64,000 nucleotides of DNA, from assembly GCA_946414885.1 (NCBI GenBank), contig CAMKQH010000015.1:32881-96880 (forward strand), in the 5' to 3' direction. The DNA comes from an uncultured Lachnospiraceae bacterium. Lineage in GTDB: Bacteria; Bacillota; Clostridia; Lachnospirales; Lachnospiraceae. Within the stretch, counting starts at the first letter, position 1. Every line of letters starts with the position of its first letter. The translations under genes and the position numbers were made by a program. The notes below the pieces were generated by a model. It worked only from the letters and a program-made list of their open reading frames with translations. It did no database searches and had not been told where the DNA came from. This document shows positions 1 through 64,000 of the stretch, in pieces.

Positions 1-9043: not shown

Positions 9044-9868
9044 TTATGTTGTCCATATTTTGAAGGACTCGTCCGTACCATCATATTTACCCTTTTGAAT
9101 ACCCATGGACAATGAAGCAATACTACTCCCCGCTTTCTTAGGATCCAAATTAGTAACTTCATGCTCCACATATTTGACCTTTCTGGTGATTTCAGTACTC
9201 GGCATCATATATGGTTTATCCGAAAGAGACTCATATATCTCCTGATAATCATCCTTCATCTCCTGGAGAACCTGCTCAAACTGATTGATTCTTTTTTTAT
9301 TATGAATTATAAATCCTTCCAACATCTTCAAATTGTATGACTTAACCTTATAAACGACCACTGGATTAAGTAAAGCTTTGATTCTCGGATTGATAAAGAA
9401 TTCCTCAGGGACCGATTTTTTTGTAAATTCTAACTGCGCTGTCAACATTGACTGTGGATTGTGAAAAGACCAATTACGAATCTCATGTAACTCATTTAAG
9501 ATTCTATTATTATCTTCTTTCAATTCTCTTTTTATATATCTCTTTTTCACCAAGAGCTCTCTGACATCAATATATGAGAACGAAGAAGATTGATGATCTG
9601 CAATAAACCTCAGCAGTTCACGCTGTTGATATAAAATCTTATCGTGAACCGAATCATATATCTCGGCAGGAATCACGCCGTCAATCCTATATTTCAACAG
9701 TAATTCCTCAGCTTCAATAGCATATCTTTTAAGTTTTTCCAAATCAACCATGACTGGGACAATTAAGCTTTTTAATACTACGCAGCCATCCTCCATAGTA
9801 TTTATCGTAAATTGTTTGTATTGTTTATTAGACATTTCTATTATCACTCTTCCATTATCACAATCCAA
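9044..9868 (-). CDS. hypothetical helical protein with HEPN-type R-x4-H motif
   Basis: LHEIRNWSFH (9461-9478); start uncertain (TTG at 9868 or ATG at 9835). Confidence 0.65.
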   Translation of the reverse strand: MDCDNGRVIIEMSNKQYKQFTINTMEDGCVVLKSLIVPVMVDLEKLKRYAIEAEELLLKYRIDGVIPAEIYDSVHDKILYQQRELLRFIADHQSSSFSYIDVRELLVKKRYIKRELKEDNNRILNELHEIRNWSFHNPQSMLTAQLEFTKKSVPEEFFINPRIKALLNPVVVYKVKSYNLKMLEGFIIHNKKRINQFEQVLQEMKDDYQEIYESLSDKPYMMPSTEITRKVKYVEHEVTNLDPKKAGSSIASLSMGIQKGKYDGTDESFKIWTT

Positions 9869-9954
9869 TTACTGTGAATAATATTCTATAGCTCCTCGAC
9901 TTCCTTAAATTGGTTCACTTTGATTTGAAAATACAACTATAATAATTATATTGT

Positions 9955-9963
9955 ATTATATCA
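9955..9963 (-). promoter_or_regulatory. extended -10 promoter for the HEPN-Schlafen-STAND operon
   Basis: minus strand TGATATAAT, with TTGTTG 17 nt upstream of TATAAT. Confidence 0.5.
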
Positions 9964-10018
9964 TAATATGCATATTTCAACAATATTCACCATTTTATAC
10001 TATTATGACCAATAAAGT

Positions 10019-10060
10019 TTTCAAAAAACAGTCGGTGAAAACACCGACTGTTTTTTGAAA
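10019..10060. terminator. bidirectional intrinsic terminator
   Basis: perfect IR TTTCAAAAAACAGTCGGTG-AAAA-CACCGACTGTTTTTTGAAA. Confidence 0.85.
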
Positions 10061-10086
10061 AATAACTTATGAAAATAGCTATTAAA

Positions 10087-10731
10087 CTAGTACCTCACCC
10101 TTCCTTCCGCCACGGCCTTCAGATGCTCTCCATACGGGCTCTTGCCATACACCTTAGCCGACTCCGCCAATTTTTCCTTACCAATAAATCCATTAATGTA
10201 CGCGATCTCTTCCGGAGCGCTGATAACGATTCCCTGTCTGCTCTGGATGGTCTCTACGAAATTGGCTGCCTGCAAAAGCGACGCCATCGTCCCCGTATCC
10301 AGCCATGCGAATCCGCGTCCGAGTAGCTGCACGTCCAGCAAACCGTCATTCAGATACATCTCGTTCAGCGTCGTGATTTCCAATTCACCTCTGGCACTGG
10401 GCTTCACCTGATTTGCCCTTGCGCTCACGCCTGCAGGATAGAAGTACAGACCAGTTACGGCATAATTTGATTTCGGCTCCTTCGGCTTCTCCTCGATCGA
10501 TAAAGCCTTTCCCTTCTCATCAAATTCCACAACGCCAAACCTCTCCGGATCAGACACGTAATATCCGAAAACGGTTGCCCTGCCATTCTCCTCGGCATCC
10601 CTTACGGCTTCCTTCAGCATGGAGCGAAATCCATTTCCGTAGAAAATATTATCACCCAAAATCATTGCACCTGCTTCACCGTCCAGAAATTCTTCTCCAA
10701 GAATAAAAGCCTGCGCCAGACCATCCGGCGC
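10087..10731 (-). pseudogene. rfbA: glucose-1-phosphate thymidylyltransferase, 5'-truncated
   Basis: [56 protein letters not shown]; the N-terminal ~75 aa are replaced by an IS66 remnant. Confidence 0.9.
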
Positions 10732-10737
10732 CTTGGT

Positions 10738-10953
10738 GTGCTTTACAGCATCGTTGAAACGACTAAGACCAATGAACTAAACACTTACTAATATTTGGAA
10801 CTCCTTCTTACCGAACTGCCCAAACACCCAGACGATAAGGATCTCGAGTTTCTTGACGACCCTCTGCCCTGGTCAGATCAGGTTCAGAAGAAATGCCCCT
10901 GCAGAAATGTAGAGTGTTTTGACGATCTGTACTCATGGATCTGGCCTTTTTAC
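10738..10953 (+). mobile_element. second IS66 3'-end remnant, degenerate
   Basis: clear homology to 4132-4410 (GCTTTACAGCATCGT..ACCGAACTGCCCAA..CCCTGGTCAGA..CCCCTGCAGAAATG..GTACTCATG..TTAC); in-frame TAA where the first copy has CAG. Confidence 0.75.
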
Positions 10954-11588
10954 TTGTTAACAATCACATTCTGCTTGTTCATTTCTAGCATGCCATCAAA
11001 ATGCTTTCCGTATCGCCCAATCATTTCTTTACCGTCGTTCATGTCTTTTGAAATAACAATTGGTTGCAAATCCACCGATGTACCCGTGACATTGCTGGCA
11101 TCTTTGTAAACGTGACCAGTCATAACAATCGAATCACCGATTTTTATGTAGTAATGATCAGGTTCATTTTTATAACCATATATACTAAGTTTTCTTATTC
11201 TTCCTTCATCCCTCAGTTTTTCCCAAATGCCAATAATATCTTTAAGACTCTTTAAGTATTCCTGAGTTTCTTTATCTTTTTTTCGCACAAAAACTACTAC
11301 TTCCTTGATAAAAGCACTTTGTTCCCTACTCAACTCATTCTGAAAAATGTTGGCCCACTTATATGAATTAACTGTATATAGGCATACTTTATCAGCTGCA
11401 CATGTTTCAGAAAAAAAACTTTCATTTAGTTTCAAGGCGTGTACAACCGAAGATTGCATTTTATCTTTTTCTTCTTTTTGTTTTTTGTCCATTCTTCCTT
11501 TGGTAACCCGTGCACCGGCTATAGCTCCTATTGCGGCACCAACAATCGTACACCCGCCTTCAATAATCGGTCCTATAATGCTATTCAT
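10950..11588 (-). CDS. hypothetical protein, N-terminal hydrophobic glycine-zipper helix plus possible DUF5919-like domain
   Basis: GGCTIVGAAIGAIAGA then a basic stretch; C-terminal LSIYGYKNEPDHYYIKIGD..RYGKHFDGM; GAGGGG RBS. Confidence 0.55.
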   Translation of the reverse strand: MNSIIGPIIEGGCTIVGAAIGAIAGARVTKGRMDKKQKEEKDKMQSSVVHALKLNESFFSETCAADKVCLYTVNSYKWANIFQNELSREQSAFIKEVVVFVRKKDKETQEYLKSLKDIIGIWEKLRDEGRIRKLSIYGYKNEPDHYYIKIGDSIVMTGHVYKDASNVTGTSVDLQPIVISKDMNDGKEMIGRYGKHFDGMLEMNKQNVIVNK

Positions 11589-12279
11589 TATCCGCCCCTC
11601 ATATAATCTTTATTTTTTTCTTGTTAACTCGCTTTTTCTTATTGGATATACTTTTTCCTTTCCCCTCTTTGCATATAGTCCCTATTTTCTCATCTGTCCC
11701 CTCCTTGTCTTCATAACAAACACATTATTGCAGCCAGTGCCTATAATCCTCAACGAAATACCTCATCTAATCATCCCAATTTGCTACTAGTCATCTTAAT
11801 CTTAACATGACATGTCGACAATTTCAATCGATGTACCAAATCGTCTGGCATTTCGTATGCGCAGAAAATTATACCAATATGATTTGGTCTATCGATTCAT
11901 GATGTCACCCCTTTGCACACATAATCGATTCCGTCGGTTTTCGTAAATCTGCCATATCCTTCTTCCCACATGTTTATATTAATCATAACATAACAAAAAT
12001 TCCTCCCACAAGTTCACTTTTGTAACACAACTGTTCATTTTGTCGAACATTTCATCCCAGTAAATATGGGCTTAGGGGCATACTTCCGTTCAACTAAATG
12101 AACATTTTCGTTCACTTTACCGAACCTCAGATTCAATATCAGAGCTAATTTCCTTGCCTTCTTCTCCCGCCATCTCTTCCCTTTCCCCTCCATCAAAAAA
12201 CCCACCCTTCAGCTCTCGCCTCCGGGTGGATCTTTCATCATTTCTTATACACTTTTCTTTCGGTCTTTTGCCTTAAAAC

Positions 12280-12304
12280 GTGACAGTAGACACGTCCCCG
12301 TGGC
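12280..12304 (-). repeat. REP-like ~25-bp repeat, copy 1
   Basis: GTGACAGTAGACACGTCCCCGTGGC, the reverse complement of consensus GTCACGGGGACGTGTCTACTGACAC with 2 mismatches. Confidence 0.75.
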
Positions 12305-12388
12305 CCAAAACCGTGGCCAAAACCTCGGCCCGTCACGACCACAACCTGCGGCCAGACAAAGCCTCAGCTCAAACCTTCAAGCCCTCAC

Positions 12389-15300
12389 TCAATCCGTAAA
12401 GATCTGCACCCAGTAGTATCCATACTCGCTATTGTCAATATGGACGCAGGCGATGCCGACTTTGCCAAAGTGTTCGCTAAGGATGTTCGCGCGGTGGCCG
12501 GGCGAATTCATCCATGAAGTCATTACGGCTTCCGGAGTCGTCTGGCCAGCGGCGATGTTTTCGCCTGCCACCAGATAAGTAACGTTATGTTGATTCAAGA
12601 TGGTGTTAAAATCGCTTCCGTCCGGTCTCACGTGGTCGAAAGTGCTTACGATCTCATTAGCCCTGACAATCGCTAACTGGTTCAACTCAGCAGACGCGCT
12701 AAGGGGTGAAAGACCAATTGCCGTCCTCTCCTGATTGATTAGCGTCAGCACGCTATCCGCGATATTATATCCTATGGGCTGACCGTTTTCATCCAGCCAA
12801 TTTGCATAGATCGTCACGTCGCTGCCGTCGATTTCCACGAAGTTTACGTTGACGCCATTCAATCTCCAGCCGCCGAAGATACATCCTTCGCGCTCCGGGA
12901 TCGGTGCCTCATAGACCCAGAAATCATAGCCTTCGCCATCATCAACTTCCCAAGTGCAGATCGTCGAATTATCGTCAGCATAATATCCGCCGTTTGCGTT
13001 GAATTTTAACTCATAAGTCTTTACCCAATCTGCCTCAAGGGTTACGTCCTCATCTACGCGGATCCTGTCGTAAGCATTTCCGTTATAGAGCCAGCCGTCG
13101 AAACGGTAGCCTTCCTTGAGCGGTTCAAGTTCATCATCCCATCCAAGGGGATACCAGCTGCCCTTGTCAACACTTGCCGTCTTGATGGTAGAATCATCAC
13201 GGAACTTCGCTCCCGGTCCGGGATTATAAGTCACTACCAGCAACTTCTCCCAGATTGCATAGAACGTCTTCGAACCAGTCAAGGTCGTATCCCAATCCGT
13301 CTCTGCCGTCTGTGCGGTAGCCGTCTCAGCCCATCCAAGGAAACGATAGCCGTCTCTGTCAGGCCACGCCTGACCAACGCGATAATCACCGAGGTTCTCA
13401 AAGAAGTTCCTGGTAACCTCATCATACGTTACGCCGTTCTCGCCATATTCCATTCCCCAGCCGCCGCCGTTTGCGTCATAAGTCACAACCGGCTTTGCCT
13501 GCCATACTGCGTAGAACGTGGTGCTGCCTTGCAGCGTCACGGGATTGGAAAGCGGCTCACCATCCTGCGTGGTGGACCAACCAATAAAATCATAGTCATC
13601 TCTGAAAGGAGTCCAGCCGTCGAAGTAATACTCTCCCTCGTACCCGTCACGATAATGCACGTAATCCGTCTCGCCCGGGGTATTTACGTCATAACCGAAG
13701 AAGCTTCCGCCGTTGGCATCATACGTCACGGTTACCTTAGGACGCCACTTCGCATATACGGTGCGGCTCACGCTATACTCATAGAAATGAACCTCTTGGT
13801 TATCCACGGATGCGCCGTTTGCATCTACCCAACCGCCAAACTCATAGCCTTCGCGCCAAGGATTCTCCTGGCGGATATAAGTATAATACTCATCAAGATT
13901 ACGCCACTCGTACCGAACGGTTTGATCATAGCGCCATATCGTACCATCTTCCGTCTCTTCCGTAATGGAACCCCAGCCACCGCCGTTCGCATCATACTTG
14001 ACGTGCGCAATCTCATGCCAAATTGCATACAAGGTCATGTCTTCAGAGTTAGCATCCAGAGGAATCAGATCACCAGGCCGGTAATCCACTATGCCGTAGT
14101 TCGCGTGTTCTTCACCCAGTGCATAACCCATAAATCTGCACGGATAACCGCTGCAGTACGGCTCCCAACCGTCAACGCGGTACTCTTCGTTTGTCCACAC
14201 GTTGTTCGAAATGCTTAATCTCTCGTATGTATCGCTATATCGGTCATACATTCCCCAGCCACCAAAGCCGCCATTTTCATACGTAATGGTTATTTCCTTT
14301 TTCCAGCTTGCATAGAAGGTTTCTGCAGTGGTGCCGGTAAAGTCAATTCTTCTGTCATCCGCACGATTGCCCTGTGCGTCTACCCAGCCGTCAAACACAT
14401 AGCCTTCACGCCAAGGCTGTTCAAATCCCACGTAGTAAACGTAACCCGGCTCGCGCCAATCCATTTTTACCGTCTTCTTATAAGTGGTGCCGCCGTTCTC
14501 AGTTTCAATGAGATCACCCCAGCCACCGCCATTTCCTCTGTAGGTGACGGTCGGCATTCTCATCCAAACCGCATAGAACGTAACGTCTTCCGTCAGGATT
14601 AAGTGATCATTAGGCTGATAATCCACCTGCCCAAGCTGATAGTGATCATGACCCATCGCATAGCCCAGGAACTTATAAGGTTCGTTGCAAGAATCCGGCC
14701 ACCGGCCGTCAAGATTATAATCGCCGGTCCACTCCTCACGGTCAAACGTGGTGCACTCATACTCTTCCGTATTCCAGTCATACCAACCATAGCCGCCAAT
14801 ATAAGTCTTGTAAGTTACGGTTACAGGCTCTCTCCACTTTGCGTAGAAGGTATATACGTCACCGTCTTCAAGGTCCAGCCTGGTTTCGTCAGCGCGATTG
14901 CCCTGTGCGTCAACCCAACACTCAAACTCAGCGCCATCACGCCATGGCTGCTCAAATCCCACGTAATACACGTGACCAGGCTCGCGCCAGTCATATCTCA
15001 CGACATCTGCGTAAGCACGGCCGTCTTCCGTTACAATACTGCCCCAACCGCCGCCGTTTGCATCATAAACAATCGTAGGCAACTGCTTCCATACGGCATA
15101 TAGCGTAAGAGCGCCACTTAGGTTAATCTTCTGATCTGCCGTATACTGTGCCTGCGTGCCATTCTCTACGGTCGTGTAACCAACAAACTTATAAGGACCT
15201 TCACGGTTCGGCGTCCATCCCTCGATCTGATACTCACCCTCCGTTGCTTCACGCGTGAAGGTGTCATACTCATATCTTTCGCCGTTAAACCAGCCCCAGC

Positions 15301-18300
15301 CACCGGGCGTGGTCTTGTAAGTTACCGTACACTTCTTTACCCAATGCGCCTCGACAACATAAGTCTGCTCATCCTCCAGCAGGATCTCCACGTCATCCGC
15401 GCGTCCGCCCGTCGGGAAATACCAACCGTCGAACTCATATCCGGGCATTTCCGGATATTCCATGCCAACGTAATAATAATGTCCTGCCTCATCCCAGTGC
15501 ATCTGCCAGGTCTGATGATAAGCAATATTTCCATCGTTATCAATATACCAACCCCAGCCACCGCCGTTTGCGTCATAGATGACCATGGGATACTGCTTCC
15601 AAACGGCATACAGCGTCATGCTCTGCGTGAGATTAATTTCCTCGTCACGAGTATATGCCACGTCGCCGTCAGCGCTCAAAGCCCAGCCAAGGAACTCCCA
15701 GCCATCACGCCTTACGCCATAACCTTCCATGCGATATCTGCCAAAACTCCGCTCTACGGTTTTCGTCAAAGCACCGCCATCAAACCATCCGCCGTTTCCG
15801 TCATAAGTAACGACCGGATTTGCTCCCCAGATCGCATAGAAGATCGTGTCCATCTTCAGATCAAAATCATAATCCGTCTGCGCCGTCGTAGCCGCTGCAT
15901 TGATACTCCATCCAAGGAAACAATAACCATCCCTGTGAGGCCATTCCTGAGCAACCCAGTAATTACCAGTATACGCATCGCTGGAAACTCTGGGCGTACT
16001 GCCGTCATCCCACGTTCCGCCATTGGGATGATACGTTACGTTAACTTGTTTTCTCCACCGTGCCTTTACGGTAATGGGCTCCGTCAGATTGATCTGCCAT
16101 GCGGGTTCGTCATCTACAACCCAACAGTCAAACTCATAGCCAGCTCTCTGAGGCTCATGCCAGCCAATGTAGTAAAGACCTGCAGGCTCCTGCTGCGTAA
16201 CGGTCGTAAATTCCGGATCATTGTCAAACTGCCAGAAACCGCCGTTCGCGTCATACGTTACTGCAATCGCACCTTCCCACACAGCCACAACCGTCGTGGG
16301 ACCGGTCACCTTTACCTTACGAACAATCTTGTCACCATATTTCCAACCAACGAACCTATAACCAGGCCTTACGGGATCTTCGATACGCTCATTCATTATG
16401 TAACTCAAGTAATGCGTCCCAGGCCCAATCTTTCTCGTCAGCGTCGTCGCGCCATATCCTCCCGTCGGATTCTGATCCCATCCGCCGCCGTTCGCGTCAT
16501 AGGTCAAAGGATAAGTCTCAAGCCACTGCGCCGTCAGCGTAACGTCCGCATTCAGGGCCACGCCCTCCACGTACCTTCCTTCGTACAGCCAACCCTTAAA
16601 CTCATGATTCTCCCAAACCGGCTCCTCTTCCAGGGTATCCAGATAAAAATATCCTGCATCCGCAGATACGGAAACGGTATGAGAGTTGTTGGAAGCAAAG
16701 GTACCCTGACCGGCATTGTAGGTGACGGTGTAGGTGGGGACATTTTGAGATTCAGAAATAAGAACATGGTTTCCAAGTTCAGCTAGTTCTGCTTTCGAAA
16801 TCTTCCTGCCGTCCGTATAAGCCAAAAGAACAATTATGTATCTCGTGCCGCTTAATACATGATAGTCCCCCGTCGTAAACCAGTTCGTCCATCCAAGATA
16901 CGACTGATCCGATCCGTAACAGAACACTGCATACTTCACTCCGTCATAGGGAATGATCTCAACGGCGTTCTCCCTAAGGTCATACATTTCCGAACGAGCT
17001 TGCTTTGATGAACTTGCAATCTCACCAGTGGAAATATACAAACTGCCTATCGTTAACTTTGCCGCACTTTGCCGCACGCTAACATTTACTTCACACGTCG
17101 CACTAATTCCGTTGTTAGCCGTTGCCGTTATCGTGGCCGTTCCAGCTGCTACGGCGTTAACAACTCCATTCGTAATCGTTGCAACGCTTTCATCCGAACT
17201 CGTCCAGTTGAGTTCCGGATTTGTTGCGTCTGACGGCGATACTTCCGCACTCAGCTCCGCAAAATCTCCCACAAAAAGATTTAACTCCGAGGCGCTCAAA
17301 GTTACTGAAGCAATCTCCACAGTCTTTTCCGCTTCTGTTACGCAAATCATGCTTCCAAAACTTGCTAAATCAGAATTTTTAAGCTTTCTGCCATCCGTAT
17401 AAGCCATAAGAATAATAACATGTCTTGTGCCTTCTAAAACCTGATAGCTTCCCGTCGTAATCCAGTTTGTCCATCCAAGGTACGACTCATCCTCTGCATA
17501 ACAGAACGCGGCATACTTCACGCCATCTCCAGGGATGACCTCTACTGACTTTTCACTCAGGTCGTACCTGCCGGAGCGTGCCTGCTTTGATGAGCTTGTA
17601 TTCTCTCCAGTGGAAATATACAAACTGCCTATCGTCAACTCTTCCACAACAGGCACTTCGCTCACATTTACTTCACAAGTTGCACTAATACCATTGTTCG
17701 ATGCAGCCGTAATTGTAGCAGTTCCAGCTACCAATGCATTTACAACTCCGTTTGTTACCGTTGCTACGCTCTCATCCGAACTCGTCCATGTAATCTCCTG
17801 ATTTGTTGCGTCAGAGGGAGATACTTCCGCGCTTATTTCCGCAGTGCCTCCCACAAAAAGATTTAACTCCGAGGCGCTCAAAGTTATTGCGGTAACCTCC
17901 ACAGTCTTTTCTGCTTCCGTCACGCATATCATGCTTCCAAAACTAGCTAGATCGGCACTACTTAACTTTTTGCTTGCAACATAAGTCATAAGGATGGTGA
18001 TATATCTGGTATCATCCAATACCTGATAACCTCCAGCCGTAAGCCAGTTAGTCCATCCGAGATACGACTCATCCTCACCGTAACAAAATACGGAATACTT
18101 AACACCGTCTCCAGGATTAACCGATATCGACTTTTCGCTCAAGTCATACCTGATAGAACGTGCTGTTTTGGTTGAACTCGCATTCTCTCCAGTGGCAACA
18201 TACAAACTGCCTAAAACCAGTGAAACCGCTTCTGGGTTCCCATTTGCATGAGATACCATAGGAATATTGATTGTACTTACGACAATCAATATGGAAAGTA

Positions 18301-18334
18301 AAAAAGATAATGTTTTTTTCATAGTACGCCTCAT
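12389..18334 (-). CDS. giant secreted/cell-surface repeat protein: signal peptide, 3x unassigned ~100-aa repeat, 2x Big_2, ~16x Listeria-Bacteroides (Flg_new/InlB-B) repeats, C-terminal CAP/SCP domain
   Basis: start MRRTMKKTLSFLLSIL at 18334 (GGAGGT RBS); Big_2 VxPxDATNxxxxWTSSDESVAT; repeats vTYdaNGG..PxRxGYxFxGW; CAP GENIAAGQ..VMTSWMNSPGHRANIL. Confidence 0.9.
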   Translation of the reverse strand: MRRTMKKTLSFLLSILIVVSTINIPMVSHANGNPEAVSLVLGSLYVATGENASSTKTARSIRYDLSEKSISVNPGDGVKYSVFCYGEDESYLGWTNWLTAGGYQVLDDTRYITILMTYVASKKLSSADLASFGSMICVTEAEKTVEVTAITLSASELNLFVGGTAEISAEVSPSDATNQEITWTSSDESVATVTNGVVNALVAGTATITAASNNGISATCEVNVSEVPVVEELTIGSLYISTGENTSSSKQARSGRYDLSEKSVEVIPGDGVKYAAFCYAEDESYLGWTNWITTGSYQVLEGTRHVIILMAYTDGRKLKNSDLASFGSMICVTEAEKTVEIASVTLSASELNLFVGDFAELSAEVSPSDATNPELNWTSSDESVATITNGVVNAVAAGTATITATANNGISATCEVNVSVRQSAAKLTIGSLYISTGEIASSSKQARSEMYDLRENAVEIIPYDGVKYAVFCYGSDQSYLGWTNWFTTGDYHVLSGTRYIIVLLAYTDGRKISKAELAELGNHVLISESQNVPTYTVTYNAGQGTFASNNSHTVSVSADAGYFYLDTLEEEPVWENHEFKGWLYEGRYVEGVALNADVTLTAQWLETYPLTYDANGGGWDQNPTGGYGATTLTRKIGPGTHYLSYIMNERIEDPVRPGYRFVGWKYGDKIVRKVKVTGPTTVVAVWEGAIAVTYDANGGFWQFDNDPEFTTVTQQEPAGLYYIGWHEPQRAGYEFDCWVVDDEPAWQINLTEPITVKARWRKQVNVTYHPNGGTWDDGSTPRVSSDAYTGNYWVAQEWPHRDGYCFLGWSINAAATTAQTDYDFDLKMDTIFYAIWGANPVVTYDGNGGWFDGGALTKTVERSFGRYRMEGYGVRRDGWEFLGWALSADGDVAYTRDEEINLTQSMTLYAVWKQYPMVIYDANGGGWGWYIDNDGNIAYHQTWQMHWDEAGHYYYVGMEYPEMPGYEFDGWYFPTGGRADDVEILLEDEQTYVVEAHWVKKCTVTYKTTPGGWGWFNGERYEYDTFTREATEGEYQIEGWTPNREGPYKFVGYTTVENGTQAQYTADQKINLSGALTLYAVWKQLPTIVYDANGGGWGSIVTEDGRAYADVVRYDWREPGHVYYVGFEQPWRDGAEFECWVDAQGNRADETRLDLEDGDVYTFYAKWREPVTVTYKTYIGGYGWYDWNTEEYECTTFDREEWTGDYNLDGRWPDSCNEPYKFLGYAMGHDHYQLGQVDYQPNDHLILTEDVTFYAVWMRMPTVTYRGNGGGWGDLIETENGGTTYKKTVKMDWREPGYVYYVGFEQPWREGYVFDGWVDAQGNRADDRRIDFTGTTAETFYASWKKEITITYENGGFGGWGMYDRYSDTYERLSISNNVWTNEEYRVDGWEPYCSGYPCRFMGYALGEEHANYGIVDYRPGDLIPLDANSEDMTLYAIWHEIAHVKYDANGGGWGSITEETEDGTIWRYDQTVRYEWRNLDEYYTYIRQENPWREGYEFGGWVDANGASVDNQEVHFYEYSVSRTVYAKWRPKVTVTYDANGGSFFGYDVNTPGETDYVHYRDGYEGEYYFDGWTPFRDDYDFIGWSTTQDGEPLSNPVTLQGSTTFYAVWQAKPVVTYDANGGGWGMEYGENGVTYDEVTRNFFENLGDYRVGQAWPDRDGYRFLGWAETATAQTAETDWDTTLTGSKTFYAIWEKLLVVTYNPGPGAKFRDDSTIKTASVDKGSWYPLGWDDELEPLKEGYRFDGWLYNGNAYDRIRVDEDVTLEADWVKTYELKFNANGGYYADDNSTICTWEVDDGEGYDFWVYEAPIPEREGCIFGGWRLNGVNVNFVEIDGSDVTIYANWLDENGQPIGYNIADSVLTLINQERTAIGLSPLSASAELNQLAIVRANEIVSTFDHVRPDGSDFNTILNQHNVTYLVAGENIAAGQTTPEAVMTSWMNSPGHRANILSEHFGKVGIACVHIDNSEYGYYWVQIFTD

Positions 18335-18602
18335 CCCAACACCTCCATAATACTTTGTCAATATTTGCTTATTTTTTTCCACGCTTCTACTGATATTACT
18401 AGCATACCACGGCTGTGTATTTGATGCAATCAAAAAGGAGAGTATTTTCCAAATCTTACTCTCCCTTAATCCCCTTTCATCTCCTTGGCAAGTCCTACAC
18501 CATTCCCAACACCTTTTTCAACATCTCAAAAGCTGCATACTTCTTCGCCATGGTCTTCACTGGTTGGCCTTTGCCAGTTATGTCCGCACATACCCCTACC
18601 CT

Positions 18603-19586
18603 CTAGCAGCTTACGTCCAGTATCTGCGCCGTCCCGTGTAGCTTCAACTCCATGCTATCCGCGGGCACGAAAACACAATCCCCCTTAAAGAAGTTCTGCA
18701 TATACCCATCTCCAAACAGTACGCCACACCCGTCAACGCAGAGAAGCGCGTGAAACGAATTACTCCCCGTTTTAAAATCCACCAATCTGCGGCCTTCCGT
18801 ATTCAAAATCATCCTCTCCACTTGGAAATACTTACATCTGGATAACAATTCCGACGCGCAACCGTTGACATACTTTAGCACTCTCATAGGTTGCCGGGGC
18901 GAGGTGGAGGATTTCAGGTTGGATATGTCCAGTGCCTTGTCAATGTGGAGCGGCCTCAACTTTCCGTCTTTTCCGAGCCGGTCATAATCATACAATCGGT
19001 ATGTCACATTGGATGATTGCTGGATCTCGGCGATCAGGCACCCCGCTCCGATTGCGTGCACCGTTCCCGCTTCAATGAAAAACAAATCATTTTTCCGAAC
19101 CGGTACATGATTCAAACACTCATTCAACCTCTTTTCATCTAACGCTTTCCTGACCTGCTCCTTTTCCATGTCGCGGTTAAATCCGTATACCAACTGCGCT
19201 CCGGGCTTTGCGGACAAAACGTACCACATCTCCGTCTTACCCCACTGGCCTTCTACCCGCATGGCATACTCATCATCCGGATGAACCTGTACAGAAAGAT
19301 CAGATTTGGCATCAATTAGCTTAATCAGAATCGGCAACTCTGCCTTCCCTCCCGTCACCTGCAACACATGACTTCCAAGCAACGAAGGATCATCCCTTAA
19401 CACTTCCGTCAAGGTCTTTTCACTTTCCGTAACCGTTGATGGTCCGTCTGTATGTGTAGAACATACCCATGCCTCCGCAAGGGGATAAATGGGTATGTCT
19501 AAATTGAAATCGTCATTTAATCTTGTTCCGCCCCAAAGATAGTCCTTCGCGGCAGGCTTCAATAACATCGGTTTCTTTCCAGTCAC
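18603..19586 (-). CDS. manA: type I mannose-6-phosphate isomerase
   Basis: YLWGG, AEAW, LIKLIDAKSDLSVQVHP, GKTEMWY, HAIGAG, EIQQSS. Confidence 0.92.
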   Translation of the reverse strand: MTGKKPMLLKPAAKDYLWGGTRLNDDFNLDIPIYPLAEAWVCSTHTDGPSTVTESEKTLTEVLRDDPSLLGSHVLQVTGGKAELPILIKLIDAKSDLSVQVHPDDEYAMRVEGQWGKTEMWYVLSAKPGAQLVYGFNRDMEKEQVRKALDEKRLNECLNHVPVRKNDLFFIEAGTVHAIGAGCLIAEIQQSSNVTYRLYDYDRLGKDGKLRPLHIDKALDISNLKSSTSPRQPMRVLKYVNGCASELLSRCKYFQVERMILNTEGRRLVDFKTGSNSFHALLCVDGCGVLFGDGYMQNFFKGDCVFVPADSMELKLHGTAQILDVSC

Positions 19587-19591
19587 CTTTC

Positions 19592-20935
19592 CTACTCCAT
19601 TTCATATTTCTTTTTGTCAGAAACGCTGATATCCGTGCCTAGCTGAACCTCAATCAATTGAAGCTCCGTATCTGCTATCACGGTATGCTTACATCCTGCC
19701 GCCATGGTGATGACATCGCCGACCTTTACCGTCTGTTCCATGCCATCCACTATGGTTCTTCCAGTTCCGTGAATTACATTCCAGATCTCGTCGCGCTTCT
19801 CATGACTGTGATAATTCATCTTATGACCTGCATTCAAAGTCACTTTAACCGTCATGCTGTCTGCCGTAACGTCAAGCACACGATAGGATCCCCAGCTTTT
19901 TTCAGCAAACATGATCTGCTGGTCGATCGCATCCACAAAGGGCTTGATGTAACTGCTCTGCTCCTTGTCGGATACAAGAATACCCTCTGGCGAAGCAGAC
20001 ACTACCAAATCCTTACATCCCATCACAAGAATTGGCACGCCCAGCTCGTTTACCACGTGTACGTTTTCACACTTGTCATTAAACCTTGCATCACCAACGC
20101 TATTTTCTTCCATCGCTTCCGTCAGCGTATTCCATGTCCCGAGATCCTTCCACTGACCCGCAAAACGCATCACCGCAATGTCCTTCTCATGCTCTACGAC
20201 CGCATAATCAAAGCTTATTTTCGTAAGAGTGTCATATTTATCAAATAGATCTTGATAATCACTAAAATCGATTAATTCATGCGCCCTGTCCAAAACATAG
20301 GAAAGTTTGTACGCAAACACGCCGCCGTTCCATAGCCCGCCCTTATCAATGTACTTTTGGGCGGTCACGACATCGGGCTTCTCCTTAAAGGTCTCTACCT
20401 TTGCCACTTGATTCGTACTCGTCGGAATGATATAGCCATACTTCTCCGAGGGATAAGTTGGGTCAATACCCATAAGCGTGAGGTTTGCTGTTCCATCCTG
20501 TGCCAACTCCCAGAGCTTCTTGATCGCCTCGAAATAATCATCATTCACATATGGATCAACTGGACACACTACTACTGCTTCATCCTCACCGACACCCATC
20601 ACGTCATGCAGATAAGCAGTTGCAAGCGCAATCGCTGGAAATGTATCCCTTCTGCAGGGCTCAACAGAAATACCGACGTCCGTGCCAAGTTGGTTGTGAA
20701 TTGCTGACACTTGGGACTTTGATGTTGCAATTATTACGGTTGCATCCCTGTCAATGGTTTTGATTTGGCGATAAACACGCTGCACCATAGATTCATAATC
20801 CCCAGATGCATCCATCCCCATGGGAATCTCATTTCCCTGTTTCTTAAAAATCTTGATAAACTGCTTACTTCTAATGTCATTGGAAAGGGGCCACAAACGC
20901 TTGCCAGAGCCCCCTGATAACAGAACAATGTTCAT
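19592..20935 (-). CDS. manC: mannose-1-phosphate guanylyltransferase with C-terminal cupin (PMI type II-like)
   Basis: LSGGSGKRLWPLS, EPCRRDTFPAI, FKEKPD, WNGG, WKDLGTW, EKSWGSY..YHSHEKRDEIW. Confidence 0.92.
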   Translation of the reverse strand: MNIVLLSGGSGKRLWPLSNDIRSKQFIKIFKKQGNEIPMGMDASGDYESMVQRVYRQIKTIDRDATVIIATSKSQVSAIHNQLGTDVGISVEPCRRDTFPAIALATAYLHDVMGVGEDEAVVVCPVDPYVNDDYFEAIKKLWELAQDGTANLTLMGIDPTYPSEKYGYIIPTSTNQVAKVETFKEKPDVVTAQKYIDKGGLWNGGVFAYKLSYVLDRAHELIDFSDYQDLFDKYDTLTKISFDYAVVEHEKDIAVMRFAGQWKDLGTWNTLTEAMEENSVGDARFNDKCENVHVVNELGVPILVMGCKDLVVSASPEGILVSDKEQSSYIKPFVDAIDQQIMFAEKSWGSYRVLDVTADSMTVKVTLNAGHKMNYHSHEKRDEIWNVIHGTGRTIVDGMEQTVKVGDVITMAAGCKHTVIADTELQLIEVQLGTDISVSDKKKYEME

Positions 20936-20998
20936 TACATCTTTCCTCTTTCTGGTTTTTGAAATTTTTTCAAACTATTTCTCGACACGAAATAGCTA

Positions 20999-21136
20999 TT
21001 ACCTTCCTTCTGCCACGACCTTCAGGTGCTCTCCATATGGGCTTGTGTCATAGATGGACAACAACTGCCTCGAAGTGACTTTTGTTAATGAATACAATCT
21101 TGTGCCAGATCCTCTGGCAAGTATAATACTATTCAT
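20999..21136 (-). pseudogene. rfbA: collapsed mini-rfbA (N-terminus fused in frame to C-terminus, 45 aa)
   Basis: MNSIILARGSGTRLYSLTKVTSRQLLSIYD|[15 protein letters not shown]; both halves match the RfbA termini; not in the ORF track. Confidence 0.8.
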
Positions 21137-21230
21137 CTTTACCCCTTTCGGTAAAACATACATATAATATCGTTTTAAAACTTGAACAAAGCTAAAATTT
21201 GTGATATATTATATGAGTATGCATAATCTC

Positions 21231-21266
21231 CAAAGGGTCGATTGACTTTATGTCATCGGCCCTTTG
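21231..21266 (-). terminator. terminator after rfbC
   Basis: CAAAGGGTCGA-T-TGAC..GTCA-TCGGCCCTTTG hairpin. Confidence 0.65.
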
Positions 21267-21282
21267 TCGTACATGATAAACC

Positions 21283-21888
21283 TCAAAATTTAAAGGTATC
21301 TTTTATCCCCAACCACTTCTGATCCTTATCAGATAGATTCAGCTTAACACCATCCACGAAATACCCTTCCGCTGAAGCTGAACCTTTATATTCCCCCGAC
21401 AACTTGGGCCATTGAATTCCAATCTCAGGATCATTCCAAGCCATACCACCCTCGTCATTTGGATGATAAAAATCATCACATTTGTAACAAAATTCAGCAG
21501 TATCTGAAAGCACCAAAAATCCATGTGCAAATCCTCTGGGGATCAAGAACAGATGCTTATTCTCCTCCGTCAGAAGTTCGCCATGCCACTGCCCATATGT
21601 TGGAGAATCTGATCGCAGATCCACGGCCACGTCAAATACTTCTCCCTTAATCACGCGAACCAACTTCGTCTGAGGGTACTGTTTCTGAAAATGTAATCCC
21701 CGGAGCACTCCCTTGGTTGACATGGATTGGTTGTCCTGCACAAATTCCACATTAATTCCCGCTTCTTTCATGTCTCTTTTACTATAAGTCTCCATAAAAT
21801 ATCCGCGACCATCACCATGTACTGCCGGGACGATCAGACACAGTCCCTTAATTCCATCCAAATCCTTTTGTACTTTAATCTGTCCCAT
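21283..21888 (-). CDS. rfbC: dTDP-4-dehydrorhamnose 3,5-epimerase (copy 1)
   Basis: DGRGYFMETY, QDNQSMS, RGLHFQ, PRGFAHGFL, YKCDDFY; start MGQIKV at 21888. Confidence 0.92.
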   Translation of the reverse strand: MGQIKVQKDLDGIKGLCLIVPAVHGDGRGYFMETYSKRDMKEAGINVEFVQDNQSMSTKGVLRGLHFQKQYPQTKLVRVIKGEVFDVAVDLRSDSPTYGQWHGELLTEENKHLFLIPRGFAHGFLVLSDTAEFCYKCDDFYHPNDEGGMAWNDPEIGIQWPKLSGEYKGSASAEGYFVDGVKLNLSDKDQKWLGIKDTFKF

Positions 21889-22190
21889 TAAAGACCAACC
21901 TCCCATAATATCTTCTATTATTTTAACTCATTTTCCGATATCTGTATACTATATCCTTTCCGTCTTTTACGATGGTCAGTCTTCTCAAAATCCTTGAAAC
22001 ATTCAGTTCCACATAAGCGACAAACCCACATTGCTCGGACACTCTTCTTGAAGCTTCTCAAGCAGTTGAATCCTTACCATGTCAATCAGGCTTGCTACCA
22101 AGAAAACACCGATGGCATACTGTTGAGTGTTGCCACGGCACCTTTTAGGATAAGAAATCATGGGCAACGTGCATTTCCTTGTTATAAAAC

Positions 22191-23588
22191 CTATTTCTTC
22201 TCTTTTCTTCTAGCCAGGCAATAGAAAACAATCCCGATAATGATCCAAGCCACCAGACAAATATAGGATTCTTTTCCTAAGGAGCAATGGAAGATGGGGA
22301 TCGGAACGAGCAGCAATATAACAAAAATCAACGCCATTATGCTACCTATCACTCCAGTAATCATAATACCCATATTCTTCTCTTTTCGCGCAAATACGAA
22401 GGCGGCCATCGAAGTATAACCATACCCTATGGCTGCTCCAATGGAGGACATGTCGACAATCCATCCAAGTGCGGTTCGGCCAAAAAACGGAGCAATTAAC
22501 GCAATAATCAAGACGAACAAAATTGCATGGGCCGGAGTTTTATACTTCTCATGCAATTCACCAAACCATTGCGGTAATACACGCTCTTTCGCCATGGAAT
22601 AGAGAAGGCGGCTAGTCGCCATATAGAATCCTATGATTCCTGACAGAATTGCGCCAAGGACTGCCAAGCCAAGGAAAACCAGTCCCGCCGTGCCAAGCAA
22701 TTGATATCCGGCATGAAACGTCGGAAGAGACAATAATCCATTCAGATTCGGAAGATCATTGATATACTCGCTCCAATTCTCATATCCTTCTGGCACAACC
22801 ATAGCGGTTACCGTATTCAAGATCACATAAACAGCTGCACCAAACAGGATAGATAAGACCATGATAAACTTGGTTTTCTTTGCAGAAAACTGAAACTCTT
22901 CTGCTGCCTGCGGAATTGTATCGAATCCGACGAAAGCCCATGGTGCAACAGCGATGACCGCAAGTACGCCGGCCATAGAAGAATTACCTGGATAAAAGCC
23001 CGGTGTTAGGTTCGACAGTTTTACGTTAGGGTTGACAAGTGCTGCCACCGTGATGATCAGTACGCCTCCAACCAAGGCAAAAACTAATCCAGTTTGAAAG
23101 ATACCCGTAAACTTAACACCTCGGATACTTAGATATGCAAACAGTAAAAGTGCTACAATCGCAAGAATGATCTCCCCCAGATAGATATCATAACCGGCAA
23201 CGCTGTAATGGAATCCGACCTGGAATACGTTATTTAGCAGATTCCGTCCAATCAAAGCCAATGCAGTTGCATTCAATGGAACGATTGCCAGATATGACAA
23301 TCCAAGGAACCAAGAACAGACGCATGCATGCTTCTGGCCAAACGCTTTCTGTGTGTACGTGAATTCGCCACCGGCTACTGGATACTTATTAATCATGAAA
23401 TTATAGTTGAATGCTATAATAATCATGATTCCAGCTGCGATCGCCATGGCAATGGCTGTTCCCAAAGGCCCTGCCTTACCCAGGAATGTATTTCCCGGCA
23501 TGACGAACGCGCCCCAACCGATGATACATCCAAGCGCCAGTGACCACACATTTAATGGTGACAGTTTCTTTTCAAGCTTGGTTTCCAT
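22191..23588 (-). CDS. APC-family amino acid permease
   Basis: IIGWGAFV, AGGEFTY, AFVGFDTIPQAAEE, SRLLYSMAK; ~12 TM segments. Confidence 0.9.
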   Translation of the reverse strand: METKLEKKLSPLNVWSLALGCIIGWGAFVMPGNTFLGKAGPLGTAIAMAIAAGIMIIIAFNYNFMINKYPVAGGEFTYTQKAFGQKHACVCSWFLGLSYLAIVPLNATALALIGRNLLNNVFQVGFHYSVAGYDIYLGEIILAIVALLLFAYLSIRGVKFTGIFQTGLVFALVGGVLIITVAALVNPNVKLSNLTPGFYPGNSSMAGVLAVIAVAPWAFVGFDTIPQAAEEFQFSAKKTKFIMVLSILFGAAVYVILNTVTAMVVPEGYENWSEYINDLPNLNGLLSLPTFHAGYQLLGTAGLVFLGLAVLGAILSGIIGFYMATSRLLYSMAKERVLPQWFGELHEKYKTPAHAILFVLIIALIAPFFGRTALGWIVDMSSIGAAIGYGYTSMAAFVFARKEKNMGIMITGVIGSIMALIFVILLLVPIPIFHCSLGKESYICLVAWIIIGIVFYCLARRKEKK

Positions 23589-24559
23589 TAATCATTCCCC
23601 TTCCATAATCTCAACAAGTCATTTTTGATACCTTTGTTTCCGGGATATTGAAGAATATCAAACATCCCCTCAAAGTTTCCTTCAATGAGAACTGCATCAT
23701 TTTCGCGTACAGCCACGTCCCAACCAGTATAGCCGACACCAGGAACAACTCTTGCCGCTTCTTCAACAAGTGCCAAAACTTTATCCCAATTTGGGATCTT
23801 AAAGCCATGAAAAACAGTGCCAGTTGAAGGATGTTTATAATGCTTGTTATGCTCTCTGTCTACTGCATCAGAGACTACGATTCCCTCGTCTTTCTGGACT
23901 TGAACGGCCATCCCGCCGGAAATCACGTTATCAACGCCTCCGTCTCCATTCCCGCAACGCATTCCAACAGCGAGAATATGAACCTTACCATTCCTGAAAA
24001 TTGTCGCTACCCGACAAGTATTCACAGAACCGGGATTAACACTAGCCATCAGATTATGCTGTTGAATTGGTTCTTCAATCAGTGCATCTGCGGCTTTCAG
24101 TCTTTCAAACATAGCGTTCAAATCTTCATCTTTAACAAATTCTTTATGCACCCCTCGACCCCAAGACAAATTCTTCGGTTTGGCAATAAACATCTGATTT
24201 CTAGCGCAGAATCCTTTAAATTCATCGAAAGAACAAGTTGCAGTATCCAGCCATTCTCGGCCAATATAATCCTTAAAGACTTGGAGAAACTCTACCTTGT
24301 TATCAAATATATGCCTTTTACTATAGTCCTGCACGTCTTTGAAAAACTTTCTTTTAAGAGTATGACAAACAAATCTTCTTTTTGCATGACCCTTTTTATC
24401 ATAAAATTCATACTTGAAATACTCCACTGCCGAAGAACCATAGATAACAGCATTGACGGCATAATCACAAAAAGTGGGAATTCTTTTATAATCTTCATGT
24501 TTTTTCAATATGGCGAAATGTTCGTTGAAATCGTTCAATTGATGTTTAATTGGATTCAT
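23588..24559 (-). CDS. sugar-transfer-associated ATP-grasp protein (ATPgrasp_ST/TupA-like)
   Basis: IAKPKNLSWGRGV, IEEPIQQH, NPGSVNTCRV, DNVISGG, GWDVAV, LIEGN. Confidence 0.85.
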   Translation of the reverse strand: MNPIKHQLNDFNEHFAILKKHEDYKRIPTFCDYAVNAVIYGSSAVEYFKYEFYDKKGHAKRRFVCHTLKRKFFKDVQDYSKRHIFDNKVEFLQVFKDYIGREWLDTATCSFDEFKGFCARNQMFIAKPKNLSWGRGVHKEFVKDEDLNAMFERLKAADALIEEPIQQHNLMASVNPGSVNTCRVATIFRNGKVHILAVGMRCGNGDGGVDNVISGGMAVQVQKDEGIVVSDAVDREHNKHYKHPSTGTVFHGFKIPNWDKVLALVEEAARVVPGVGYTGWDVAVRENDAVLIEGNFEGMFDILQYPGNKGIKNDLLRLWKGND

Positions 24560-24667
24560 CTTATTTGCCCCCTAATGAATTTAAACCTTTCTCCCATATT
24601 CTATCATGTCATTTATCTATAAACAAGAGAAACAAAAGGACAGCTTATCTCTGGTTGTCAAAAAACA

Positions 24668-24689
24668 AGGCTCGGCATTAGCCGAGCCT
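24668..24689. terminator. hairpin terminator after the GNAT gene
   Basis: AGGCTCGGC-ATTA-GCCGAGCCT. Confidence 0.6.
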
Positions 24690-25202
24690 GTCATCTTTCT
24701 TATACCTATAAACTATGTCTTCACCATTCGCCACGATCGTCAGTCTTCTGAGCATCCTCGAAACATTCAATTCCGCGTACGCGTCAAAACCGCATTGCTC
24801 TGTGACTTTCCTTGAAGCCAAGTTAGACTTTTCAATCCAGTCATATGCGCACTCGAAATCTACCATTCTGAGAACCAGTCCAATCAGTTCTTTGCCATAT
24901 CCTTTACCTCGTTCAGATTCCTTTGTATAATATGGTCCGAGCACGATGTCGTTTTTTGTAGAGCACTTTAGCCGTCGGCCTCCAGGAGTGACAACACAGT
25001 ATCCAACTAGTTGCCTTTGCTTTTCCAAATAGTAAACAACATATTTCCCCGGCCGCAAAAGTTCCATCAAGAGACGCACTCTTCTAACCAGCCTCATTGG
25101 CTCAAAGTCCATAAAAAGAGGCTTCATAAAAGTCGGCTCATATTTCAAAAGCCTAGTACCATTTCCTTCCCATACCGTTATCACTGGTGTTGTTCCTTCC
25201 AT
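24678..25202 (-). CDS. GNAT-family N-acetyltransferase
   Basis: LGPYYTKESERGKGYGKELI (motif A), SNLASRKVTEQCGF (motif B). Confidence 0.8.
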   Translation of the reverse strand: MEGTTPVITVWEGNGTRLLKYEPTFMKPLFMDFEPMRLVRRVRLLMELLRPGKYVVYYLEKQRQLVGYCVVTPGGRRLKCSTKNDIVLGPYYTKESERGKGYGKELIGLVLRMVDFECAYDWIEKSNLASRKVTEQCGFDAYAELNVSRMLRRLTIVANGEDIVYRYKKDDRLG

Positions 25203-26344
25203 TCTCCAAATCTATGCAAACCGCCAAACAAAAAAGCAAACCAAGGGAGGGGATCATCCCATGAAAAGGTTTGATCAACCGTGTGCTTGCAGCTAAACCA
25301 CGATGGTTTACTCTTAAATCTATCCGGCGATTTTAATAACCATAAAAAGTCTATCTGCGACATTCTTACTCTTATGTCAGTTTTATATTTGAACATCGGA
25401 GTGACAGGCAGATGAAATGCATCCTCAAGCACCTGCAGTGCCTGGTTTACCCCTGCAACAAAGCCTATTTTTGAACAAGCAAGCACTCTTGGGTTAATCT
25501 CAATCACCTTTGCCTTTCCATCTCTCGGGTCAATCATGTAATCAATTCCGTTACAACCCTTGATCCCCATTAATTCAGCAAGTTTCTTGCTTGTTGCGTG
25601 AACATCACTTCGATCTATCGTACCATTCAAAGTTCCCGTGCCGCCTTTCAAGGGATAATATCTGTAGCTTGCATAGGTGAATGCACTTTTCATCACACCG
25701 TTTCGATCAATGAAAACATTATCTGAAGCGTTCAAGCAATTATCAGGCAGACACTCCTGGATAACCATTTCCTTAAGATCTATGCCTCGAGCCGTAACAT
25801 ACTCCCTAAACTCCTGCTCTGAATAGAACTTGTTAAAACCCCTCGCGCCAAATCCTATTCGCGGCTTTATCACTATAGGAAAGCGAATTCCTGATCCAAT
25901 AACGTCCTCCACGGAATTAAGATCAAATAATGTTACTGGACACGGCAAACCATTCTCCATGCACACTCTCATCACTTCCAATTTGTCTTGAGAACGCATA
26001 AATACGTCTTCATCATTAGTAAGTATAATCGCATACTTTGAGAGTTCCTTTTTGTGATGTGCCAAAATCTCTGCAGAAAAATCAACTAACGGGAGCACAA
26101 TGTCATACTTCCCACTTTTAACCAACTTTATGACATTTTTCTCAGTTTCCTTGTATTTGGTATTCTTACACGTTCCCAACACTCTGTGATCCGGAAATCT
26201 TGAAACAAAGCCACAATTCATTTTTGAGTGACAGTAAATCGTCACTTCCAATCCTAGCTTTTTGAAGGCTCTCATATATGGGAGGCATTGTCTCGCATAT
26301 CCTTCCAAAATCAAGATATGTTTTCCTTGAAACCTTGCATCCAT
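25181..26344 (-). CDS. ATP-grasp carboxylate-amine ligase (paralog of 45763-46914)
   Basis: start MDARFQ at 26344; FPIVIKPRIGFGARG, IQECL, VIEINPRV. Confidence 0.85.
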   Translation of the reverse strand: MDARFQGKHILILEGYARQCLPYMRAFKKLGLEVTIYCHSKMNCGFVSRFPDHRVLGTCKNTKYKETEKNVIKLVKSGKYDIVLPLVDFSAEILAHHKKELSKYAIILTNDEDVFMRSQDKLEVMRVCMENGLPCPVTLFDLNSVEDVIGSGIRFPIVIKPRIGFGARGFNKFYSEQEFREYVTARGIDLKEMVIQECLPDNCLNASDNVFIDRNGVMKSAFTYASYRYYPLKGGTGTLNGTIDRSDVHATSKKLAELMGIKGCNGIDYMIDPRDGKAKVIEINPRVLACSKIGFVAGVNQALQVLEDAFHLPVTPMFKYKTDIRVRMSQIDFLWLLKSPDRFKSKPSWFSCKHTVDQTFSWDDPLPWFAFLFGGLHRFGEWKEQHQ

Positions 26345-26387
26345 AACAATATCACACTCCAAACAATATTTTATACAACGAAAAGAC

Positions 26388-26409
26388 GGGGAGCAGGACT
26401 CTGCTCCCC
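26388..26409. terminator. hairpin between the SLC13 and ATP-grasp genes
   Basis: GGGGAGCAG-GACT-CTGCTCCCC. Confidence 0.55.
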
Positions 26410-26423
26410 CTTTCATTTCTTTA

Positions 26424-27689
26424 TTACATCGTCAATCCATAGAACAACGGAACCAGTACAAGTATTGTCACATAGCTTAGTACGTCCATAAAGAATCCAT
26501 ACTTAAAGTAGTCGTTAAACTTATATCCACACGACATGGAAATACCCAGCGTGCTGCTTGCCAAAGGACAGCTTACGCAGACGCCAGACGCAAGCGTGAT
26601 GCCGAGTGCGAACGTATAGGGATTCAATCCAAGCTCAGGCGCAATCGCAAGCACGATAGGCAGTACGATCAAGATTGCCGTAGAGTTCGACATAAACTCG
26701 CTGACTACCAATACCAACAATACAAGGATTGCGAAGAGAATAAACGGACTAAGATTTGTTCCCACAACATTGGCAAACGTATCTGCAATGATCTTTGTTC
26801 CGCCGGAGGCGTCAAGGGCTTTTGCAAGACCAAGGCATCCTGCCAATCGGCCTACAATGTTCCAGTTCACGGAAACAATCGCTTTCTTCTGATCGATGCA
26901 GCCAAAGATAATGCAAAGAACCGCCGCACTTGTACTTGTTACTGCAATGGGAAGCCATTCAGTAATGTAGAATACTACCGTAGCAACAAAGATCAATGCC
27001 ATAATGATCATCTTGGTCTTGCTGTAATTACTCTCATTGGGTTTCAGTTCATACTCTTCCTCCGGGCGATTTCCCCAAATCCGTTCGCCGCGCTTACGGC
27101 CAATAATAAGACAATAGAAAAGTCCCAGCAGAACAATGATTCCGCCAACGGGAGTAAAATCGAACGTCTTAAACATCCTGGCTCCGCTGTCTTCCAAAAG
27201 CCCTTGTGCCGTCATCTGCTGAGTAGATCCAACCAACGTGGAAGCACCACCAATAACGCAACCAAATGCGATCGGCATAATAAGATTCTTCGATTTAATC
27301 TCCTTGTTTGCCAATGCCAGTCCCATAATGATCGGAATAAAGATTGCAAGCACTGCCGAGTTCGTAAGGAATGCTGACATCGCCGCGGAAACAAGATAAG
27401 TACCAATAATGAGTTTTACTTCCGATCCCTTGGAGATTTTTACGATCCAGTTTCCGATCGCGGCAGCCAGACCGGATTCACTGATTGCAGCGCCGATAAC
27501 CATGACTCCAATTGTTAGGATTACGGTGCTGGATGAAAACTGACCGAAAGCCGTCTTAAAGTCACATACCTTAAAAATGACCATCAAAGCACATCCCAAG
27601 ATGGCTGTCGTTGCCATCGGCAGTTTATCCCAAATGAACAGGACAATACAGAAGGCAAAAATAATTAATGAAATGACGTCGATACCCAT
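26424..27689 (-). CDS. SLC13/DASS-family anion (di/tricarboxylate or sulfate) permease
   Basis: SAFLTNSAVLAIFIP, GGASTLVGSTQQ, SEFMSNSTA; multi-TM. Confidence 0.85.
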   Translation of the reverse strand: MGIDVISLIIFAFCIVLFIWDKLPMATTAILGCALMVIFKVCDFKTAFGQFSSSTVILTIGVMVIGAAISESGLAAAIGNWIVKISKGSEVKLIIGTYLVSAAMSAFLTNSAVLAIFIPIIMGLALANKEIKSKNLIMPIAFGCVIGGASTLVGSTQQMTAQGLLEDSGARMFKTFDFTPVGGIIVLLGLFYCLIIGRKRGERIWGNRPEEEYELKPNESNYSKTKMIIMALIFVATVVFYITEWLPIAVTSTSAAVLCIIFGCIDQKKAIVSVNWNIVGRLAGCLGLAKALDASGGTKIIADTFANVVGTNLSPFILFAILVLLVLVVSEFMSNSTAILIVLPIVLAIAPELGLNPYTFALGITLASGVCVSCPLASSTLGISMSCGYKFNDYFKYGFFMDVLSYVTILVLVPLFYGLTM

Positions 27690-27719
27690 GAGTTGCTTCC
27701 TCCCTTTTAAAATTCCTCA

Positions 27720-28655
27720 TTAATGAAAGTCCGAGCAAACTTTCTTCGCAGCTGCAATATAAGCTTTCTCTGCTTCCGAAAGGAATTGCTCTTTTCTATA
27801 AAAAATCCCTATCTTACGGTTGATAACCGCCGTAAGCCGGTTTTTCTCATCCAAAGTCAAATCATTTGGAATTGCGATCGGATAATAAACTATGTCAGGG
27901 CTGTCATCTATCAATTTCCAATAGGATGGAACAATCGCTGCTCCAAATCCGTGATTCACCAGCGCCATCGCAGATTCTTGATACTCGCTTGTATACAGCG
28001 GCGTCACCTTTCTTTTCATCAGAATGTCCAATGCATTCCTTAGCTGCTGTCCCTCGTGAAGCGACACAAACGGAATCTTTAGCTTACTGATGTCCACGGC
28101 CCCGTTCTCCACTTTCTTTTCCACCTTAGAGACATAGTTTTTCGGCACGGCAAACTCAACCTGTTCTTCAAAAAGCTCCTCCATGCCGAACCCTTCCGTG
28201 CTATGATCTAAAAAGGTGATGATCATGTCCAGTTTCCCGTCTGCCAGTTTTTCAGCCAGTTCATCCGTCCTACATTCATCCGTCAACACCCTGATGTCCG
28301 GATGCGAAGAAGCAAATGCTTTAAGAATGAGCGGCATTAACGCAGGCGCGCGCGAAGGCCCCATGCCAACTCTAATCTCCGTATTTCTGCGTGATCTTAT
28401 GTCGTCTAGTCTCTTTTCCAACTGCCGGTTCAACGTGAGGATCTGCTTTCCCGTTTCAACATAGCATTTGCCAGCTTCCGTCAAGCTAATCGGCAATCGT
28501 GAACGATCAAAAAGCTCTATCCCCATCTCTTTCTCGAGTTTTAGGATATATCGCGACAAAGCAGATTGCGCAATTCCCAAGGAATCTGCTGCTTCAGAAA
28601 TGCTATTAGATTCCGCTATTGTAAGAACATATTCAAACGATTTCAATTTATCCAA
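27720..28655 (-). CDS. LysR-family transcriptional regulator
   Basis: SISEAADSLGIAQSALSRYILKLEKEMGIELFDR..LTEAG. Confidence 0.92.
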   Translation of the reverse strand: MDKLKSFEYVLTIAESNSISEAADSLGIAQSALSRYILKLEKEMGIELFDRSRLPISLTEAGKCYVETGKQILTLNRQLEKRLDDIRSRRNTEIRVGMGPSRAPALMPLILKAFASSHPDIRVLTDECRTDELAEKLADGKLDMIITFLDHSTEGFGMEELFEEQVEFAVPKNYVSKVEKKVENGAVDISKLKIPFVSLHEGQQLRNALDILMKRKVTPLYTSEYQESAMALVNHGFGAAIVPSYWKLIDDSPDIVYYPIAIPNDLTLDEKNRLTAVINRKIGIFYRKEQFLSEAEKAYIAAAKKVCSDFH

Positions 28656-28871
28656 TTGTAATACCCCATAACCATATTGTTATATCTTCTTCAAAAATAT
28701 AGTGTTCAGAATTTACTAAACACTATGTTGAATATACCATAGTCAAATATTCTTTGTCAACATGAAAGCATATTTCAATTCGTTAACTAAATATATTACT
28801 CCTCGGAAAGCAACAAGCTAATAATATTCCACGACACTTAGTCTCATTATCAACAATTACCAAAAAAACAA

Positions 28872-29300
28872 TTAGTTTTTTATTTTTTCCTTTAGCTGGG
28901 TCGTACTAATACCCTTTGTATATGGGAAATACTCAATAGCTGCTCCTAATTTAGCAAATTGCTCTTCAGTTCTCTTATAACGCTCAGATCCTTTCCAATC
29001 ATCACCGGAAAACAGTACATCAAAATGAAACTTTTCTAATGCAAGCATCTTATCATTTGTAGTTGCAATATCTACCGTCACGGCATCATCCACCACTTTT
29101 AAGGCTTTTAGTATTCTTACACGTTGATCCTGCGGATAGACTGGTTCCTTATGCTTGATTTCTCTAACATATGTATCATCACATACACCCACGATAAGAA
29201 TGTCACACATTTCCTTACAGCGCTCTAGTAAATTCAAGTGCCCGACATGAAACACATCAAAAACTCCGCATGTATAACCAATATGATACTTCTTATTCAT
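28872..29300 (-). CDS. TagD-like (glycerol/alditol-phosphate) cytidylyltransferase
   Basis: GVFDVFHVGHLNLL (HxGH), GDDWKG, FPYTKGISTT. Confidence 0.9.
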   Translation of the reverse strand: MNKKYHIGYTCGVFDVFHVGHLNLLERCKEMCDILIVGVCDDTYVREIKHKEPVYPQDQRVRILKALKVVDDAVTVDIATTNDKMLALEKFHFDVLFSGDDWKGSERYKRTEEQFAKLGAAIEYFPYTKGISTTQLKEKIKN

Positions 29301-29340
29301 ATGAACCTCCTCCTTAGGTTTTGCCTAACCAACTATTTTA

Positions 29341-30018
29341 TTATTTGTTCCAAGTAATGTTTTCTTTGACTATTTTGGCAGGTTGTCCAGCAATAATCGA
29401 ATTTTTAATGTCAAAACTATGATTTACTACTGACCTTGCTCCGACAATACAATTATCAGCAATTTTGCTACCTTTTAGAATCGTCGTATCACTCGCGATC
29501 CAAACATGATCTCCTATCAAAATTGATCTATGACGATTTATTACATTACCTGCTTCATCCATAACACTATGCCCGTCCCCATCAATTATAGTTACATTCC
29601 ATCCTAGTAATGCGTCTTTCCCAATCGTTATTTCTGAGCCACAACTTATAATTACATTTGAATTGCTTGTAAAACCATCTCCGATAGTTAAAACTCCTTG
29701 CCTAGAAATATTTATTTTGTTTGCCTTTGCAATACGGCATTTACCTAAAAATCTAATTTGTCCTCCTTTTTTTATGCTCCAATAAGTTGTCCCTTCTCCC
29801 ATATTAAACGGATTTTTTTTAATGCCAATGCATACCGTACCCATCTTAAAAGCATTGTTCGAAATAATAACACTTTTTCTATCACCCATCGAATCACATT
29901 TGCAATTCCACCCGATTAGAATTGGTAGCTTTAATCCCTTTATACCAAAATAAAAAACATTAAACCAAATGCTCTTTACTAGATTCACGCTTAATGCACT
30001 TTTTACTCCCTGTAGCAT
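29341..30018 (-). CDS. hexapeptide-repeat O-acyltransferase
   Basis: IIDGDGH, IGDHVWI, IIAGQPAKIVK. Confidence 0.85.
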   Translation of the reverse strand: MLQGVKSALSVNLVKSIWFNVFYFGIKGLKLPILIGWNCKCDSMGDRKSVIISNNAFKMGTVCIGIKKNPFNMGEGTTYWSIKKGGQIRFLGKCRIAKANKINISRQGVLTIGDGFTSNSNVIISCGSEITIGKDALLGWNVTIIDGDGHSVMDEAGNVINRHRSILIGDHVWIASDTTILKGSKIADNCIVGARSVVNHSFDIKNSIIAGQPAKIVKENITWNK

Positions 30019-30088
30019 CGTATATGTTGGCCCTTCCTCTTCAAAGAAGACTTTTTATATGTGACTTCTAAAACAGTAACTATGAAAA

Positions 30089-31006
30089 TCACCAAATATT
30101 ACTCAACTGATATTCTCCGTCAAAAAACCTCTCAACGATTTCGCGTTTTTCAGACAAGTATTCTTTCCAAGGCGTATACGCATCATAAAAAACGGTAGAA
30201 CCATGCTTCATTCCCCTTTCTTCAACAGGCGGCAACTTCATGTAATCTCCAAAATGAGTTTTGAGGCAATTATCATTCCCGATAGCAATTCGAACTTGCC
30301 TATCATTATATTTTACATAAGTAGATTTGATCACATCTTTCTTGGCATACAAATGTATCCCTTTCATCGCATATCCAGGCATGGCAATTGTATCTACCTT
30401 TTCTGTCTCTTCATCATTATACTTTCGACATACTTTATCCCATTTTTCCCATAAATATGCAGTAGAAAAAAAGAAATACAGGAAATGGGGGATAAATCCC
30501 CTTTTTCCAATTGGGCTCCCGTCTATTCGGTGCATCAATTCTCTTCGTAACCGTCTCGATTGATTAAGCTGCTTTTTCCGTTTACGACCATCAGCAATGG
30601 CATTATCAAATGGATATATTTCAATAAATACTCCGTGTTCCTTATTCTTTCCTCCAAATTGGTTTTTAATAATTGCTGTAGAATTAATATCTCGAATCCG
30701 CAAAAAAACACCATTGTTTTTTGCTTTTCCAATTCCATATTCCATCACACAATTGGGATGATTATATTTATTAAATAAATTTATGAATTTATCATAATCC
30801 TCTCGCAACATCCCTATGTCCATATCATCATCCCACGGAATAAATCCTTGATGACGAACCGCGCCTATTGCCGCCCCGCCAATGAGAAAATAATTAAGAT
30901 CGTTTTCCTTACAGATCATCTCGACTAAATCTATCATATCGAGCTCTTTTTCCCATAACTTCTTGCGTCCTTCCGTTACTAAAAAACCATCTATGACTTC
31001 AGGCAT
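30089..31006 (-). CDS. licD: LicD-family phosphotransferase (copy 1)
   Basis: GAAIGAVRHQGFIPWDDDMDIGM, IEIYPFD, HFGDYMKLPP. Confidence 0.9.
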   Translation of the reverse strand: MPEVIDGFLVTEGRKKLWEKELDMIDLVEMICKENDLNYFLIGGAAIGAVRHQGFIPWDDDMDIGMLREDYDKFINLFNKYNHPNCVMEYGIGKAKNNGVFLRIRDINSTAIIKNQFGGKNKEHGVFIEIYPFDNAIADGRKRKKQLNQSRRLRRELMHRIDGSPIGKRGFIPHFLYFFFSTAYLWEKWDKVCRKYNDEETEKVDTIAMPGYAMKGIHLYAKKDVIKSTYVKYNDRQVRIAIGNDNCLKTHFGDYMKLPPVEERGMKHGSTVFYDAYTPWKEYLSEKREIVERFFDGEYQLSNIW

Positions 31007-31021
31007 AAACTTATCCCCTCT

Positions 31022-32185
31022 CTACTTGACATCATCAGTTTTCATCAAAATTGTTTTTCGTATTTGGCTACTGCTTGTACCCTGAGTATATGGAAAATAG
31101 ATAATTTCTACACCTTTGTCCTTAAAATACTCTTCGTATCGATTAAAACGTTCTGTTCCCTGATAGTCAGACCCAACAAAAAGCCTATCATAATGCCAAA
31201 TATCCCATGCATCCGAATCCTCACGACACGAATCCACAACTTTGTCGACATATTTGCAAGCGGCAACAATTTGCTTTCTTTCCTCAAGCGGAATAAAGGT
31301 TTCTTTGCCTTTCCACTTTCCGCTGTCATGCACTCCTACTATTAAATAATCACATTGTTGTTTCGCGCGACGAAGAAGGTTCAGATGGCCTACATGAAAC
31401 AAATCAAATGTTCCAGACAAATAACCAATCCTTACTCGTCGATTATTATCCAACCTTCCAGATGCTTTTTTATATTGATAGCTATGTAGACCATATTCAT
31501 GCGGATCATTGTGATAACGCTCCAAAACTGCTTTAAAAGTTTCTTCATATTGTGGGATAAAAAGACTATCGGCCGAAAACAAATGCTTGACAATCTCATC
31601 CGCCAACTCTTTTAAAAGGTCTAGTTGGTTTTGTCCTCCATAAAAGCGAGACCCCTTAAAGGTCGCCGGTGAAACATTAAGAATACGATTCCTTGTTCCC
31701 CCGACCTCTAATTCTATGTTTACACTTTCGATAAAACGACATATGGCCGCTTTTGATGCCGCATACAAAGCAGCTGATGGTGATGACATTAAACCAGCAA
31801 TAGATCCCATAACCCCACAATAAAAAGGTTCGTTTTTTCTAATGCGATCATAGAATACTCTAAGAATTTGAAGTGTTGCCGTTGCATTAACAGTCATCAT
31901 ATTTTTAATTTCCGCTGTATGAAAATACTCAAAATCTGCAATGCGTCCATACCCTGCGGTAATCATTAAAACAGTTATTTCCGGATCCTCGGCAAATGAT
32001 CTGAGCAGATCTTCATCCATATTGAGAAGATCAAAGTATTCGTATGAAAAGGAACCTTCAGGAAACAGGTTTTCTTCCGGTATGTTACGATCAAGAATAT
32101 CCACCCAGTATCCTTTGTTAATCAAATTCTTCGATATTGCATAGCCGATTCCGTTACTGCCTCCAATTACTACCGCCTTTAACAT
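31022..32185 (-). CDS. SDR oxidoreductase fused to a TagD-like cytidylyltransferase
   Basis: GGSNGIG and YAASK (SDR); C-terminal SGTFDLFHVGHLNLL, GSDYQG, FPYTQGTSSS. Confidence 0.88.
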   Translation of the reverse strand: MLKAVVIGGSNGIGYAISKNLINKGYWVDILDRNIPEENLFPEGSFSYEYFDLLNMDEDLLRSFAEDPEITVLMITAGYGRIADFEYFHTAEIKNMMTVNATATLQILRVFYDRIRKNEPFYCGVMGSIAGLMSSPSAALYAASKAAICRFIESVNIELEVGGTRNRILNVSPATFKGSRFYGGQNQLDLLKELADEIVKHLFSADSLFIPQYEETFKAVLERYHNDPHEYGLHSYQYKKASGRLDNNRRVRIGYLSGTFDLFHVGHLNLLRRAKQQCDYLIVGVHDSGKWKGKETFIPLEERKQIVAACKYVDKVVDSCREDSDAWDIWHYDRLFVGSDYQGTERFNRYEEYFKDKGVEIIYFPYTQGTSSSQIRKTILMKTDDVK

Positions 32186-32213
32186 ATTCTCACTCCTATA
32201 AAATAATATTGTG

Positions 32214-33782
32214 CTATTTTGAAATCTTCTTTTGTACTCTTTTTCTTAATCCTTTTACAAATTTTACTAAGTACTTAAACTCATCCCTTCTCCAAAACAA
32301 CAAAGTAAATACCGCTGGAATGGAACAACCCGTAATTAAAACATGTACTGCAACGGAAAACCAACCATATCCAATAAATATATTAGAACATATTACAAAA
32401 TCTGCTACCGCCACAACGATACAAATTAAAAAATACAAACAATTATCCTTATAATAATCCAAAAGTGGCTTAAAATAATTAAAAGCATACTTATAAATCA
32501 ATGCGGGTTCAATCAAAAAATTAGTCAAAACATAAGTTGCTATTGTGCCAAATATAACTCCAGAGATTCCCCAAAGCTGTACAAAAACGACTGAGACTAT
32601 TATATTTACTATTATACTTAATAAGGGTCTGTACCAAGCTTGACGAAATATTCCACTTACCCCTCTAACTTGTCCTAGATTAACAAGAATTCCCGCAAAA
32701 AACATCTCAATGCCTATAAGAATGGGGACTGGTTGTTCTAATACATAATCAACACCAATCCATGTTTCGATTACCTCATTACTACATACGGCAATTCCTA
32801 CTCCTGCCGTCCCAAACAAAAGTGCTGTCATCAAATTAACAATTCGAAAAAAAGCGTATTTTTTTTCTATAGTTTCTGTGGCAAAAAGATTTCCCATACT
32901 TGCCTTCATGGCACTAAATAATCTCTTGATCAAATCAACAAATGTCCTATATAACAACAAGTAATTTGAATATAATCCAACTGTCACCATTCCAATAAAC
33001 ATACTTAGAATAAGAGTATCACAAGCTTTTACAACAACATCGTTTACTTTGTAAAGAAATAACGCCCCGCAATCTTGAAACATTTCTATTACTTCTTCAC
33101 GGGACAAGCGATCTTTTTCCAATACAAAGAATTGCGGATACATTATTTTAGCAATAATACCTTTTAATAAGCTATCTCCAATTGCTGTAAATACGGCAAC
33201 TAATGTATAAACGAGGAAATTTCTAAAAATCACCAAAAGAATTATTTGTAAAAGACTAGTCACTATTTTTACAACATAATTGACAAGATCCAGAATATAT
33301 TTTTTTTGATCCGCAGTTACCACTGTAGATCGATACGCAAGAAAAAGATAAGAAGAAACACTTTGCATTAGAAAAAGCAAAAAAAGTAAAACTGCATTGA
33401 TGCCTAATTTCTGAAGCGAATCATAATCCTTTATTAATATCGGCAAAAACGGAATCAATCCTATACCAAGGAAAAATATTAATACTCCAATAATCTTGTA
33501 TGCCGTCTTATAAAACTTTAATAAAACCCTTACTCTTTTCTCATCTCTTTCAACCAACGGTTTATACAATCTATAAGCAATAGCTGAACCAATGCCAAGA
33601 TCCGCCAATGACAGCATGGATAAAATATTTGAGAACAATCCATTTATCCCAAGATACTCTTTTCCCAATGTATTTATAAATACAGTTCTAACAACAAACT
33701 GTAATATTACTGACAAAAGCTGTCCTCCAAATCCAGTAATCATATTTATTACAGAATTTTTAGTTCTACTATTTCCGCCCAT
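32214..33782 (-). CDS. wzx: Wzx/MATE-like polysaccharide flippase
   Basis: start MGGNSRTKNS (AAGGAG RBS); LGINGLFSNILSMLSLADLGIG; multi-TM. Confidence 0.88.
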   Translation of the reverse strand: MGGNSRTKNSVINMITGFGGQLLSVILQFVVRTVFINTLGKEYLGINGLFSNILSMLSLADLGIGSAIAYRLYKPLVERDEKRVRVLLKFYKTAYKIIGVLIFFLGIGLIPFLPILIKDYDSLQKLGINAVLLFLLFLMQSVSSYLFLAYRSTVVTADQKKYILDLVNYVVKIVTSLLQIILLVIFRNFLVYTLVAVFTAIGDSLLKGIIAKIMYPQFFVLEKDRLSREEVIEMFQDCGALFLYKVNDVVVKACDTLILSMFIGMVTVGLYSNYLLLYRTFVDLIKRLFSAMKASMGNLFATETIEKKYAFFRIVNLMTALLFGTAGVGIAVCSNEVIETWIGVDYVLEQPVPILIGIEMFFAGILVNLGQVRGVSGIFRQAWYRPLLSIIVNIIVSVVFVQLWGISGVIFGTIATYVLTNFLIEPALIYKYAFNYFKPLLDYYKDNCLYFLICIVVAVADFVICSNIFIGYGWFSVAVHVLITGCSIPAVFTLLFWRRDEFKYLVKFVKGLRKRVQKKISK

Positions 33783-34081
33783 ATGGGTCTCCTTTTGATA
33801 ATAAATGTTTTTAATTCCTAGCAAAAGAGCCAATTAATTATCTCTAAAAGGGCAATCTTGTCCACAAAACAGTTTTAACATCAATCACTTTCTTAAACTA
33901 TCGTTATTCTAATACGGTAAGTATATTTGAAATAGGATTCTATAAAAAAACTTGCGCGAGAATGTGTCGATTAAATCAATTCCTGTTTTCCGCGCATTTG
34001 AATATATTTAGCAATTTTCTGTCAAATTCAATGCCTCGCACAGATACTTATCATTTCACATCAAATGTCTCTAAATATTTA

Positions 34082-35059
34082 TCACTTGCAAATCAATCCT
34101 CTTTCTTTGCGAAAATCCCATACGCTTTTACTAAGAATATGACCATTTTCAATAACCATAGCTTCCTTCAGCGAAGGCGTGAGTGTTCCTTCAATCACAT
34201 CATCTATGATCTGAGCACATCCTTTGCTAAGCACCTTTGTTACTGTCATGGGGAACATAGCAGGTGTATTATCAACTGCATAATGAAGTACTCCATCTAC
34301 AATATATACGGGATCAGAGATAGTTGTCGCATGAGAGGTTTCAATTTCAAGGTGAGGATCACAGCTAACATCAATAATCATGGTGTGAGGCTTAAACTTC
34401 TTTAAATCCTCTTTGTAAATCAACCTATCCTTTCGAGAAATATCCCACATTACGCAATTAACTATCACATCGTAGTCATACATTTTCTGCAAAAATAATT
34501 TTTCTAATTTACGACCGTATACATCTATATCCGCGCCAAGTCCTGTAAGAATACGAATCGCTCCTTTGGCAGTTTGTCCGTTGCCAATTACGGCAACGCT
34601 ACATTCATAGGGCATTTTCCCGTAATGACAAAATGCCTGCAAAACAGCTGCCTCTCCGGCAACTTCACGATTACGATAAAAAATGTAACGCCCGTTGTCA
34701 TAAATCTCTTCCCAAGCGATTACGGTAAAGTTCTTCTCCAAACACTTATCCGTAAAATGAATTCCCTGCGCCGCATGCGCCCAACCGAAAAGAATCTTAC
34801 CATCTTCCAACTGATCCAGATAATCTGCATCTCCGAGTTTAACATCCGTTATAATATCGCATTTGAGAGCTTCTTCTCTGGAAACAACATGGGCTCCAGC
34901 TTCAATATACTCTGCATCTGAATGACCAATGGATTCACCATATCCCATTTCAAAAAACATCATATCCGGATTTCTAAGCATTTTTACATCTATTGGTAAA
35001 ATCGCACGACGCTTCTCATTATTTTTATGGCTGATTACCAATCCCATGGTTCTTTTCAT
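34082..35059 (-). CDS. ceo: N5-(carboxyethyl)ornithine synthase-like (AlaDh/PNT family)
   Basis: MGLVISHKNNEKRRAILP, DIITDVKLG, GWAH, NREVAGEAAV, IGNGQTAKGA, DVSCD, YAVDNTP. Confidence 0.85.
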   Translation of the reverse strand: MKRTMGLVISHKNNEKRRAILPIDVKMLRNPDMMFFEMGYGESIGHSDAEYIEAGAHVVSREEALKCDIITDVKLGDADYLDQLEDGKILFGWAHAAQGIHFTDKCLEKNFTVIAWEEIYDNGRYIFYRNREVAGEAAVLQAFCHYGKMPYECSVAVIGNGQTAKGAIRILTGLGADIDVYGRKLEKLFLQKMYDYDVIVNCVMWDISRKDRLIYKEDLKKFKPHTMIIDVSCDPHLEIETSHATTISDPVYIVDGVLHYAVDNTPAMFPMTVTKVLSKGCAQIIDDVIEGTLTPSLKEAMVIENGHILSKSVWDFRKERGLICK

Positions 35060-35087
35060 TTTTATCTCCTTTGTAAATCTAATTATT

Positions 35088-36233
35088 CTATTTTTTAAAT
35101 GCATTTCTCAAGCTTTTTTTAATATAAACATCTTCCAATACTTCTTCGGTCATTTCTCCAAAAGTCGGCTCTTTTCCACCAATTTGATTTTGACCTGGCC
35201 TAGTATTAAACTCAATCATAATCGGAGCGCCATCTTCTCTTACGGCAAAATCCCATCCGACAATATTGAAATAAGGAAGTTTGCAATGTAATTTCTTAAT
35301 TGTTTCAACAATTTTCTCATATGAAGGAACATGAATTGTTTTCAATTTAATTCCCGTAGCCGTCTCATCCGTCCATGTTGATTGCCGCGTAACGGATTTT
35401 TCGTGCAACCAACCATTTGGATAAATTGCGCAAGCACTTCCCCCCGCCGAAACATTATCAACCCTAGAACCAGAACCACCTATTCTTAATTGGGCAGATA
35501 AAATATATACTTCTCCCTTGAAGTGAAAAGAAATAACACGAATTGTGTTAAGCGTGCTCGGATTGAGGCGTGCAAGGTCAGGGTGTTGCTTAACAATTCG
35601 TTGGACCACAAAATTATTGCTCATTTTTCCAAAAATGTCAGGTATTCGCATGCTCTTCTCATCGTCTCGGTCATAAAATAGAATTCCTGCCCCTTTCGTA
35701 CCCAATGAAGGCTTAAAAATCAAATGTTCTTCTTGTTCGCAAAGGTGTACGGCTTCTTCCTCGGAAATTATACTATCGTTATCTCCATCATAATAGTATC
35801 CACCCATATTTTTAACTATTGTTTCTGGTTTATTCACATCTCGGAACAAAAAACTGTAAACGCTTTTATCAGCATATGCTGTAGCAAATGATTTGCTATT
35901 AAAGTAAGGCAATATATCATGGAACCATATAGGATCTGGAATATAACGCGGATCATATTTATTTAACTCATCGCAATAAAGGGCATACCATATGCGCTTA
36001 GGTTTTTGCCCAAATCTCTTCCAATAAGCAAGGACTGTTGTCCTATATTCAGAAGAACTACCTTTATATCCTCCATTAATTTTCCTTACGCGAGCTTTGA
36101 TATCTCGAGGTGTATAACTGTATTTATATGCGTCTAAACGATCCGAAACCTTCTTCTTATAATACGAAATTACTGAATTAAGTTTTATATAATTTCTATA
36201 TTCAATATTTTGTTTTTCCATTTTATTCTCCAT
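35088..36233 (-). CDS. sugar-transfer-associated ATP-grasp protein (second ATPgrasp_ST)
   Basis: IFKPSLGTKGAGI, VQRIVKQH, NPSTLNTIRV, DNVSAGG, GWDFAV, MIEFNTRPG. Confidence 0.85.
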   Translation of the reverse strand: MENKMEKQNIEYRNYIKLNSVISYYKKKVSDRLDAYKYSYTPRDIKARVRKINGGYKGSSSEYRTTVLAYWKRFGQKPKRIWYALYCDELNKYDPRYIPDPIWFHDILPYFNSKSFATAYADKSVYSFLFRDVNKPETIVKNMGGYYYDGDNDSIISEEEAVHLCEQEEHLIFKPSLGTKGAGILFYDRDDEKSMRIPDIFGKMSNNFVVQRIVKQHPDLARLNPSTLNTIRVISFHFKGEVYILSAQLRIGGSGSRVDNVSAGGSACAIYPNGWLHEKSVTRQSTWTDETATGIKLKTIHVPSYEKIVETIKKLHCKLPYFNIVGWDFAVREDGAPIMIEFNTRPGQNQIGGKEPTFGEMTEEVLEDVYIKKSLRNAFKK

Positions 36234-36248
36234 TATTTACCACATTAT

Positions 36249-37397
36249 TTAACCGCAAATGATCTTTATGTCTAGGGCTATTGTTTCATGGGAAAAAAAT
36301 CCGAAAGTCCCTCTTGCATAACTTCTACGTCTTCTTCTCCGCGAACATGTTCCAGTAACATCTTTATAACTGCTTCTCAAGTATCTGATAAATTTTTCCC
36401 TAGATAATATTATCCTCATAATGCGATCAATCAATTTTAATCCTCGAAATTCCAATAACCATTTTACTGTCCATTTCTGAGCATAAATAGCAAATTCTTT
36501 TTCGAATGTGTCCCCTTCCGCTAGTCTTTGATTTCTCTCATTAAAGCTTGAATAATCAGGTTCCCGAATATAAATTATTTTTTCGTTCTCTAAGTGCACG
36601 AAATGTTTTTTTAATACAATTGTGTCATCGACTAATAATTCTAATAATAAGCCATCTTTTGTCATTGCCGGATCCGATTTTTGATGAAAATAAAAATTTC
36701 CTTGTCCGTATAACAGATATGCTCCATTATAATTCTCTTGGGTACCAATACAATGTGTGTGCTGTGCAATTACATAATCTGCTCCACAATCTGCCATTCG
36801 GTGAAACCTTTTTTTTAACCACGGTGTTGGATACTCATAAAACTCCGCCCCACCATGATATATAACTATTAAGCAGTCACATCCACGACGCAAATCTCGT
36901 AAATCATTACACACAATATACTCATCATATAAATTTACGCCTGCATTATTCTTATCTGGAATATTAAATACAGTTTCAGCAACATTGTAAATTATTATTT
37001 TTTTATTATTTATCGTAATGCATATATGCGTCTGAATAGTATCTATATTGATGCCCGCACCAAAATACCTTATTTGGTTTTGTTCTAGTACTTTTACAGT
37101 ATCAATATATCCCTCCGTACCATAATCGGGAATATGATTATTGGCTAATGTTACACAATCAACACCCAGTTCAACCAACGCTCTTACCGTGTTTGGGGAT
37201 GCTTTTATACTTGGGCCACATTTGGGAGCTGGTATATTTGCATCAGTTAACGCCCCCTCTAAATTACACAATGTAAAATCTGATTTTTTAAATAATTCTA
37301 TTATTTCAGTTGAAAACAATCGATCTATGTTTGGTGTCGAAAACAAATCCATGTTTCTGCGTGGAAAAATATCACCACCTATAAGAATACTAGCCAT
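36249..37397 (-). CDS. CapA-family (poly-gamma-glutamate capsule/metallophosphoesterase) protein; 3' end probably frameshifted
   Basis: GGDI, NLEG, LANNHIPDYG, YHGGAE, HTHC, YGQGNF; aberrant tail RRRRRRSY, while another frame gives MLLEHVRGEEDVEV..*(36278). Confidence 0.85.
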   Translation of the reverse strand: MASILIGGDIFPRRNMDLFSTPNIDRLFSTEIIELFKKSDFTLCNLEGALTDANIPAPKCGPSIKASPNTVRALVELGVDCVTLANNHIPDYGTEGYIDTVKVLEQNQIRYFGAGINIDTIQTHICITINNKKIIIYNVAETVFNIPDKNNAGVNLYDEYIVCNDLRDLRRGCDCLIVIYHGGAEFYEYPTPWLKKRFHRMADCGADYVIAQHTHCIGTQENYNGAYLLYGQGNFYFHQKSDPAMTKDGLLLELLVDDTIVLKKHFVHLENEKIIYIREPDYSSFNERNQRLAEGDTFEKEFAIYAQKWTVKWLLEFRGLKLIDRIMRIILSREKFIRYLRSSYKDVTGTCSRRRRRRSYARGTFGFFSHETIALDIKIICG

Positions 37398-37440
37398 TCT
37401 CGTTCATTCCTCTTTATTTGAGATTATATTGATATCATTT

Positions 37441-38040
37441 CTATTTACTGAAACGATTAACATGCCCCGGCTTATATTTTAATTTTAAAATGATTTTTCT
37501 CACTCCAAATTGAATGTTTGTTACCCATTTCGGATATGGACAACCATTTAGCCATTTCAGCATCACAACATTATAATGATCAGTTTTGGGGACACTAAAT
37601 CCGATATATCTGAACCCTTCATTTTCGCAAACTTTCCGCATCGCTTTATTCTTTTCCGCCGTCCTTGTTTCAACATAATTAAAACCATGCTCTTTTATAT
37701 CCTCTAGTATCGCCGAAAACAACATACTAGAGATATGCCTTCTCATATAGTCAGGATGTACTGCTACCATCATTCGATCAATCATTCTTCCCTTCGCACA
37801 CCAATAGTTTCTTTCTACAATTCTATAAGACATCGTTCCAATTAGTTTATCACCTTCCAATGCCACAAAACATTTTCCATTTTCACCAATATGTTTTTCC
37901 AATTCATCCGCACTCTTATTCAAGATTCCAACGTGAAACCCTTTTTCCCCCTGATTAATACTGTGTGCAGAATGTAATAATTCTCTTATTTCTTCAAATG
38001 AAATCTCATCGGGTTTCTCGCAAACGATAATATCTTTCAT
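37441..38040 (-). CDS. GNAT-family N-acetyltransferase
   Basis: VAVHPDYMRRHISS, NKAMRKVCENEGF. Confidence 0.82.
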   Translation of the reverse strand: MKDIIVCEKPDEISFEEIRELLHSAHSINQGEKGFHVGILNKSADELEKHIGENGKCFVALEGDKLIGTMSYRIVERNYWCAKGRMIDRMMVAVHPDYMRRHISSMLFSAILEDIKEHGFNYVETRTAEKNKAMRKVCENEGFRYIGFSVPKTDHYNVVMLKWLNGCPYPKWVTNIQFGVRKIILKLKYKPGHVNRFSK

Positions 38041-38099
38041 AACACTGCCTCAATTTCGTATGTACTGAATTTATAAAGCATTCGTTTTGACATCTTTTT

Positions 38100-39311
38100 T
38101 TATTGTATTTCCTTAAGTCTCTTATGTCTACTAAGCATATTTTTAGGGACAAAACACCGTACAAATTTTTTAAGTTTGTACAATCGTACCATTTTTCGAA
38201 ATTCTTGCCAAGGTTTAGGATCATCTGCGCTTTCAATAAATCTTTCGAGAGGCATATTTAATTGGTTATCAAATTCCTTTTGACTTATATATCCTCTTCT
38301 GAAAGTATCAAATAATATTCTCTCGTTTTGAAACCTTACCTCTCGCGCAATATCATCAGGACATTCTACCTTTTGTTTGTAAAACATATCAACCAGTATG
38401 GCCGGAAAATTAATGCCCGCTAAAGTTGCTGCGTACCCAGAACCGCCACCGCGTATGTTTATCTCAGAAAAATAAATCTTATTGTCACAATCAAATAAAT
38501 CCACGCAGAACATGCCTGTAAGTTTTAATCCTTTAACAAGGTTTTCTATTTTCTCCTTAATATCTTTTATCTTATTGGAGGATATGGCGACTCCTTCTGC
38601 GGTCACCCCCTTGTGTTCCGCAACTCCTCCTCGCAGTGTCAAAATCAGTACCGGCGCCCAAGCTCCATTCCCCCAAGCGATTCCATATAAACATAACTCT
38701 TGAGATATATTTAAATATTCTTCTATAAGTACATTCTTGCCTCCTTTTTCTCTTATCACTTTCATTGCTTTAGTTAATTCTGCCTCATTGCTGCATATGG
38801 CAAACGCCGTTTTACTATTTGGTATGTCTGCACTTGCTAGCGGTTTCATAAAGCACGGATACTTCACTTCTTTTATAGCATCACTAATACCATTTTCCTC
38901 CGTATTATACTCTTTTCCAAATGCCGTGTTTAAACCATATTCCTGTGCCAAACGTTTCTGATACATTTTATCCATGAGCGTATCAATGTTACATTCCTCA
39001 TTATCAATGTTACATAGATAGTAATGCTCTTTCAAAATATTATAATTATGATCTATAAATTTGCTGTATCTGTCATTCAAAGATATGATTAGTATCTTTT
39101 CATCATCACCTCTCAGCAGATCCAGAACATCTATAATTTTATTTTCATTGTATTTTAAGTAGATACTTTTTGTAACATATTTGCTTTTTCCTGCTATTTT
39201 TTTAGTATCTTCATTTAAGGCTAAAAGACGAACTTTATATCCGACCATCCCTAATGACCTTATAACTCCAAGTGCGATGGAATAAGTCCCAATCACTATC
39301 ACATCGTGCAT
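38100..39311 (-). CDS. ATP-grasp carboxylate-amine ligase
   Basis: YPCFMKPLAS, LIEEYL, YFSEINIRGGGS. Confidence 0.82.
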   Translation of the reverse strand: MHDVIVIGTYSIALGVIRSLGMVGYKVRLLALNEDTKKIAGKSKYVTKSIYLKYNENKIIDVLDLLRGDDEKILIISLNDRYSKFIDHNYNILKEHYYLCNIDNEECNIDTLMDKMYQKRLAQEYGLNTAFGKEYNTEENGISDAIKEVKYPCFMKPLASADIPNSKTAFAICSNEAELTKAMKVIREKGGKNVLIEEYLNISQELCLYGIAWGNGAWAPVLILTLRGGVAEHKGVTAEGVAISSNKIKDIKEKIENLVKGLKLTGMFCVDLFDCDNKIYFSEINIRGGGSGYAATLAGINFPAILVDMFYKQKVECPDDIAREVRFQNERILFDTFRRGYISQKEFDNQLNMPLERFIESADDPKPWQEFRKMVRLYKLKKFVRCFVPKNMLSRHKRLKEIQ

Positions 39312-39399
39312 GACATATTCTCCTCGAATACAATTATCAATTTGGGGGGTACTCTACATATAAAATCATCCTGACATAAGTAGCGTGCATACCCCTTAA

Positions 39400-40155
39400 G
39401 ACAAGTTCAAATTTTTATTCCCTCATTAATCCACGGAATATACTTCATATATTCTTTCACTATTGCAGGAATAGCTTTTTTTCATAATGAATATGATCTA
39501 CATGCAAAAATCTCTTATTTTTCTTTTGTGCAAGATCTTCCATGTACAAAGCCATATCTTGATTTGGCATTTGTAACATCTCAGCGACATGTCTTATTCG
39601 CATATTTTTTCTGTTTTTATATTATTAATTTGATCATCTTTTTTTCTTTATATCCGCATATCTGAAGCCATTTCATATACTCTTTTTTTAGCAAACTGTT
39701 CTCAATGCTCTGGATATGTTTATTGGGAATAACGCTGTAGAATGAACCCAATAAAATAATATTATCCGTATATTGCTTTAAATACTCAATAAAGCAACGG
39801 AAATCCTTTTCAAAATCATCATAATCTTTTTCTTCGTATGATTGACCCAATTCATTAATTCTTGAATGATGTCCAATTTGAACATAAATCACATCCCATT
39901 TATAACTAGCAGAACAAAAAAGGCGTTTACTTGTTCGACAAAAAGAATGTCATGCAGGCCTGACGATGTCCCTAACATATCCACAGGACAATTAATCATT
40001 TTAGCAAATTGGCTGCGAACCATCCTTACCGTACTATCGCCAATTAAAAGTATTCTATGTTCGGAACTATCATTAGCTTGATCATACCAAAAATTCGACC
40101 ATTCGGTAGTTTCTCGACCATTTATGCTGTCATGCGTCTTAACAGTATAATTCAT
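39400..40155 (-). pseudogene. SGNH/GDSL hydrolase/acyltransferase broken by several homopolymer frameshifts
   Basis: ILLIGDST (block I) in 39889-40155; continues ..YKWDVIYVQIGHH in another frame; downstream LHVDHIHY (D-x-x-H); breaks at T/A runs 39916-21, 39639-45, ~39605-10 and 39476-82. Confidence 0.7.
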
Positions 40156-40213
40156 TGTCCTCTCCATGTAATGCCACATTAAATGTAATTATATCGTAAC
40201 TAATGAACTGCCA

Positions 40214-41155
40214 TCATTTCTCTTCTTGAATTAATCGCAAGATTTCTTGATTTGTATGCTCCTGCATGAAAATAACAAACGGAGTGTGTGGATCAAACAC
40301 AGTACTCCCATGTGATGAATTTGCACGAACAATTCTCATATAGTCCTTATACTCCACTGTTAATCTTGAATCATAACCATCCGGTATATTTATACTAGTA
40401 AACTCAAAGGGAACTTCATGCGAACTATCAAAACAATTGCTTTTCCAAATATGCTTGGGCTTTCCTCTCGAATATGCAACATAAGATACATATTCCGTTG
40501 CAAAACAATTATATTTCCCACACAAAGCCTCAAATTTATCAATAAGATTATCATAACCCATCGTCTTAAAAACGACTCGATAGATTAAATACTTTATCCT
40601 TTGCATTAATCCCTTGTATTCGAAACGATTTTTAAGACTTCCAACTTTTAATGTCCGGTAGGTAAGATTAATTTTCTTTAACCATTTATTTCTTTCACGA
40701 ATATCATCGGGGACATTATCTAAAGGGAAAATATCAATGAAAATGCCATGGTTGAAATCCTTTCCAACATCATTTTTAGTAAATGCCGTTGTATTAGAAT
40801 TACGCAATCTAGCGTAACCTCTGGGAAACATCTCTGAATGAGCATTTTGAAGAAAATATGGTTGCTTAAACTCTGTAGGTGCAATCTTAACCAGTTTATT
40901 ATAATCCTGGCGTTTCATCACTATGTCAATATCGTCATCCCAGGGTATAAAACCTTGATGCCGTACAGCCCCAATTAAAGTACCTGAATCTGCAAAATAT
41001 GTAAGTTGATACTTCTCACAAACTTTCTTAAGCTCTTCTAACAAATCTATTTCGATTGCCCATACTTCCTTCATTTTGGCTGTAATCAAAAAATCACATC
41101 TGGTTTCTTCCTCAATAAATCGGGCGGGAATCTGATTTGTAATATCTAATTCCAT
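40214..41155 (-). CDS. licD: LicD-family phosphotransferase (copy 2)
   Basis: SGTLIGAVRHQGFIPWDDDIDI, IDIFPLD. Confidence 0.9.
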   Translation of the reverse strand: MELDITNQIPARFIEEETRCDFLITAKMKEVWAIEIDLLEELKKVCEKYQLTYFADSGTLIGAVRHQGFIPWDDDIDIVMKRQDYNKLVKIAPTEFKQPYFLQNAHSEMFPRGYARLRNSNTTAFTKNDVGKDFNHGIFIDIFPLDNVPDDIRERNKWLKKINLTYRTLKVGSLKNRFEYKGLMQRIKYLIYRVVFKTMGYDNLIDKFEALCGKYNCFATEYVSYVAYSRGKPKHIWKSNCFDSSHEVPFEFTSINIPDGYDSRLTVEYKDYMRIVRANSSHGSTVFDPHTPFVIFMQEHTNQEILRLIQEEK

Positions 41156-41159
41156 TTTC

Positions 41160-41984
41160 TCATCTCCTTGCGTTTTTAAGCAATTTTTTTATTGTTTTAA
41201 TTATCCGTTTTGCCAATCGACCAGGTATATACCTAAGCGGCGTTGTTAGGCACATGAAACTAAACCAATAAAAAGGGTTATATGTAGATCGTTTGCTAAA
41301 AATCATTTCCAGCGTGATCCTCTTGCTTTTATTATTATATTTCTTAATCCCGCCTGCTTTAGAAATATCAAAATCGTAGATTAAATCATCAAAAGATTTA
41401 ATTGGGATGCCTTTATTTGCTGCCCTAATAATAAATTCCGGATCCGAGCCATAGTGCGGAAGCAAAACTGGATGAAATCCGCCCACTTTTCTAAATACTT
41501 TAACCGTAAAAAACAACGAATGTGTCGTTCCACTATTACCAATACTGTTAACGTCTCGCATCACTTCTTTGCCCGTTTTGCAATCGTATGCAATGATGCC
41601 TGATGTCATTTTTTTAGTATAAGGATCGTATCCCGTTCCAGAAACAAGACAATTATTTTGCTCTAATCTCTTTAACCCAAGTTTAAAATACTCATCCGGA
41701 ATGGAAATATCGTCATTACACATATATACGGCATCGTCGTCTTTAGCATTCTTCATTAGCCACTTATATGCCTTATGCAATGAGCCACCCCACCATAAAT
41801 GACCATTACCATATATGATAATCGCATCCGGCAATAGATTACGAATCATTTCAGATGTTCCATCTGTTGATCCGTCGTCAACAATAAGAAGTCGCCAGTC
41901 TTTGTAGGTTTGTCTTAATAGGTTCTCAATAAAAGCTTTTGTAATATCTTTTCTATTATGAACTGCCGTTACAACATATAGCAT
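41160..41984 (-). CDS. GT2 glycosyltransferase (rhamnosyltransferase-like)
   Basis: VDDGSTDGT, LWWGG, MCNDD, GGFHPVLLPHYGSD. Confidence 0.88.
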   Translation of the reverse strand: MLYVVTAVHNRKDITKAFIENLLRQTYKDWRLLIVDDGSTDGTSEMIRNLLPDAIIIYGNGHLWWGGSLHKAYKWLMKNAKDDDAVYMCNDDISIPDEYFKLGLKRLEQNNCLVSGTGYDPYTKKMTSGIIAYDCKTGKEVMRDVNSIGNSGTTHSLFFTVKVFRKVGGFHPVLLPHYGSDPEFIIRAANKGIPIKSFDDLIYDFDISKAGGIKKYNNKSKRITLEMIFSKRSTYNPFYWFSFMCLTTPLRYIPGRLAKRIIKTIKKLLKNARR

Positions 41985-42049
41985 AGCGGGTCTCCTTATT
42001 TAATCAAGTATTTATCATGCCAGAAATAATGTCCAGCCATTAAAAATCA

Positions 42050-42607
42050 TTATAATTCGAATTGTATTTTATTATCCTTGAACATAGGATGTTTTTTATC
42101 TTTTTCACTCAAAATCACACTCCCAACATTAGGCCATTCTATTCCAATGTCAGGATCGTTCCACATTATACCGTCTTCATCTTCAGGATGATATATTTCA
42201 TCACATTTATAGGCAAATTCAGCATAATCCGATACAACTATAAAACCATGTGCAAATCCTCTCGGAATCATAAACTGTCGATGATTCTCACCCGAAAGAA
42301 GGATCCCAACCCACTTTCCATATGTTTCACTGTCTTTACGAAGATCTACAGCCACGTCAAAAACTTCTCCACTTAAAACCCTGACTAACTTTGCCTGCGG
42401 GTATTTCTTTTGAAAGTGAAGACCTCGAAGCACTCCTTTTTTACTACTAGACTGATTATCTTGTATAAAATCATATTTTAGGCCCGCTTCAATAAACTCT
42501 TTCTCTTTGTATGTTTCCATAAAATAACCCCTGTTGTCGCCGTAGACCTTAACATCTATTATATATACACCTTTAATATTCGTTTCATTAAACACAAAAT
42601 TTCCCAT
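42050..42607 (-). CDS. rfbC: dTDP-4-dehydrorhamnose 3,5-epimerase (copy 2)
   Basis: DNRGYFMETY, QDNQS, RGLHFQ, PRGFAHGF. Confidence 0.92.
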   Translation of the reverse strand: MGNFVFNETNIKGVYIIDVKVYGDNRGYFMETYKEKEFIEAGLKYDFIQDNQSSSKKGVLRGLHFQKKYPQAKLVRVLSGEVFDVAVDLRKDSETYGKWVGILLSGENHRQFMIPRGFAHGFIVVSDYAEFAYKCDEIYHPEDEDGIMWNDPDIGIEWPNVGSVILSEKDKKHPMFKDNKIQFEL

Positions 42608-42628
42608 TAGTTTTCCTCAACTTATTTT

Positions 42629-43843
42629 TCAATTTTTTTGTGAATTGGTCATATTCTCTTCTTTTCTTAAAAAGAAAATCAGCGTAAAAAAAATGGAATA
42701 CTGAAATCCAAAACAAGATAAAATGATCATACTGGCTATTAGAAGAAATAATCTTGATATCTTCGTATTGCCTATGACAAAACAAAACCTAATCACCTTA
42801 ATTGCAAAATACAATCCACACGCGAGACCAAATATAGTAAAATTTGAAAGTACTGTATTTAGATTTGAAACCGCTCTCCTACTTCCTAACGATCTCATGT
42901 ATTCTTCTATCAATGTTGCTCCCTTAGTAACTCCTACTCCAAAAATAGGATGAGCTTTAATAATCATTAAATTAGCAGTAAAACAATTTTTCCTGCCTAA
43001 AAACGACTCATTTTCCTCATAAATTTTACTAAATAGCTTATTATTCAACGATTCACTATATATCATTAACAAAACCATCAAAATAATTAAAGCGCATACT
43101 CCAACCTTCATCCAGGTATGATTTGTTTTATTGTTTTCTCTAAAAACAAGCGCTCCAAGTACCAACGCGAGTGCTAGATATCCTGTGGTAGAAAAAGTCA
43201 ACGCAAGCGAAACTAAGAGCAATACAATGTATTTAACATCTTTCTTCTTTGCTGCAAAAAATTCTAAAGCTAGCGAAAAACATATATAAGAAGCAAATGG
43301 ACCCGGTTCCCAAAAGGGACCTCTCAATTTTGTCATAAAACCAGCAGTGCGCCTTACCGGGACATTACTAATAAAAATTGTATAATAGCTACTTCCTCTT
43401 CTGTTAACAACCGTCGGTAAAAAAGACATCGGCACATTCAATAGATATAATGCAAAAAAAATAAGACCAGCGACAAGTAAAAATTTCATTACTTTTCTAT
43501 AATACAGTGCGAACTCCTCCATTGAGAATTTCTCACTCATATATATAGCAAATGCGAATAAACAAATTTTAAAAAACCATGCACCAGATATATTGTCAAT
43601 GCGAACCATACCGAAAAGCATTATTCCCGCTACGACAGCAAGCTTTACATACTCTCTGCCAAACACTCTTTCTCGTATAAGCAGAACCGCTGTAAAAAGA
43701 ATAAAACTCCATTGAAACGCGGTTTGAAAATATGCTCTACATACCAGCCCGTCGGCAAAGCAAATTATATATAGCATTAGGAGAAACATTACTGCCTCTC
43801 TTTTCTCTATTCTGATTTTATACTTTCCCTCGTTGTTTCCCAC
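42629..43843 (-). CDS. wzy: Wzy-type polysaccharide polymerase
   Basis: ~11 TM segments, GPFWEPG, TFSTTGY, HPIFGVG; located among glycosyltransferase genes. Confidence 0.75.
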   Translation of the reverse strand: MGNNEGKYKIRIEKREAVMFLLMLYIICFADGLVCRAYFQTAFQWSFILFTAVLLIRERVFGREYVKLAVVAGIMLFGMVRIDNISGAWFFKICLFAFAIYMSEKFSMEEFALYYRKVMKFLLVAGLIFFALYLLNVPMSFLPTVVNRRGSSYYTIFISNVPVRRTAGFMTKLRGPFWEPGPFASYICFSLALEFFAAKKKDVKYIVLLLVSLALTFSTTGYLALALVLGALVFRENNKTNHTWMKVGVCALIILMVLLMIYSESLNNKLFSKIYEENESFLGRKNCFTANLMIIKAHPIFGVGVTKGATLIEEYMRSLGSRRAVSNLNTVLSNFTIFGLACGLYFAIKVIRFCFVIGNTKISRLFLLIASMIILSCFGFQYSIFFTLIFFLRKEENMTNSQKN

Positions 43844-43873
43844 TTTTTTCCCTCTAACAAACCTGCGTGTCCA

Positions 43874-44995
43874 TCATTTTAAAAAAGAGCAGAATCTCGG
43901 AGCAACAGAATCCCACATATAATTATCTTCAATTTCTTTTCTTGATGCCCTGCCTAACTCATCCCTAGAACATAATGCCTTATTAATTAATTCGACCCAT
44001 TCGCCAATCTCATCCGAATCACACAAATAACCGTTGACACCATCTGTTATAATATCATTCGGTCCTGGGGCAGTATGTGCTACAACTGGAAGACCATAAT
44101 ACATCGCCTCTAAAATCGTCATTCCAAAAATCTCTTTAGGGGAAAGATTAATAATACAATCGCAAGCAACAAAATACTTATACATCTCTGCATAAGGAAC
44201 CCTTCCCACGTAAGATACTTTGTTTTCAATATCTAGTTGTTTAATATAATGAATCAACTGTTCTTCCTGCGAACCTTTTCCGATTATTACAAGTTTGGTC
44301 TTTATGCCTTGATCTAACATGGCCTTCAAAATGTCACATGCCATCAAGGGGTTCTTATACGAAACTAATCTTCCAACAAAAAGCAAAACCGTTTCATCTG
44401 TCTCATATCCCAAACTGTCTCGAATGGATATGTCTAAGTTTTTGTTGGGTTGTAATATGTCGTCATCTAATCCAACATTAATCACTCCCGCACATTTTAC
44501 ATTAAGACTCTCCATCTCGCGCTGCACCTTTTTAGTTTTGGCAATATTGATGGATTTCTCATAAGATCGTCGGTTTCTTGCAAGAATAAGCTTAGTATAC
44601 GCTTGATTTATCCACCTCGGATTATCTGACAGAACATTACCAAAATAATGTATGCAGGGAATATTTCTCTTAGCTGACCATTCTATAACATTTTTCGACC
44701 AAAGCTGACTGTCGGAAAAAAGAATAATCCCTTCTGGATTGTACTTTTCCAAAAGTTTAACATCAAAAATACCATGAATGCCAATGTGTTTATGCGGAAG
44801 ATAATAAACATAGTCATATGTGTCATCCTGTATCACCGTATCGGTTTCTTTATTCAGATACAATACCGTGACCTTATGACCAAGTTTTATCATCGCATTA
44901 GCCAAGCCAACTTCTTGAACGTTATAAGTTCCAATATGTCCAAAATTACTTGTTCCCAATCGCATAATTATCAAATTCACAAAAGGTACCTCCAA
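43874..44995 (-). CDS. GT4 glycosyltransferase
   Basis: LLFVGRL, EIFGMTILEAMYYGLPVV (E-x7-E). Confidence 0.9.
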   Translation of the reverse strand: MEVPFVNLIIMRLGTSNFGHIGTYNVQEVGLANAMIKLGHKVTVLYLNKETDTVIQDDTYDYVYYLPHKHIGIHGIFDVKLLEKYNPEGIILFSDSQLWSKNVIEWSAKRNIPCIHYFGNVLSDNPRWINQAYTKLILARNRRSYEKSINIAKTKKVQREMESLNVKCAGVINVGLDDDILQPNKNLDISIRDSLGYETDETVLLFVGRLVSYKNPLMACDILKAMLDQGIKTKLVIIGKGSQEEQLIHYIKQLDIENKVSYVGRVPYAEMYKYFVACDCIINLSPKEIFGMTILEAMYYGLPVVAHTAPGPNDIITDGVNGYLCDSDEIGEWVELINKALCSRDELGRASRKEIEDNYMWDSVAPRFCSFLK

Positions 44996-44998
44996 CTG

Positions 44999-45766
44999 CT
45001 AAAATTTCCATCCCCATTTTTTATAATACTTTTTCATGCTGTCAGTTAACATCTTTTTAGCCGCTTTAGAATGATGTGCAGCTCTTTTTCCCTCGTGAAT
45101 AATTTGAAACTGCGGCAAATACATAATCTTTCCTTTTTTCCTTATTGAGCGGGAAATATCGAAATCCTCAAAATACATGAAATATCGTTCGTCGAAATAA
45201 CCTATAGCCTCTGCCGCTTTTTTTCTCATTGCCATAAATGAACCTGAGCATATTTCAATTTCAAAGGGTTCTTTCGCGTTCTTAACTTCCTCTTCTCTTT
45301 GATACTCTTTTAACCATTTTTTCGTGAATCCCATTTTAGGAAAAAACCGCGCGAATAAATACCGAAGTTTTGGATCTCTTTTGGGTGGACATTTTAGTTC
45401 TCCATCCATGTCGTGAACTGCAGGAATACACATAACTACTTCCTCATGCTTATCCATGTAATCTACAATATGTTGAATAAGATCTTTCTCAAAGAGAATG
45501 TCTGGATTAATGACGAAATGATATTCTGCATTAGTCACTCGCAACGCCTGATTGTGTCCGCCACCATATCCAGCATTATTCTTGGATTCTATTAACTTAA
45601 CTTTAGGATATTCCTTCTTAATAATTTCCTTTGTCTTATCAACAGAACAGTTATCTACCACGTAAACATCCATGTTGTCAATGCAACTGCTATTTATAAG
45701 AGAATCCAAAACTCCCTTAATCTCATTTTCGTTGTTATAAGTGACAACAGATGCACTGATTTTCAT
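44999..45766 (-). CDS. GT2 glycosyltransferase
   Basis: VVDNCS, NAGYGGGHN, INPD, GYFDERYFMYFED. Confidence 0.9.
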   Translation of the reverse strand: MKISASVVTYNNENEIKGVLDSLINSSCIDNMDVYVVDNCSVDKTKEIIKKEYPKVKLIESKNNAGYGGGHNQALRVTNAEYHFVINPDILFEKDLIQHIVDYMDKHEEVVMCIPAVHDMDGELKCPPKRDPKLRYLFARFFPKMGFTKKWLKEYQREEEVKNAKEPFEIEICSGSFMAMRKKAAEAIGYFDERYFMYFEDFDISRSIRKKGKIMYLPQFQIIHEGKRAAHHSKAAKKMLTDSMKKYYKKWGWKF

Positions 45767-46914
45767 CTTTTTCTCTTCTCCATCTCAGTATTATATTTCT
45801 TAAGACAACTTATCGAGTACGAAAACCAAGGTTTCGGATCAGCCCATGAAAAAACAAAATCATATGTTTTATGGAACTTAAAACCATCTCTAAATCGCTC
45901 TGGCGATTTCAGGAACCACATCGCACTCGCTTGAACGTGACGAACCCGAATCCCCTCTGGATAGTCGATCATGTAAGAAGTAACTGGTTGGTCAAACGCT
46001 CTTTCAAGCGTCTGCCTTACAATGTGAGCACCGCAACATACGCTAACTTTTACGCTGGCGGAAATACGTCCATTGATTTCCATCACGCGCGGAATATGAT
46101 CTTCTTCGCTCTCGATAAAGCAAACGGAAGCATACCCATGCCAATTCATTAACTTAAGCAATTTTTCTGCCTGCGCCGTTACCTCTGGCATCTTGCAGCT
46201 TTCAAACAAGGAATTCGTCCCAATGCCCAATGGATACGGACGAGAAGATTTTGCCAACATGGATGTTTTTGTTTCTCCGTTGTTGTCGATAAAGGTATAA
46301 GAAACGCGATGTATTTCTCCTCGCTTCATAAACTGCTGAATAACGTACTCTTCCACCTTAACCGTTCCGCTATTGATCAGTTCATCCAATTCTTCTTTGG
46401 TTTCTGCCTTATGAATTCCACGCGAACCAGAACCAACGCGGGGCTTAAGAATCAGCGGGAATGATACCTTTTCAAGGAATTCATCCATTGATTCTTCGTC
46501 CAATTTGGTGATTGGACAAGGGATGCCATTCTTCATGCACAGCTCCATCGTAAGTTGCTTATCTTCTGCGTGGATGAATCCTTCCTCGTCCGCACATGCA
46601 AACTTAACATATTGTCTGTAGTTATCCTTATTATCGTACAAAACTTGCGTAGCTGGCTCCAACATAGGAAAAACAACATCATACTTCCCGCTAGGAATTT
46701 CTCTATCAAGAACCTTTTTCAGTTCCTCCATGTCGTATCTGGTTTGTGGTTCCAGGATTTTTGCGTTAACGTACTTTGAAGTATAGCCCACGTCATGTTT
46801 AGACACGCACAGAGTCGTGATTACGCACCCAAGATCATGAAGTTCCTTCAAAACAATGGCACACTGCCTGCCATAACCATCGAGAACTAATACTCTTACA
46901 CCCTTAAAATCCAT
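45763..46914 (-). CDS. ATP-grasp carboxylate-amine ligase
   Basis: FPLILKPRVGSGSRG, IQQF, VMEINGR; shares the LxLdGYxRQC N-terminus and FSWxDPxPWF C-terminus with 25181-26344. Confidence 0.85.
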   Translation of the reverse strand: MDFKGVRVLVLDGYGRQCAIVLKELHDLGCVITTLCVSKHDVGYTSKYVNAKILEPQTRYDMEELKKVLDREIPSGKYDVVFPMLEPATQVLYDNKDNYRQYVKFACADEEGFIHAEDKQLTMELCMKNGIPCPITKLDEESMDEFLEKVSFPLILKPRVGSGSRGIHKAETKEELDELINSGTVKVEEYVIQQFMKRGEIHRVSYTFIDNNGETKTSMLAKSSRPYPLGIGTNSLFESCKMPEVTAQAEKLLKLMNWHGYASVCFIESEEDHIPRVMEINGRISASVKVSVCCGAHIVRQTLERAFDQPVTSYMIDYPEGIRVRHVQASAMWFLKSPERFRDGFKFHKTYDFVFSWADPKPWFSYSISCLKKYNTEMEKRKR

Positions 46915-46923
46915 ATGCGCTCC

Positions 46924-47745
46924 TTATTCACTCTTCAGCGGATGTACCGCTTTATTTATCAAATAAGTTTTTTCATTTTTTCCCAAAATCGTTTTGAGAA
47001 CTCCATACCCGCAATTCACAATCCATCGCGGGAACCACAAAACAATCTTGGCCCGGCCTTCTGCCTTCTCTGCCTTGATGTAATCCGGCGTCCACATCGG
47101 CGAAGGATTCTTTATGATCCGAATGTCATTCCGTGGTTCTTCCTTGCACCAGCCCACCATTGCCGCAACGGCATTTTCAATGCTTAGGATCTCAAAGCTT
47201 GTCCCATTGCCTACTCTGTAAGCAATATTGGGATACTTAAGGTAATATCTCTTCTGAATGTCTCTCTTAATTGTTTCCGTATAAACCGGACTAAAGCGGA
47301 AGATTGTATAGTGCTTCACCTTTTTACACTCCTCTTCCGCCATTGCCTTACTCTTTCCATACTTGCTTACTGGATGGATCGGCGTATTCCCGTTTACCGG
47401 TGCCTTTCCGTCATAAAATCCAAATACGTCCACCGTGCTGATGAACAATAAGGGCTTTTCGCCTGCCACTTCAAACACGTTCTTCGCGCACTCGACGTTG
47501 ACGTGCTGATATCGCTCCCAAGAAAGATCATCTTCTCCAGCAGTGTGAGCCAAGGCCGCCAAATGAATAAATCTGTCAGCTTCCTGAGCAACCTCAGCAA
47601 GTTTGGCTTTGTCTGCCAAATCCACTTGAACAATGCCTTCCCCCGCGATTCTGTCCACGGCAATCACTTGATATCCAGCTTCACTAAGTCCCTTTACTAC
47701 TTGAGAACCTATCATACCCTTTGCGCCAGTGACTAATACTTTCAT
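46924..47745 (-). CDS. NAD-dependent epimerase/dehydratase
   Basis: VTGAKGMIG, HLAALAH, YGKSK. Confidence 0.88.
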   Translation of the reverse strand: MKVLVTGAKGMIGSQVVKGLSEAGYQVIAVDRIAGEGIVQVDLADKAKLAEVAQEADRFIHLAALAHTAGEDDLSWERYQHVNVECAKNVFEVAGEKPLLFISTVDVFGFYDGKAPVNGNTPIHPVSKYGKSKAMAEEECKKVKHYTIFRFSPVYTETIKRDIQKRYYLKYPNIAYRVGNGTSFEILSIENAVAAMVGWCKEEPRNDIRIIKNPSPMWTPDYIKAEKAEGRAKIVLWFPRWIVNCGYGVLKTILGKNEKTYLINKAVHPLKSE

Positions 47746-47747
47746 TC

Positions 47748-48446
47748 TTACACCTCATCAAGGGCACGCCTGTCCCCATTTACGGCATCAATCATTTCTT
47801 TCAAAATCTTTTTCTGCGGTTTTTTAATGATCGTTCCGAGAATACAGAGTACGGTATACCAAATCAACTTAATGTCATAAAACACGGTCTGCTTTCCGAT
47901 ATAGAACCGATCCAGCGCCAGTCTGGTCGGCGCTACCTTTTCCATGTATTCCGCTTCGTCCTCAATCTCATCCCCATAGAGGTAATCATAAAGAGCAGCG
48001 GGGGAGGTGAGTCCGGCTTTTACCTGCGCTACAATTGCGTTTTCGCCGCCTCTCGTGATCGGAATTTGATCAACTGCGGCCGGTCTAGGCCCAACCACGG
48101 CCATGTCTCCCAAAAATACGTTCAAAAGCTGGGGTAACTCGTCAATCTTTGTGGCTCTGATGAACTTGCCAAATGGAAAGATGCGATCTTGATCCGGTCT
48201 TAAACTCTTTTCATTTGCACTTTTATCAACGCGCATGGATCTAAACTTATACATTTTGAAAGTGCGGTTATTTTTCGTAACTCGGTTCGCAAAATAAAAG
48301 ATTGGCCCAGGATCAGAAATCAGAATGCCAATGATCGCGATAATCCAAACGGGAATCAAAACGATGAGTGCAATTCCGGAAGCCCCTATGTCAAATGCCC
48401 GTTTAATAAACCTGTAAAACAAACTCGGCTTCATAATGATCCTCAC
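47748..48446 (-). CDS. priming (initiating) phosphoglycosyl transferase, Bac_transf family
   Basis: KRAFDI, YKFRSM, IDELPQLLNVFLGDMAVVGPRP. Confidence 0.92.
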   Translation of the reverse strand: MRIIMKPSLFYRFIKRAFDIGASGIALIVLIPVWIIAIIGILISDPGPIFYFANRVTKNNRTFKMYKFRSMRVDKSANEKSLRPDQDRIFPFGKFIRATKIDELPQLLNVFLGDMAVVGPRPAAVDQIPITRGGENAIVAQVKAGLTSPAALYDYLYGDEIEDEAEYMEKVAPTRLALDRFYIGKQTVFYDIKLIWYTVLCILGTIIKKPQKKILKEMIDAVNGDRRALDEV

Positions 48447-49114
48447 ATTCTGTAGAACACGGATTCAAATGCTTCTGCGTAGTTACAACCTGCCTGAACG
48501 CCGCGATATGCCGCAATTCCGGTGATTGCCTCTTCCGATCTGGGATGCGGATAAGGACGCATCACGCCTTTATAACATGCCAATGCCTGAATCTTCAAAT
48601 CAACTCCGTCTTTTCCAACTTCCACAAACATGTTGGGAGCGAACCGGTTAGACGAAGAATCAAAGGACCATTCCGTGCTGGAAGGAACTTCCATGTAGAT
48701 AAACTGCTTCAATGCCGGCACGCCGGGTCTCCTCTGGAAGAGACGCGATGCAGCTTGCGCCGCATAGCTCGTCATGACGTGATCATTATTAGTGTCAGAC
48801 GGATGGTGCGTATAAATAACCTCTGCCTTCCAATCCTCGATTGCATGCTCAATAAACTGAACCAATTTTAAATGTGGAACCGTATTCATTTGTATATTGG
48901 GGAAATCTCCGGCGTAAGACTTTTGAATGCCCATGATTTCAAATGCTTTTGCCTGATCGCTTTGCAGCGTATCCGACAAATTAACCCTCGCTCCCGCTTG
49001 ATTCACCAAAGTCGCAACAGCCACGTTGTGTCCTTCGGAAACAAGCTTATGTATTGTTGCTCCCGCTCCCAAAACTTCATCATCCGGGTGTGCTACTACA
49101 AATAAAACATTCAT
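48443..49114 (-). CDS. PIG-L/LmbE-family de-N-acetylase
   Basis: AHPDDEVLGAG, THHPSDTNNDH, YPHPRS. Confidence 0.9.
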   Translation of the reverse strand: MNVLFVVAHPDDEVLGAGATIHKLVSEGHNVAVATLVNQAGARVNLSDTLQSDQAKAFEIMGIQKSYAGDFPNIQMNTVPHLKLVQFIEHAIEDWKAEVIYTHHPSDTNNDHVMTSYAAQAASRLFQRRPGVPALKQFIYMEVPSSTEWSFDSSSNRFAPNMFVEVGKDGVDLKIQALACYKGVMRPYPHPRSEEAITGIAAYRGVQAGCNYAEAFESVFYRM

Positions 49115-49133
49115 ATCTCATCCATCCTTCTGC

Positions 49134-49514
49134 TTATTCATGTAATCCGATTGGTTGCCCGTCGGGATCCCTGAAGAACACATACCTGCATCCAAGCCAG
49201 TTCGTACAGATGGGGCTATACTCGATCTCAAACCCAGCCTCCTTCATGGCCTCCCGAACCTCTTCCATGCTGCTCTCCAGCTGATCCACCTTGAACGCCA
49301 GATTTCTCAAGCCTAAATTCTCAGGATTGTCCGCCCGCTCCGGGTGCTTCGGGTCCACAAACAGCATTAGCGTCATCCCATGCCCATCCATCATCACGAC
49401 CTCGTCATACTCCCGCATGGTCCGAAACGTCTCCTCAAAGCCGAGCACCTTGTAAAAGGCCACTGACTTCTCTTCCGATACTATGATCGCCAAATGTCGT
49501 AATCCTTTTATCAT
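49134..49514 (-). CDS. VOC (glyoxalase/bleomycin-resistance) family protein
   Basis: GLRHLAIIV, GLRNLAFKV, FFRDPDGQPIGLHE. Confidence 0.85.
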   Translation of the reverse strand: MIKGLRHLAIIVSEEKSVAFYKVLGFEETFRTMREYDEVVMMDGHGMTLMLFVDPKHPERADNPENLGLRNLAFKVDQLESSMEEVREAMKEAGFEIEYSPICTNWLGCRYVFFRDPDGQPIGLHE

Positions 49515-49703
49515 CGTTACGCCCTCACCTTTTCCTTGCCCGCCATCTCTTTTGTAAAACCCCATAATAGCCCACTATCCCATAATCTTAAAAATTTTAA
49601 CACAATTTTAATAAATCGTCTAGATTTTTTCTTCTCTTTACAGAAATTTAATCAATTCTTGCCCGCCCCTCCCATTTCTTGCCCTCCCCGCCCCATCGAT
49701 CGA

Positions 49704-49728
49704 GTCTCCGGGACGTGTCTACTGACAT
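49704..49728 (+). repeat. REP-like repeat, copy 2
   Basis: GTCTCCGGGACGTGTCTACTGACAT. Confidence 0.7.
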
Positions 49729-49814
49729 GTTTTCCTGCCGGAAAACGCGTCAGGTAGAAAGGAATTCAGCTAATCCAAAGAAATCGCCTGGCCAAGATGA
49801 AAAGCAAAATGAAA

Positions 49815-49850
49815 AGCAGGGGCTGGAATCTGACGATTCCAGCCCCTGCT
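49815..49850 (-). terminator. terminator of the hicA-hicB-secB-like operon
   Basis: perfect 16-bp stem AGCAGGGGCTGGAATC-TGAC-GATTCCAGCCCCTGCT, T-rich tail on the minus strand. Confidence 0.85.
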
Positions 49851-49892
49851 ACCTATTGAATTATCCTAAACGCATATTTATAAACTTATGCC

Positions 49893-50327
49893 TTAATTCG
49901 GTCTTAATTCGCTTTTAACAAGAAATGGATTCAACATAAGCGGTTGTTGACCATAAGAAGACGTAATCTGCCCAATGAGTAACGAAACTCGGCTCATTAA
50001 AGGTGCTGTAATAAAATCTCCATTCTTAATAAGTTCTTCTGCAATGTTAATTTTGGTCCAATCATGTTCTGACCGTCGCTCATTAAACCTCAGATTTGCC
50101 CCAAAGGAGATACTCAAATTGAACATCATCTCTGGCGAAAACACTAGATTCCTAGTTAGAATTACTTTAACGCCGTTTTCATTTACTGACGCCTTTACAT
50201 TATCCTGACATGTCAATGCAATGTCTCGTATTTCATTGTCATTAGTAACATCTATTCTTTTATAAATTATACTATCTAAATAAATCTCCTGCTCTGGTCG
50301 AAAATACTCAACTAAATTCGCTATCAT
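49893..50327 (-). CDS. SecB-like chaperone (third gene of a putative TAC system)
   Basis: beta-rich N-terminal half, C-terminal helix followed by SRVSLLIGQITSSYGQQPLMLNP, like the SecB '..ISxLT.xG.pPL.LP' end; overlaps the hicB stop. Confidence 0.65.
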   Translation of the reverse strand: MIANLVEYFRPEQEIYLDSIIYKRIDVTNDNEIRDIALTCQDNVKASVNENGVKVILTRNLVFSPEMMFNLSISFGANLRFNERRSEHDWTKINIAEELIKNGDFITAPLMSRVSLLIGQITSSYGQQPLMLNPFLVKSELRPN

Positions 50328-50827
50328 ATCGATTTACTCTCCGTCTTACTATAGTTAAGCTTAACTCTATTGTAATCAATAATATTTGATCCGCTTACTG
50401 TCGTCTCATTGTCATATCTTGCGTTCCTCATTTGAATCGTCTCCGTAAGGTTTTTAACACTTTCAACAAATGCACGTGTCTGGCTTGAATCATTATCAAG
50501 GTATTCCTTAATTGCTTTTTCTACCTCTGAGTTAAGAGAGTGACCGTTCTTATCTGCAAATAAGGCAATTCCCCTGTGTAGTTCAGGTGAAATACGCACA
50601 TTAAAAGTTCCTTTATACTCCTTTTCCGGCTCTTTTCCAACCTCCTTACAAAAATCAAGATAATCATCCACTGCGGCGTGAAATTCTTCCTCAACACAAG
50701 AAATATCCTCTGCTTCAAATTCAACAAAATCATTAATGCCTTCTATCTTGCCTCTCAATGACATCGAATCAGCGTCAAACTCTATCTTAGTGTGATACCC
50801 CTTATATTCCATCACATTCATCATCAT
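50324..50827 (-). CDS. hicB: HicB-family antitoxin with a ~55-aa C-terminal extension
   Basis: MEYKGY..RGKIEGIND..EFHAAVDDYL..YKGTFNVRISPELH..SLNSEV. Confidence 0.9.
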   Translation of the reverse strand: MMMNVMEYKGYHTKIEFDADSMSLRGKIEGINDFVEFEAEDISCVEEEFHAAVDDYLDFCKEVGKEPEKEYKGTFNVRISPELHRGIALFADKNGHSLNSEVEKAIKEYLDNDSSQTRAFVESVKNLTETIQMRNARYDNETTVSGSNIIDYNRVKLNYSKTESKSI

Positions 50828-51102
50828 TATAATTCACCTATCTCTCTTAAATAATCCGCCAAATATCTAATTGCACCCATACTCATCACATCCCCGGGAT
50901 GTGGTTTATGTAGCATTATTATACGCTGATCACTTTCCCTATAGAACTTTACTCTTGATCCCGATGTTTTTCCTTTATTAGACTCTTCAAATCCAAGTTG
51001 CGAAAGTACACGCTTTGCCTCAGAATATGTATAATCTTTAGGGTATAAAAGTAGCCGTTCTTTAGCTTTTTCGAATGTACTCATGCAGAAGTCCCCTTGC
51101 AA
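50827..51102 (-). CDS. hicA: HicA-family mRNA interferase toxin
   Basis: GFEESNKGKTSGSRVKF..MLHKPHPG. Confidence 0.9.
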   Translation of the reverse strand: MQGDFCMSTFEKAKERLLLYPKDYTYSEAKRVLSQLGFEESNKGKTSGSRVKFYRESDQRIIMLHKPHPGDVMSMGAIRYLADYLREIGEL

Positions 51103-51156
51103 CTACTCTATAGTTGCATTCTATCATATTTAGATTATTTGTCAATAATCTAAATT
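51098..51156 (-). promoter_or_regulatory. hicA promoter with two operator palindromes
   Basis: TTGACA(51146-41)-17-TAGAAT(51123-18); IR ATTTAGATTATT/AATAATCTAAAT around the -35; IR TGCAACTA/TAGTTGCA downstream of the -10. Confidence 0.8.
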
Positions 51157-51170
51157 TTGCTTATTATATC

Positions 51171-52178
51171 TTAATCTATTACAACATCCTTCGCATACGC
51201 ATAAGAAATAATCTCTCCCGTCTTTGTCGACGAATATCCTTTCTCCTTGTGCGAATACTCTGATATTTCAGCAGAGCCAAAATCCTTAAACTTCACGTAC
51301 ACACGCTCTAGCACGGCCATTTCTTGCTCCGAAAGAATCCCTTCCTCAATGTCTCTTTCAGGAATTACCTCGTGCTTCTCATAGCCATTTTCATAAAACA
51401 CTTCTATTCGAATAATATGATCTGCTTCCATATTTCCAAGCAAGATATCCGCTTTATCTGGCACCGGTCCATATGGAAGATGAGCATACGTTAATCCAGA
51501 CATTGAAATCCCGTTTTCTTTATAAAACACCATGTCTGAATAATTTAGCAGCTTCATCAATTTCGTTTTGTATAACCCGGCACATTTATTCGAAAAGAAC
51601 AGAACCATGGCACATATCTTTTCATAATCAAAACTTTTAAAACCATTTTCGATACATGGCATCTTAGAAAAATACAGATTCAAAAGTTTTATCCCTCTCC
51701 GCCGTTTTTCCTTATGTTCTAATTCGTCAATCGCCTTCAACAGTTGCGCTTTTAGTTTTTCATCTATTGTAGCTTCATTGTTGGCAAGATAAGCGCGCAT
51801 GTTCTCAGGATCTCGCAAAAATATCAACATGCTGTTATGTGCTTTGTCTTGAATGGAACCATTTTCATATCTGAAAATGGTTTTGTCTCCCCAATTCAAA
51901 AGCTTTGCAAGCCCTCGCTGGCTTAAGCCATACTGCTCTCTAATATCCTTAATCTCTTTAGGCATAAGAAGGTTGTGCTTCTGTCTGTACTCATTGTAAG
52001 CGTTCAACAGCGTTTTCGAATCAAGTTCCTCACAAAATAATTCTTCGCCGCAATCTGCGCAGGTCAGGATCTGAGCATCAACCGTAACGTCCTCACCACA
52101 AATTTTGAAAGTCTCTTTTCTGGTAACAATCTTTGTTTCAACATCTTTATCACATCTTTCGCAATATTTTCTCATCAT
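51171..52178 (-). CDS. MqsA-type Zn-finger-HTH fused to a Panacea/SocA (DUF4065) antitoxin domain
   Basis: CERC..CADCGEE zinc finger, EIKDIREQYGLSQRGLAKLLNWGDKTIFRYENG HTH, KTKLMKLLNYSD..YAHLPYGPVP Panacea motif. Confidence 0.85.
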   Translation of the reverse strand: MMRKYCERCDKDVETKIVTRKETFKICGEDVTVDAQILTCADCGEELFCEELDSKTLLNAYNEYRQKHNLLMPKEIKDIREQYGLSQRGLAKLLNWGDKTIFRYENGSIQDKAHNSMLIFLRDPENMRAYLANNEATIDEKLKAQLLKAIDELEHKEKRRRGIKLLNLYFSKMPCIENGFKSFDYEKICAMVLFFSNKCAGLYKTKLMKLLNYSDMVFYKENGISMSGLTYAHLPYGPVPDKADILLGNMEADHIIRIEVFYENGYEKHEVIPERDIEEGILSEQEMAVLERVYVKFKDFGSAEISEYSHKEKGYSSTKTGEIISYAYAKDVVID

Positions 52179-52197
52179 TCACACCTCCATGACCTAA

Positions 52198-52278
52198 CTA
52201 AAAATCTCCCGCAACTATTAAGTTTTTCGCTTTTGTGAGAAATAAAGAAATGTCCGAGATGCTCGCCCTATTACACAC
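52198..52278 (-). pseudogene. N-terminal remnant (26 aa) of an MqsR-like toxin
   Basis: GAGGAGG RBS then GTG; VCNRASISDISLFLTKAKNLIVAGDF*; toxin position directly upstream of the MqsA-type antitoxin. Confidence 0.55.
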
Positions 52279-52301
52279 GCAACCACCTCCTCATACTTAA
52301 C

Positions 52302-52329
52302 ATTATACCATCGCATCCAATCTTGTCAA
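52302..52329 (-). promoter_or_regulatory. consensus sigmaA promoter of the MqsR/MqsA-Panacea operon
   Basis: TTGACA(52329-24)-16-TATAAT(52307-02) with extended TG. Confidence 0.8.
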
Positions 52330-52362
52330 CAAAAATGCGGTCATTTGACCGCATTTTTGTTG
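52327..52362. terminator. bidirectional terminator
   Basis: CAACAAAAATGCGGTCA-TT-TGACCGCATTTTTGTTG. Confidence 0.8.
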
Positions 52363-52363
52363 C

Positions 52364-52388
52364 GTCACGGGGACTTGTCTACTGACAC
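52364..52388 (+). repeat. REP-like repeat, copy 3
   Basis: GTCACGGGGACTTGTCTACTGACAC. Confidence 0.8.
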
Positions 52389-52495
52389 GTTTCATTTTTT
52401 AGGAAAGACTGCACTCTTTTATGCAGAGCTCACCAAGGATCTCGTAACTGCCTATGACGAAGAATAACGTGCCAATTCAAAAAGGCGCAGGAATC

Positions 52496-52876
52496 TTACG
52501 ACTCCTGCGCCTTTCTTTTTGCTTCCATATCCTCCCGCACTTCGATCTTCTGTCCGTCCGGATCCCATAGATAGCAATACCTCTCGCCGCTCACGTCCCG
52601 CATTCTGTGTGCGTCGGTGTAGTTGCGGACAATGCTTTCGTAATCGTCCACGACGATGGAGAAATAGCGGATTCCCAGAGGCTCCGGAATGCGATCCCGC
52701 TTGGGGCGGAAACGATCCACGAGAAATTCCAGGACGATGCCGTATCCCTCCAAAACTACTTCGGTGGTGTCAAGCCGTTTGCGACGGCTCGTTTCCCGAA
52801 AGCCCAAGTCCAAATAAAAGTTGATCGTCTTGTCCGACGATGCGATGAGCGAAATGTGATGTAATCCCGTTGCCAT
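52496..52876 (-). CDS. VOC family protein (second)
   Basis: GLHHISLIAS, GIRYFSIVV, YLWDPDGQKIEVRE; homologous to 49134-49514. Confidence 0.8.
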   Translation of the reverse strand: MATGLHHISLIASSDKTINFYLDLGFRETSRRKRLDTTEVVLEGYGIVLEFLVDRFRPKRDRIPEPLGIRYFSIVVDDYESIVRNYTDAHRMRDVSGERYCYLWDPDGQKIEVREDMEAKRKAQES

Positions 52877-53157
52877 AATGTCTGCTCCTTTCCTTTTGTA
52901 TTTTTCGGCGCAGGCATTTTTATGCCTCAAACCTCTTGGATTTTATCACATTTTCATGCAGTTTTCTACCCATCTTGCATTTTTCGCCCTTGTTCCATGC
53001 AGTATTCGCCCTAAAGTGGGTCACGATATCTTTCTTTATCGTGCGGAACTTCTTCTTTTGGAGGCAGTTTGCGTAGCACGTTGTTGCTTGTATGTCAGAC
53101 CGCCGTCAGATATACTTTTACTATCATTTATATCTTCAAGGGAGGGAAATAACGATC

Positions 53158-54426
53158 ATGAACAGAAAAAGATTTTTGATCACGTTACTGGCAGCAACGC
53201 TGCTGTTGGTTTCCTGCGGTCCAACCGTGCCAAAGGAAAGCACGGACGCCTCAATTGTTTCCTCGGAGGCTTCGACCATGTCTAACGAAAGCTCAGACGC
53301 TGCAGTTGTTTCCTCGGAGGCTTCGACCATGTCTAACGAAAGCTCGGACGCTGCAGTTGTTTCCTCGGAGGTTTCGACCATGTCTAACGAAAGTTCGGAC
53401 GCTGCAGTTGTTTCCTCGGAGGCTTCGACCGCGTCTAACGAAAGCTCAGACGCTGCAGTTGTTTCCTCGGAGGCTTCGACCACGGAGGAGTCCAAGGTTT
53501 TTCCGCCCCGGATCACTCTGAGCGGCAATCATGATGATCACGTCATCACTGACCAGTTTTGTTACGTTGAGGGAGAAAAATATTTTCTTCTTTTAGACAA
53601 GGACGTTGACCTGCCGGGAGATTTTGGCGACAACGTAGAACTCATCATTGATGAGATTGAAAAGTTAACGGGCTATACGTTCAGCATTCCATCTACCGTT
53701 TATACGTGCGACAACAGCACCGTCAGGTTTGGGTACAATCCCTGGGATGGATTTGACTTTGGCATGAAGGTGCCCATTTACCTTTATCCGGACAGGGAAA
53801 GCAAGGGTTACATTTCCAGCGCTTCGTCAGAGTTTATGAATCTGCAGCTGTATGAATTATACAGCAATGACTTGTGGAATTCCGTGCCTGCATACCGCGA
53901 TAATCCTTGGCGCCGCGATAATTACGTCAACTATGAAACCGTCGCTCATGAATTGACGCACGTGTTAACGTGCAGGCGCACAGCCCTCACAAAGATCATG
54001 ACGGAAGGCTGCGCGGATTACGTTGCGGAAAAGGTTATTAAAAAGCTCGCGGACGTCACCGGGCAATATGATTTCGTGGAATCCGCTGCCCGCATGGACT
54101 TATCATATCACGTAAAGAATGAAGTGACTGCCGAGAATGCAGAGGAAGTTTTCCGGAATGACTATTCTGATTTGTCCACCATAGAGCGCGGTGATGAATA
54201 TACACTTGGAAGAATGTTGTGCCTATTCCTTGAGGAAGACTATGGCGCGTCCTCCCTGCACGATTATATCGCGGCAGTTGCAAATGCAGGTTATGCTTAC
54301 CCCGAATTTCTCAGCGATCCTAGCCCAAATGACATTAACAAAATGACGGACTTAATGAAGACAACCTTCGGCAACGACGTCTTCACAAAATTCGGCGCCT
54401 GGTACCAAACCCACAAGGATCAATAA
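53158..54426 (+). CDS. lipoprotein with Ser/Glu-rich tandem repeat and a C-terminal HExxH metallopeptidase-like domain
   Basis: MNRKRFLITLLAATLLLVSC lipobox; AHELTH..TEGCADY gluzincin-like motif. Confidence 0.8.
   Translation: MNRKRFLITLLAATLLLVSCGPTVPKESTDASIVSSEASTMSNESSDAAVVSSEASTMSNESSDAAVVSSEVSTMSNESSDAAVVSSEASTASNESSDAAVVSSEASTTEESKVFPPRITLSGNHDDHVITDQFCYVEGEKYFLLLDKDVDLPGDFGDNVELIIDEIEKLTGYTFSIPSTVYTCDNSTVRFGYNPWDGFDFGMKVPIYLYPDRESKGYISSASSEFMNLQLYELYSNDLWNSVPAYRDNPWRRDNYVNYETVAHELTHVLTCRRTALTKIMTEGCADYVAEKVIKKLADVTGQYDFVESAARMDLSYHVKNEVTAENAEEVFRNDYSDLSTIERGDEYTLGRMLCLFLEEDYGASSLHDYIAAVANAGYAYPEFLSDPSPNDINKMTDLMKTTFGNDVFTKFGAWYQTHKDQ
53257..53482 (+). repeat. 51-bp in-frame tandem repeat, 4 full units plus a partial
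   Basis: GTTTCCTCGGAGGCTTCGACC.. at 53257, 53308, 53359, 53410, 53461; encodes VSSEASTMSNESSDAAV. Confidence 0.95.
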
Positions 54427-54436
54427 AGCGCGCTAA

Positions 54437-54474
54437 TTACCGCAAGCATTCAGTGACGTGATAGCTTGCGGTAA
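54437..54474. terminator. terminator between convergent genes
   Basis: TTACCGCAAGC..GCTTGCGGTAA followed by a T-run. Confidence 0.7.
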
Positions 54475-54480
54475 ACTTTT

Positions 54481-57105
54481 TTAAATAACGTCAACTTTGC
54501 AGCTTGCCTCCGGAAGTCCCTGCGCGCGCACGGTCAGCGTGACTTCCCCGGCCTCATAGCCCGCGCGCAGGATGGCAAGCGCGTGCCCGCGATACGAAAC
54601 GGTCTCATTGTCCGTATAATCTTCCTCCGTTATGGGGTTGGCCGTACCAAAGCCTGCAAGGGTGGCCACGGCGCCCGCCGACACACCTGCATCCGCGCAG
54701 CTTGCCTCCGCGCCAAGCTTTGTCTCCGCATCCGCGCAGCATGTCTCCGCCTCAAGCTTCACCTCTGAATAGGGCACGACGCGGCCCTGCGCGTCCACAA
54801 TTTCAATGTTAACGTAAATCACGTCATGCCCGTCTGCCTTCATGCTCTGCTTCTCGGGAGTGAGGCGAATGCCGACAGGCTTTGCCGCCGTCGTAAGTGC
54901 GGCGCGGCTAACTTCCTTCCCACCGTCATAGCTGACCGCAACAACCTCTCCGGGCTGGTAAACTGCGTCAAAACGCACGCTCCTCGGGAGCGGACGCTCA
55001 TTGGAAACAGGCTTGCGTCCGATGGACGTACCGTTCACGAAAATCTCCACTTCCTCTGCCTTCGAGAAAACAACAAGCTCTACGGGCTTTCCTTCATAGC
55101 CCTCAAAGCTCCAGTCAGAAAGCACGTCCGTGAATCCCCACGCGCTGATGAGCTCCTTCTTGCCATAGTTTTTCGGATGAACGGTATACAGATGCGTCGT
55201 CTCGCTTCCCCAAATGACGCTGCGATATGCGCCCTGCGGAAGCTTCTTTCCGGTGATGTCAAAATCTGCGTCGTTGGCCGTGCGCCAAGGGAAAGGAGAC
55301 GTGGTCTGGGGCATCAGTGCCCACTGACCTCTTTGCAGGAAGGGATCCTCGGGATCCAGGTAAACAGACTTTCCAAGGCCTGCCTCACCCAGATAATCCC
55401 ATGCCGTCCAAGTAAATTCGCCAATCACGTACGGCAGCTTCTCCACGAGCGGCCAGCGGAAGCCAATCTCCTTCGGGAAATTCTCCGATCCAAGAATCAC
55501 GCGGTCCGGGAACATCTCATGATCCTTCTCATAAAGATCCTCCATGTAATTGTATCCAACAACGTCAAGCCCATTCGTGAAAGGCTCCGTCCCCGTCTCC
55601 CACAGATTCTTTGAGGCATCGTCCGCCGCGTTTTGCTGGCTGTTCTGGCCCTCCATGAGCTCGTCGTCAAGTCCGCTCCAAAATGAGCAAATTCCATTGC
55701 TGACGGGCCTCGTGCCGTCCAGGCTCCTCATCTTCTCTGCAAGCTTTGTCGCCAACGCATACCCGTCATTTAAGCCTCCGCGCTCCGGAATTTCATTGCC
55801 CGTGGACCAAAGGATCACGCTGGGGTGCGAGCGGTCCCTGCGGACAAACGCCGTCAGATCCTTCTCCCAGTACGCATCAAAGAACTGGTTGTAATCACCG
55901 CCGCGCTTCGCCATTCCCCAAGCGTCAAACGCCTCGTCAAACACGTACATGCCAAGTCTGTCGCAGGCCTCGATCAGCGCCGCAGACGGCGGATTGTGGG
56001 CCGTACGGATCGCATTAAATCCTACCTCTTTCAGCTTCTTCACCTTCCGCGCCTCGCTCTCATAGAGCGAAACCGAACCGAGCAGACCATTGTCATGATG
56101 CAGGCATCCGCCCTTTAATTTCACCGTTTTTCCGTTAATCCTAAGGCCGCGCGCCACGTCTGCCGTGATCGTCCGGATGCCAAAGAGAACCGTCGCCACG
56201 TCACTCTGCCTTGCGCCACTTGCGCCGGGTTCCCCTTGCGCGTCAGCCTCGCTTGCCACACGTTGCGTCATATTTTTCCCCGCTTCTCCCGCGATATTCT
56301 TCACTATGCCTTCTTCCTCGCAGGGAATAAAATGCGTGCGGTACGCGCCAAGATCCGTCACCTTCGCCGTCACCTGGTATAAGTTTGGATGATCTGCATC
56401 CCAAAGCATGGGATTCTCCACGGAAAACGCCATCCGCGCCGTCTCCGTCGTCCGGGCGCCCACGCAGATCACGCGCCGCGTAACAGCCGCCACGCATCCC
56501 TCTGCGGTCAGCGTAAGCTCGACCTCCACCAAGCGCTTTTCCAACGTATCATTCTGCACGTCCACCTGCGCCTCCAAAAAGGCCCGTCCGTCCGCCACTT
56601 CCTTTGTCGAAACAAAGATGCCGTCCACGGGAACGTGAACCTTCGGCCCGTGCACAAGCTTTACGCCGCGGTACAGGCCGGAACCGGTGTACCAGCGGGA
56701 ATTGGGCTGCATGCTGGCGTTGACGTTGATCGTGATGCGGTTCTCCTTCCCAAAGGTCACAAGGTCCGTCAGATCCACGTAAAACGGCGCATAGCCATAA
56801 TGCTGCTGCCCCGCCTTGTAACCATTGACGTCGACGGTCGCATTCAGCATCACGCCGTCAAACTGCAGTCCAACGCGCTCTCCCTCCCATTCCTTTGGGA
56901 AAAACACAAATTTCGTGTAATTTGAATTTCCTCCGGTAAAATATCCCATGTCCATCTTTGCCGGCGCATCCGGCGTCACCGCCGTACTGATCATGCCATC
57001 ATGCGGCAGATTCACCACCACGCCGGGATCCTCCCGGAGCATCCCCAGACTATCCAAAAATCCTCTTCGAAACGTCCACTCCCGATCCAATGCTATGCTC
57101 TGCAT
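54481..57105 (-). CDS. glycoside hydrolase family 2 (beta-galactosidase-like, with DUF4982/Ig domains)
   Basis: NSRWYTGSGLYR, KGGCLHHDNG, NAIRTAHNPP, WSTGNE, GSE, WTAWDYLGE. Confidence 0.93.
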   Translation of the reverse strand: MQSIALDREWTFRRGFLDSLGMLREDPGVVVNLPHDGMISTAVTPDAPAKMDMGYFTGGNSNYTKFVFFPKEWEGERVGLQFDGVMLNATVDVNGYKAGQQHYGYAPFYVDLTDLVTFGKENRITINVNASMQPNSRWYTGSGLYRGVKLVHGPKVHVPVDGIFVSTKEVADGRAFLEAQVDVQNDTLEKRLVEVELTLTAEGCVAAVTRRVICVGARTTETARMAFSVENPMLWDADHPNLYQVTAKVTDLGAYRTHFIPCEEEGIVKNIAGEAGKNMTQRVASEADAQGEPGASGARQSDVATVLFGIRTITADVARGLRINGKTVKLKGGCLHHDNGLLGSVSLYESEARKVKKLKEVGFNAIRTAHNPPSAALIEACDRLGMYVFDEAFDAWGMAKRGGDYNQFFDAYWEKDLTAFVRRDRSHPSVILWSTGNEIPERGGLNDGYALATKLAEKMRSLDGTRPVSNGICSFWSGLDDELMEGQNSQQNAADDASKNLWETGTEPFTNGLDVVGYNYMEDLYEKDHEMFPDRVILGSENFPKEIGFRWPLVEKLPYVIGEFTWTAWDYLGEAGLGKSVYLDPEDPFLQRGQWALMPQTTSPFPWRTANDADFDITGKKLPQGAYRSVIWGSETTHLYTVHPKNYGKKELISAWGFTDVLSDWSFEGYEGKPVELVVFSKAEEVEIFVNGTSIGRKPVSNERPLPRSVRFDAVYQPGEVVAVSYDGGKEVSRAALTTAAKPVGIRLTPEKQSMKADGHDVIYVNIEIVDAQGRVVPYSEVKLEAETCCADAETKLGAEASCADAGVSAGAVATLAGFGTANPITEEDYTDNETVSYRGHALAILRAGYEAGEVTLTVRAQGLPEASCKVDVI

Positions 57106-57141
57106 ACTTTCCCTTCCTCCGCCTATGATTTCATATTTTGG

Positions 57142-57166
57142 GTCACGGGGACGTGCCTACTGACAC
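57142..57166 (+). repeat. REP-like repeat, copy 4
   Basis: GTCACGGGGACGTGCCTACTGACAC. Confidence 0.8.
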
Positions 57167-57194
57167 ATTTTTGATAAACCACACTCGCAATATG

Positions 57195-57372
57195 CTCGAG
57201 GGGATGGCTTGAATAGTATCCCTCAGGCATATTTGCCAAGCGTCGGTACTTAGGAGGCGTATACGAGCGGAGACAGCATTTATGCTGGTCCCGTTCGTGA
57301 CTCCTTAGTACCGCTACGCTGCAAGTATAGCGCGAGCGTGCCTGAGGGACACTATCAAGCCTCAGCCCCGAG
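57195..57372. other. ~180-nt rod-like imperfect palindrome between inverted REP-like repeats (REPIN/MITE-like or ncRNA)
   Basis: nested pairings GGCTTGA/TCAAGCC, ATAGT/ACTAT, TCCCTCAGGCA/TGCCTGAGGGA, CGGTAC-T-TAGGAG/CTCCT-TAGTACCG, ACGAGCGG/CCGTTCGT, CAGCA-TTTA-TGCTG. Confidence 0.75.
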
Positions 57373-57389
57373 TTTTTGGGGTTCTAAAC

Positions 57390-57414
57390 ATGTCAGTAGA
57401 CACGTCCCCGTGAC
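57390..57414 (-). repeat. REP-like repeat, copy 5 (inverted relative to copy 4)
   Basis: ATGTCAGTAGACACGTCCCCGTGAC. Confidence 0.8.
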
Positions 57415-57503
57415 CCCATTTGTCTCTTTCACACACTTAAAATCAGTTTACCACGTTTCCACGCAAATACAAATCAATTATCTTGTACATCCCATGGCTT
57501 TTC

Positions 57504-57532
57504 TTGACGTCTGCATATTGCAAAACTATAAT
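57504..57532 (+). promoter_or_regulatory. sigmaA promoter upstream of the pfkB-family gene
   Basis: TTGACG-17-TATAAT. Confidence 0.75.
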
Positions 57533-57656
57533 TTATTTAAGCGGCGGACATCCGACAAACCATGGCTAAAACTAAGATCTTGGTGTAGCTTACCGCTCAT
57601 GACCAAGCATGGCTACGGCAATGACCTTGACGTAAATTGACTTTCGGAAGATAAAT

Positions 57657-57681
57657 GTGTCAGTAGACACATTCCCGTGAC
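57657..57681 (-). repeat. REP-like repeat, copy 6 (in the pfkB 5' UTR)
   Basis: GTGTCAGTAGACACATTCCCGTGAC, directly before the AGGAGG RBS. Confidence 0.75.
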
Positions 57682-57699
57682 ACAAAAGGAGGAAGAAGC

Positions 57700-64000: not shown

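Follow-up and report, generated by a model that had tools for sequence, protein, structure and literature searches.

A surface-glycan locus in a Lachnospiraceae bacterium that links a predicted opine synthase to ATP-grasp ligases

The window, which is the whole 64,000-nucleotide stretch of DNA that was analyzed, comes from a gut or rumen Lachnospiraceae bacterium with a 3.8-Mb genome, available as a 51-contig draft assembly. Domains were assigned to its genes by Pfam scans, with NCBIfam/TIGR models as a supplement, and every feature located below is on the minus strand. An earlier note on this DNA had listed, between 22191 and 49114, five ATP-grasp genes (G1 to G5 here), two GNATs, a CapA-like protein, a ceo-like gene, two permeases, three glycosyltransferases, and a PIG-L enzyme beside a priming transferase; all were located by the Pfam scans. 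The same stretch also holds two LicD genes, two cytidylyltransferases, Wzx, Wzy, an O-acetyltransferase, RmlC, and a LysR regulator, together with two damaged genes (a broken SGNH-like gene and the CapA-like gene, which has a 3′ frameshift). The upstream limit of the locus is marked by a strong intrinsic-terminator-like hairpin (49815–49850; 16-bp stem with 10 GC pairs, and a T-run), which closes an upstream toxin–antitoxin islet; beyond it lie GH2, PfkB, and a LytTR two-component system, none of them glycan genes. The operon is headed by a VOC/glyoxalase-family gene (49134–49565; PF00903, 8.3e-08) whose membership in the locus is uncertain. At the other end, a sugar-nucleotide supply set (18603–21906) consists of PMI (18603–19586), ManC (19592–20935), and a second RmlC (21283–21906), and these genes give the only DNA-level match to a same-genus genome across 18–30 kb and 44–60 kb.

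The PIG-L family de-N-acetylase (48443–49114; PF02585, 7e-21, with a weak BshB1-like match) adjoins a small polyprenyl-phosphate sugar-phosphate transferase of the Bac_transf family, the priming enzyme (47748–48446; PF02397, 2.4e-48; TIGR03025-type C-terminal domain). Next come a short, 273-aa SDR epimerase/reductase-type protein (46924–47745; PF01370, 2.4e-24), for which no NCBIfam/TIGR equivalog model reached its cut-off, and the ligase G1 (45763–46914; ATP-grasp_3, PF02655, 1.2e-10), whose Atlas clusters are named carboxylate-amine ligase. A genome from another Bacillota family has PIG-L, Bac_transf, and a G1-like ligase in identical order, the ligase being 36% identical to G1. By sequence, PIG-L, the priming transferase, and G1 thus appear to be a conserved module, the second one at this locus after the ligase–dehydrogenase pair described below. 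The backbone block (41160–45766) contains the three glycosyltransferases (GT2, 44999–45766; GT4, 43874–44995; a second GT2, 41160–41984), the Wzy polymerase (42629–43843), and RmlC (42050–42607), and is followed by the first LicD-family phospho-alcohol transferase (40214–41155; PF04991, 2.4e-47). A Wzx-type flippase of 539 aa (32214–33833) scores just below the PF01943 cut-off (6.9e-06, 26.1 bits). The decoration block (28872–32185) comprises an SDR–cytidylyltransferase fusion (31022–32185), the second LicD (30089–31006), a hexapeptide O-acetyltransferase (29341–30018), and a TagD-like cytidylyltransferase (28872–29300); its NCBIfam matches, of g3p_cytidyltrns- and WbbJ-like type, fall below their cut-offs.

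The central cassette includes a degraded SGNH/GDSL-like gene (39460–40179) in three reading-frame pieces of 96, 91, and 47 aa, which have no significant Pfam match and which, read across frames, carry LLIGDS, GxS, GHHSRIN, and DHIH blocks. It is followed by the carboxylate-amine ligase G2 (38100–39311; ATP-grasp, PF02222, 6.2e-11), which has a "D-aspartate ligase family" cluster among its Atlas neighbors (no more than a lead), then by the first GNAT acyltransferase (37441–38040; PF00583, 9.7e-11) and a CapA/MslH-type PGA_cap metalloenzyme (36249–37397; PF09587, 3.1e-47). We looked for an N-terminal membrane anchor in the CapA-like protein and found none. Its family-invariant residues are D9, N87, H88, D91, and H215; in a profile alignment the last four pair with N87, H88, D91, and H295 of MslH, whereas D9 and MslH D11 match by position only. 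A frameshift near 36355 leaves its last ∼33 residues out of frame and the conserved C-terminal LEHVRGEEDVEVM motif in another frame. This frameshift and the broken SGNH-like gene may mean that the pathway is partly inactive, or both may be assembly errors.

Downstream of the CapA-like gene lie the ATPgrasp_ST ligase G3 (35088–36233; PF14397, 1.1e-36) and, after a 28-nt gap, an AlaDH-fold dehydrogenase of 325 aa (34082–35059; PF05222 and PF01262, AlaDh_PNT), whose ORF extends to 35104 and whose true start, at 35059, has an AGGAG ribosome-binding site. These two genes and their three upstream neighbors are packed, with gaps of 15 to 59 nt. The earlier note had called the dehydrogenase ceo-like; ceo encodes N5-(1-carboxyethyl)-L-ornithine synthase (CEOS, EC 1.5.1.24) in Lactococcus lactis, and our comparison sequence was a PGAP-named homologue from the L. 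cremoris plasmid pLC71A. By tblastn the window protein matched CEOS at 7e-35 and alanine dehydrogenase (AlaDH) at about 1e-22, and hhalign gave a modest margin in the same direction (235.8 versus 207.9). The window protein and CEOS both retain the pyruvate-binding and catalytic Arg, Lys, His, and Asp of AlaDH, both lack two AlaDH segments, and both have a GW-H motif and a Y-x-R-K motif (Y-G-R-K in the window protein) in place of the NADH-type Asp of AlaDH, which suggests NADPH. The CEOS-type deletions and NADPH-type motif, which depart from the AlaDH pattern, therefore speak for the ceo-like reading in part; identity to CEOS is only 32 to 34%, and the window protein belongs to a distinct, abundant, well-supported clade of AlaDH-fold enzymes that retains an AlaDH-like C-terminal segment missing from CEOS. 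We conclude from these alignments that it is probably an NADPH-dependent N-(1-carboxyalkyl) amino-acid (opine) synthase. Our literature search found no assayed enzyme of this clade and no assayed ATPgrasp_ST member.

The tie between the CEOS-like gene and ATP-grasp ligases, which the earlier note had drawn from this locus, recurs as tight linkage in glycan loci elsewhere. We collected 76 related CEOS-like loci, 52 of them informative, with 1 kb or more of sequence on each side. In 31 of the 52 the CEOS-like gene directly adjoined an ATPgrasp_ST or TupA-like gene, as it did in 16 of 31 lineages after dereplication at 90% identity; the adjoining ligase genes were always on the same strand (50/50), with a median gap of 14.5 nt. 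TupA-like genes were the commonest neighbors, and UDP-sugar dehydrogenase, GT2, GT4, Wzx, Wzy, TagF-like, and ABC-2 genes were also frequent; Wzx homologues stood directly 3′ of the CEOS-like gene in three loci. In about half of the lineages the CEOS-like gene was alone beside housekeeping genes (MarR, DnaK, TrkH). In the closest locus, L009, the CEOS-like gene is surrounded by five ATP-grasp genes in a Wzx/Wzy operon, with a 51% identical G3 orthologue directly upstream of that gene and, directly downstream, a 324-aa ligase that is the best match there to G5. Counterparts of G1, G2, G4, or either GNAT were not found in the related loci. A divergent version of the pair occurs in an Escherichia coli plasmid capsule-type locus, which also has WecA, a flippase, glycosyltransferases, an epimerase, and a nucleotide-sugar dehydrogenase. 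With no more than 32% identity to the window protein, the enterobacterial CEOS-like type lies on a different branch.

The stretch from 22191 to 28655, which the earlier note had treated as part of one locus, consists of units outside the ceo operon, served by a promoter and terminators of their own. The region's best promoter-like site (28731–28760; TTGACA-18-TATATT with TG) lies in the 217-nt gap before a LysR regulator (27720–28655), which is followed by a DASS/CitMHS anion symporter (26424–27689; TIGR00785 below cut-off) and a hairpin (26388–26409). The ligase G4 (25181–26416; ATP-grasp_3) probably starts at 26343, since its alignment with G1 begins at G4 residue 29; the two are paralogues, 33% identical over their full length. 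G4 and the second GNAT (24678–25202) end at a terminator (24668–24689) whose loop contains the GNAT stop codon, and a fresh promoter-like site and ribosome-binding site follow. The ATPgrasp_ST ligase G5 (23588–24559; PF14397, 1.4e-46) shares one base with the start of an APC amino-acid permease (22191–23588; AA_permease_2, PF13520, 1.2e-36). Genome-wide searches showed that G3 and G5 are the only ATPgrasp_ST genes above the Pfam cut-off in the 3.8-Mb genome, and G1 and G4 the only two of their type; the clustering of amide ligases is therefore not chance.

We hold, with slightly better than even confidence, that this is a strain-variable locus for a Wzx/Wzy-type surface heteropolysaccharide, in which the priming transferase and three glycosyltransferases would assemble a short repeat unit that is then heavily decorated in three ways. 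Two cytidylyltransferases would make CDP-alcohols from which the two LicD enzymes transfer phospho-alcohol groups, the hexapeptide O-acetyltransferase would add acetyl groups, and a third route would add amide-linked amino acids. The gene content, of Wzx/Wzy type and unusually rich in amide ligases, agrees in part with the zwitterionic or peptidylated polysaccharide proposed in the earlier note, and the phospho-alcohol and acetyl routes, absent from that note, are at least as prominent. What the sequences show is which genes and families are present, which genes stay linked, and which catalytic residues are kept; from these we infer all substrates, the order of steps, and the final structure of the polymer. 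The amide route would have G3 and the CEOS-like dehydrogenase as its co-transcribed core. Using NADPH, the dehydrogenase would reductively condense pyruvate (or another 2-oxo acid) with an amino group of a free amino acid, lysine or ornithine being the likeliest, and so give an N-(1-carboxyalkyl) amino acid. G3 would then use ATP to activate a carboxylate, most likely C6 of a uronic acid, as with the Campylobacter TupA-like Cj1438C, and join the product to the glycan as an amide. The Pfam scans found no uronic-acid gene inside the locus; the same contig has a UDP-glucose dehydrogenase family gene, and the closest candidate stands ∼29 kb past the end of the locus. PIG-L probably strips the N-acetyl group from the first amino sugar, and G1 would re-acylate the freed amine; G2, the GNATs, and the CapA/MslH-type enzyme would add, N-acylate, and possibly epimerize further residues. 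The downstream units (LysR and anion symporter; G4 and GNAT; G5 and permease), drawn from the same ligase families, probably supply substrates or add further residues.

Other readings account for parts of these data. The AlaDH-fold enzyme could be an ordinary alanine (or other amino-acid) dehydrogenase whose alanine the ligases attach, with no opine formed. Its best solved-structure matches are alanine dehydrogenases (2eez, 2.6e-26), the AlaDH catalytic residues and C-terminal segment and the small hhalign margin point the same way, and alanine amides are common in polysaccharides (PMC10609480). We nevertheless regard this as quite improbable: the protein scores 99.8 bits against the alanine dehydrogenase model TIGR00518, which has a cut-off of 391.85, its deletions, GW-H, and Y-G-R-K are all common to CEOS, and a glycan locus would have little need of a dedicated source of a common amino acid. 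No likelier, to our minds, is a route in which the opine is made on the polymer, either by a ligase first coupling an amino acid such as lysine or ornithine to the glycan or its lipid-linked precursor for the CEOS-like enzyme to carboxyethylate, or by that enzyme acting on an amino-sugar amine freed by PIG-L. Tight ligase–dehydrogenase coupling is compatible with either order of steps, PIG-L is in the same operon, and the alanopine of Providencia alcalifaciens O35 sits on an amino sugar (PMC10609480). Against this, same-clade members about 58% identical to the window protein are solitary beside housekeeping genes with no glycan genes near, which suggests free, common substrates. The Lactococcus enzyme, too, reportedly works on free ornithine and lysine.

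The locus might instead be two unrelated systems, with glycan synthesis confined to 28.9–49.6 kb and an independent regulated pathway at 22.2–28.7 kb that would take up an amino acid as well as an organic acid and have a soluble N-acyl peptide-like metabolite as its product. Of the alternatives this deserves the most weight, and the strong promoter before LysR, the hairpin after the symporter, the terminator and fresh promoter-like site after the GNAT, and the presence of two transporters and a regulator favor it, as do a GC content above that of the central cassette and the rarity of G4-type genes (0/300 other Lachnospiraceae and 3/400 other Bacillota genomes sampled). We still think it somewhat unlikely: G4 is a full-length paralogue of G1, itself tied to the priming module, the best L009 match to G5 adjoins a CEOS-like gene inside a Wzx/Wzy operon, and both downstream ligase types are confined to this region of the genome. 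A further alternative, which we judge unlikely, is that the cassette is decaying in this strain, so that its polymer now carries only some of the predicted amino-acid groups, or none. An out-of-frame deletion of ∼14 nt, judged by eye against homologue C termini, removes the conserved C terminus of the CapA-like protein, and the SGNH-like gene carries at least two frameshifts; yet G1 to G5, the two GNATs, and the CEOS-like gene keep their full length and their motifs, the CapA-like catalytic domain is intact, and frameshifts in a draft assembly of this kind could be errors.

The preferred reading, amide decoration of a surface glycan by G3 and the CEOS-like enzyme, can be set against several known systems. 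In the passage of PMC13419641 that cites Iyer et al. 2009, the ATPgrasp_ST and TupA families are predicted to ligate peptides or amino acids; those ligases, like ours, lie within surface-polysaccharide loci with predicted amino-acid decoration. The CapA-like protein shares its PGA_cap domain with CapA/PgsA of poly-gamma-glutamate synthesis, for which the Pfam scans found no CapB or CapC partner in the window locus, and with MslH, a lasso-peptide C-terminal epimerase (PDB 8GQ9, PMC10406935), to which only two short stretches align. An amino acid whose alpha-amine is in the amide bond keeps its alpha-carboxylate free, as at the C terminus of a peptide, and by this analogy the CapA/MslH-type protein may be an epimerase. 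Lactococcus CEOS is alike in its AlaDh_PNT N- and C-terminal domains, at 310 aa versus 325 aa; its gene is solitary, near stress genes, whereas the window gene is inside a glycan operon beside an ATP-grasp ligase. The TupA-like ATP-grasp domain Cj1438C of the Campylobacter jejuni HS:2 capsule, likewise encoded in a surface-glycan locus, forms an amide at GlcA C6 (PMC11800379). It is of TupA type (PF14305), a family of which a genome-wide search found no member in the source genome, whereas G3 and G5 are PF14397; it is fused to a GT2, whereas G3 and G5 are free-standing; and its amine is serinol or ethanolamine phosphate, whereas the amine predicted here is an amino acid. The chemistry expected of an opine synthase plus an amide ligase is found in the O-antigens of Providencia rustigianii O14, which has N-epsilon-(1-carboxyethyl)-N-alpha-(D-galacturonoyl)-L-lysine, and P. 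alcalifaciens O35, with alanopine on Qui4N (PMC10609480), although these hosts are Gram-negative and ours is a Lachnospiraceae bacterium. In the literature that we searched, we found no paper assigning genes to these carboxyethyl-lysine or alanopine groups. The genes of the E. coli plasmid locus (ATP-grasp, CEOS-like, epimerase, and nucleotide-sugar dehydrogenase) would fit the GalA–lysine chemistry, and the ligase–dehydrogenase pair supplies candidates that can be tested as the genes behind a sugar decoration known until now by its chemistry alone.

All genes between 18.6 and 49.6 kb lie on the minus strand, and we called them by Pfam and NCBIfam scans. In order of transcription, a VOC protein is followed by a PIG-L de-N-acetylase, a small Bac_transf priming enzyme, a short SDR and G1, one of five ATP-grasp ligases (ATP-grasp_3); by GT2, GT4, Wzy, RmlC, GT2 and LicD; and by a broken gene, the ligase G2, a GNAT, a PGA_cap (CapA-like) protein, the ligase G3 (ATPgrasp_ST) and an AlaDh_PNT protein (34082–35059). 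Then come Wzx, an SDR–cytidylyltransferase fusion, a second LicD, a hexapeptide O-acetyltransferase and a TagD-like cytidylyltransferase; LysR, a DASS/CitMHS symporter, the ligase G4, a second GNAT, the ligase G5 (ATPgrasp_ST) and an APC amino-acid permease; and finally a second RmlC, ManC and PMI. The earlier note had read 22191–49114 as a glycan locus for amino-acid or peptide decoration; its gene list was borne out and its coordinates were right, and absent from it were the LicD/cytidylyltransferase system, the acetyltransferase, Wzx, Wzy, LysR and two lesions.

The locus is of the Wzx/Wzy-dependent polysaccharide type. The priming polyprenyl-phosphate sugar-phosphate transferase (47748–48446) matches PF02397 at 2.4e-48, Wzy scores 42.4 bits with Wzy_C, above cut-off, and Wzx scores 26.1 bits with PF01943, slightly below the cut-off of 28.2, with homologues equally placed in three related loci. 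A LicD/CDP-alcohol system is represented by two LicD proteins (162.3 and 121.4 bits) and two CTP_transf_like domains. Scans of the ORFs at 18.6–64 kb revealed no chain-length regulator, tyrosine kinase or LCP ligase, which may be encoded elsewhere in the genome. For the permease, symporter, SDR and PIG-L, no NCBIfam equivalog specified a substrate. Upstream, a terminator with a 16-bp stem (49850–49815) closes a toxin–antitoxin islet, past which lie genes for GH2, PfkB kinase and LytTR two-component proteins and none for glycan functions. The central 28–46 kb is AT-rich (GC 0.32–0.38) relative to its flanks (0.41–0.46), as serotype-specific cores of glycan loci are, and in the sole same-genus genome compared the DNA-level match was limited to PMI, ManC and RmlC2. 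Directly downstream of the locus, 12389–18433 encodes a 2014-aa protein, likely a large surface protein, with a CAP domain at its C terminus besides Listeria-Bacteroides repeats, Big_2 domains and a hyaluronate-lyase N-terminal beta domain.

The AlaDh_PNT gene has its true start at 35059, preceded by AGGAG, which yields a protein of 325 residues; its close homologues are all 321–326 residues long. Both the N and C domains are present, and the pyruvate-site residues R17/R18, K74, H95 and D234 are invariant. A main rival explanation is that this is an ordinary alanine dehydrogenase (AlaDH). The nearest solved structures are alanine dehydrogenases, and the protein does not reach the alanine dehydrogenase model TIGR00518 (99.8 bits against a cut-off of 391.85). 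As a reference for Lactococcus N5-(1-carboxyethyl)-ornithine synthase (CEOS), we used a PGAP-named homologue on an L. cremoris plasmid. By tblastn the window's protein was 32% identical to CEOS (7e-35) versus ∼27% to ald genes (∼1e-22), and by hhalign its clade profile scored 235.8 against CEOS versus 207.9 against AlaDH. In a multiple alignment, a ∼13-residue loop and ∼37 residues after Rossmann beta2 were deleted from both the clade and CEOS relative to AlaDH; the two also have a GW-H motif in common, and both carry Y-[G/Y]-R-K where AlaDH has its acidic NADH-selecting residue. In Rossmann folds this replacement suggests NADPH use, which is reported for CEOS, and by its sequence the window's enzyme may also use NADPH. 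These deletions and motifs (Y-G-R-K among them) speak for kinship with CEOS, but other features speak against it: identity to CEOS is only 32–34%, the clade is separate, and it keeps an AlaDH-like C-terminal segment missing in CEOS. In a quick tree, whose Lactococcus branch was very long and which we used for the window clade only, this clade was well supported and stood apart from CEOS, the E. coli/Streptomyces type and AlaDH. Because of the separate clade and the C-terminal segment, we call the protein CEOS-like rather than CEOS.

A large protein collection contained 1776 CEOS-like homologues, the best 120 of them 73–100% identical, and the protein occurred in 3 of 301 sampled Lachnospiraceae genomes, making its distribution patchy. 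We compared 80 related loci from one metagenome scan together with other loci, predicting ORFs, clustering the proteins and naming the commonest neighbour clusters by Pfam. The commonest neighbours of CEOS-like genes were TupA-like ATP-grasp (26 loci) and ATPgrasp_ST (24 loci) proteins, and next came UDP-sugar dehydrogenase, Mur-ligase-like, GT2, GT4, Wzx, Wzy, TagF-like and ABC-2 proteins. Where at least 1 kb was available on each side (52 loci), an ATPgrasp_ST or TupA-like ligase was directly adjacent in 31 loci, or in 16 of 31 lineages once sequences had been dereplicated at 90% identity. The 50 adjacent ligase genes all lay on the same strand as the CEOS-like gene, with a median gap of 14.5 nt, and the association was scattered over the clade tree.

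Two loci illustrate the pairing. In the nearest (L009), whose CEOS-like protein is 75% identical to the window's, the order is Bac_transf, an unknown gene, ATP-grasp, epimerase, ATPgrasp_ST, acyltransferase, ATPgrasp_ST, CEOS-like, two further ATPgrasp_ST genes, Wzy and Wzx; the ATPgrasp_ST protein just before the CEOS-like one is 51% identical to G3. On an E. coli plasmid (NZ_AP027746, 5828–16411), a more distant pair belongs to a capsule-type Wzx/Wzy locus flanked by IS91 and ordered WecA, ATP-grasp gene, CEOS-like gene, flippase, glycosyltransferases, epimerase and nucleotide-sugar dehydrogenase. The name of its ATP-grasp gene comes from the annotation of another record with identical sequence; the pair recurs, identical, on a plasmid from a bullfrog isolate, and as 71%-identity copies in a decayed tRNA-Phe island on three chromosomes.

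Other arrangements were also seen. In a group of 13 near-identical loci, mostly from human-gut metagenomes (L012, L013, L016, L021, L025, L028, L031, L035 and others), the CEOS-like gene sits at the edge of a TagF-like/ABC-2 locus of teichoic-acid type, and ahead of it is a 622-aa ATPgrasp_ST protein in which the N-terminal ∼390 residues have no Pfam family. Elsewhere, CEOS-like genes have two unusual neighbours, an ATPgrasp_ST fusion of 764 residues and a Mur-ligase-like protein bearing a BspA-type leucine-rich repeat (L024, 7084–9378; L053, 3942–5936).

In the window, G3 and G5 match ATPgrasp_ST (PF14397) over nearly their full length at 126.9 and 159.4 bits (cut-off 31.4), and no window protein, nor anything else in the genome, matched TupA-like PF14305. 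G3 and G5 are the sole ATPgrasp_ST genes above the Pfam cut-off in the 3.8-Mb genome, and G1 and G4 are its sole genes of their type; since neither type is found anywhere else in the genome, we conclude that the clustering of ligases is not due to chance. G1 and G4 are full-length paralogues (33% identity), and G3 and G5 are paralogous at 27%. We rejected a duplicated three-gene cassette (ATP-grasp, GNAT, ATPgrasp_ST), as G2 versus G4 and the two GNATs were unrelated by BLAST. G4-type genes were found in 0 of 300 other sampled Lachnospiraceae genomes and 3 of 400 other sampled Bacillota genomes. G2 is a further carboxylate-amine ligase, for which an atlas suggests D-aspartate ligase, to be taken as a lead only. 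A genome from another Bacillota family carries PIG-L (26%), Bac_transf (43%) and a G1-like ligase (36%) in the window's order; such conservation suggests an initiation module that would de-N-acetylate the first amino sugar and then re-acylate it.

On balance we lean towards a model in which the CEOS-like enzyme would convert pyruvate and a free amino acid into an N-(1-carboxyalkyl) amino acid, which G3 would then join to the glycan through an amide bond; alternatively, the amino-acid carboxylate may be joined to the amine freed by PIG-L. Experimental precedent comes from Campylobacter, where the TupA-like domain of Cj1438 makes an amide at C6 of glucuronic acid (PMC11800379). Chemical precedents come from Providencia: P. 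rustigianii O14 carries N-epsilon-(1-carboxyethyl)-N-alpha-(galacturonoyl)lysine, and P. alcalifaciens O35 carries alanopine on Qui4N (PMC10609480). There is no uronic-acid gene within the locus; a UDP-glucose dehydrogenase family gene is present on the same contig ∼29 kb past the locus end, where a 514-aa open frame ∼10.5 kb before the window start gives, at contig positions 22308–22835, the genome's sole above-cut-off match to the UDP-glucose/GDP-mannose dehydrogenase N-terminal family. Another main rival has carboxyethylation come after ligation. In lineages lacking the pairing, the CEOS-like gene stands alone beside MarR, DnaK, TrkH and the like, which argues that its substrates are free, common metabolites.

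A further main rival is that the LysR/transporter units downstream are independent. From 49.6 to 28.9 kb the majority of genes are tightly packed, with only 15–59 nt separating the G2, GNAT, CapA-like, G3 and CEOS-like genes; the visible breaks are a degraded gene region at 39.3–40.2 kb and a 248-nt gap ahead of Wzx. The region's best promoter-like site lies in the 217-nt gap ahead of LysR. GC-rich hairpins with 9-bp stems, terminator-like on both strands, flank the G4/GNAT pair (24668–24689 and 26388–26409), the latter coming after the symporter, and the stop codon of the second GNAT is in the loop of the strong terminator at 24689–24668, 3' of which G5 has a promoter-like site and a ribosome-binding site. 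From these signals, 22–28.7 kb is a string of separate units and is not in one operon with the ceo-like gene. Within it, G4 most likely starts at 26343, since its alignment with G1 begins at residue 29, and G5 overlaps the start of the permease gene by one base; G5 has its best match in the ATPgrasp_ST gene just after the CEOS-like gene of L009.

The last main rival, that the cassette is decaying in the present strain, concerns the two lesions, one of them in the CapA-like gene. Within 36284–36406, an out-of-frame deletion near 36355, ∼14 nt by eye, puts the last ∼33 predicted residues out of frame; homologues end in ...YKDVTVLRMLEHVRGEEDVEVM..., the same tail is found in another frame in the window, and the conserved C-terminal motif LEHVRGEEDVEVM is legible in the alternate frame. 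At 39460–40179, three short ORFs with at least two frameshifts between them jointly hold GDS, GxS, GxN-like and DxxH blocks; the fragments had no significant Pfam match, and by the motifs read in them this looks like a broken SGNH/GDSL hydrolase gene. If the lesions are real, part of the pathway is decaying; both could be sequencing errors in this 51-contig draft assembly.

The CapA-like protein, with 1017 homologues, has a PGA_cap domain, but neither CapB (Mur-ligase type) nor CapC of a CapA/PgsA-type set is among the locus genes; it has no membrane anchor and begins directly at its catalytic GD motif. D9, N87, H88, D91 and H215 are invariant in the family. In a printed profile alignment, the last four pair with N87, H88, D91 and H295 of MslH (PMC10406935), a lasso-peptide epimerase, whereas D9 matches MslH D11 by position only and the MslH metal ligands His259 and His261 are outside the alignment. 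MslH epimerises the C-terminal residue using the dyads His88/Asp91 and His295/Asp11 (PMC10406935), and such residues are common in the metallophosphoesterase fold at large. When an amino acid is attached by its alpha-amine, its alpha-carboxylate stays free as at a peptide C terminus, and by this analogy it is reasonable that the CapA-like protein may epimerise such a residue to the D-form.

Taken jointly, these observations allow a broader reading, which we offer tentatively and think somewhat doubtful as a whole. Many gut and rumen Firmicutes and some Enterobacteriaceae would share a portable cassette of an NADPH-dependent opine synthase, from a new AlaDH-fold clade, and an ATPgrasp_ST/TupA-type amidoligase, decorating surface glycopolymers with N-(1-carboxyalkyl) amino acids; here, up to four more ligases, the GNATs and a CapA/MslH-type epimerase would assemble a peptide-like side chain that is short, N-acylated and in part of D configuration. 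If this is true, the long-missing genes for carboxyethyl-lysine and alanopine decorations would be identified, along with a new class of peptidylated polysaccharides in commensals. The conserved ligase/opine-synthase pair would make the gene assignment directly testable with two recombinant enzymes, and for uncultured bacteria of gut and rumen it would allow decorations to be forecast from the genome. Surface glycans with charged amino-acid side chains meet phages, antibodies and host lectins in a different way, and the locus offers both a conserved initiation trio (de-N-acetylase, priming transferase and ligase) and an unusually large ligase set.

In the literature searched, we found no published gene assignment for N-(1-carboxyethyl) amino-acid decorations and no published link between a ceo-like gene and polysaccharide loci, and a Proteus O-antigen genetics paper assigned no amino-acid genes. 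The N-(1-carboxyethyl) amino acids of bacterial polysaccharides are serotype-defining epitopes whose chemistry has been known for decades. Amino-acid addition by the ATP-grasp ligases of glycan loci has long been predicted, one such ligase is proven, and the products are known chemistry. New in the window are an ATPgrasp_ST partner instead of a TupA-like one, the trio of PIG-L, priming enzyme and G1, the extra ligase units with transporters, and the two lesions.

Follow-up and report, generated by a model that had tools for sequence, protein, structure and literature searches.

Background

Toxin-antitoxin-chaperone (TAC) systems were catalogued in 2013 with the help of the Pfam SecB model PF02556. 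They were found to be built on HigBA and MqsRA pairs and, less often, on HicAB (Sala 2013, PMC3581621). For the HicAB-based TAC of Methylomonas methanica, function was demonstrated and the chaperone-addiction element (ChAD) of its antitoxin, HicB residues 119-159, proved to be transferable (Bordes 2016, PMC5105189). Lambda gpV and a capsid protein have been described as the phage triggers of the E. coli systems HigBAC and CmdTAC (bioRxiv 10.1101/2024.02.24.581848; PMC11618068). Phage sensing by the chaperone has been demonstrated only for these two systems and for no HicAB-based TAC.

Work on TACs has been confined almost entirely to Proteobacteria and Mycobacterium. The locus analyzed here would provide an example from a Gram-positive gut commensal. 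It is located in a stretch of 64,000 nucleotides (the window) of contig CAMKQH010000015.1 from an uncultured Lachnospiraceae bacterium. We consider it highly probable that the locus represents a HicAB-type tripartite TAC operon. The dependence of its HicB on the chaperone is inferred by comparison of sequences and by analogy to the systems named above.

Organization of the locus

Three genes, all orientated on the minus strand, fill positions 49893-51084 of the window. The original prediction had described hicA as abutting hicB, hicB as overlapping a third gene (here named ORF3) and the whole triad as closed by one terminator. This arrangement was confirmed. The hicA stop and the hicB start share 1 nt, a 4-nt ATGA is common to the hicB stop and the ORF3 start, and a strong hairpin followed by a T run is located 3' of ORF3. 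The features of the locus are:

51118..51145, minus strand: promoter, sigma-70-type; -35 box TTGACA at 51145-51140, TG-extended -10 box TAGAAT at 51123-51118
51098..51118, unstranded: operator-like palindrome TGCAACTA-tagag-TAGTTGCA, directly 3' of the -10 box
51092..51097, minus strand: Shine-Dalgarno-like AGGGGA, 7 nt upstream of the hicA ATG, read from the sequence
50827..51084, minus strand: hicA, 85 aa from the ATG, PF07927
50324..50827, minus strand: hicB, 167 aa, PF05534
50327..50491, minus strand: hicB codons 113-167, candidate ChAD tail; variable, of low pLDDT and absent in short HicB
49893..50327, minus strand: ORF3, predicted SecB-fold chaperone gene, 144 aa, based on AF2 model, Foldseek and hhalign
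49805..49850, minus strand: intrinsic terminator; 16-bp stem (10 GC), 4-nt loop, T-rich tail

The promoter-like site showed 11 of 12 consensus matches in addition to the TG, and both the TTGACA and the -10 box were present at the same position in the other triad loci. The terminator hairpin itself (49815-49850) lies 43 nt beyond the ORF3 stop. The three genes are coupled in translation and framed as an operon by a single promoter and a single strong terminator.

A palindrome of the form TGCAACT(A)-N-(T)AGTTGCA was found 32-52 nt upstream of the hicA ATG in 16 of 18 triad loci, while the remaining two (L031 and L032) carried only a degenerate AACTA/TAGTT core. The palindrome was kept while the flanking DNA differed among the 18 loci. 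The palindrome TGCAACTA-N5-TAGTTGCA is probably the operator of the HicB ribbon-helix-helix (RHH) domain, and the operon would accordingly be a candidate for autoregulation.

Direct repeats of 29 nt (49704-49732 and 52364-52392) were considered as att-like ends of an islet and rejected. Since their core motif is present in 54 copies genome-wide and often occurs in inverted pairs, we rather regard the repeat as a REP/MITE-like element.

In the islet of the window, the neighbouring gene of an MqsR toxin has been deleted and an orphan antitoxin is left.

The toxin HicA

HicA matched PF07927 (E 8.4e-8; 32.6 bits with a cut-off of 27) and HicB matched PF05534 (residues 56-106, E 1.2e-19). Both matches exceeded the curated cut-offs, which identifies the two as a type II toxin-antitoxin (TA) family pair. 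PADLOC gave no match at the triad.

An alternative TTG start of hicA at position 51102 would result in a protein of 91 aa. Because this codon falls within the operator and the N-termini of the HicA homologues are all MSK or MST, the ATG (85 aa) was taken as the start. The protein belongs to a 'long HicA' subfamily with an N-terminal helix extension. Its orthologues (n = 13) were 42-79% identical, and the motifs TSGSR and HKPH were invariant among them.

The histidine column of the canonical G-S-H motif appeared to correspond to Ser43/Arg44 of the window HicA, according to a MAFFT alignment with His-bearing long HicAs only. Instead of the canonical histidine, H59 and H62 were invariant. When the HicA alignment was compared with one canonical short HicA by hhalign, no usable alignment was obtained, and no solved HicA was matched in a PDB search with the HicA profile. 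The active site of this HicA may be remodelled, so that its toxicity is putative. The same motif type is found in the HicA of coliphage mEp234.

The antitoxin HicB and its C-terminal tail

HicB showed a weak match to Arc-like RHH models in the Pfam scan. Over residues 66-120, a profile of 17 orthologues matched RHH repressors of the CopG/omega type with known structures. The protein can be divided into a beta-beta-beta-alpha domain (approximately residues 1-63), the RHH domain (approximately 73-112) and a C-terminal tail (113-167). The extension of about 55 aa beyond the DNA-binding domain that had been predicted is thus present, given that the RHH extends to about residue 112.

The AF2 model of HicB was of low confidence (overall pLDDT 59). 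It placed the RHH in a strand at 76-78 and helices at 81-94 and 98-114. The tail was modelled as a low-confidence helix (117-133) with an unstructured end, with pLDDT values of 41-53.

The tail was far more variable than the core, with a mean column entropy of 2.2 bits compared to 0.88. Within it, the hydrophobic positions L120, I124, L127 and L131 were kept and form an amphipathic stretch with i, i+4, i+7, i+11 spacing. Aromatic residues were kept at 137-139, at 152 (F/Y; 93% of sequences) and at 159 (Y in the window HicB; 93%), within N-I-I-P-F and K-x-x-Y motifs. The tail of the window HicB ends in ...ESKSI. Published ChADs are variable and disordered and have spaced aromatic anchors (bioRxiv 10.1101/2024.02.24.581848). 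The properties of the HicB tail are consistent with these features, which by themselves are non-diagnostic.

The predicted SecB-fold protein ORF3

ORF3 had no match in Pfam, NCBIfam or PADLOC, and PF02556 did not match it at E values up to 1. Likewise, Pfam SecB gave no match among 105 scanned relatives of ORF3. When the PDB was searched by sequence and by profile with ORF3 and two family alignments, all matches were at chance level.

The AF2 model, built from an alignment of 34 sequences, reached a pLDDT of 87.7 and a pTM of 0.81. It shows four long strands in antiparallel order and, after them, helices. Comparison of the third protein with SecB by Foldseek had been proposed as a check of the original prediction, and the outcome was favourable. 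The top match in the PDB was the SecB-like TAC chaperone Rv1957 of M. tuberculosis, crystallised together with the HigA1 ChAD peptide (5MTW; E 2e-5, TM 0.66-0.71), followed by E. coli SecB (1QYN; TM about 0.6). The identity of ORF3 to these SecB-fold matches was 12-15%. Next after SecB came two Streptococcus proteins without a known function (E <1e-3, TM 0.36-0.41), and the remainder had E values of 1e-2 or worse. Among the viral models of BFVD, the fold matches of ORF3 included phage proteins annotated as SecB.

For a comparison at profile level, 15 ORFs positive for PF02556 were collected from 399 sampled genomes of the host class. The 105-member ORF3 family aligned with these clostridial proteins in hhalign with a probability of 85% and an E value of 6e-6 over 116 columns. 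The family sequence SRvSLLIgQITSSyGqqPLmLnP was placed on the SecB-family motif PY.R..I..iT...G..Pl.L.P. In terms of positions, R113-x-S-L-L-I-x-Q-I-T-S-S-x-G-Q-x-P of the ORF3 family was aligned with PY-x-R-x-x-I-x-x-I-T-x-x-x-G-x-x-P-l-x-L of SecB. This is presumably the SecB-like C-terminal signature that had been predicted for the third gene. The prediction agrees with the hhalign motif alignment; Pfam SecB recognized neither ORF3 nor its 105 relatives.

The homology of the third protein to SecB was visible at the level of fold and profile and not at the level of Pfam. By model and alignment, ORF3 is a remote SecB homologue outside PF02556, and without a match to this family it was not classed among the export SecB proteins.

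Conservation of the triad

The gene order and the overlaps of the triad recurred in about 20 distinct loci in differing genomic contexts. Look-ups seeded with the chaperone showed a conserved order of HicA (85 aa), HicB (158-173 aa) and chaperone (137-150 aa). The contexts comprised a chromosomal LacI/MatE site, the lysis end of a prophage, a conjugative element beside relaxase genes and integrase-linked positions. Additionally, the triad was present in records of Lachnospiraceae, Butyrivibrio, Acetatifactor, Hominifimenecus and Eubacterium aggregans.

As a control for bias, three clusters of long HicB were picked without reference to the chaperone. A member of the ORF3 family overlapped and followed HicB in 10 of the 10 places shown (HMM E 1e-54 to 1e-59). 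Close relatives of the triad occur frequently in metagenomes of the human gut, where one HicB cluster alone was listed for 354 blocks of the collection, and they are carried on prophages and conjugative elements. The prophage, integrase-linked and conjugative contexts of the relatives hint at a possible part in defence against phages or in the maintenance of elements in the gut microbiome.

Joint loss of HicB tail and chaperone

The best 120 HicB homologues showed a bimodal length distribution, with 91 at 150-175 aa and 24 at 110-135 aa. Close relatives were either long (158-173 aa) with a chaperone gene downstream or short (110-127 aa) without it. Short HicB proteins were 70-79% identical to the window HicB through residue 112 or so and ended within a few residues of the RHH; the C-terminal extension was absent from these two-component homologues. 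In all three informative look-ups of short HicB (including L038/39 and L040/41) the chaperone gene was absent.

Two deletions could be traced by comparison with closely related intact loci. Locus L042 differed from L001 by an in-frame deletion of 528 bp within a shared LacI...MatE context, with flanks 99.5% identical. The deletion spans from HicB codon ~117 to chaperone codon ~128, so that the HicB core is fused to the final chaperone residues. The fusion is found in P0261 as well. Loci L025/L026 differed from L016 by a deletion of 359 bp, from HicB codon ~114 to chaperone codon ~59. Both deletions start at HicB residue 114-117 and remove the N-terminal 128 or 59 residues of the chaperone, and both spare hicA and the hicB core.

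When a tree was built from the HicB core, short forms were scattered among the long ones. The state at the root was long, and up to 19 changes were counted. This has to be taken as a maximum, since the 'short' entries include at least one frameshift artefact (P0310). P0310 was a candidate short HicB but is in fact a long HicB with a frameshift, whose locus has the chaperone, and it was left out of the losses.

Removal of the ChAD makes a TAC antitoxin independent of its chaperone (PMC5105189; bioRxiv 10.1101/2024.02.24.581848). Joint loss of tail and chaperone would be tolerated for this reason. The observed co-deletions follow the pattern that chaperone addiction predicts, namely that loss of the chaperone is safe only if the tail goes as well. 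The proposal that the antitoxin tail is a ChAD element gains support from this comparison: the tail is absent in two-gene relatives, accompanies the chaperone and was lost together with it in two deletions. Such paired natural alleles, a full triad and a joint deletion in the same context, offer evidence of a comparative kind for chaperone addiction in nature.

Distribution of the ORF3 family

ORF3 had 56 close clusters of relatives when clustering was done at 90% identity; at 50% identity the family amounted to about 220 representatives. The genome of the window (97% complete) carried a single copy of the family and zero matches to PF02556. With one genome sampled per genus, the family was present in 2 of 201 genomes of the host family. 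Within the host class (Clostridia) it was found in 10 of 399 sampled genomes. This sparse distribution fits mobile TA or defence cargo. A PF02556 match was obtained in only 19 of the 399 sampled genomes of the host class. The neighbours of these PF02556-type SecB-like genes were MqsA-like, HigA-like or HEPN-type, not HicAB.

More distant members of the ORF3 family were either solitary or paired with HicAB of two other subtypes, in which HicB has 180-183 aa. In Christensenella-type genomes, for instance, a solitary copy follows a peptidase M20 gene, and further solitary ones were present in a genus with genomes of 0.8-1.0 Mb (five sampled genomes). Some forms of the family carried disordered N-terminal extensions. 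Given the solitary distant members, the SecB fold alone is no proof of a TA role.

We propose tentatively, and with somewhat less than even confidence, that the ORF3 family is a SecB-fold family invisible to annotation and broader than a TA accessory role. If true, some Gram-positive lineages deemed to be SecB-less own a SecB-like chaperone lineage, and at least three HicAB subtypes drew addiction chaperones from this family.

A further ORF of 141 aa is located after hicAB in coliphage mEp234. It had no Pfam match and no hhalign match to the ORF3 family, nor did it occur in the BFVD fold matches of ORF3.

Alternative explanations

The SecB-fold protein might be a functional partner of the TA pair other than a chaperone of the HicB tail, such as a second antitoxin or an adaptor in direct contact with HicA, a co-repressor or a stand-alone sensor acting upon the complex. 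Such a role would be compatible with the solitary members of the family that are unrelated to TA genes and with the predicted helix 117-133, which could serve another purpose; moreover, the coupling of tail and chaperone is comparative in kind. However, the tail was found only where the chaperone is, two independent deletions removed both and started exactly at the boundary of RHH and tail, and the best structural match of ORF3 is a chaperone that was crystallised with a ChAD peptide. We therefore regard such a partner role as unlikely. Still further from the data would be an ordinary two-gene HicAB followed by an unrelated passenger gene. The missing sequence-family annotation of ORF3 could be read in this way, but the ATGA overlap of 4 nt, the single terminator after ORF3, the order kept in about 20 loci of unrelated contexts and the co-deletion of ORF3 with the HicB tail leave it hardly credible. 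A passenger gene is effectively refuted by synteny.

The triad could also be a selfish or decaying remnant with an inactive toxin that has lost its catalytic histidine, its genes being merely co-inherited. The Ser43/Arg44 at the canonical G-S-H position of this HicA subfamily would agree with this, as would the adjacent MqsR deletion with its orphan antitoxin as a case of TA decay in the islet. On the other hand, the invariance of TSGSR and HKPH across HicA orthologues of only 42-79% identity argues for purifying selection on a remodelled site, and the coliphage mEp234 HicA shares this motif type. Furthermore, all three ORFs are intact, and promoter, operator and overlaps are conserved. Decay of the triad thus appears very unlikely.

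Proposed mode of action

For a HicAB-type TAC, the following mode of action can be proposed by analogy to Mtb-HigBA1/SecB(TA), Mmet-HicAB/SecB(TA) and E. coli HigBAC. The tail would act as a chaperone-addiction element, so that HicB would be aggregation-prone or unstable unless held by the chaperone. The hydrophobic and aromatic patches L120-L131, Y138, Y152 and Y159 might be held in peptide grooves of a SecB-like oligomer. HicB bound to the chaperone would then sequester HicA and repress the operon at TGCAACTA-N5-TAGTTGCA. If the chaperone were lost together with the islet, or titrated by other clients, for example unfolded proteins or structural proteins of a phage present in abundance, HicB would fail. 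Free HicA would subsequently attack RNA and growth would stop. The outcome would be addiction or stabilisation of the islet, possibly also abortive infection.

Comparison with known systems

The closest structural match of ORF3 belongs to the Mtb-TAC Rv1955-Rv1956-Rv1957 (HigB1/HigA1/SecB-TA, 5MTW). There the antitoxin tail is the chaperone-addiction element, and its removal leads to chaperone independence. The Mtb-TAC differs from the window triad in that it is built on HigBA and not on HicAB, and its chaperone shares only 12-13% identity with ORF3. Additionally, the last residues of the Mtb ChAD form a ClpXP degron (Val-Ala), in contrast to the ...ESKSI end of the window tail. The E. coli systems HigBAC and CmdTAC (bioRxiv 10.1101/2024.02.24.581848; PMC11618068) follow the same tripartite logic and carry aromatic-anchored ChAD tails. 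Their toxins are the RNase HigB and the ADP-ribosyltransferase CmdT, respectively, whereas that of the window is a HicA.

With E. coli SecB (1QYN) ORF3 shares a four-stranded sheet and a long helix at a TM of about 0.6, as well as the C-terminal helix-loop motif aligned by hhalign. In contrast to the export SecB, it has no PF02556 match, is operon-linked to a TA pair and occurs in a Gram-positive-type host. As this locus shows, counts of TAC modules that rely on the Pfam SecB model to find the chaperone are too low.

Two-gene HicAB loci, such as L038 and L040 with the short HicB proteins P0301 and P0264, show 70-79% identity to the window locus in HicA and in the HicB core (residues 1-112). 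In L038 and L040, however, HicB stops just past the RHH and the third gene is absent.

The Mmet-TAC (M. methanica MC09; HicA Metme_2813, HicB Metme_2812 and SecB-TA; PMC5105189) has the same toxin-antitoxin-chaperone order as the window triad. Its HicB is 159 aa in size with the extension at 119-159, compared to 167 aa and a tail at 113-167 in the window. The chaperone of the Mmet-TAC is part of the SecB-like set compiled with PF02556 (PMC3581621), whereas ORF3 is invisible to this model. The host of the Mmet-TAC is a gammaproteobacterium with its own SecB, and that of the window belongs to the Lachnospiraceae-type Clostridia with zero PF02556 matches. While the function of the Mmet-TAC was shown experimentally, the window triad is known from sequence and models and was likened to it by the published description.

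The original prediction of a HicAB-based TAC in a clostridial host is largely in agreement with the triad, the fold and the tail described here. Its description as a less-studied variant is qualified by the fact that the class had already been named and validated (PMC3581621, PMC5105189). The known picture of how TACs work is unchanged by the window triad. With the HicAB-TAC architecture already known, the novelty is modest and lies in a sequence-cryptic chaperone and in natural alleles in which tail and chaperone were deleted together.

Genetic surroundings of the triad

The following features were located around the triad of hicA, hicB and the SecB-fold chaperone gene:

49134-49565, minus strand: glyoxalase/VOC protein gene (PF00903), on one flank of the TA islet
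49704-49732 and 52364-52392: copies of the REP/MITE-like motif GGGACNTGTCTACTGACA in direct orientation, bracketing the islet
51130-51153: perfect palindrome with 10-bp arms, TTAGATTATT-gaca-AATAATCTAA, with the hicA promoter's -35 box at its centre
51171-52178, minus strand: MqsA-type antitoxin/Panacea fusion gene (335 aa), the upstream neighbour of the triad
about 52230-52362: remnant of an mqsR toxin gene
52496-52930, minus strand: second flanking ORF of similar size, on the other flank
12281, 57148, 57391 and 57658: further copies of the REP/MITE-like motif in the window

In the product of the upstream neighbour, an MqsA-type zinc-ribbon/HTH antitoxin part (TIGR03830, E 6e-28) was joined to a Panacea/SocA domain (PF13274, E 1e-20), and its gene possessed a perfect promoter of its own (52329-52302). 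Within the host family, 21 of 201 genomes encoded a protein of this type. In relatives with 60-67% identity an MqsR toxin gene (PF15723) lies in front of the fusion gene. Since approximately 313 bp of this toxin gene are missing from the window, the MqsA-Panacea protein encoded here is an orphan antitoxin.

The palindrome at the -35 box was present in the window only and absent from the other triad loci compared. It could serve as an additional operator, recognised for instance by the MqsA-type HTH protein of the adjacent gene.

The two copies of GGGACNTGTCTACTGACA lie on both sides of the 2.7-kb TA islet. Genome-wide, 54 copies of the motif were counted at no more than one mismatch, compared to 0 for the reversed control, and these were often arranged as inverted pairs with a spacing of 250-300 bp. 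The ORFs flanking the islet encode 143 and 144 aa. For the ORF at 52496-52930 no Pfam match was obtained at E values up to 1e-4; it resembles the glyoxalase/VOC ORF, a likeness judged by eye only. A 143-aa glyoxalase gene is also located just upstream at the related locus L041, which carries a short HicB.

Variants of the triad genes

In one related locus (L012, 2572-3315), hicA and hicB were read as a single ORF of 247 aa with the chaperone gene downstream (protein cluster P0219, 44 member sequences). Either a genuine fusion of toxin and antitoxin or a slip of one base at the TAATG junction accounts for this reading.

The SecB-fold family also had distant members encoded by solitary genes (loci L027-L029, about 3989-4405, and L092-L096; proteins P0132, P0138, P0159 and P0166). 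Some were located after a gene for peptidase M20 in genomes of the Christensenella type, and others were lone genes of 129-131 aa in five genomes (0.8-1.0 Mb) of one genus. Further distant solitary members carried a low-complexity N-terminal extension (MALFGKK...).

Comparison with phage mEp234

The motifs TSGSR and HKPH, residues 40-44 and 59-62 of the window HicA (50827-51084), were invariant in the 'long HicA' subfamily. In the alignment, the column of the usual catalytic His falls on Ser43/Arg44. The same motif pattern (GSGR...HEPHP) was present in HicA of Escherichia phage mEp234 (L065, JQ182732.1, 26874-28004). Here, the immunity region contains, between cI and N, hicA, hicB and a hypothetical overlapping ORF (84, 152 and 141 aa, respectively), a set found in HK106 as well. 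The 141-aa ORF matched neither Pfam nor the SecB-fold chaperone family. The layout of the three genes is identical to that of the window triad, and the phage set may be another cryptic TAC.

Follow-up and report, generated by a model that had tools for sequence, protein, structure and literature searches.

The hairpin-forming MITEs and long palindromic intergenic repeats of bacteria include ERIC/IRU in the enterobacteria, Correia in Neisseria, and BOX and RUP in the pneumococci. Ordinary MITEs conserve their ends but not their interior, and 8 bp target-site duplications (TSDs) are a mark of DDE-type transposition, not of transposition by Y1/HUH enzymes. For two orphan motifs of the Clostridia, TwoAYGGAY (RF01731) and Clostridiales-1 (RF01699), we know of no function. 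Both were described by Weinberg et al. in 2010, who tabled them as not cis-regulatory and rated TwoAYGGAY as 'probably' a biological RNA (PMC2864571). REPINs, BIMEs and GTAG-tagged REPs are mobilised by RAYT (Di Nocera et al. 2013, PMC3733652; Nunvar et al. 2010, PMC2817692), and a GTAG followed by a short palindrome is the layout of these GTAG-tagged REPs (Di Nocera et al., PMC3733652).

The locus considered here lies in a 64 000 nt stretch (the window; C15:32881–96880) of the genome of an uncultured Lachnospiraceae bacterium, which comprises 3.80 Mb in 51 contigs and is 97.5 % complete. Positions are those of the window. Inverted arms of 31 nt (57140–57170 and 57386–57416) with 90 % complementarity bracket a 178 nt hairpin (57195–57372), and the 285 nt unit folds nearly end to end, with −157.7 kcal/mol on the plus strand and −158.5 kcal/mol on the minus strand versus a mean of −86 kcal/mol for shuffled sequences (z of −13.7 and −14.2, respectively). 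The arms contain a 24-mer, TGTCAGTAGACACGTCCCCGTGAC, that occurs six times in the window, where none is expected by chance, and a further copy, the third at this locus, is found at 57658–57681. The genes on either side, encoding a GH2 hydrolase (54481–57105, minus strand) and a pfkB kinase (57700–58596, plus strand), were both confirmed with Pfam. Hence, the initial annotation was correct in describing inverted REP-like copies that enclose a 178 nt segment folding almost end to end between divergent GH2 and pfkB genes. Its side hairpin, CGCTA..TAGCG, has to be redrawn, as comparison of the copies supports GC-GCGA-GC at 57330–57337 instead and pairs ACGCT (57316–57320) with AGCGT (57239–57243). 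The focal copy is approximately 25–35 nt upstream of the GH2 start codon. No intrinsic terminator was predicted, and the U-tail after P1 varies between copies. The features of the locus, in the order outer unit, element and context, are:

57127–57412: segment that the closest relative lacks in its orthologous GH2-pfkB spacer, i.e. the insertion/deletion unit.
57140–57170, minus strand: left REP-like arm, serving as outer inverted repeat of the composite element; it reads as TGTCAGTAGACACGTCCCCGTGAC reverse-complemented and extended by A/T-rich sequence, with one mismatch to the 24-mer.
57171–57194, plus strand: left spacer, from the REP arm to the core, semi-conserved in the REP-flanked copies (alignment of 20 genomic copies).
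57195–57372, plus strand: conserved structured core, the R1 hairpin (about 20 copies by nhmmer; covariance model; covariation). Its parts are a closing stem CTCGAGGGG/CCCCGAG, a variable covarying stem, a stem CTCAGGCA/TGCCTGAG, a three-way junction, a conserved helix GGTACTTAGG/CCTTAGTACC and a clade-specific apical stem.
57245–57254, plus strand: 5′ arm of the near-invariant helix, GGTACTTAGG; T57251 lies opposite T57306 and gives the family-wide U·U (T·T) mismatch.
57255–57302, plus strand: apical stem-loop, P4, long in the focal subfamily.
57303–57312, plus strand: 3′ arm of the near-invariant helix, CCTTAGTACC.
57330–57337, plus strand: side mini-hairpin GC-GCGA-GC with a GNRA-type tetraloop, the closing pairs of which covary.
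57386–57416, plus strand: right REP-like arm, GTAG followed by the short palindrome ACACG-TCCC-CGTG, with no mismatches to the 24-mer.
57504–57532, plus strand: predicted pfkB promoter, TTGACG-17-TATAAT, given as context; it is outside the element, which lies upstream of it, and is kept in the closest relative.
57652–57687, plus strand: third, solitary REP copy just 5′ of the pfkB ribosome-binding site, within a 125 nt segment (57559–57683) that is also absent in the closest relative.

The 24-mer belongs to a REP family with 88 copies in this genome at up to four mismatches. They are intergenic, mostly 3–30 nt from a stop codon, and occur as singles, tandems and inverted doublets. The REP reads TGTCA-GTAG-ACACG-TCCC-CGTGAC, and its stem is 4–6 bp compared to the usual 6–9 bp. 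The core was found by nhmmer in about 20 copies that share 70–97 % identity with the focal copy; REP arms in the same configuration surround 13–14 of the 20 and are absent from the 6–7 most divergent. The MITE/REPIN-like character proposed in the initial annotation is supported: the element is non-coding, exists in many copies and is bounded by inverted REP-like sequences. Among the 20 copies, the blocks CTCGAGGGG, CTCAGGCATGTGTGCCAAGCGTCGGTACTTAG, CTTAGTACCGATACGCTGCA, AGCGCGAGCGTGCCTGAG and CCCCGAG are near-invariant, and the stems between them differ with pairing kept, double changes being seen at 33 of the 64 predicted pairs. Nine of the 20 carry a two-hairpin module of 57 nt at one fixed internal site, just 5′ of the side mini-hairpin, and P4 in most relatives is a 5 bp stem with a U-rich loop of 7 nt instead of a long stem. 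The older copies have locus-specific outer stems that lengthen the hairpin, one of which pairs with the last codons of glnA.

The genes beside the copies include those for type III glutamine synthetase with amt-PII, hisS with aspS, glutamate synthase, ABC exporters, glycoside hydrolases, UxuA and NAPRTase. One copy lies between hisS and aspS, and another directly after glnA. The neighbours are unrelated housekeeping genes with no recurring gene family, and the copies have mixed orientations and adjoin stop codons closely. At co-directional gene pairs in the focal clade, the plus strand of the element is antisense to the abutting gene in 29 cases versus sense in 13, and outside the focal clade orientation to genes is near random (9 to 8, and 9 to 5). 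With respect to the replication strand, this genome shows a weak bias, 14 of its 20 copies (14 to 6) having the plus strand on the C-rich side, and in genome G306, from another genus, the split is 11 to 8, i.e. no bias. The unbiased orientation elsewhere argues against a strand-specific role within host mRNAs and also against ssDNA transposition coupled to the replication strand.

A covariance model, R1, was built from the shorter copies that lack the apical stem P4, and covariation was measured on 42 R1 hits from about 30 genera. In these, 94.3 % of cells are paired, 45 of the 47 base pairs show compensatory changes, and the covariation score is 0.756 compared to 0.194 for shuffles and 0.07–0.13 for slid partners. 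In the superfamily, the core is approximately 145–180 nt and is arranged around a three-way junction. Its outer stem is long and variable in sequence yet paired, and the junction, the U·U helix and the GNRA side hairpin are near-invariant on one strand. The loop of the side hairpin is a GNRA in 40 of 40 family members (GAGA, GCGA, GCAA, GAAA, GGAA or GGGA) and its 2 bp stem covaries. The U·U mismatch in the helix GGUACUUAGG/CCUUAGUACC is invariant (T in 100 % at column 96 and in 93 % at column 157), as is a single bulged U, and the apical loop of 7 nt is rich in U. There are 59 G·U pairs versus 20 A·C, and 93 versus 20 once one conserved G·U is counted. The plus strand is more stable than the minus strand in 64 of 69 copies, with a mean gain of 6.5 kcal/mol, and the R1 model scores the focal copy at 139.9 bits on the plus strand versus 24 bits on the minus strand. 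The superfamily is defined by its centre rather than its ends, with outer arms that change from genus to genus; in the focal clade they are the GTAG-tagged REP-like 24–35-mer that is also scattered singly through the genome.

An exact 18-mer from the core was found at 55 loci in eight rumen Lachnospiraceae species represented by MAGs and in no other genomes among 185 579 species genomes. The version of the element seen in the focal clade is present in 10 of the 269 species of the genus of the window, and BLAST of 24 sampled congeners found no copy. The R1 model gave full-length hits of 58–80 bits in 55 of 150 other Lachnospiraceae genera, with up to at least 20 per genome, and no hit in 146 genomes from about 60 other families of Clostridia. 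Among the genomes sampled, the superfamily therefore appears restricted to the Lachnospiraceae. The suggestion that it might be undescribed also held: in Rfam 15 the focal copy gives only chance miRNA hits and there is nothing at the R1 positions of 11 loci from other genera, and no description of the element was found in the full-text literature searched. A phage or plasmid origin was considered and set aside, as BLAST of plasmid and phage collections gave no match to the element and two viral matches to the 18-mer were chance hits inside a gene.

Evidence for mobility comes from comparison of orthologous sites. The GH2-pfkB spacer of the closest relative is 177 nt compared to 584 nt here, with flanks that are 88–96 % identical. 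It lacks exactly 57127–57412 and also 57559–57683, which holds the third REP, and the pfkB promoter is common to both genomes. The copy number and empty sites that the initial annotation had put forward as the check on mobility were thus both found, with about 20 copies and no element at the focal site of the closest relative. A recent insertion is the probable origin of the focal copy; the presence/absence difference could also reflect a precise deletion in the closest relative, as its direction is not polarised. In a more distant species, a divergent copy without REPs occupies the equivalent place beside a GH2 homologue. At the site on contig C19, one relative has a degenerate single REP and no core copy, and in a third genome the same REPs enclose an inverted core that belongs to another subfamily (81 % identical). 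The empty-site comparison behind glnA was uninformative because synteny differs in the relatives.

Orthologous sites also differ by whole modules. The copy between hisS and aspS has the 57 nt module in this genome only, and the apical stems of the ABC-exporter copy differ between two species. As the type of apical stem (P4) differs at orthologous sites, this module is exchanged between copies. Comparison of orthologous sites shows an unchanged core next to stems that change with compensation, a pattern that fits a host-selected function as well as gene conversion between copies.

In G306, the core is inside a 208 nt element with inverted ends of 12–13 bp, GTTACTGTTCAC, and 6 of 13 copies are flanked by a perfect 8 bp TSD, with 7 of 8 positions matching in one more. 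In a further genome, G341, units that are 99.5 % identical over 613 nt have the inverted ends AAACTGCAGTTTAG, and the second hairpin of this 613 nt unit is TwoAYGGAY (RF01731, 100 bits). No consistent target-site duplication was found among 15 REP-flanked copies of the focal clade. The TIR and perfect 8 bp TSD in G306 are classical for a MITE that a DDE transposase moves.

The initial annotation had favoured mobilisation by an HUH/Y1 (RAYT) enzyme. This does not agree with the 8 bp TSDs of the relative in another genus, nor with the gene content of the carriers. Y1_Tnp (PF01797) is absent from this genome, which is 97.5 % complete, and from two of five other element-bearing genomes. Each of the other three has a single Y1 gene, and neither a REP nor a core lies within 1.5 kb of it. 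The Y1 transposase flanked by the same REP that had been anticipated was not found in this genome or the five other carriers. IS110 (PF01548) and TnpB (PF07282) are likewise absent from this genome. An IS110 bridge RNA or a TnpB/IscB omega RNA was rejected as these partner genes are absent and the alignment has no unpaired variable guide segment. Retro-mobility was rejected because the sole reverse transcriptase of the genome is preceded by its own RT-5 motif (RF03026), and no group II intron RNA was detected in 3.6 kb around that gene. No large repeats were found in the genome.

Longer elements with related ends were also sought. REP pairs up to 6 kb apart might enclose a full-length transposon, and the one pair checked, on contig C22, does not include a transposase; the ORF it encloses is, from its predicted sequence, presumably an aldo/keto reductase. 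A longer TIR-bounded element in G341 was rejected as every TIR pair is about 300 nt apart, and an IS6-like partner for the G306 MITE was rejected as the candidates found were rve-type (IS3-like) genes only, without the TIRs. None of the genomes examined yielded a transposase or an autonomous element with matching ends, although insertion sequences are often missing from draft assemblies and may be hidden here.

Comparison with the described systems places the element in none of them. Like ERIC/IRU, Correia, BOX and RUP, R1 elements are non-coding, 150–300 nt long, multi-copy and intergenic, and form long imperfect hairpins. As in those repeats, size variants arise by inserts at fixed internal sites (the 57 nt module and P4 in R1), no transposase is self-encoded, and a TIR and TSD are present, in the G306 relative. 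Unlike them, R1 is found in Lachnospiraceae only, with no sequence relationship to them, and conserves an interior three-way junction that bears strand-specific GNRA and U·U marks, whereas one genus differs from another in the ends. The R1 arms resemble REPINs and BIMEs in being dispersed 24–35 nt sequences with GTAG and a palindrome, found as singles, tandems and inverted doublets near stop codons, and in that two inverted arm copies close a hairpin. They differ in having no associated RAYT gene, in the 225 nt of conserved structured cargo between the REPs, and in a REP stem of 4–6 bp. The host is also a Firmicute, and 'Firmicutes' and 'Clostridi' are absent from the main text of the 2013 survey of these repeats (PMC3733652). 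R1 is, like TwoAYGGAY and Clostridiales-1, a multi-copy, strongly covarying hairpin of gut Clostridia, but it matches neither model and has a different architecture, with a single three-way junction, a U·U helix and a side hairpin capped by a GNRA loop. It resembles 6S RNA (RF00013) in folding into a rod of about 180 nt that has an internal bubble, and differs in being multi-copy, mobile and without a match to the 6S model. Hence, the R1 element does not belong to ERIC, BOX, Correia, the REPINs, TwoAYGGAY or Clostridiales-1.

We consider it likely that 57127–57416 represents a mobile repeat of the MITE type, non-autonomous and belonging to a Lachnospiraceae superfamily with a conserved, strand-specific structured core. 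The unit of about 285 nt is short, non-coding and multi-copy, with 13–14 copies flanked by TIRs, and occupied and empty sites are seen among close genomes at both the focal and the C19 site. A fixed-length TSD is present in G306 and not in the focal clade, and no autonomous partner with the same ends was found. Copies would be moved in trans by a DDE-type transposase, and recombination between copies would shuffle the elements further. The core would act as a single strand, most likely as RNA, otherwise as ssDNA, and may bind a conserved factor or benefit the element itself. The focal copy is an ordinary member of its family, and no evidence of a locus-specific host function was seen for it. 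Against the MITE-type reading stand the failure to find a transposase, the lack of a consistent TSD in the focal clade and a conservation pattern that is reversed relative to ordinary MITEs, the R1 interior being conserved across genera and the R1 ends replaced. This last point is what the main rival, a functional RNA class, accounts for. The core would then be a functional structured RNA of a new orphan class, either transcribed from a promoter of its own or cut out of read-through transcripts, with the DNA repeats as its vehicles; the RNA would bind a conserved Lachnospiraceae factor or act as a regulator or ribozyme, and selection on it would explain why the interior outlasts the ends. The strand-specific marks retained over about 30 genera (the GNRA loop, U·U mismatch, bulged U, conserved G·U closing pair and excess of G·U over A·C) favour it, as do the greater stability of the plus strand, the constancy of the core at orthologous sites while its stems drift with compensation, the unrelated ends that carry it in different genera, and its presence with TwoAYGGAY in one mobile unit in G341. 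However, no conserved promoter was seen upstream of the plus strand, and with orientation near random outside the focal clade read-through would yield the wrong strand in roughly half of the cases. Compensatory change can be mimicked by module swapping and by template-switch correction of palindromes, and GNA/GNRA-type loops and G·T pairs are stable in ssDNA as well. On balance we regard this account as rather unlikely when set in place of the MITE-type reading, but the two are not mutually exclusive. A slightly less doubtful, still tentative, proposal combines them: the three-way-junction core, with its GNRA side hairpin, invariant U·U helix and U-rich heptaloop, may be a new Lachnospiraceae-specific RNA class carried as MITE cargo between unrelated ends, with selection on the RNA (for factor binding, regulation or catalysis) and transposons as the means of dissemination.

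The two remaining readings are far less probable. If the element were a REPIN, the two inverted REPs would form an ssDNA hairpin that is cut and pasted by a RAYT (Y1/HUH), with the 178 nt hairpin as a passenger. The arms are indeed a true dispersed REP-like family abutting stop codons, have the architecture of GTAG-tagged REPs (PMC3733652) and, in the focal clade, lack a target-site duplication, as Y1 enzymes would predict. But the enzyme is missing or unlinked, the REP stem is short, the core is found without REPs in 6–7 copies here and in all other genera, relatives have 8 bp TSDs, and the replication-strand bias is weak here and nil in G306, making a REPIN very improbable. The rod shape with its internal bubble and the location between GH2 and pfkB had also raised the question of a 6S-like regulatory RNA or a riboswitch-like cis-regulatory leader of one of these genes, which we now effectively discount. 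RF00013 has no match here at E up to 10, and the true 6S gene is on another contig (C21:36925–37131, 60.6 bits). A riboswitch or leader for GH2 or pfkB is ruled out by context, given 20 copies in both orientations beside unrelated genes, a closest relative that has both genes and the pfkB promoter without the element, and the position of the element upstream of that promoter.

The Lachnospiraceae are dominant gut and rumen bacteria. A non-coding element found in approximately one third of the sampled genera of this family, often with at least 20 copies per genome, and yet outside Rfam 15 represents a sizeable unannotated fraction of these genomes, and repeats of this kind fragment assemblies, raise the number of ORFs called and come between co-transcribed genes. 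The usual MITE pattern is reversed in it, with an RNA-type, strand-specific interior kept across genera and ends that are replaced. Should the core turn out to function as an RNA, it would represent a class of ncRNA that is new, widespread and equipped with a built-in means of spread. Because R1 shares a mobile unit with TwoAYGGAY, the findings suggest that several of the orphan 'RNA motifs' of the Clostridia may be modules of mobile hairpin repeats. The genome that contains the window also carries three copies of Clostridiales-1.

The closest relative, which has the orthologous GH2-pfkB spacer, also lacks a second segment of the pfkB 5' leader, the 125 nt at window positions 57559-57683. A direct repeat occurs in this segment (GACAAACCATGGCTA.../GACCAAGCATGGCTA...), as does a solitary REP, the end of which lies immediately 5' of the pfkB ribosome-binding site. 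As the segment is downstream of the conserved pfkB promoter, it should, judging from its position, be transcribed as part of the pfkB leader.

The REP 24-mer, TGTCA-GTAG-ACACG-TCCC-CGTGAC, belongs to a GTAG-tagged, REP-like family with 88 copies genome-wide in G000, the window genome. The copies adjoin stop codons or ribosome-binding sites, and the host is a Firmicute; the main text of a 2013 survey of GTAG REPs (PMC3733652) does not include the words 'Firmicutes' or 'Clostridi'. No RAYT gene was detectable in the G000 genome. Example copies (L numbers denote extracted loci with their own coordinates) are:

Window 12281, 49704, 52364 and 57658, REP 24-mers
G000:C22:66668 and 67854 (L086 1069-1092 and 2255-2278), REP 24-mers

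In G000 and in a second species, two R1 cores, the conserved structured hairpins, share one spacer in opposite orientations with 160-190 nt between them.

C19:65685-65831 (-) and C19:65993-66172 (+), R1 core pair in G000
L077 7171-7398 (-) and 7586-7827 (+), R1 core pair

The hisS-aspS spacer is occupied by an R1 copy in three species (G000:C6:46197-46433, equivalent to L105 1296-1537), and among these only the G000 copy has gained the 57-nt module, the two-hairpin insert found at one fixed internal R1 site. This is a clean case of an individual copy gaining the module at an orthologous site. A partial module of 48 nt (87.5 % identity) lies outside any detected R1 core at G000:C13:97892-97939.

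In G341, a genome from another Lachnospiraceae genus, the interior of an inverted-repeat unit of ~300 nt consists of the orphan Rfam motif TwoAYGGAY (RF01731, about 100 bits). The end sequence of this unit, AAACTGCAGTTTAGCAACTT, is present in 56 copies.

L146 2339-2502, TwoAYGGAY match
L150 1649-1812, TwoAYGGAY match

Some of these units are joined to an R1 core. The composite is 613 nt long, and two loci carry it with 99.5 % identity to each other. Its location inside an inverted-repeat unit, together with these fusions, suggests that TwoAYGGAY itself belongs to a mobile hairpin repeat.

A further multi-copy structured motif is present in the G000 genome, namely the orphan RNA Clostridiales-1 (RF01699), with three copies above threshold and three weaker ones.

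G000:C17:38830-39006, Clostridiales-1, 116 bits
G000:C38:24294-24468, Clostridiales-1, 99 bits
G000:C38:21109-21336, Clostridiales-1, 84 bits

The sole reverse transcriptase gene of the G000 genome (439 aa) has an RT-5 RNA motif upstream of it. The gene looks like a stand-alone reverse transcriptase that has an ncRNA of its own, and not like a group II intron.

G000:C3:134265-134906 (L168 1069-2388), - strand, reverse transcriptase gene
L168 2466-2573, RT-5 motif (RF03026, 86 bits)
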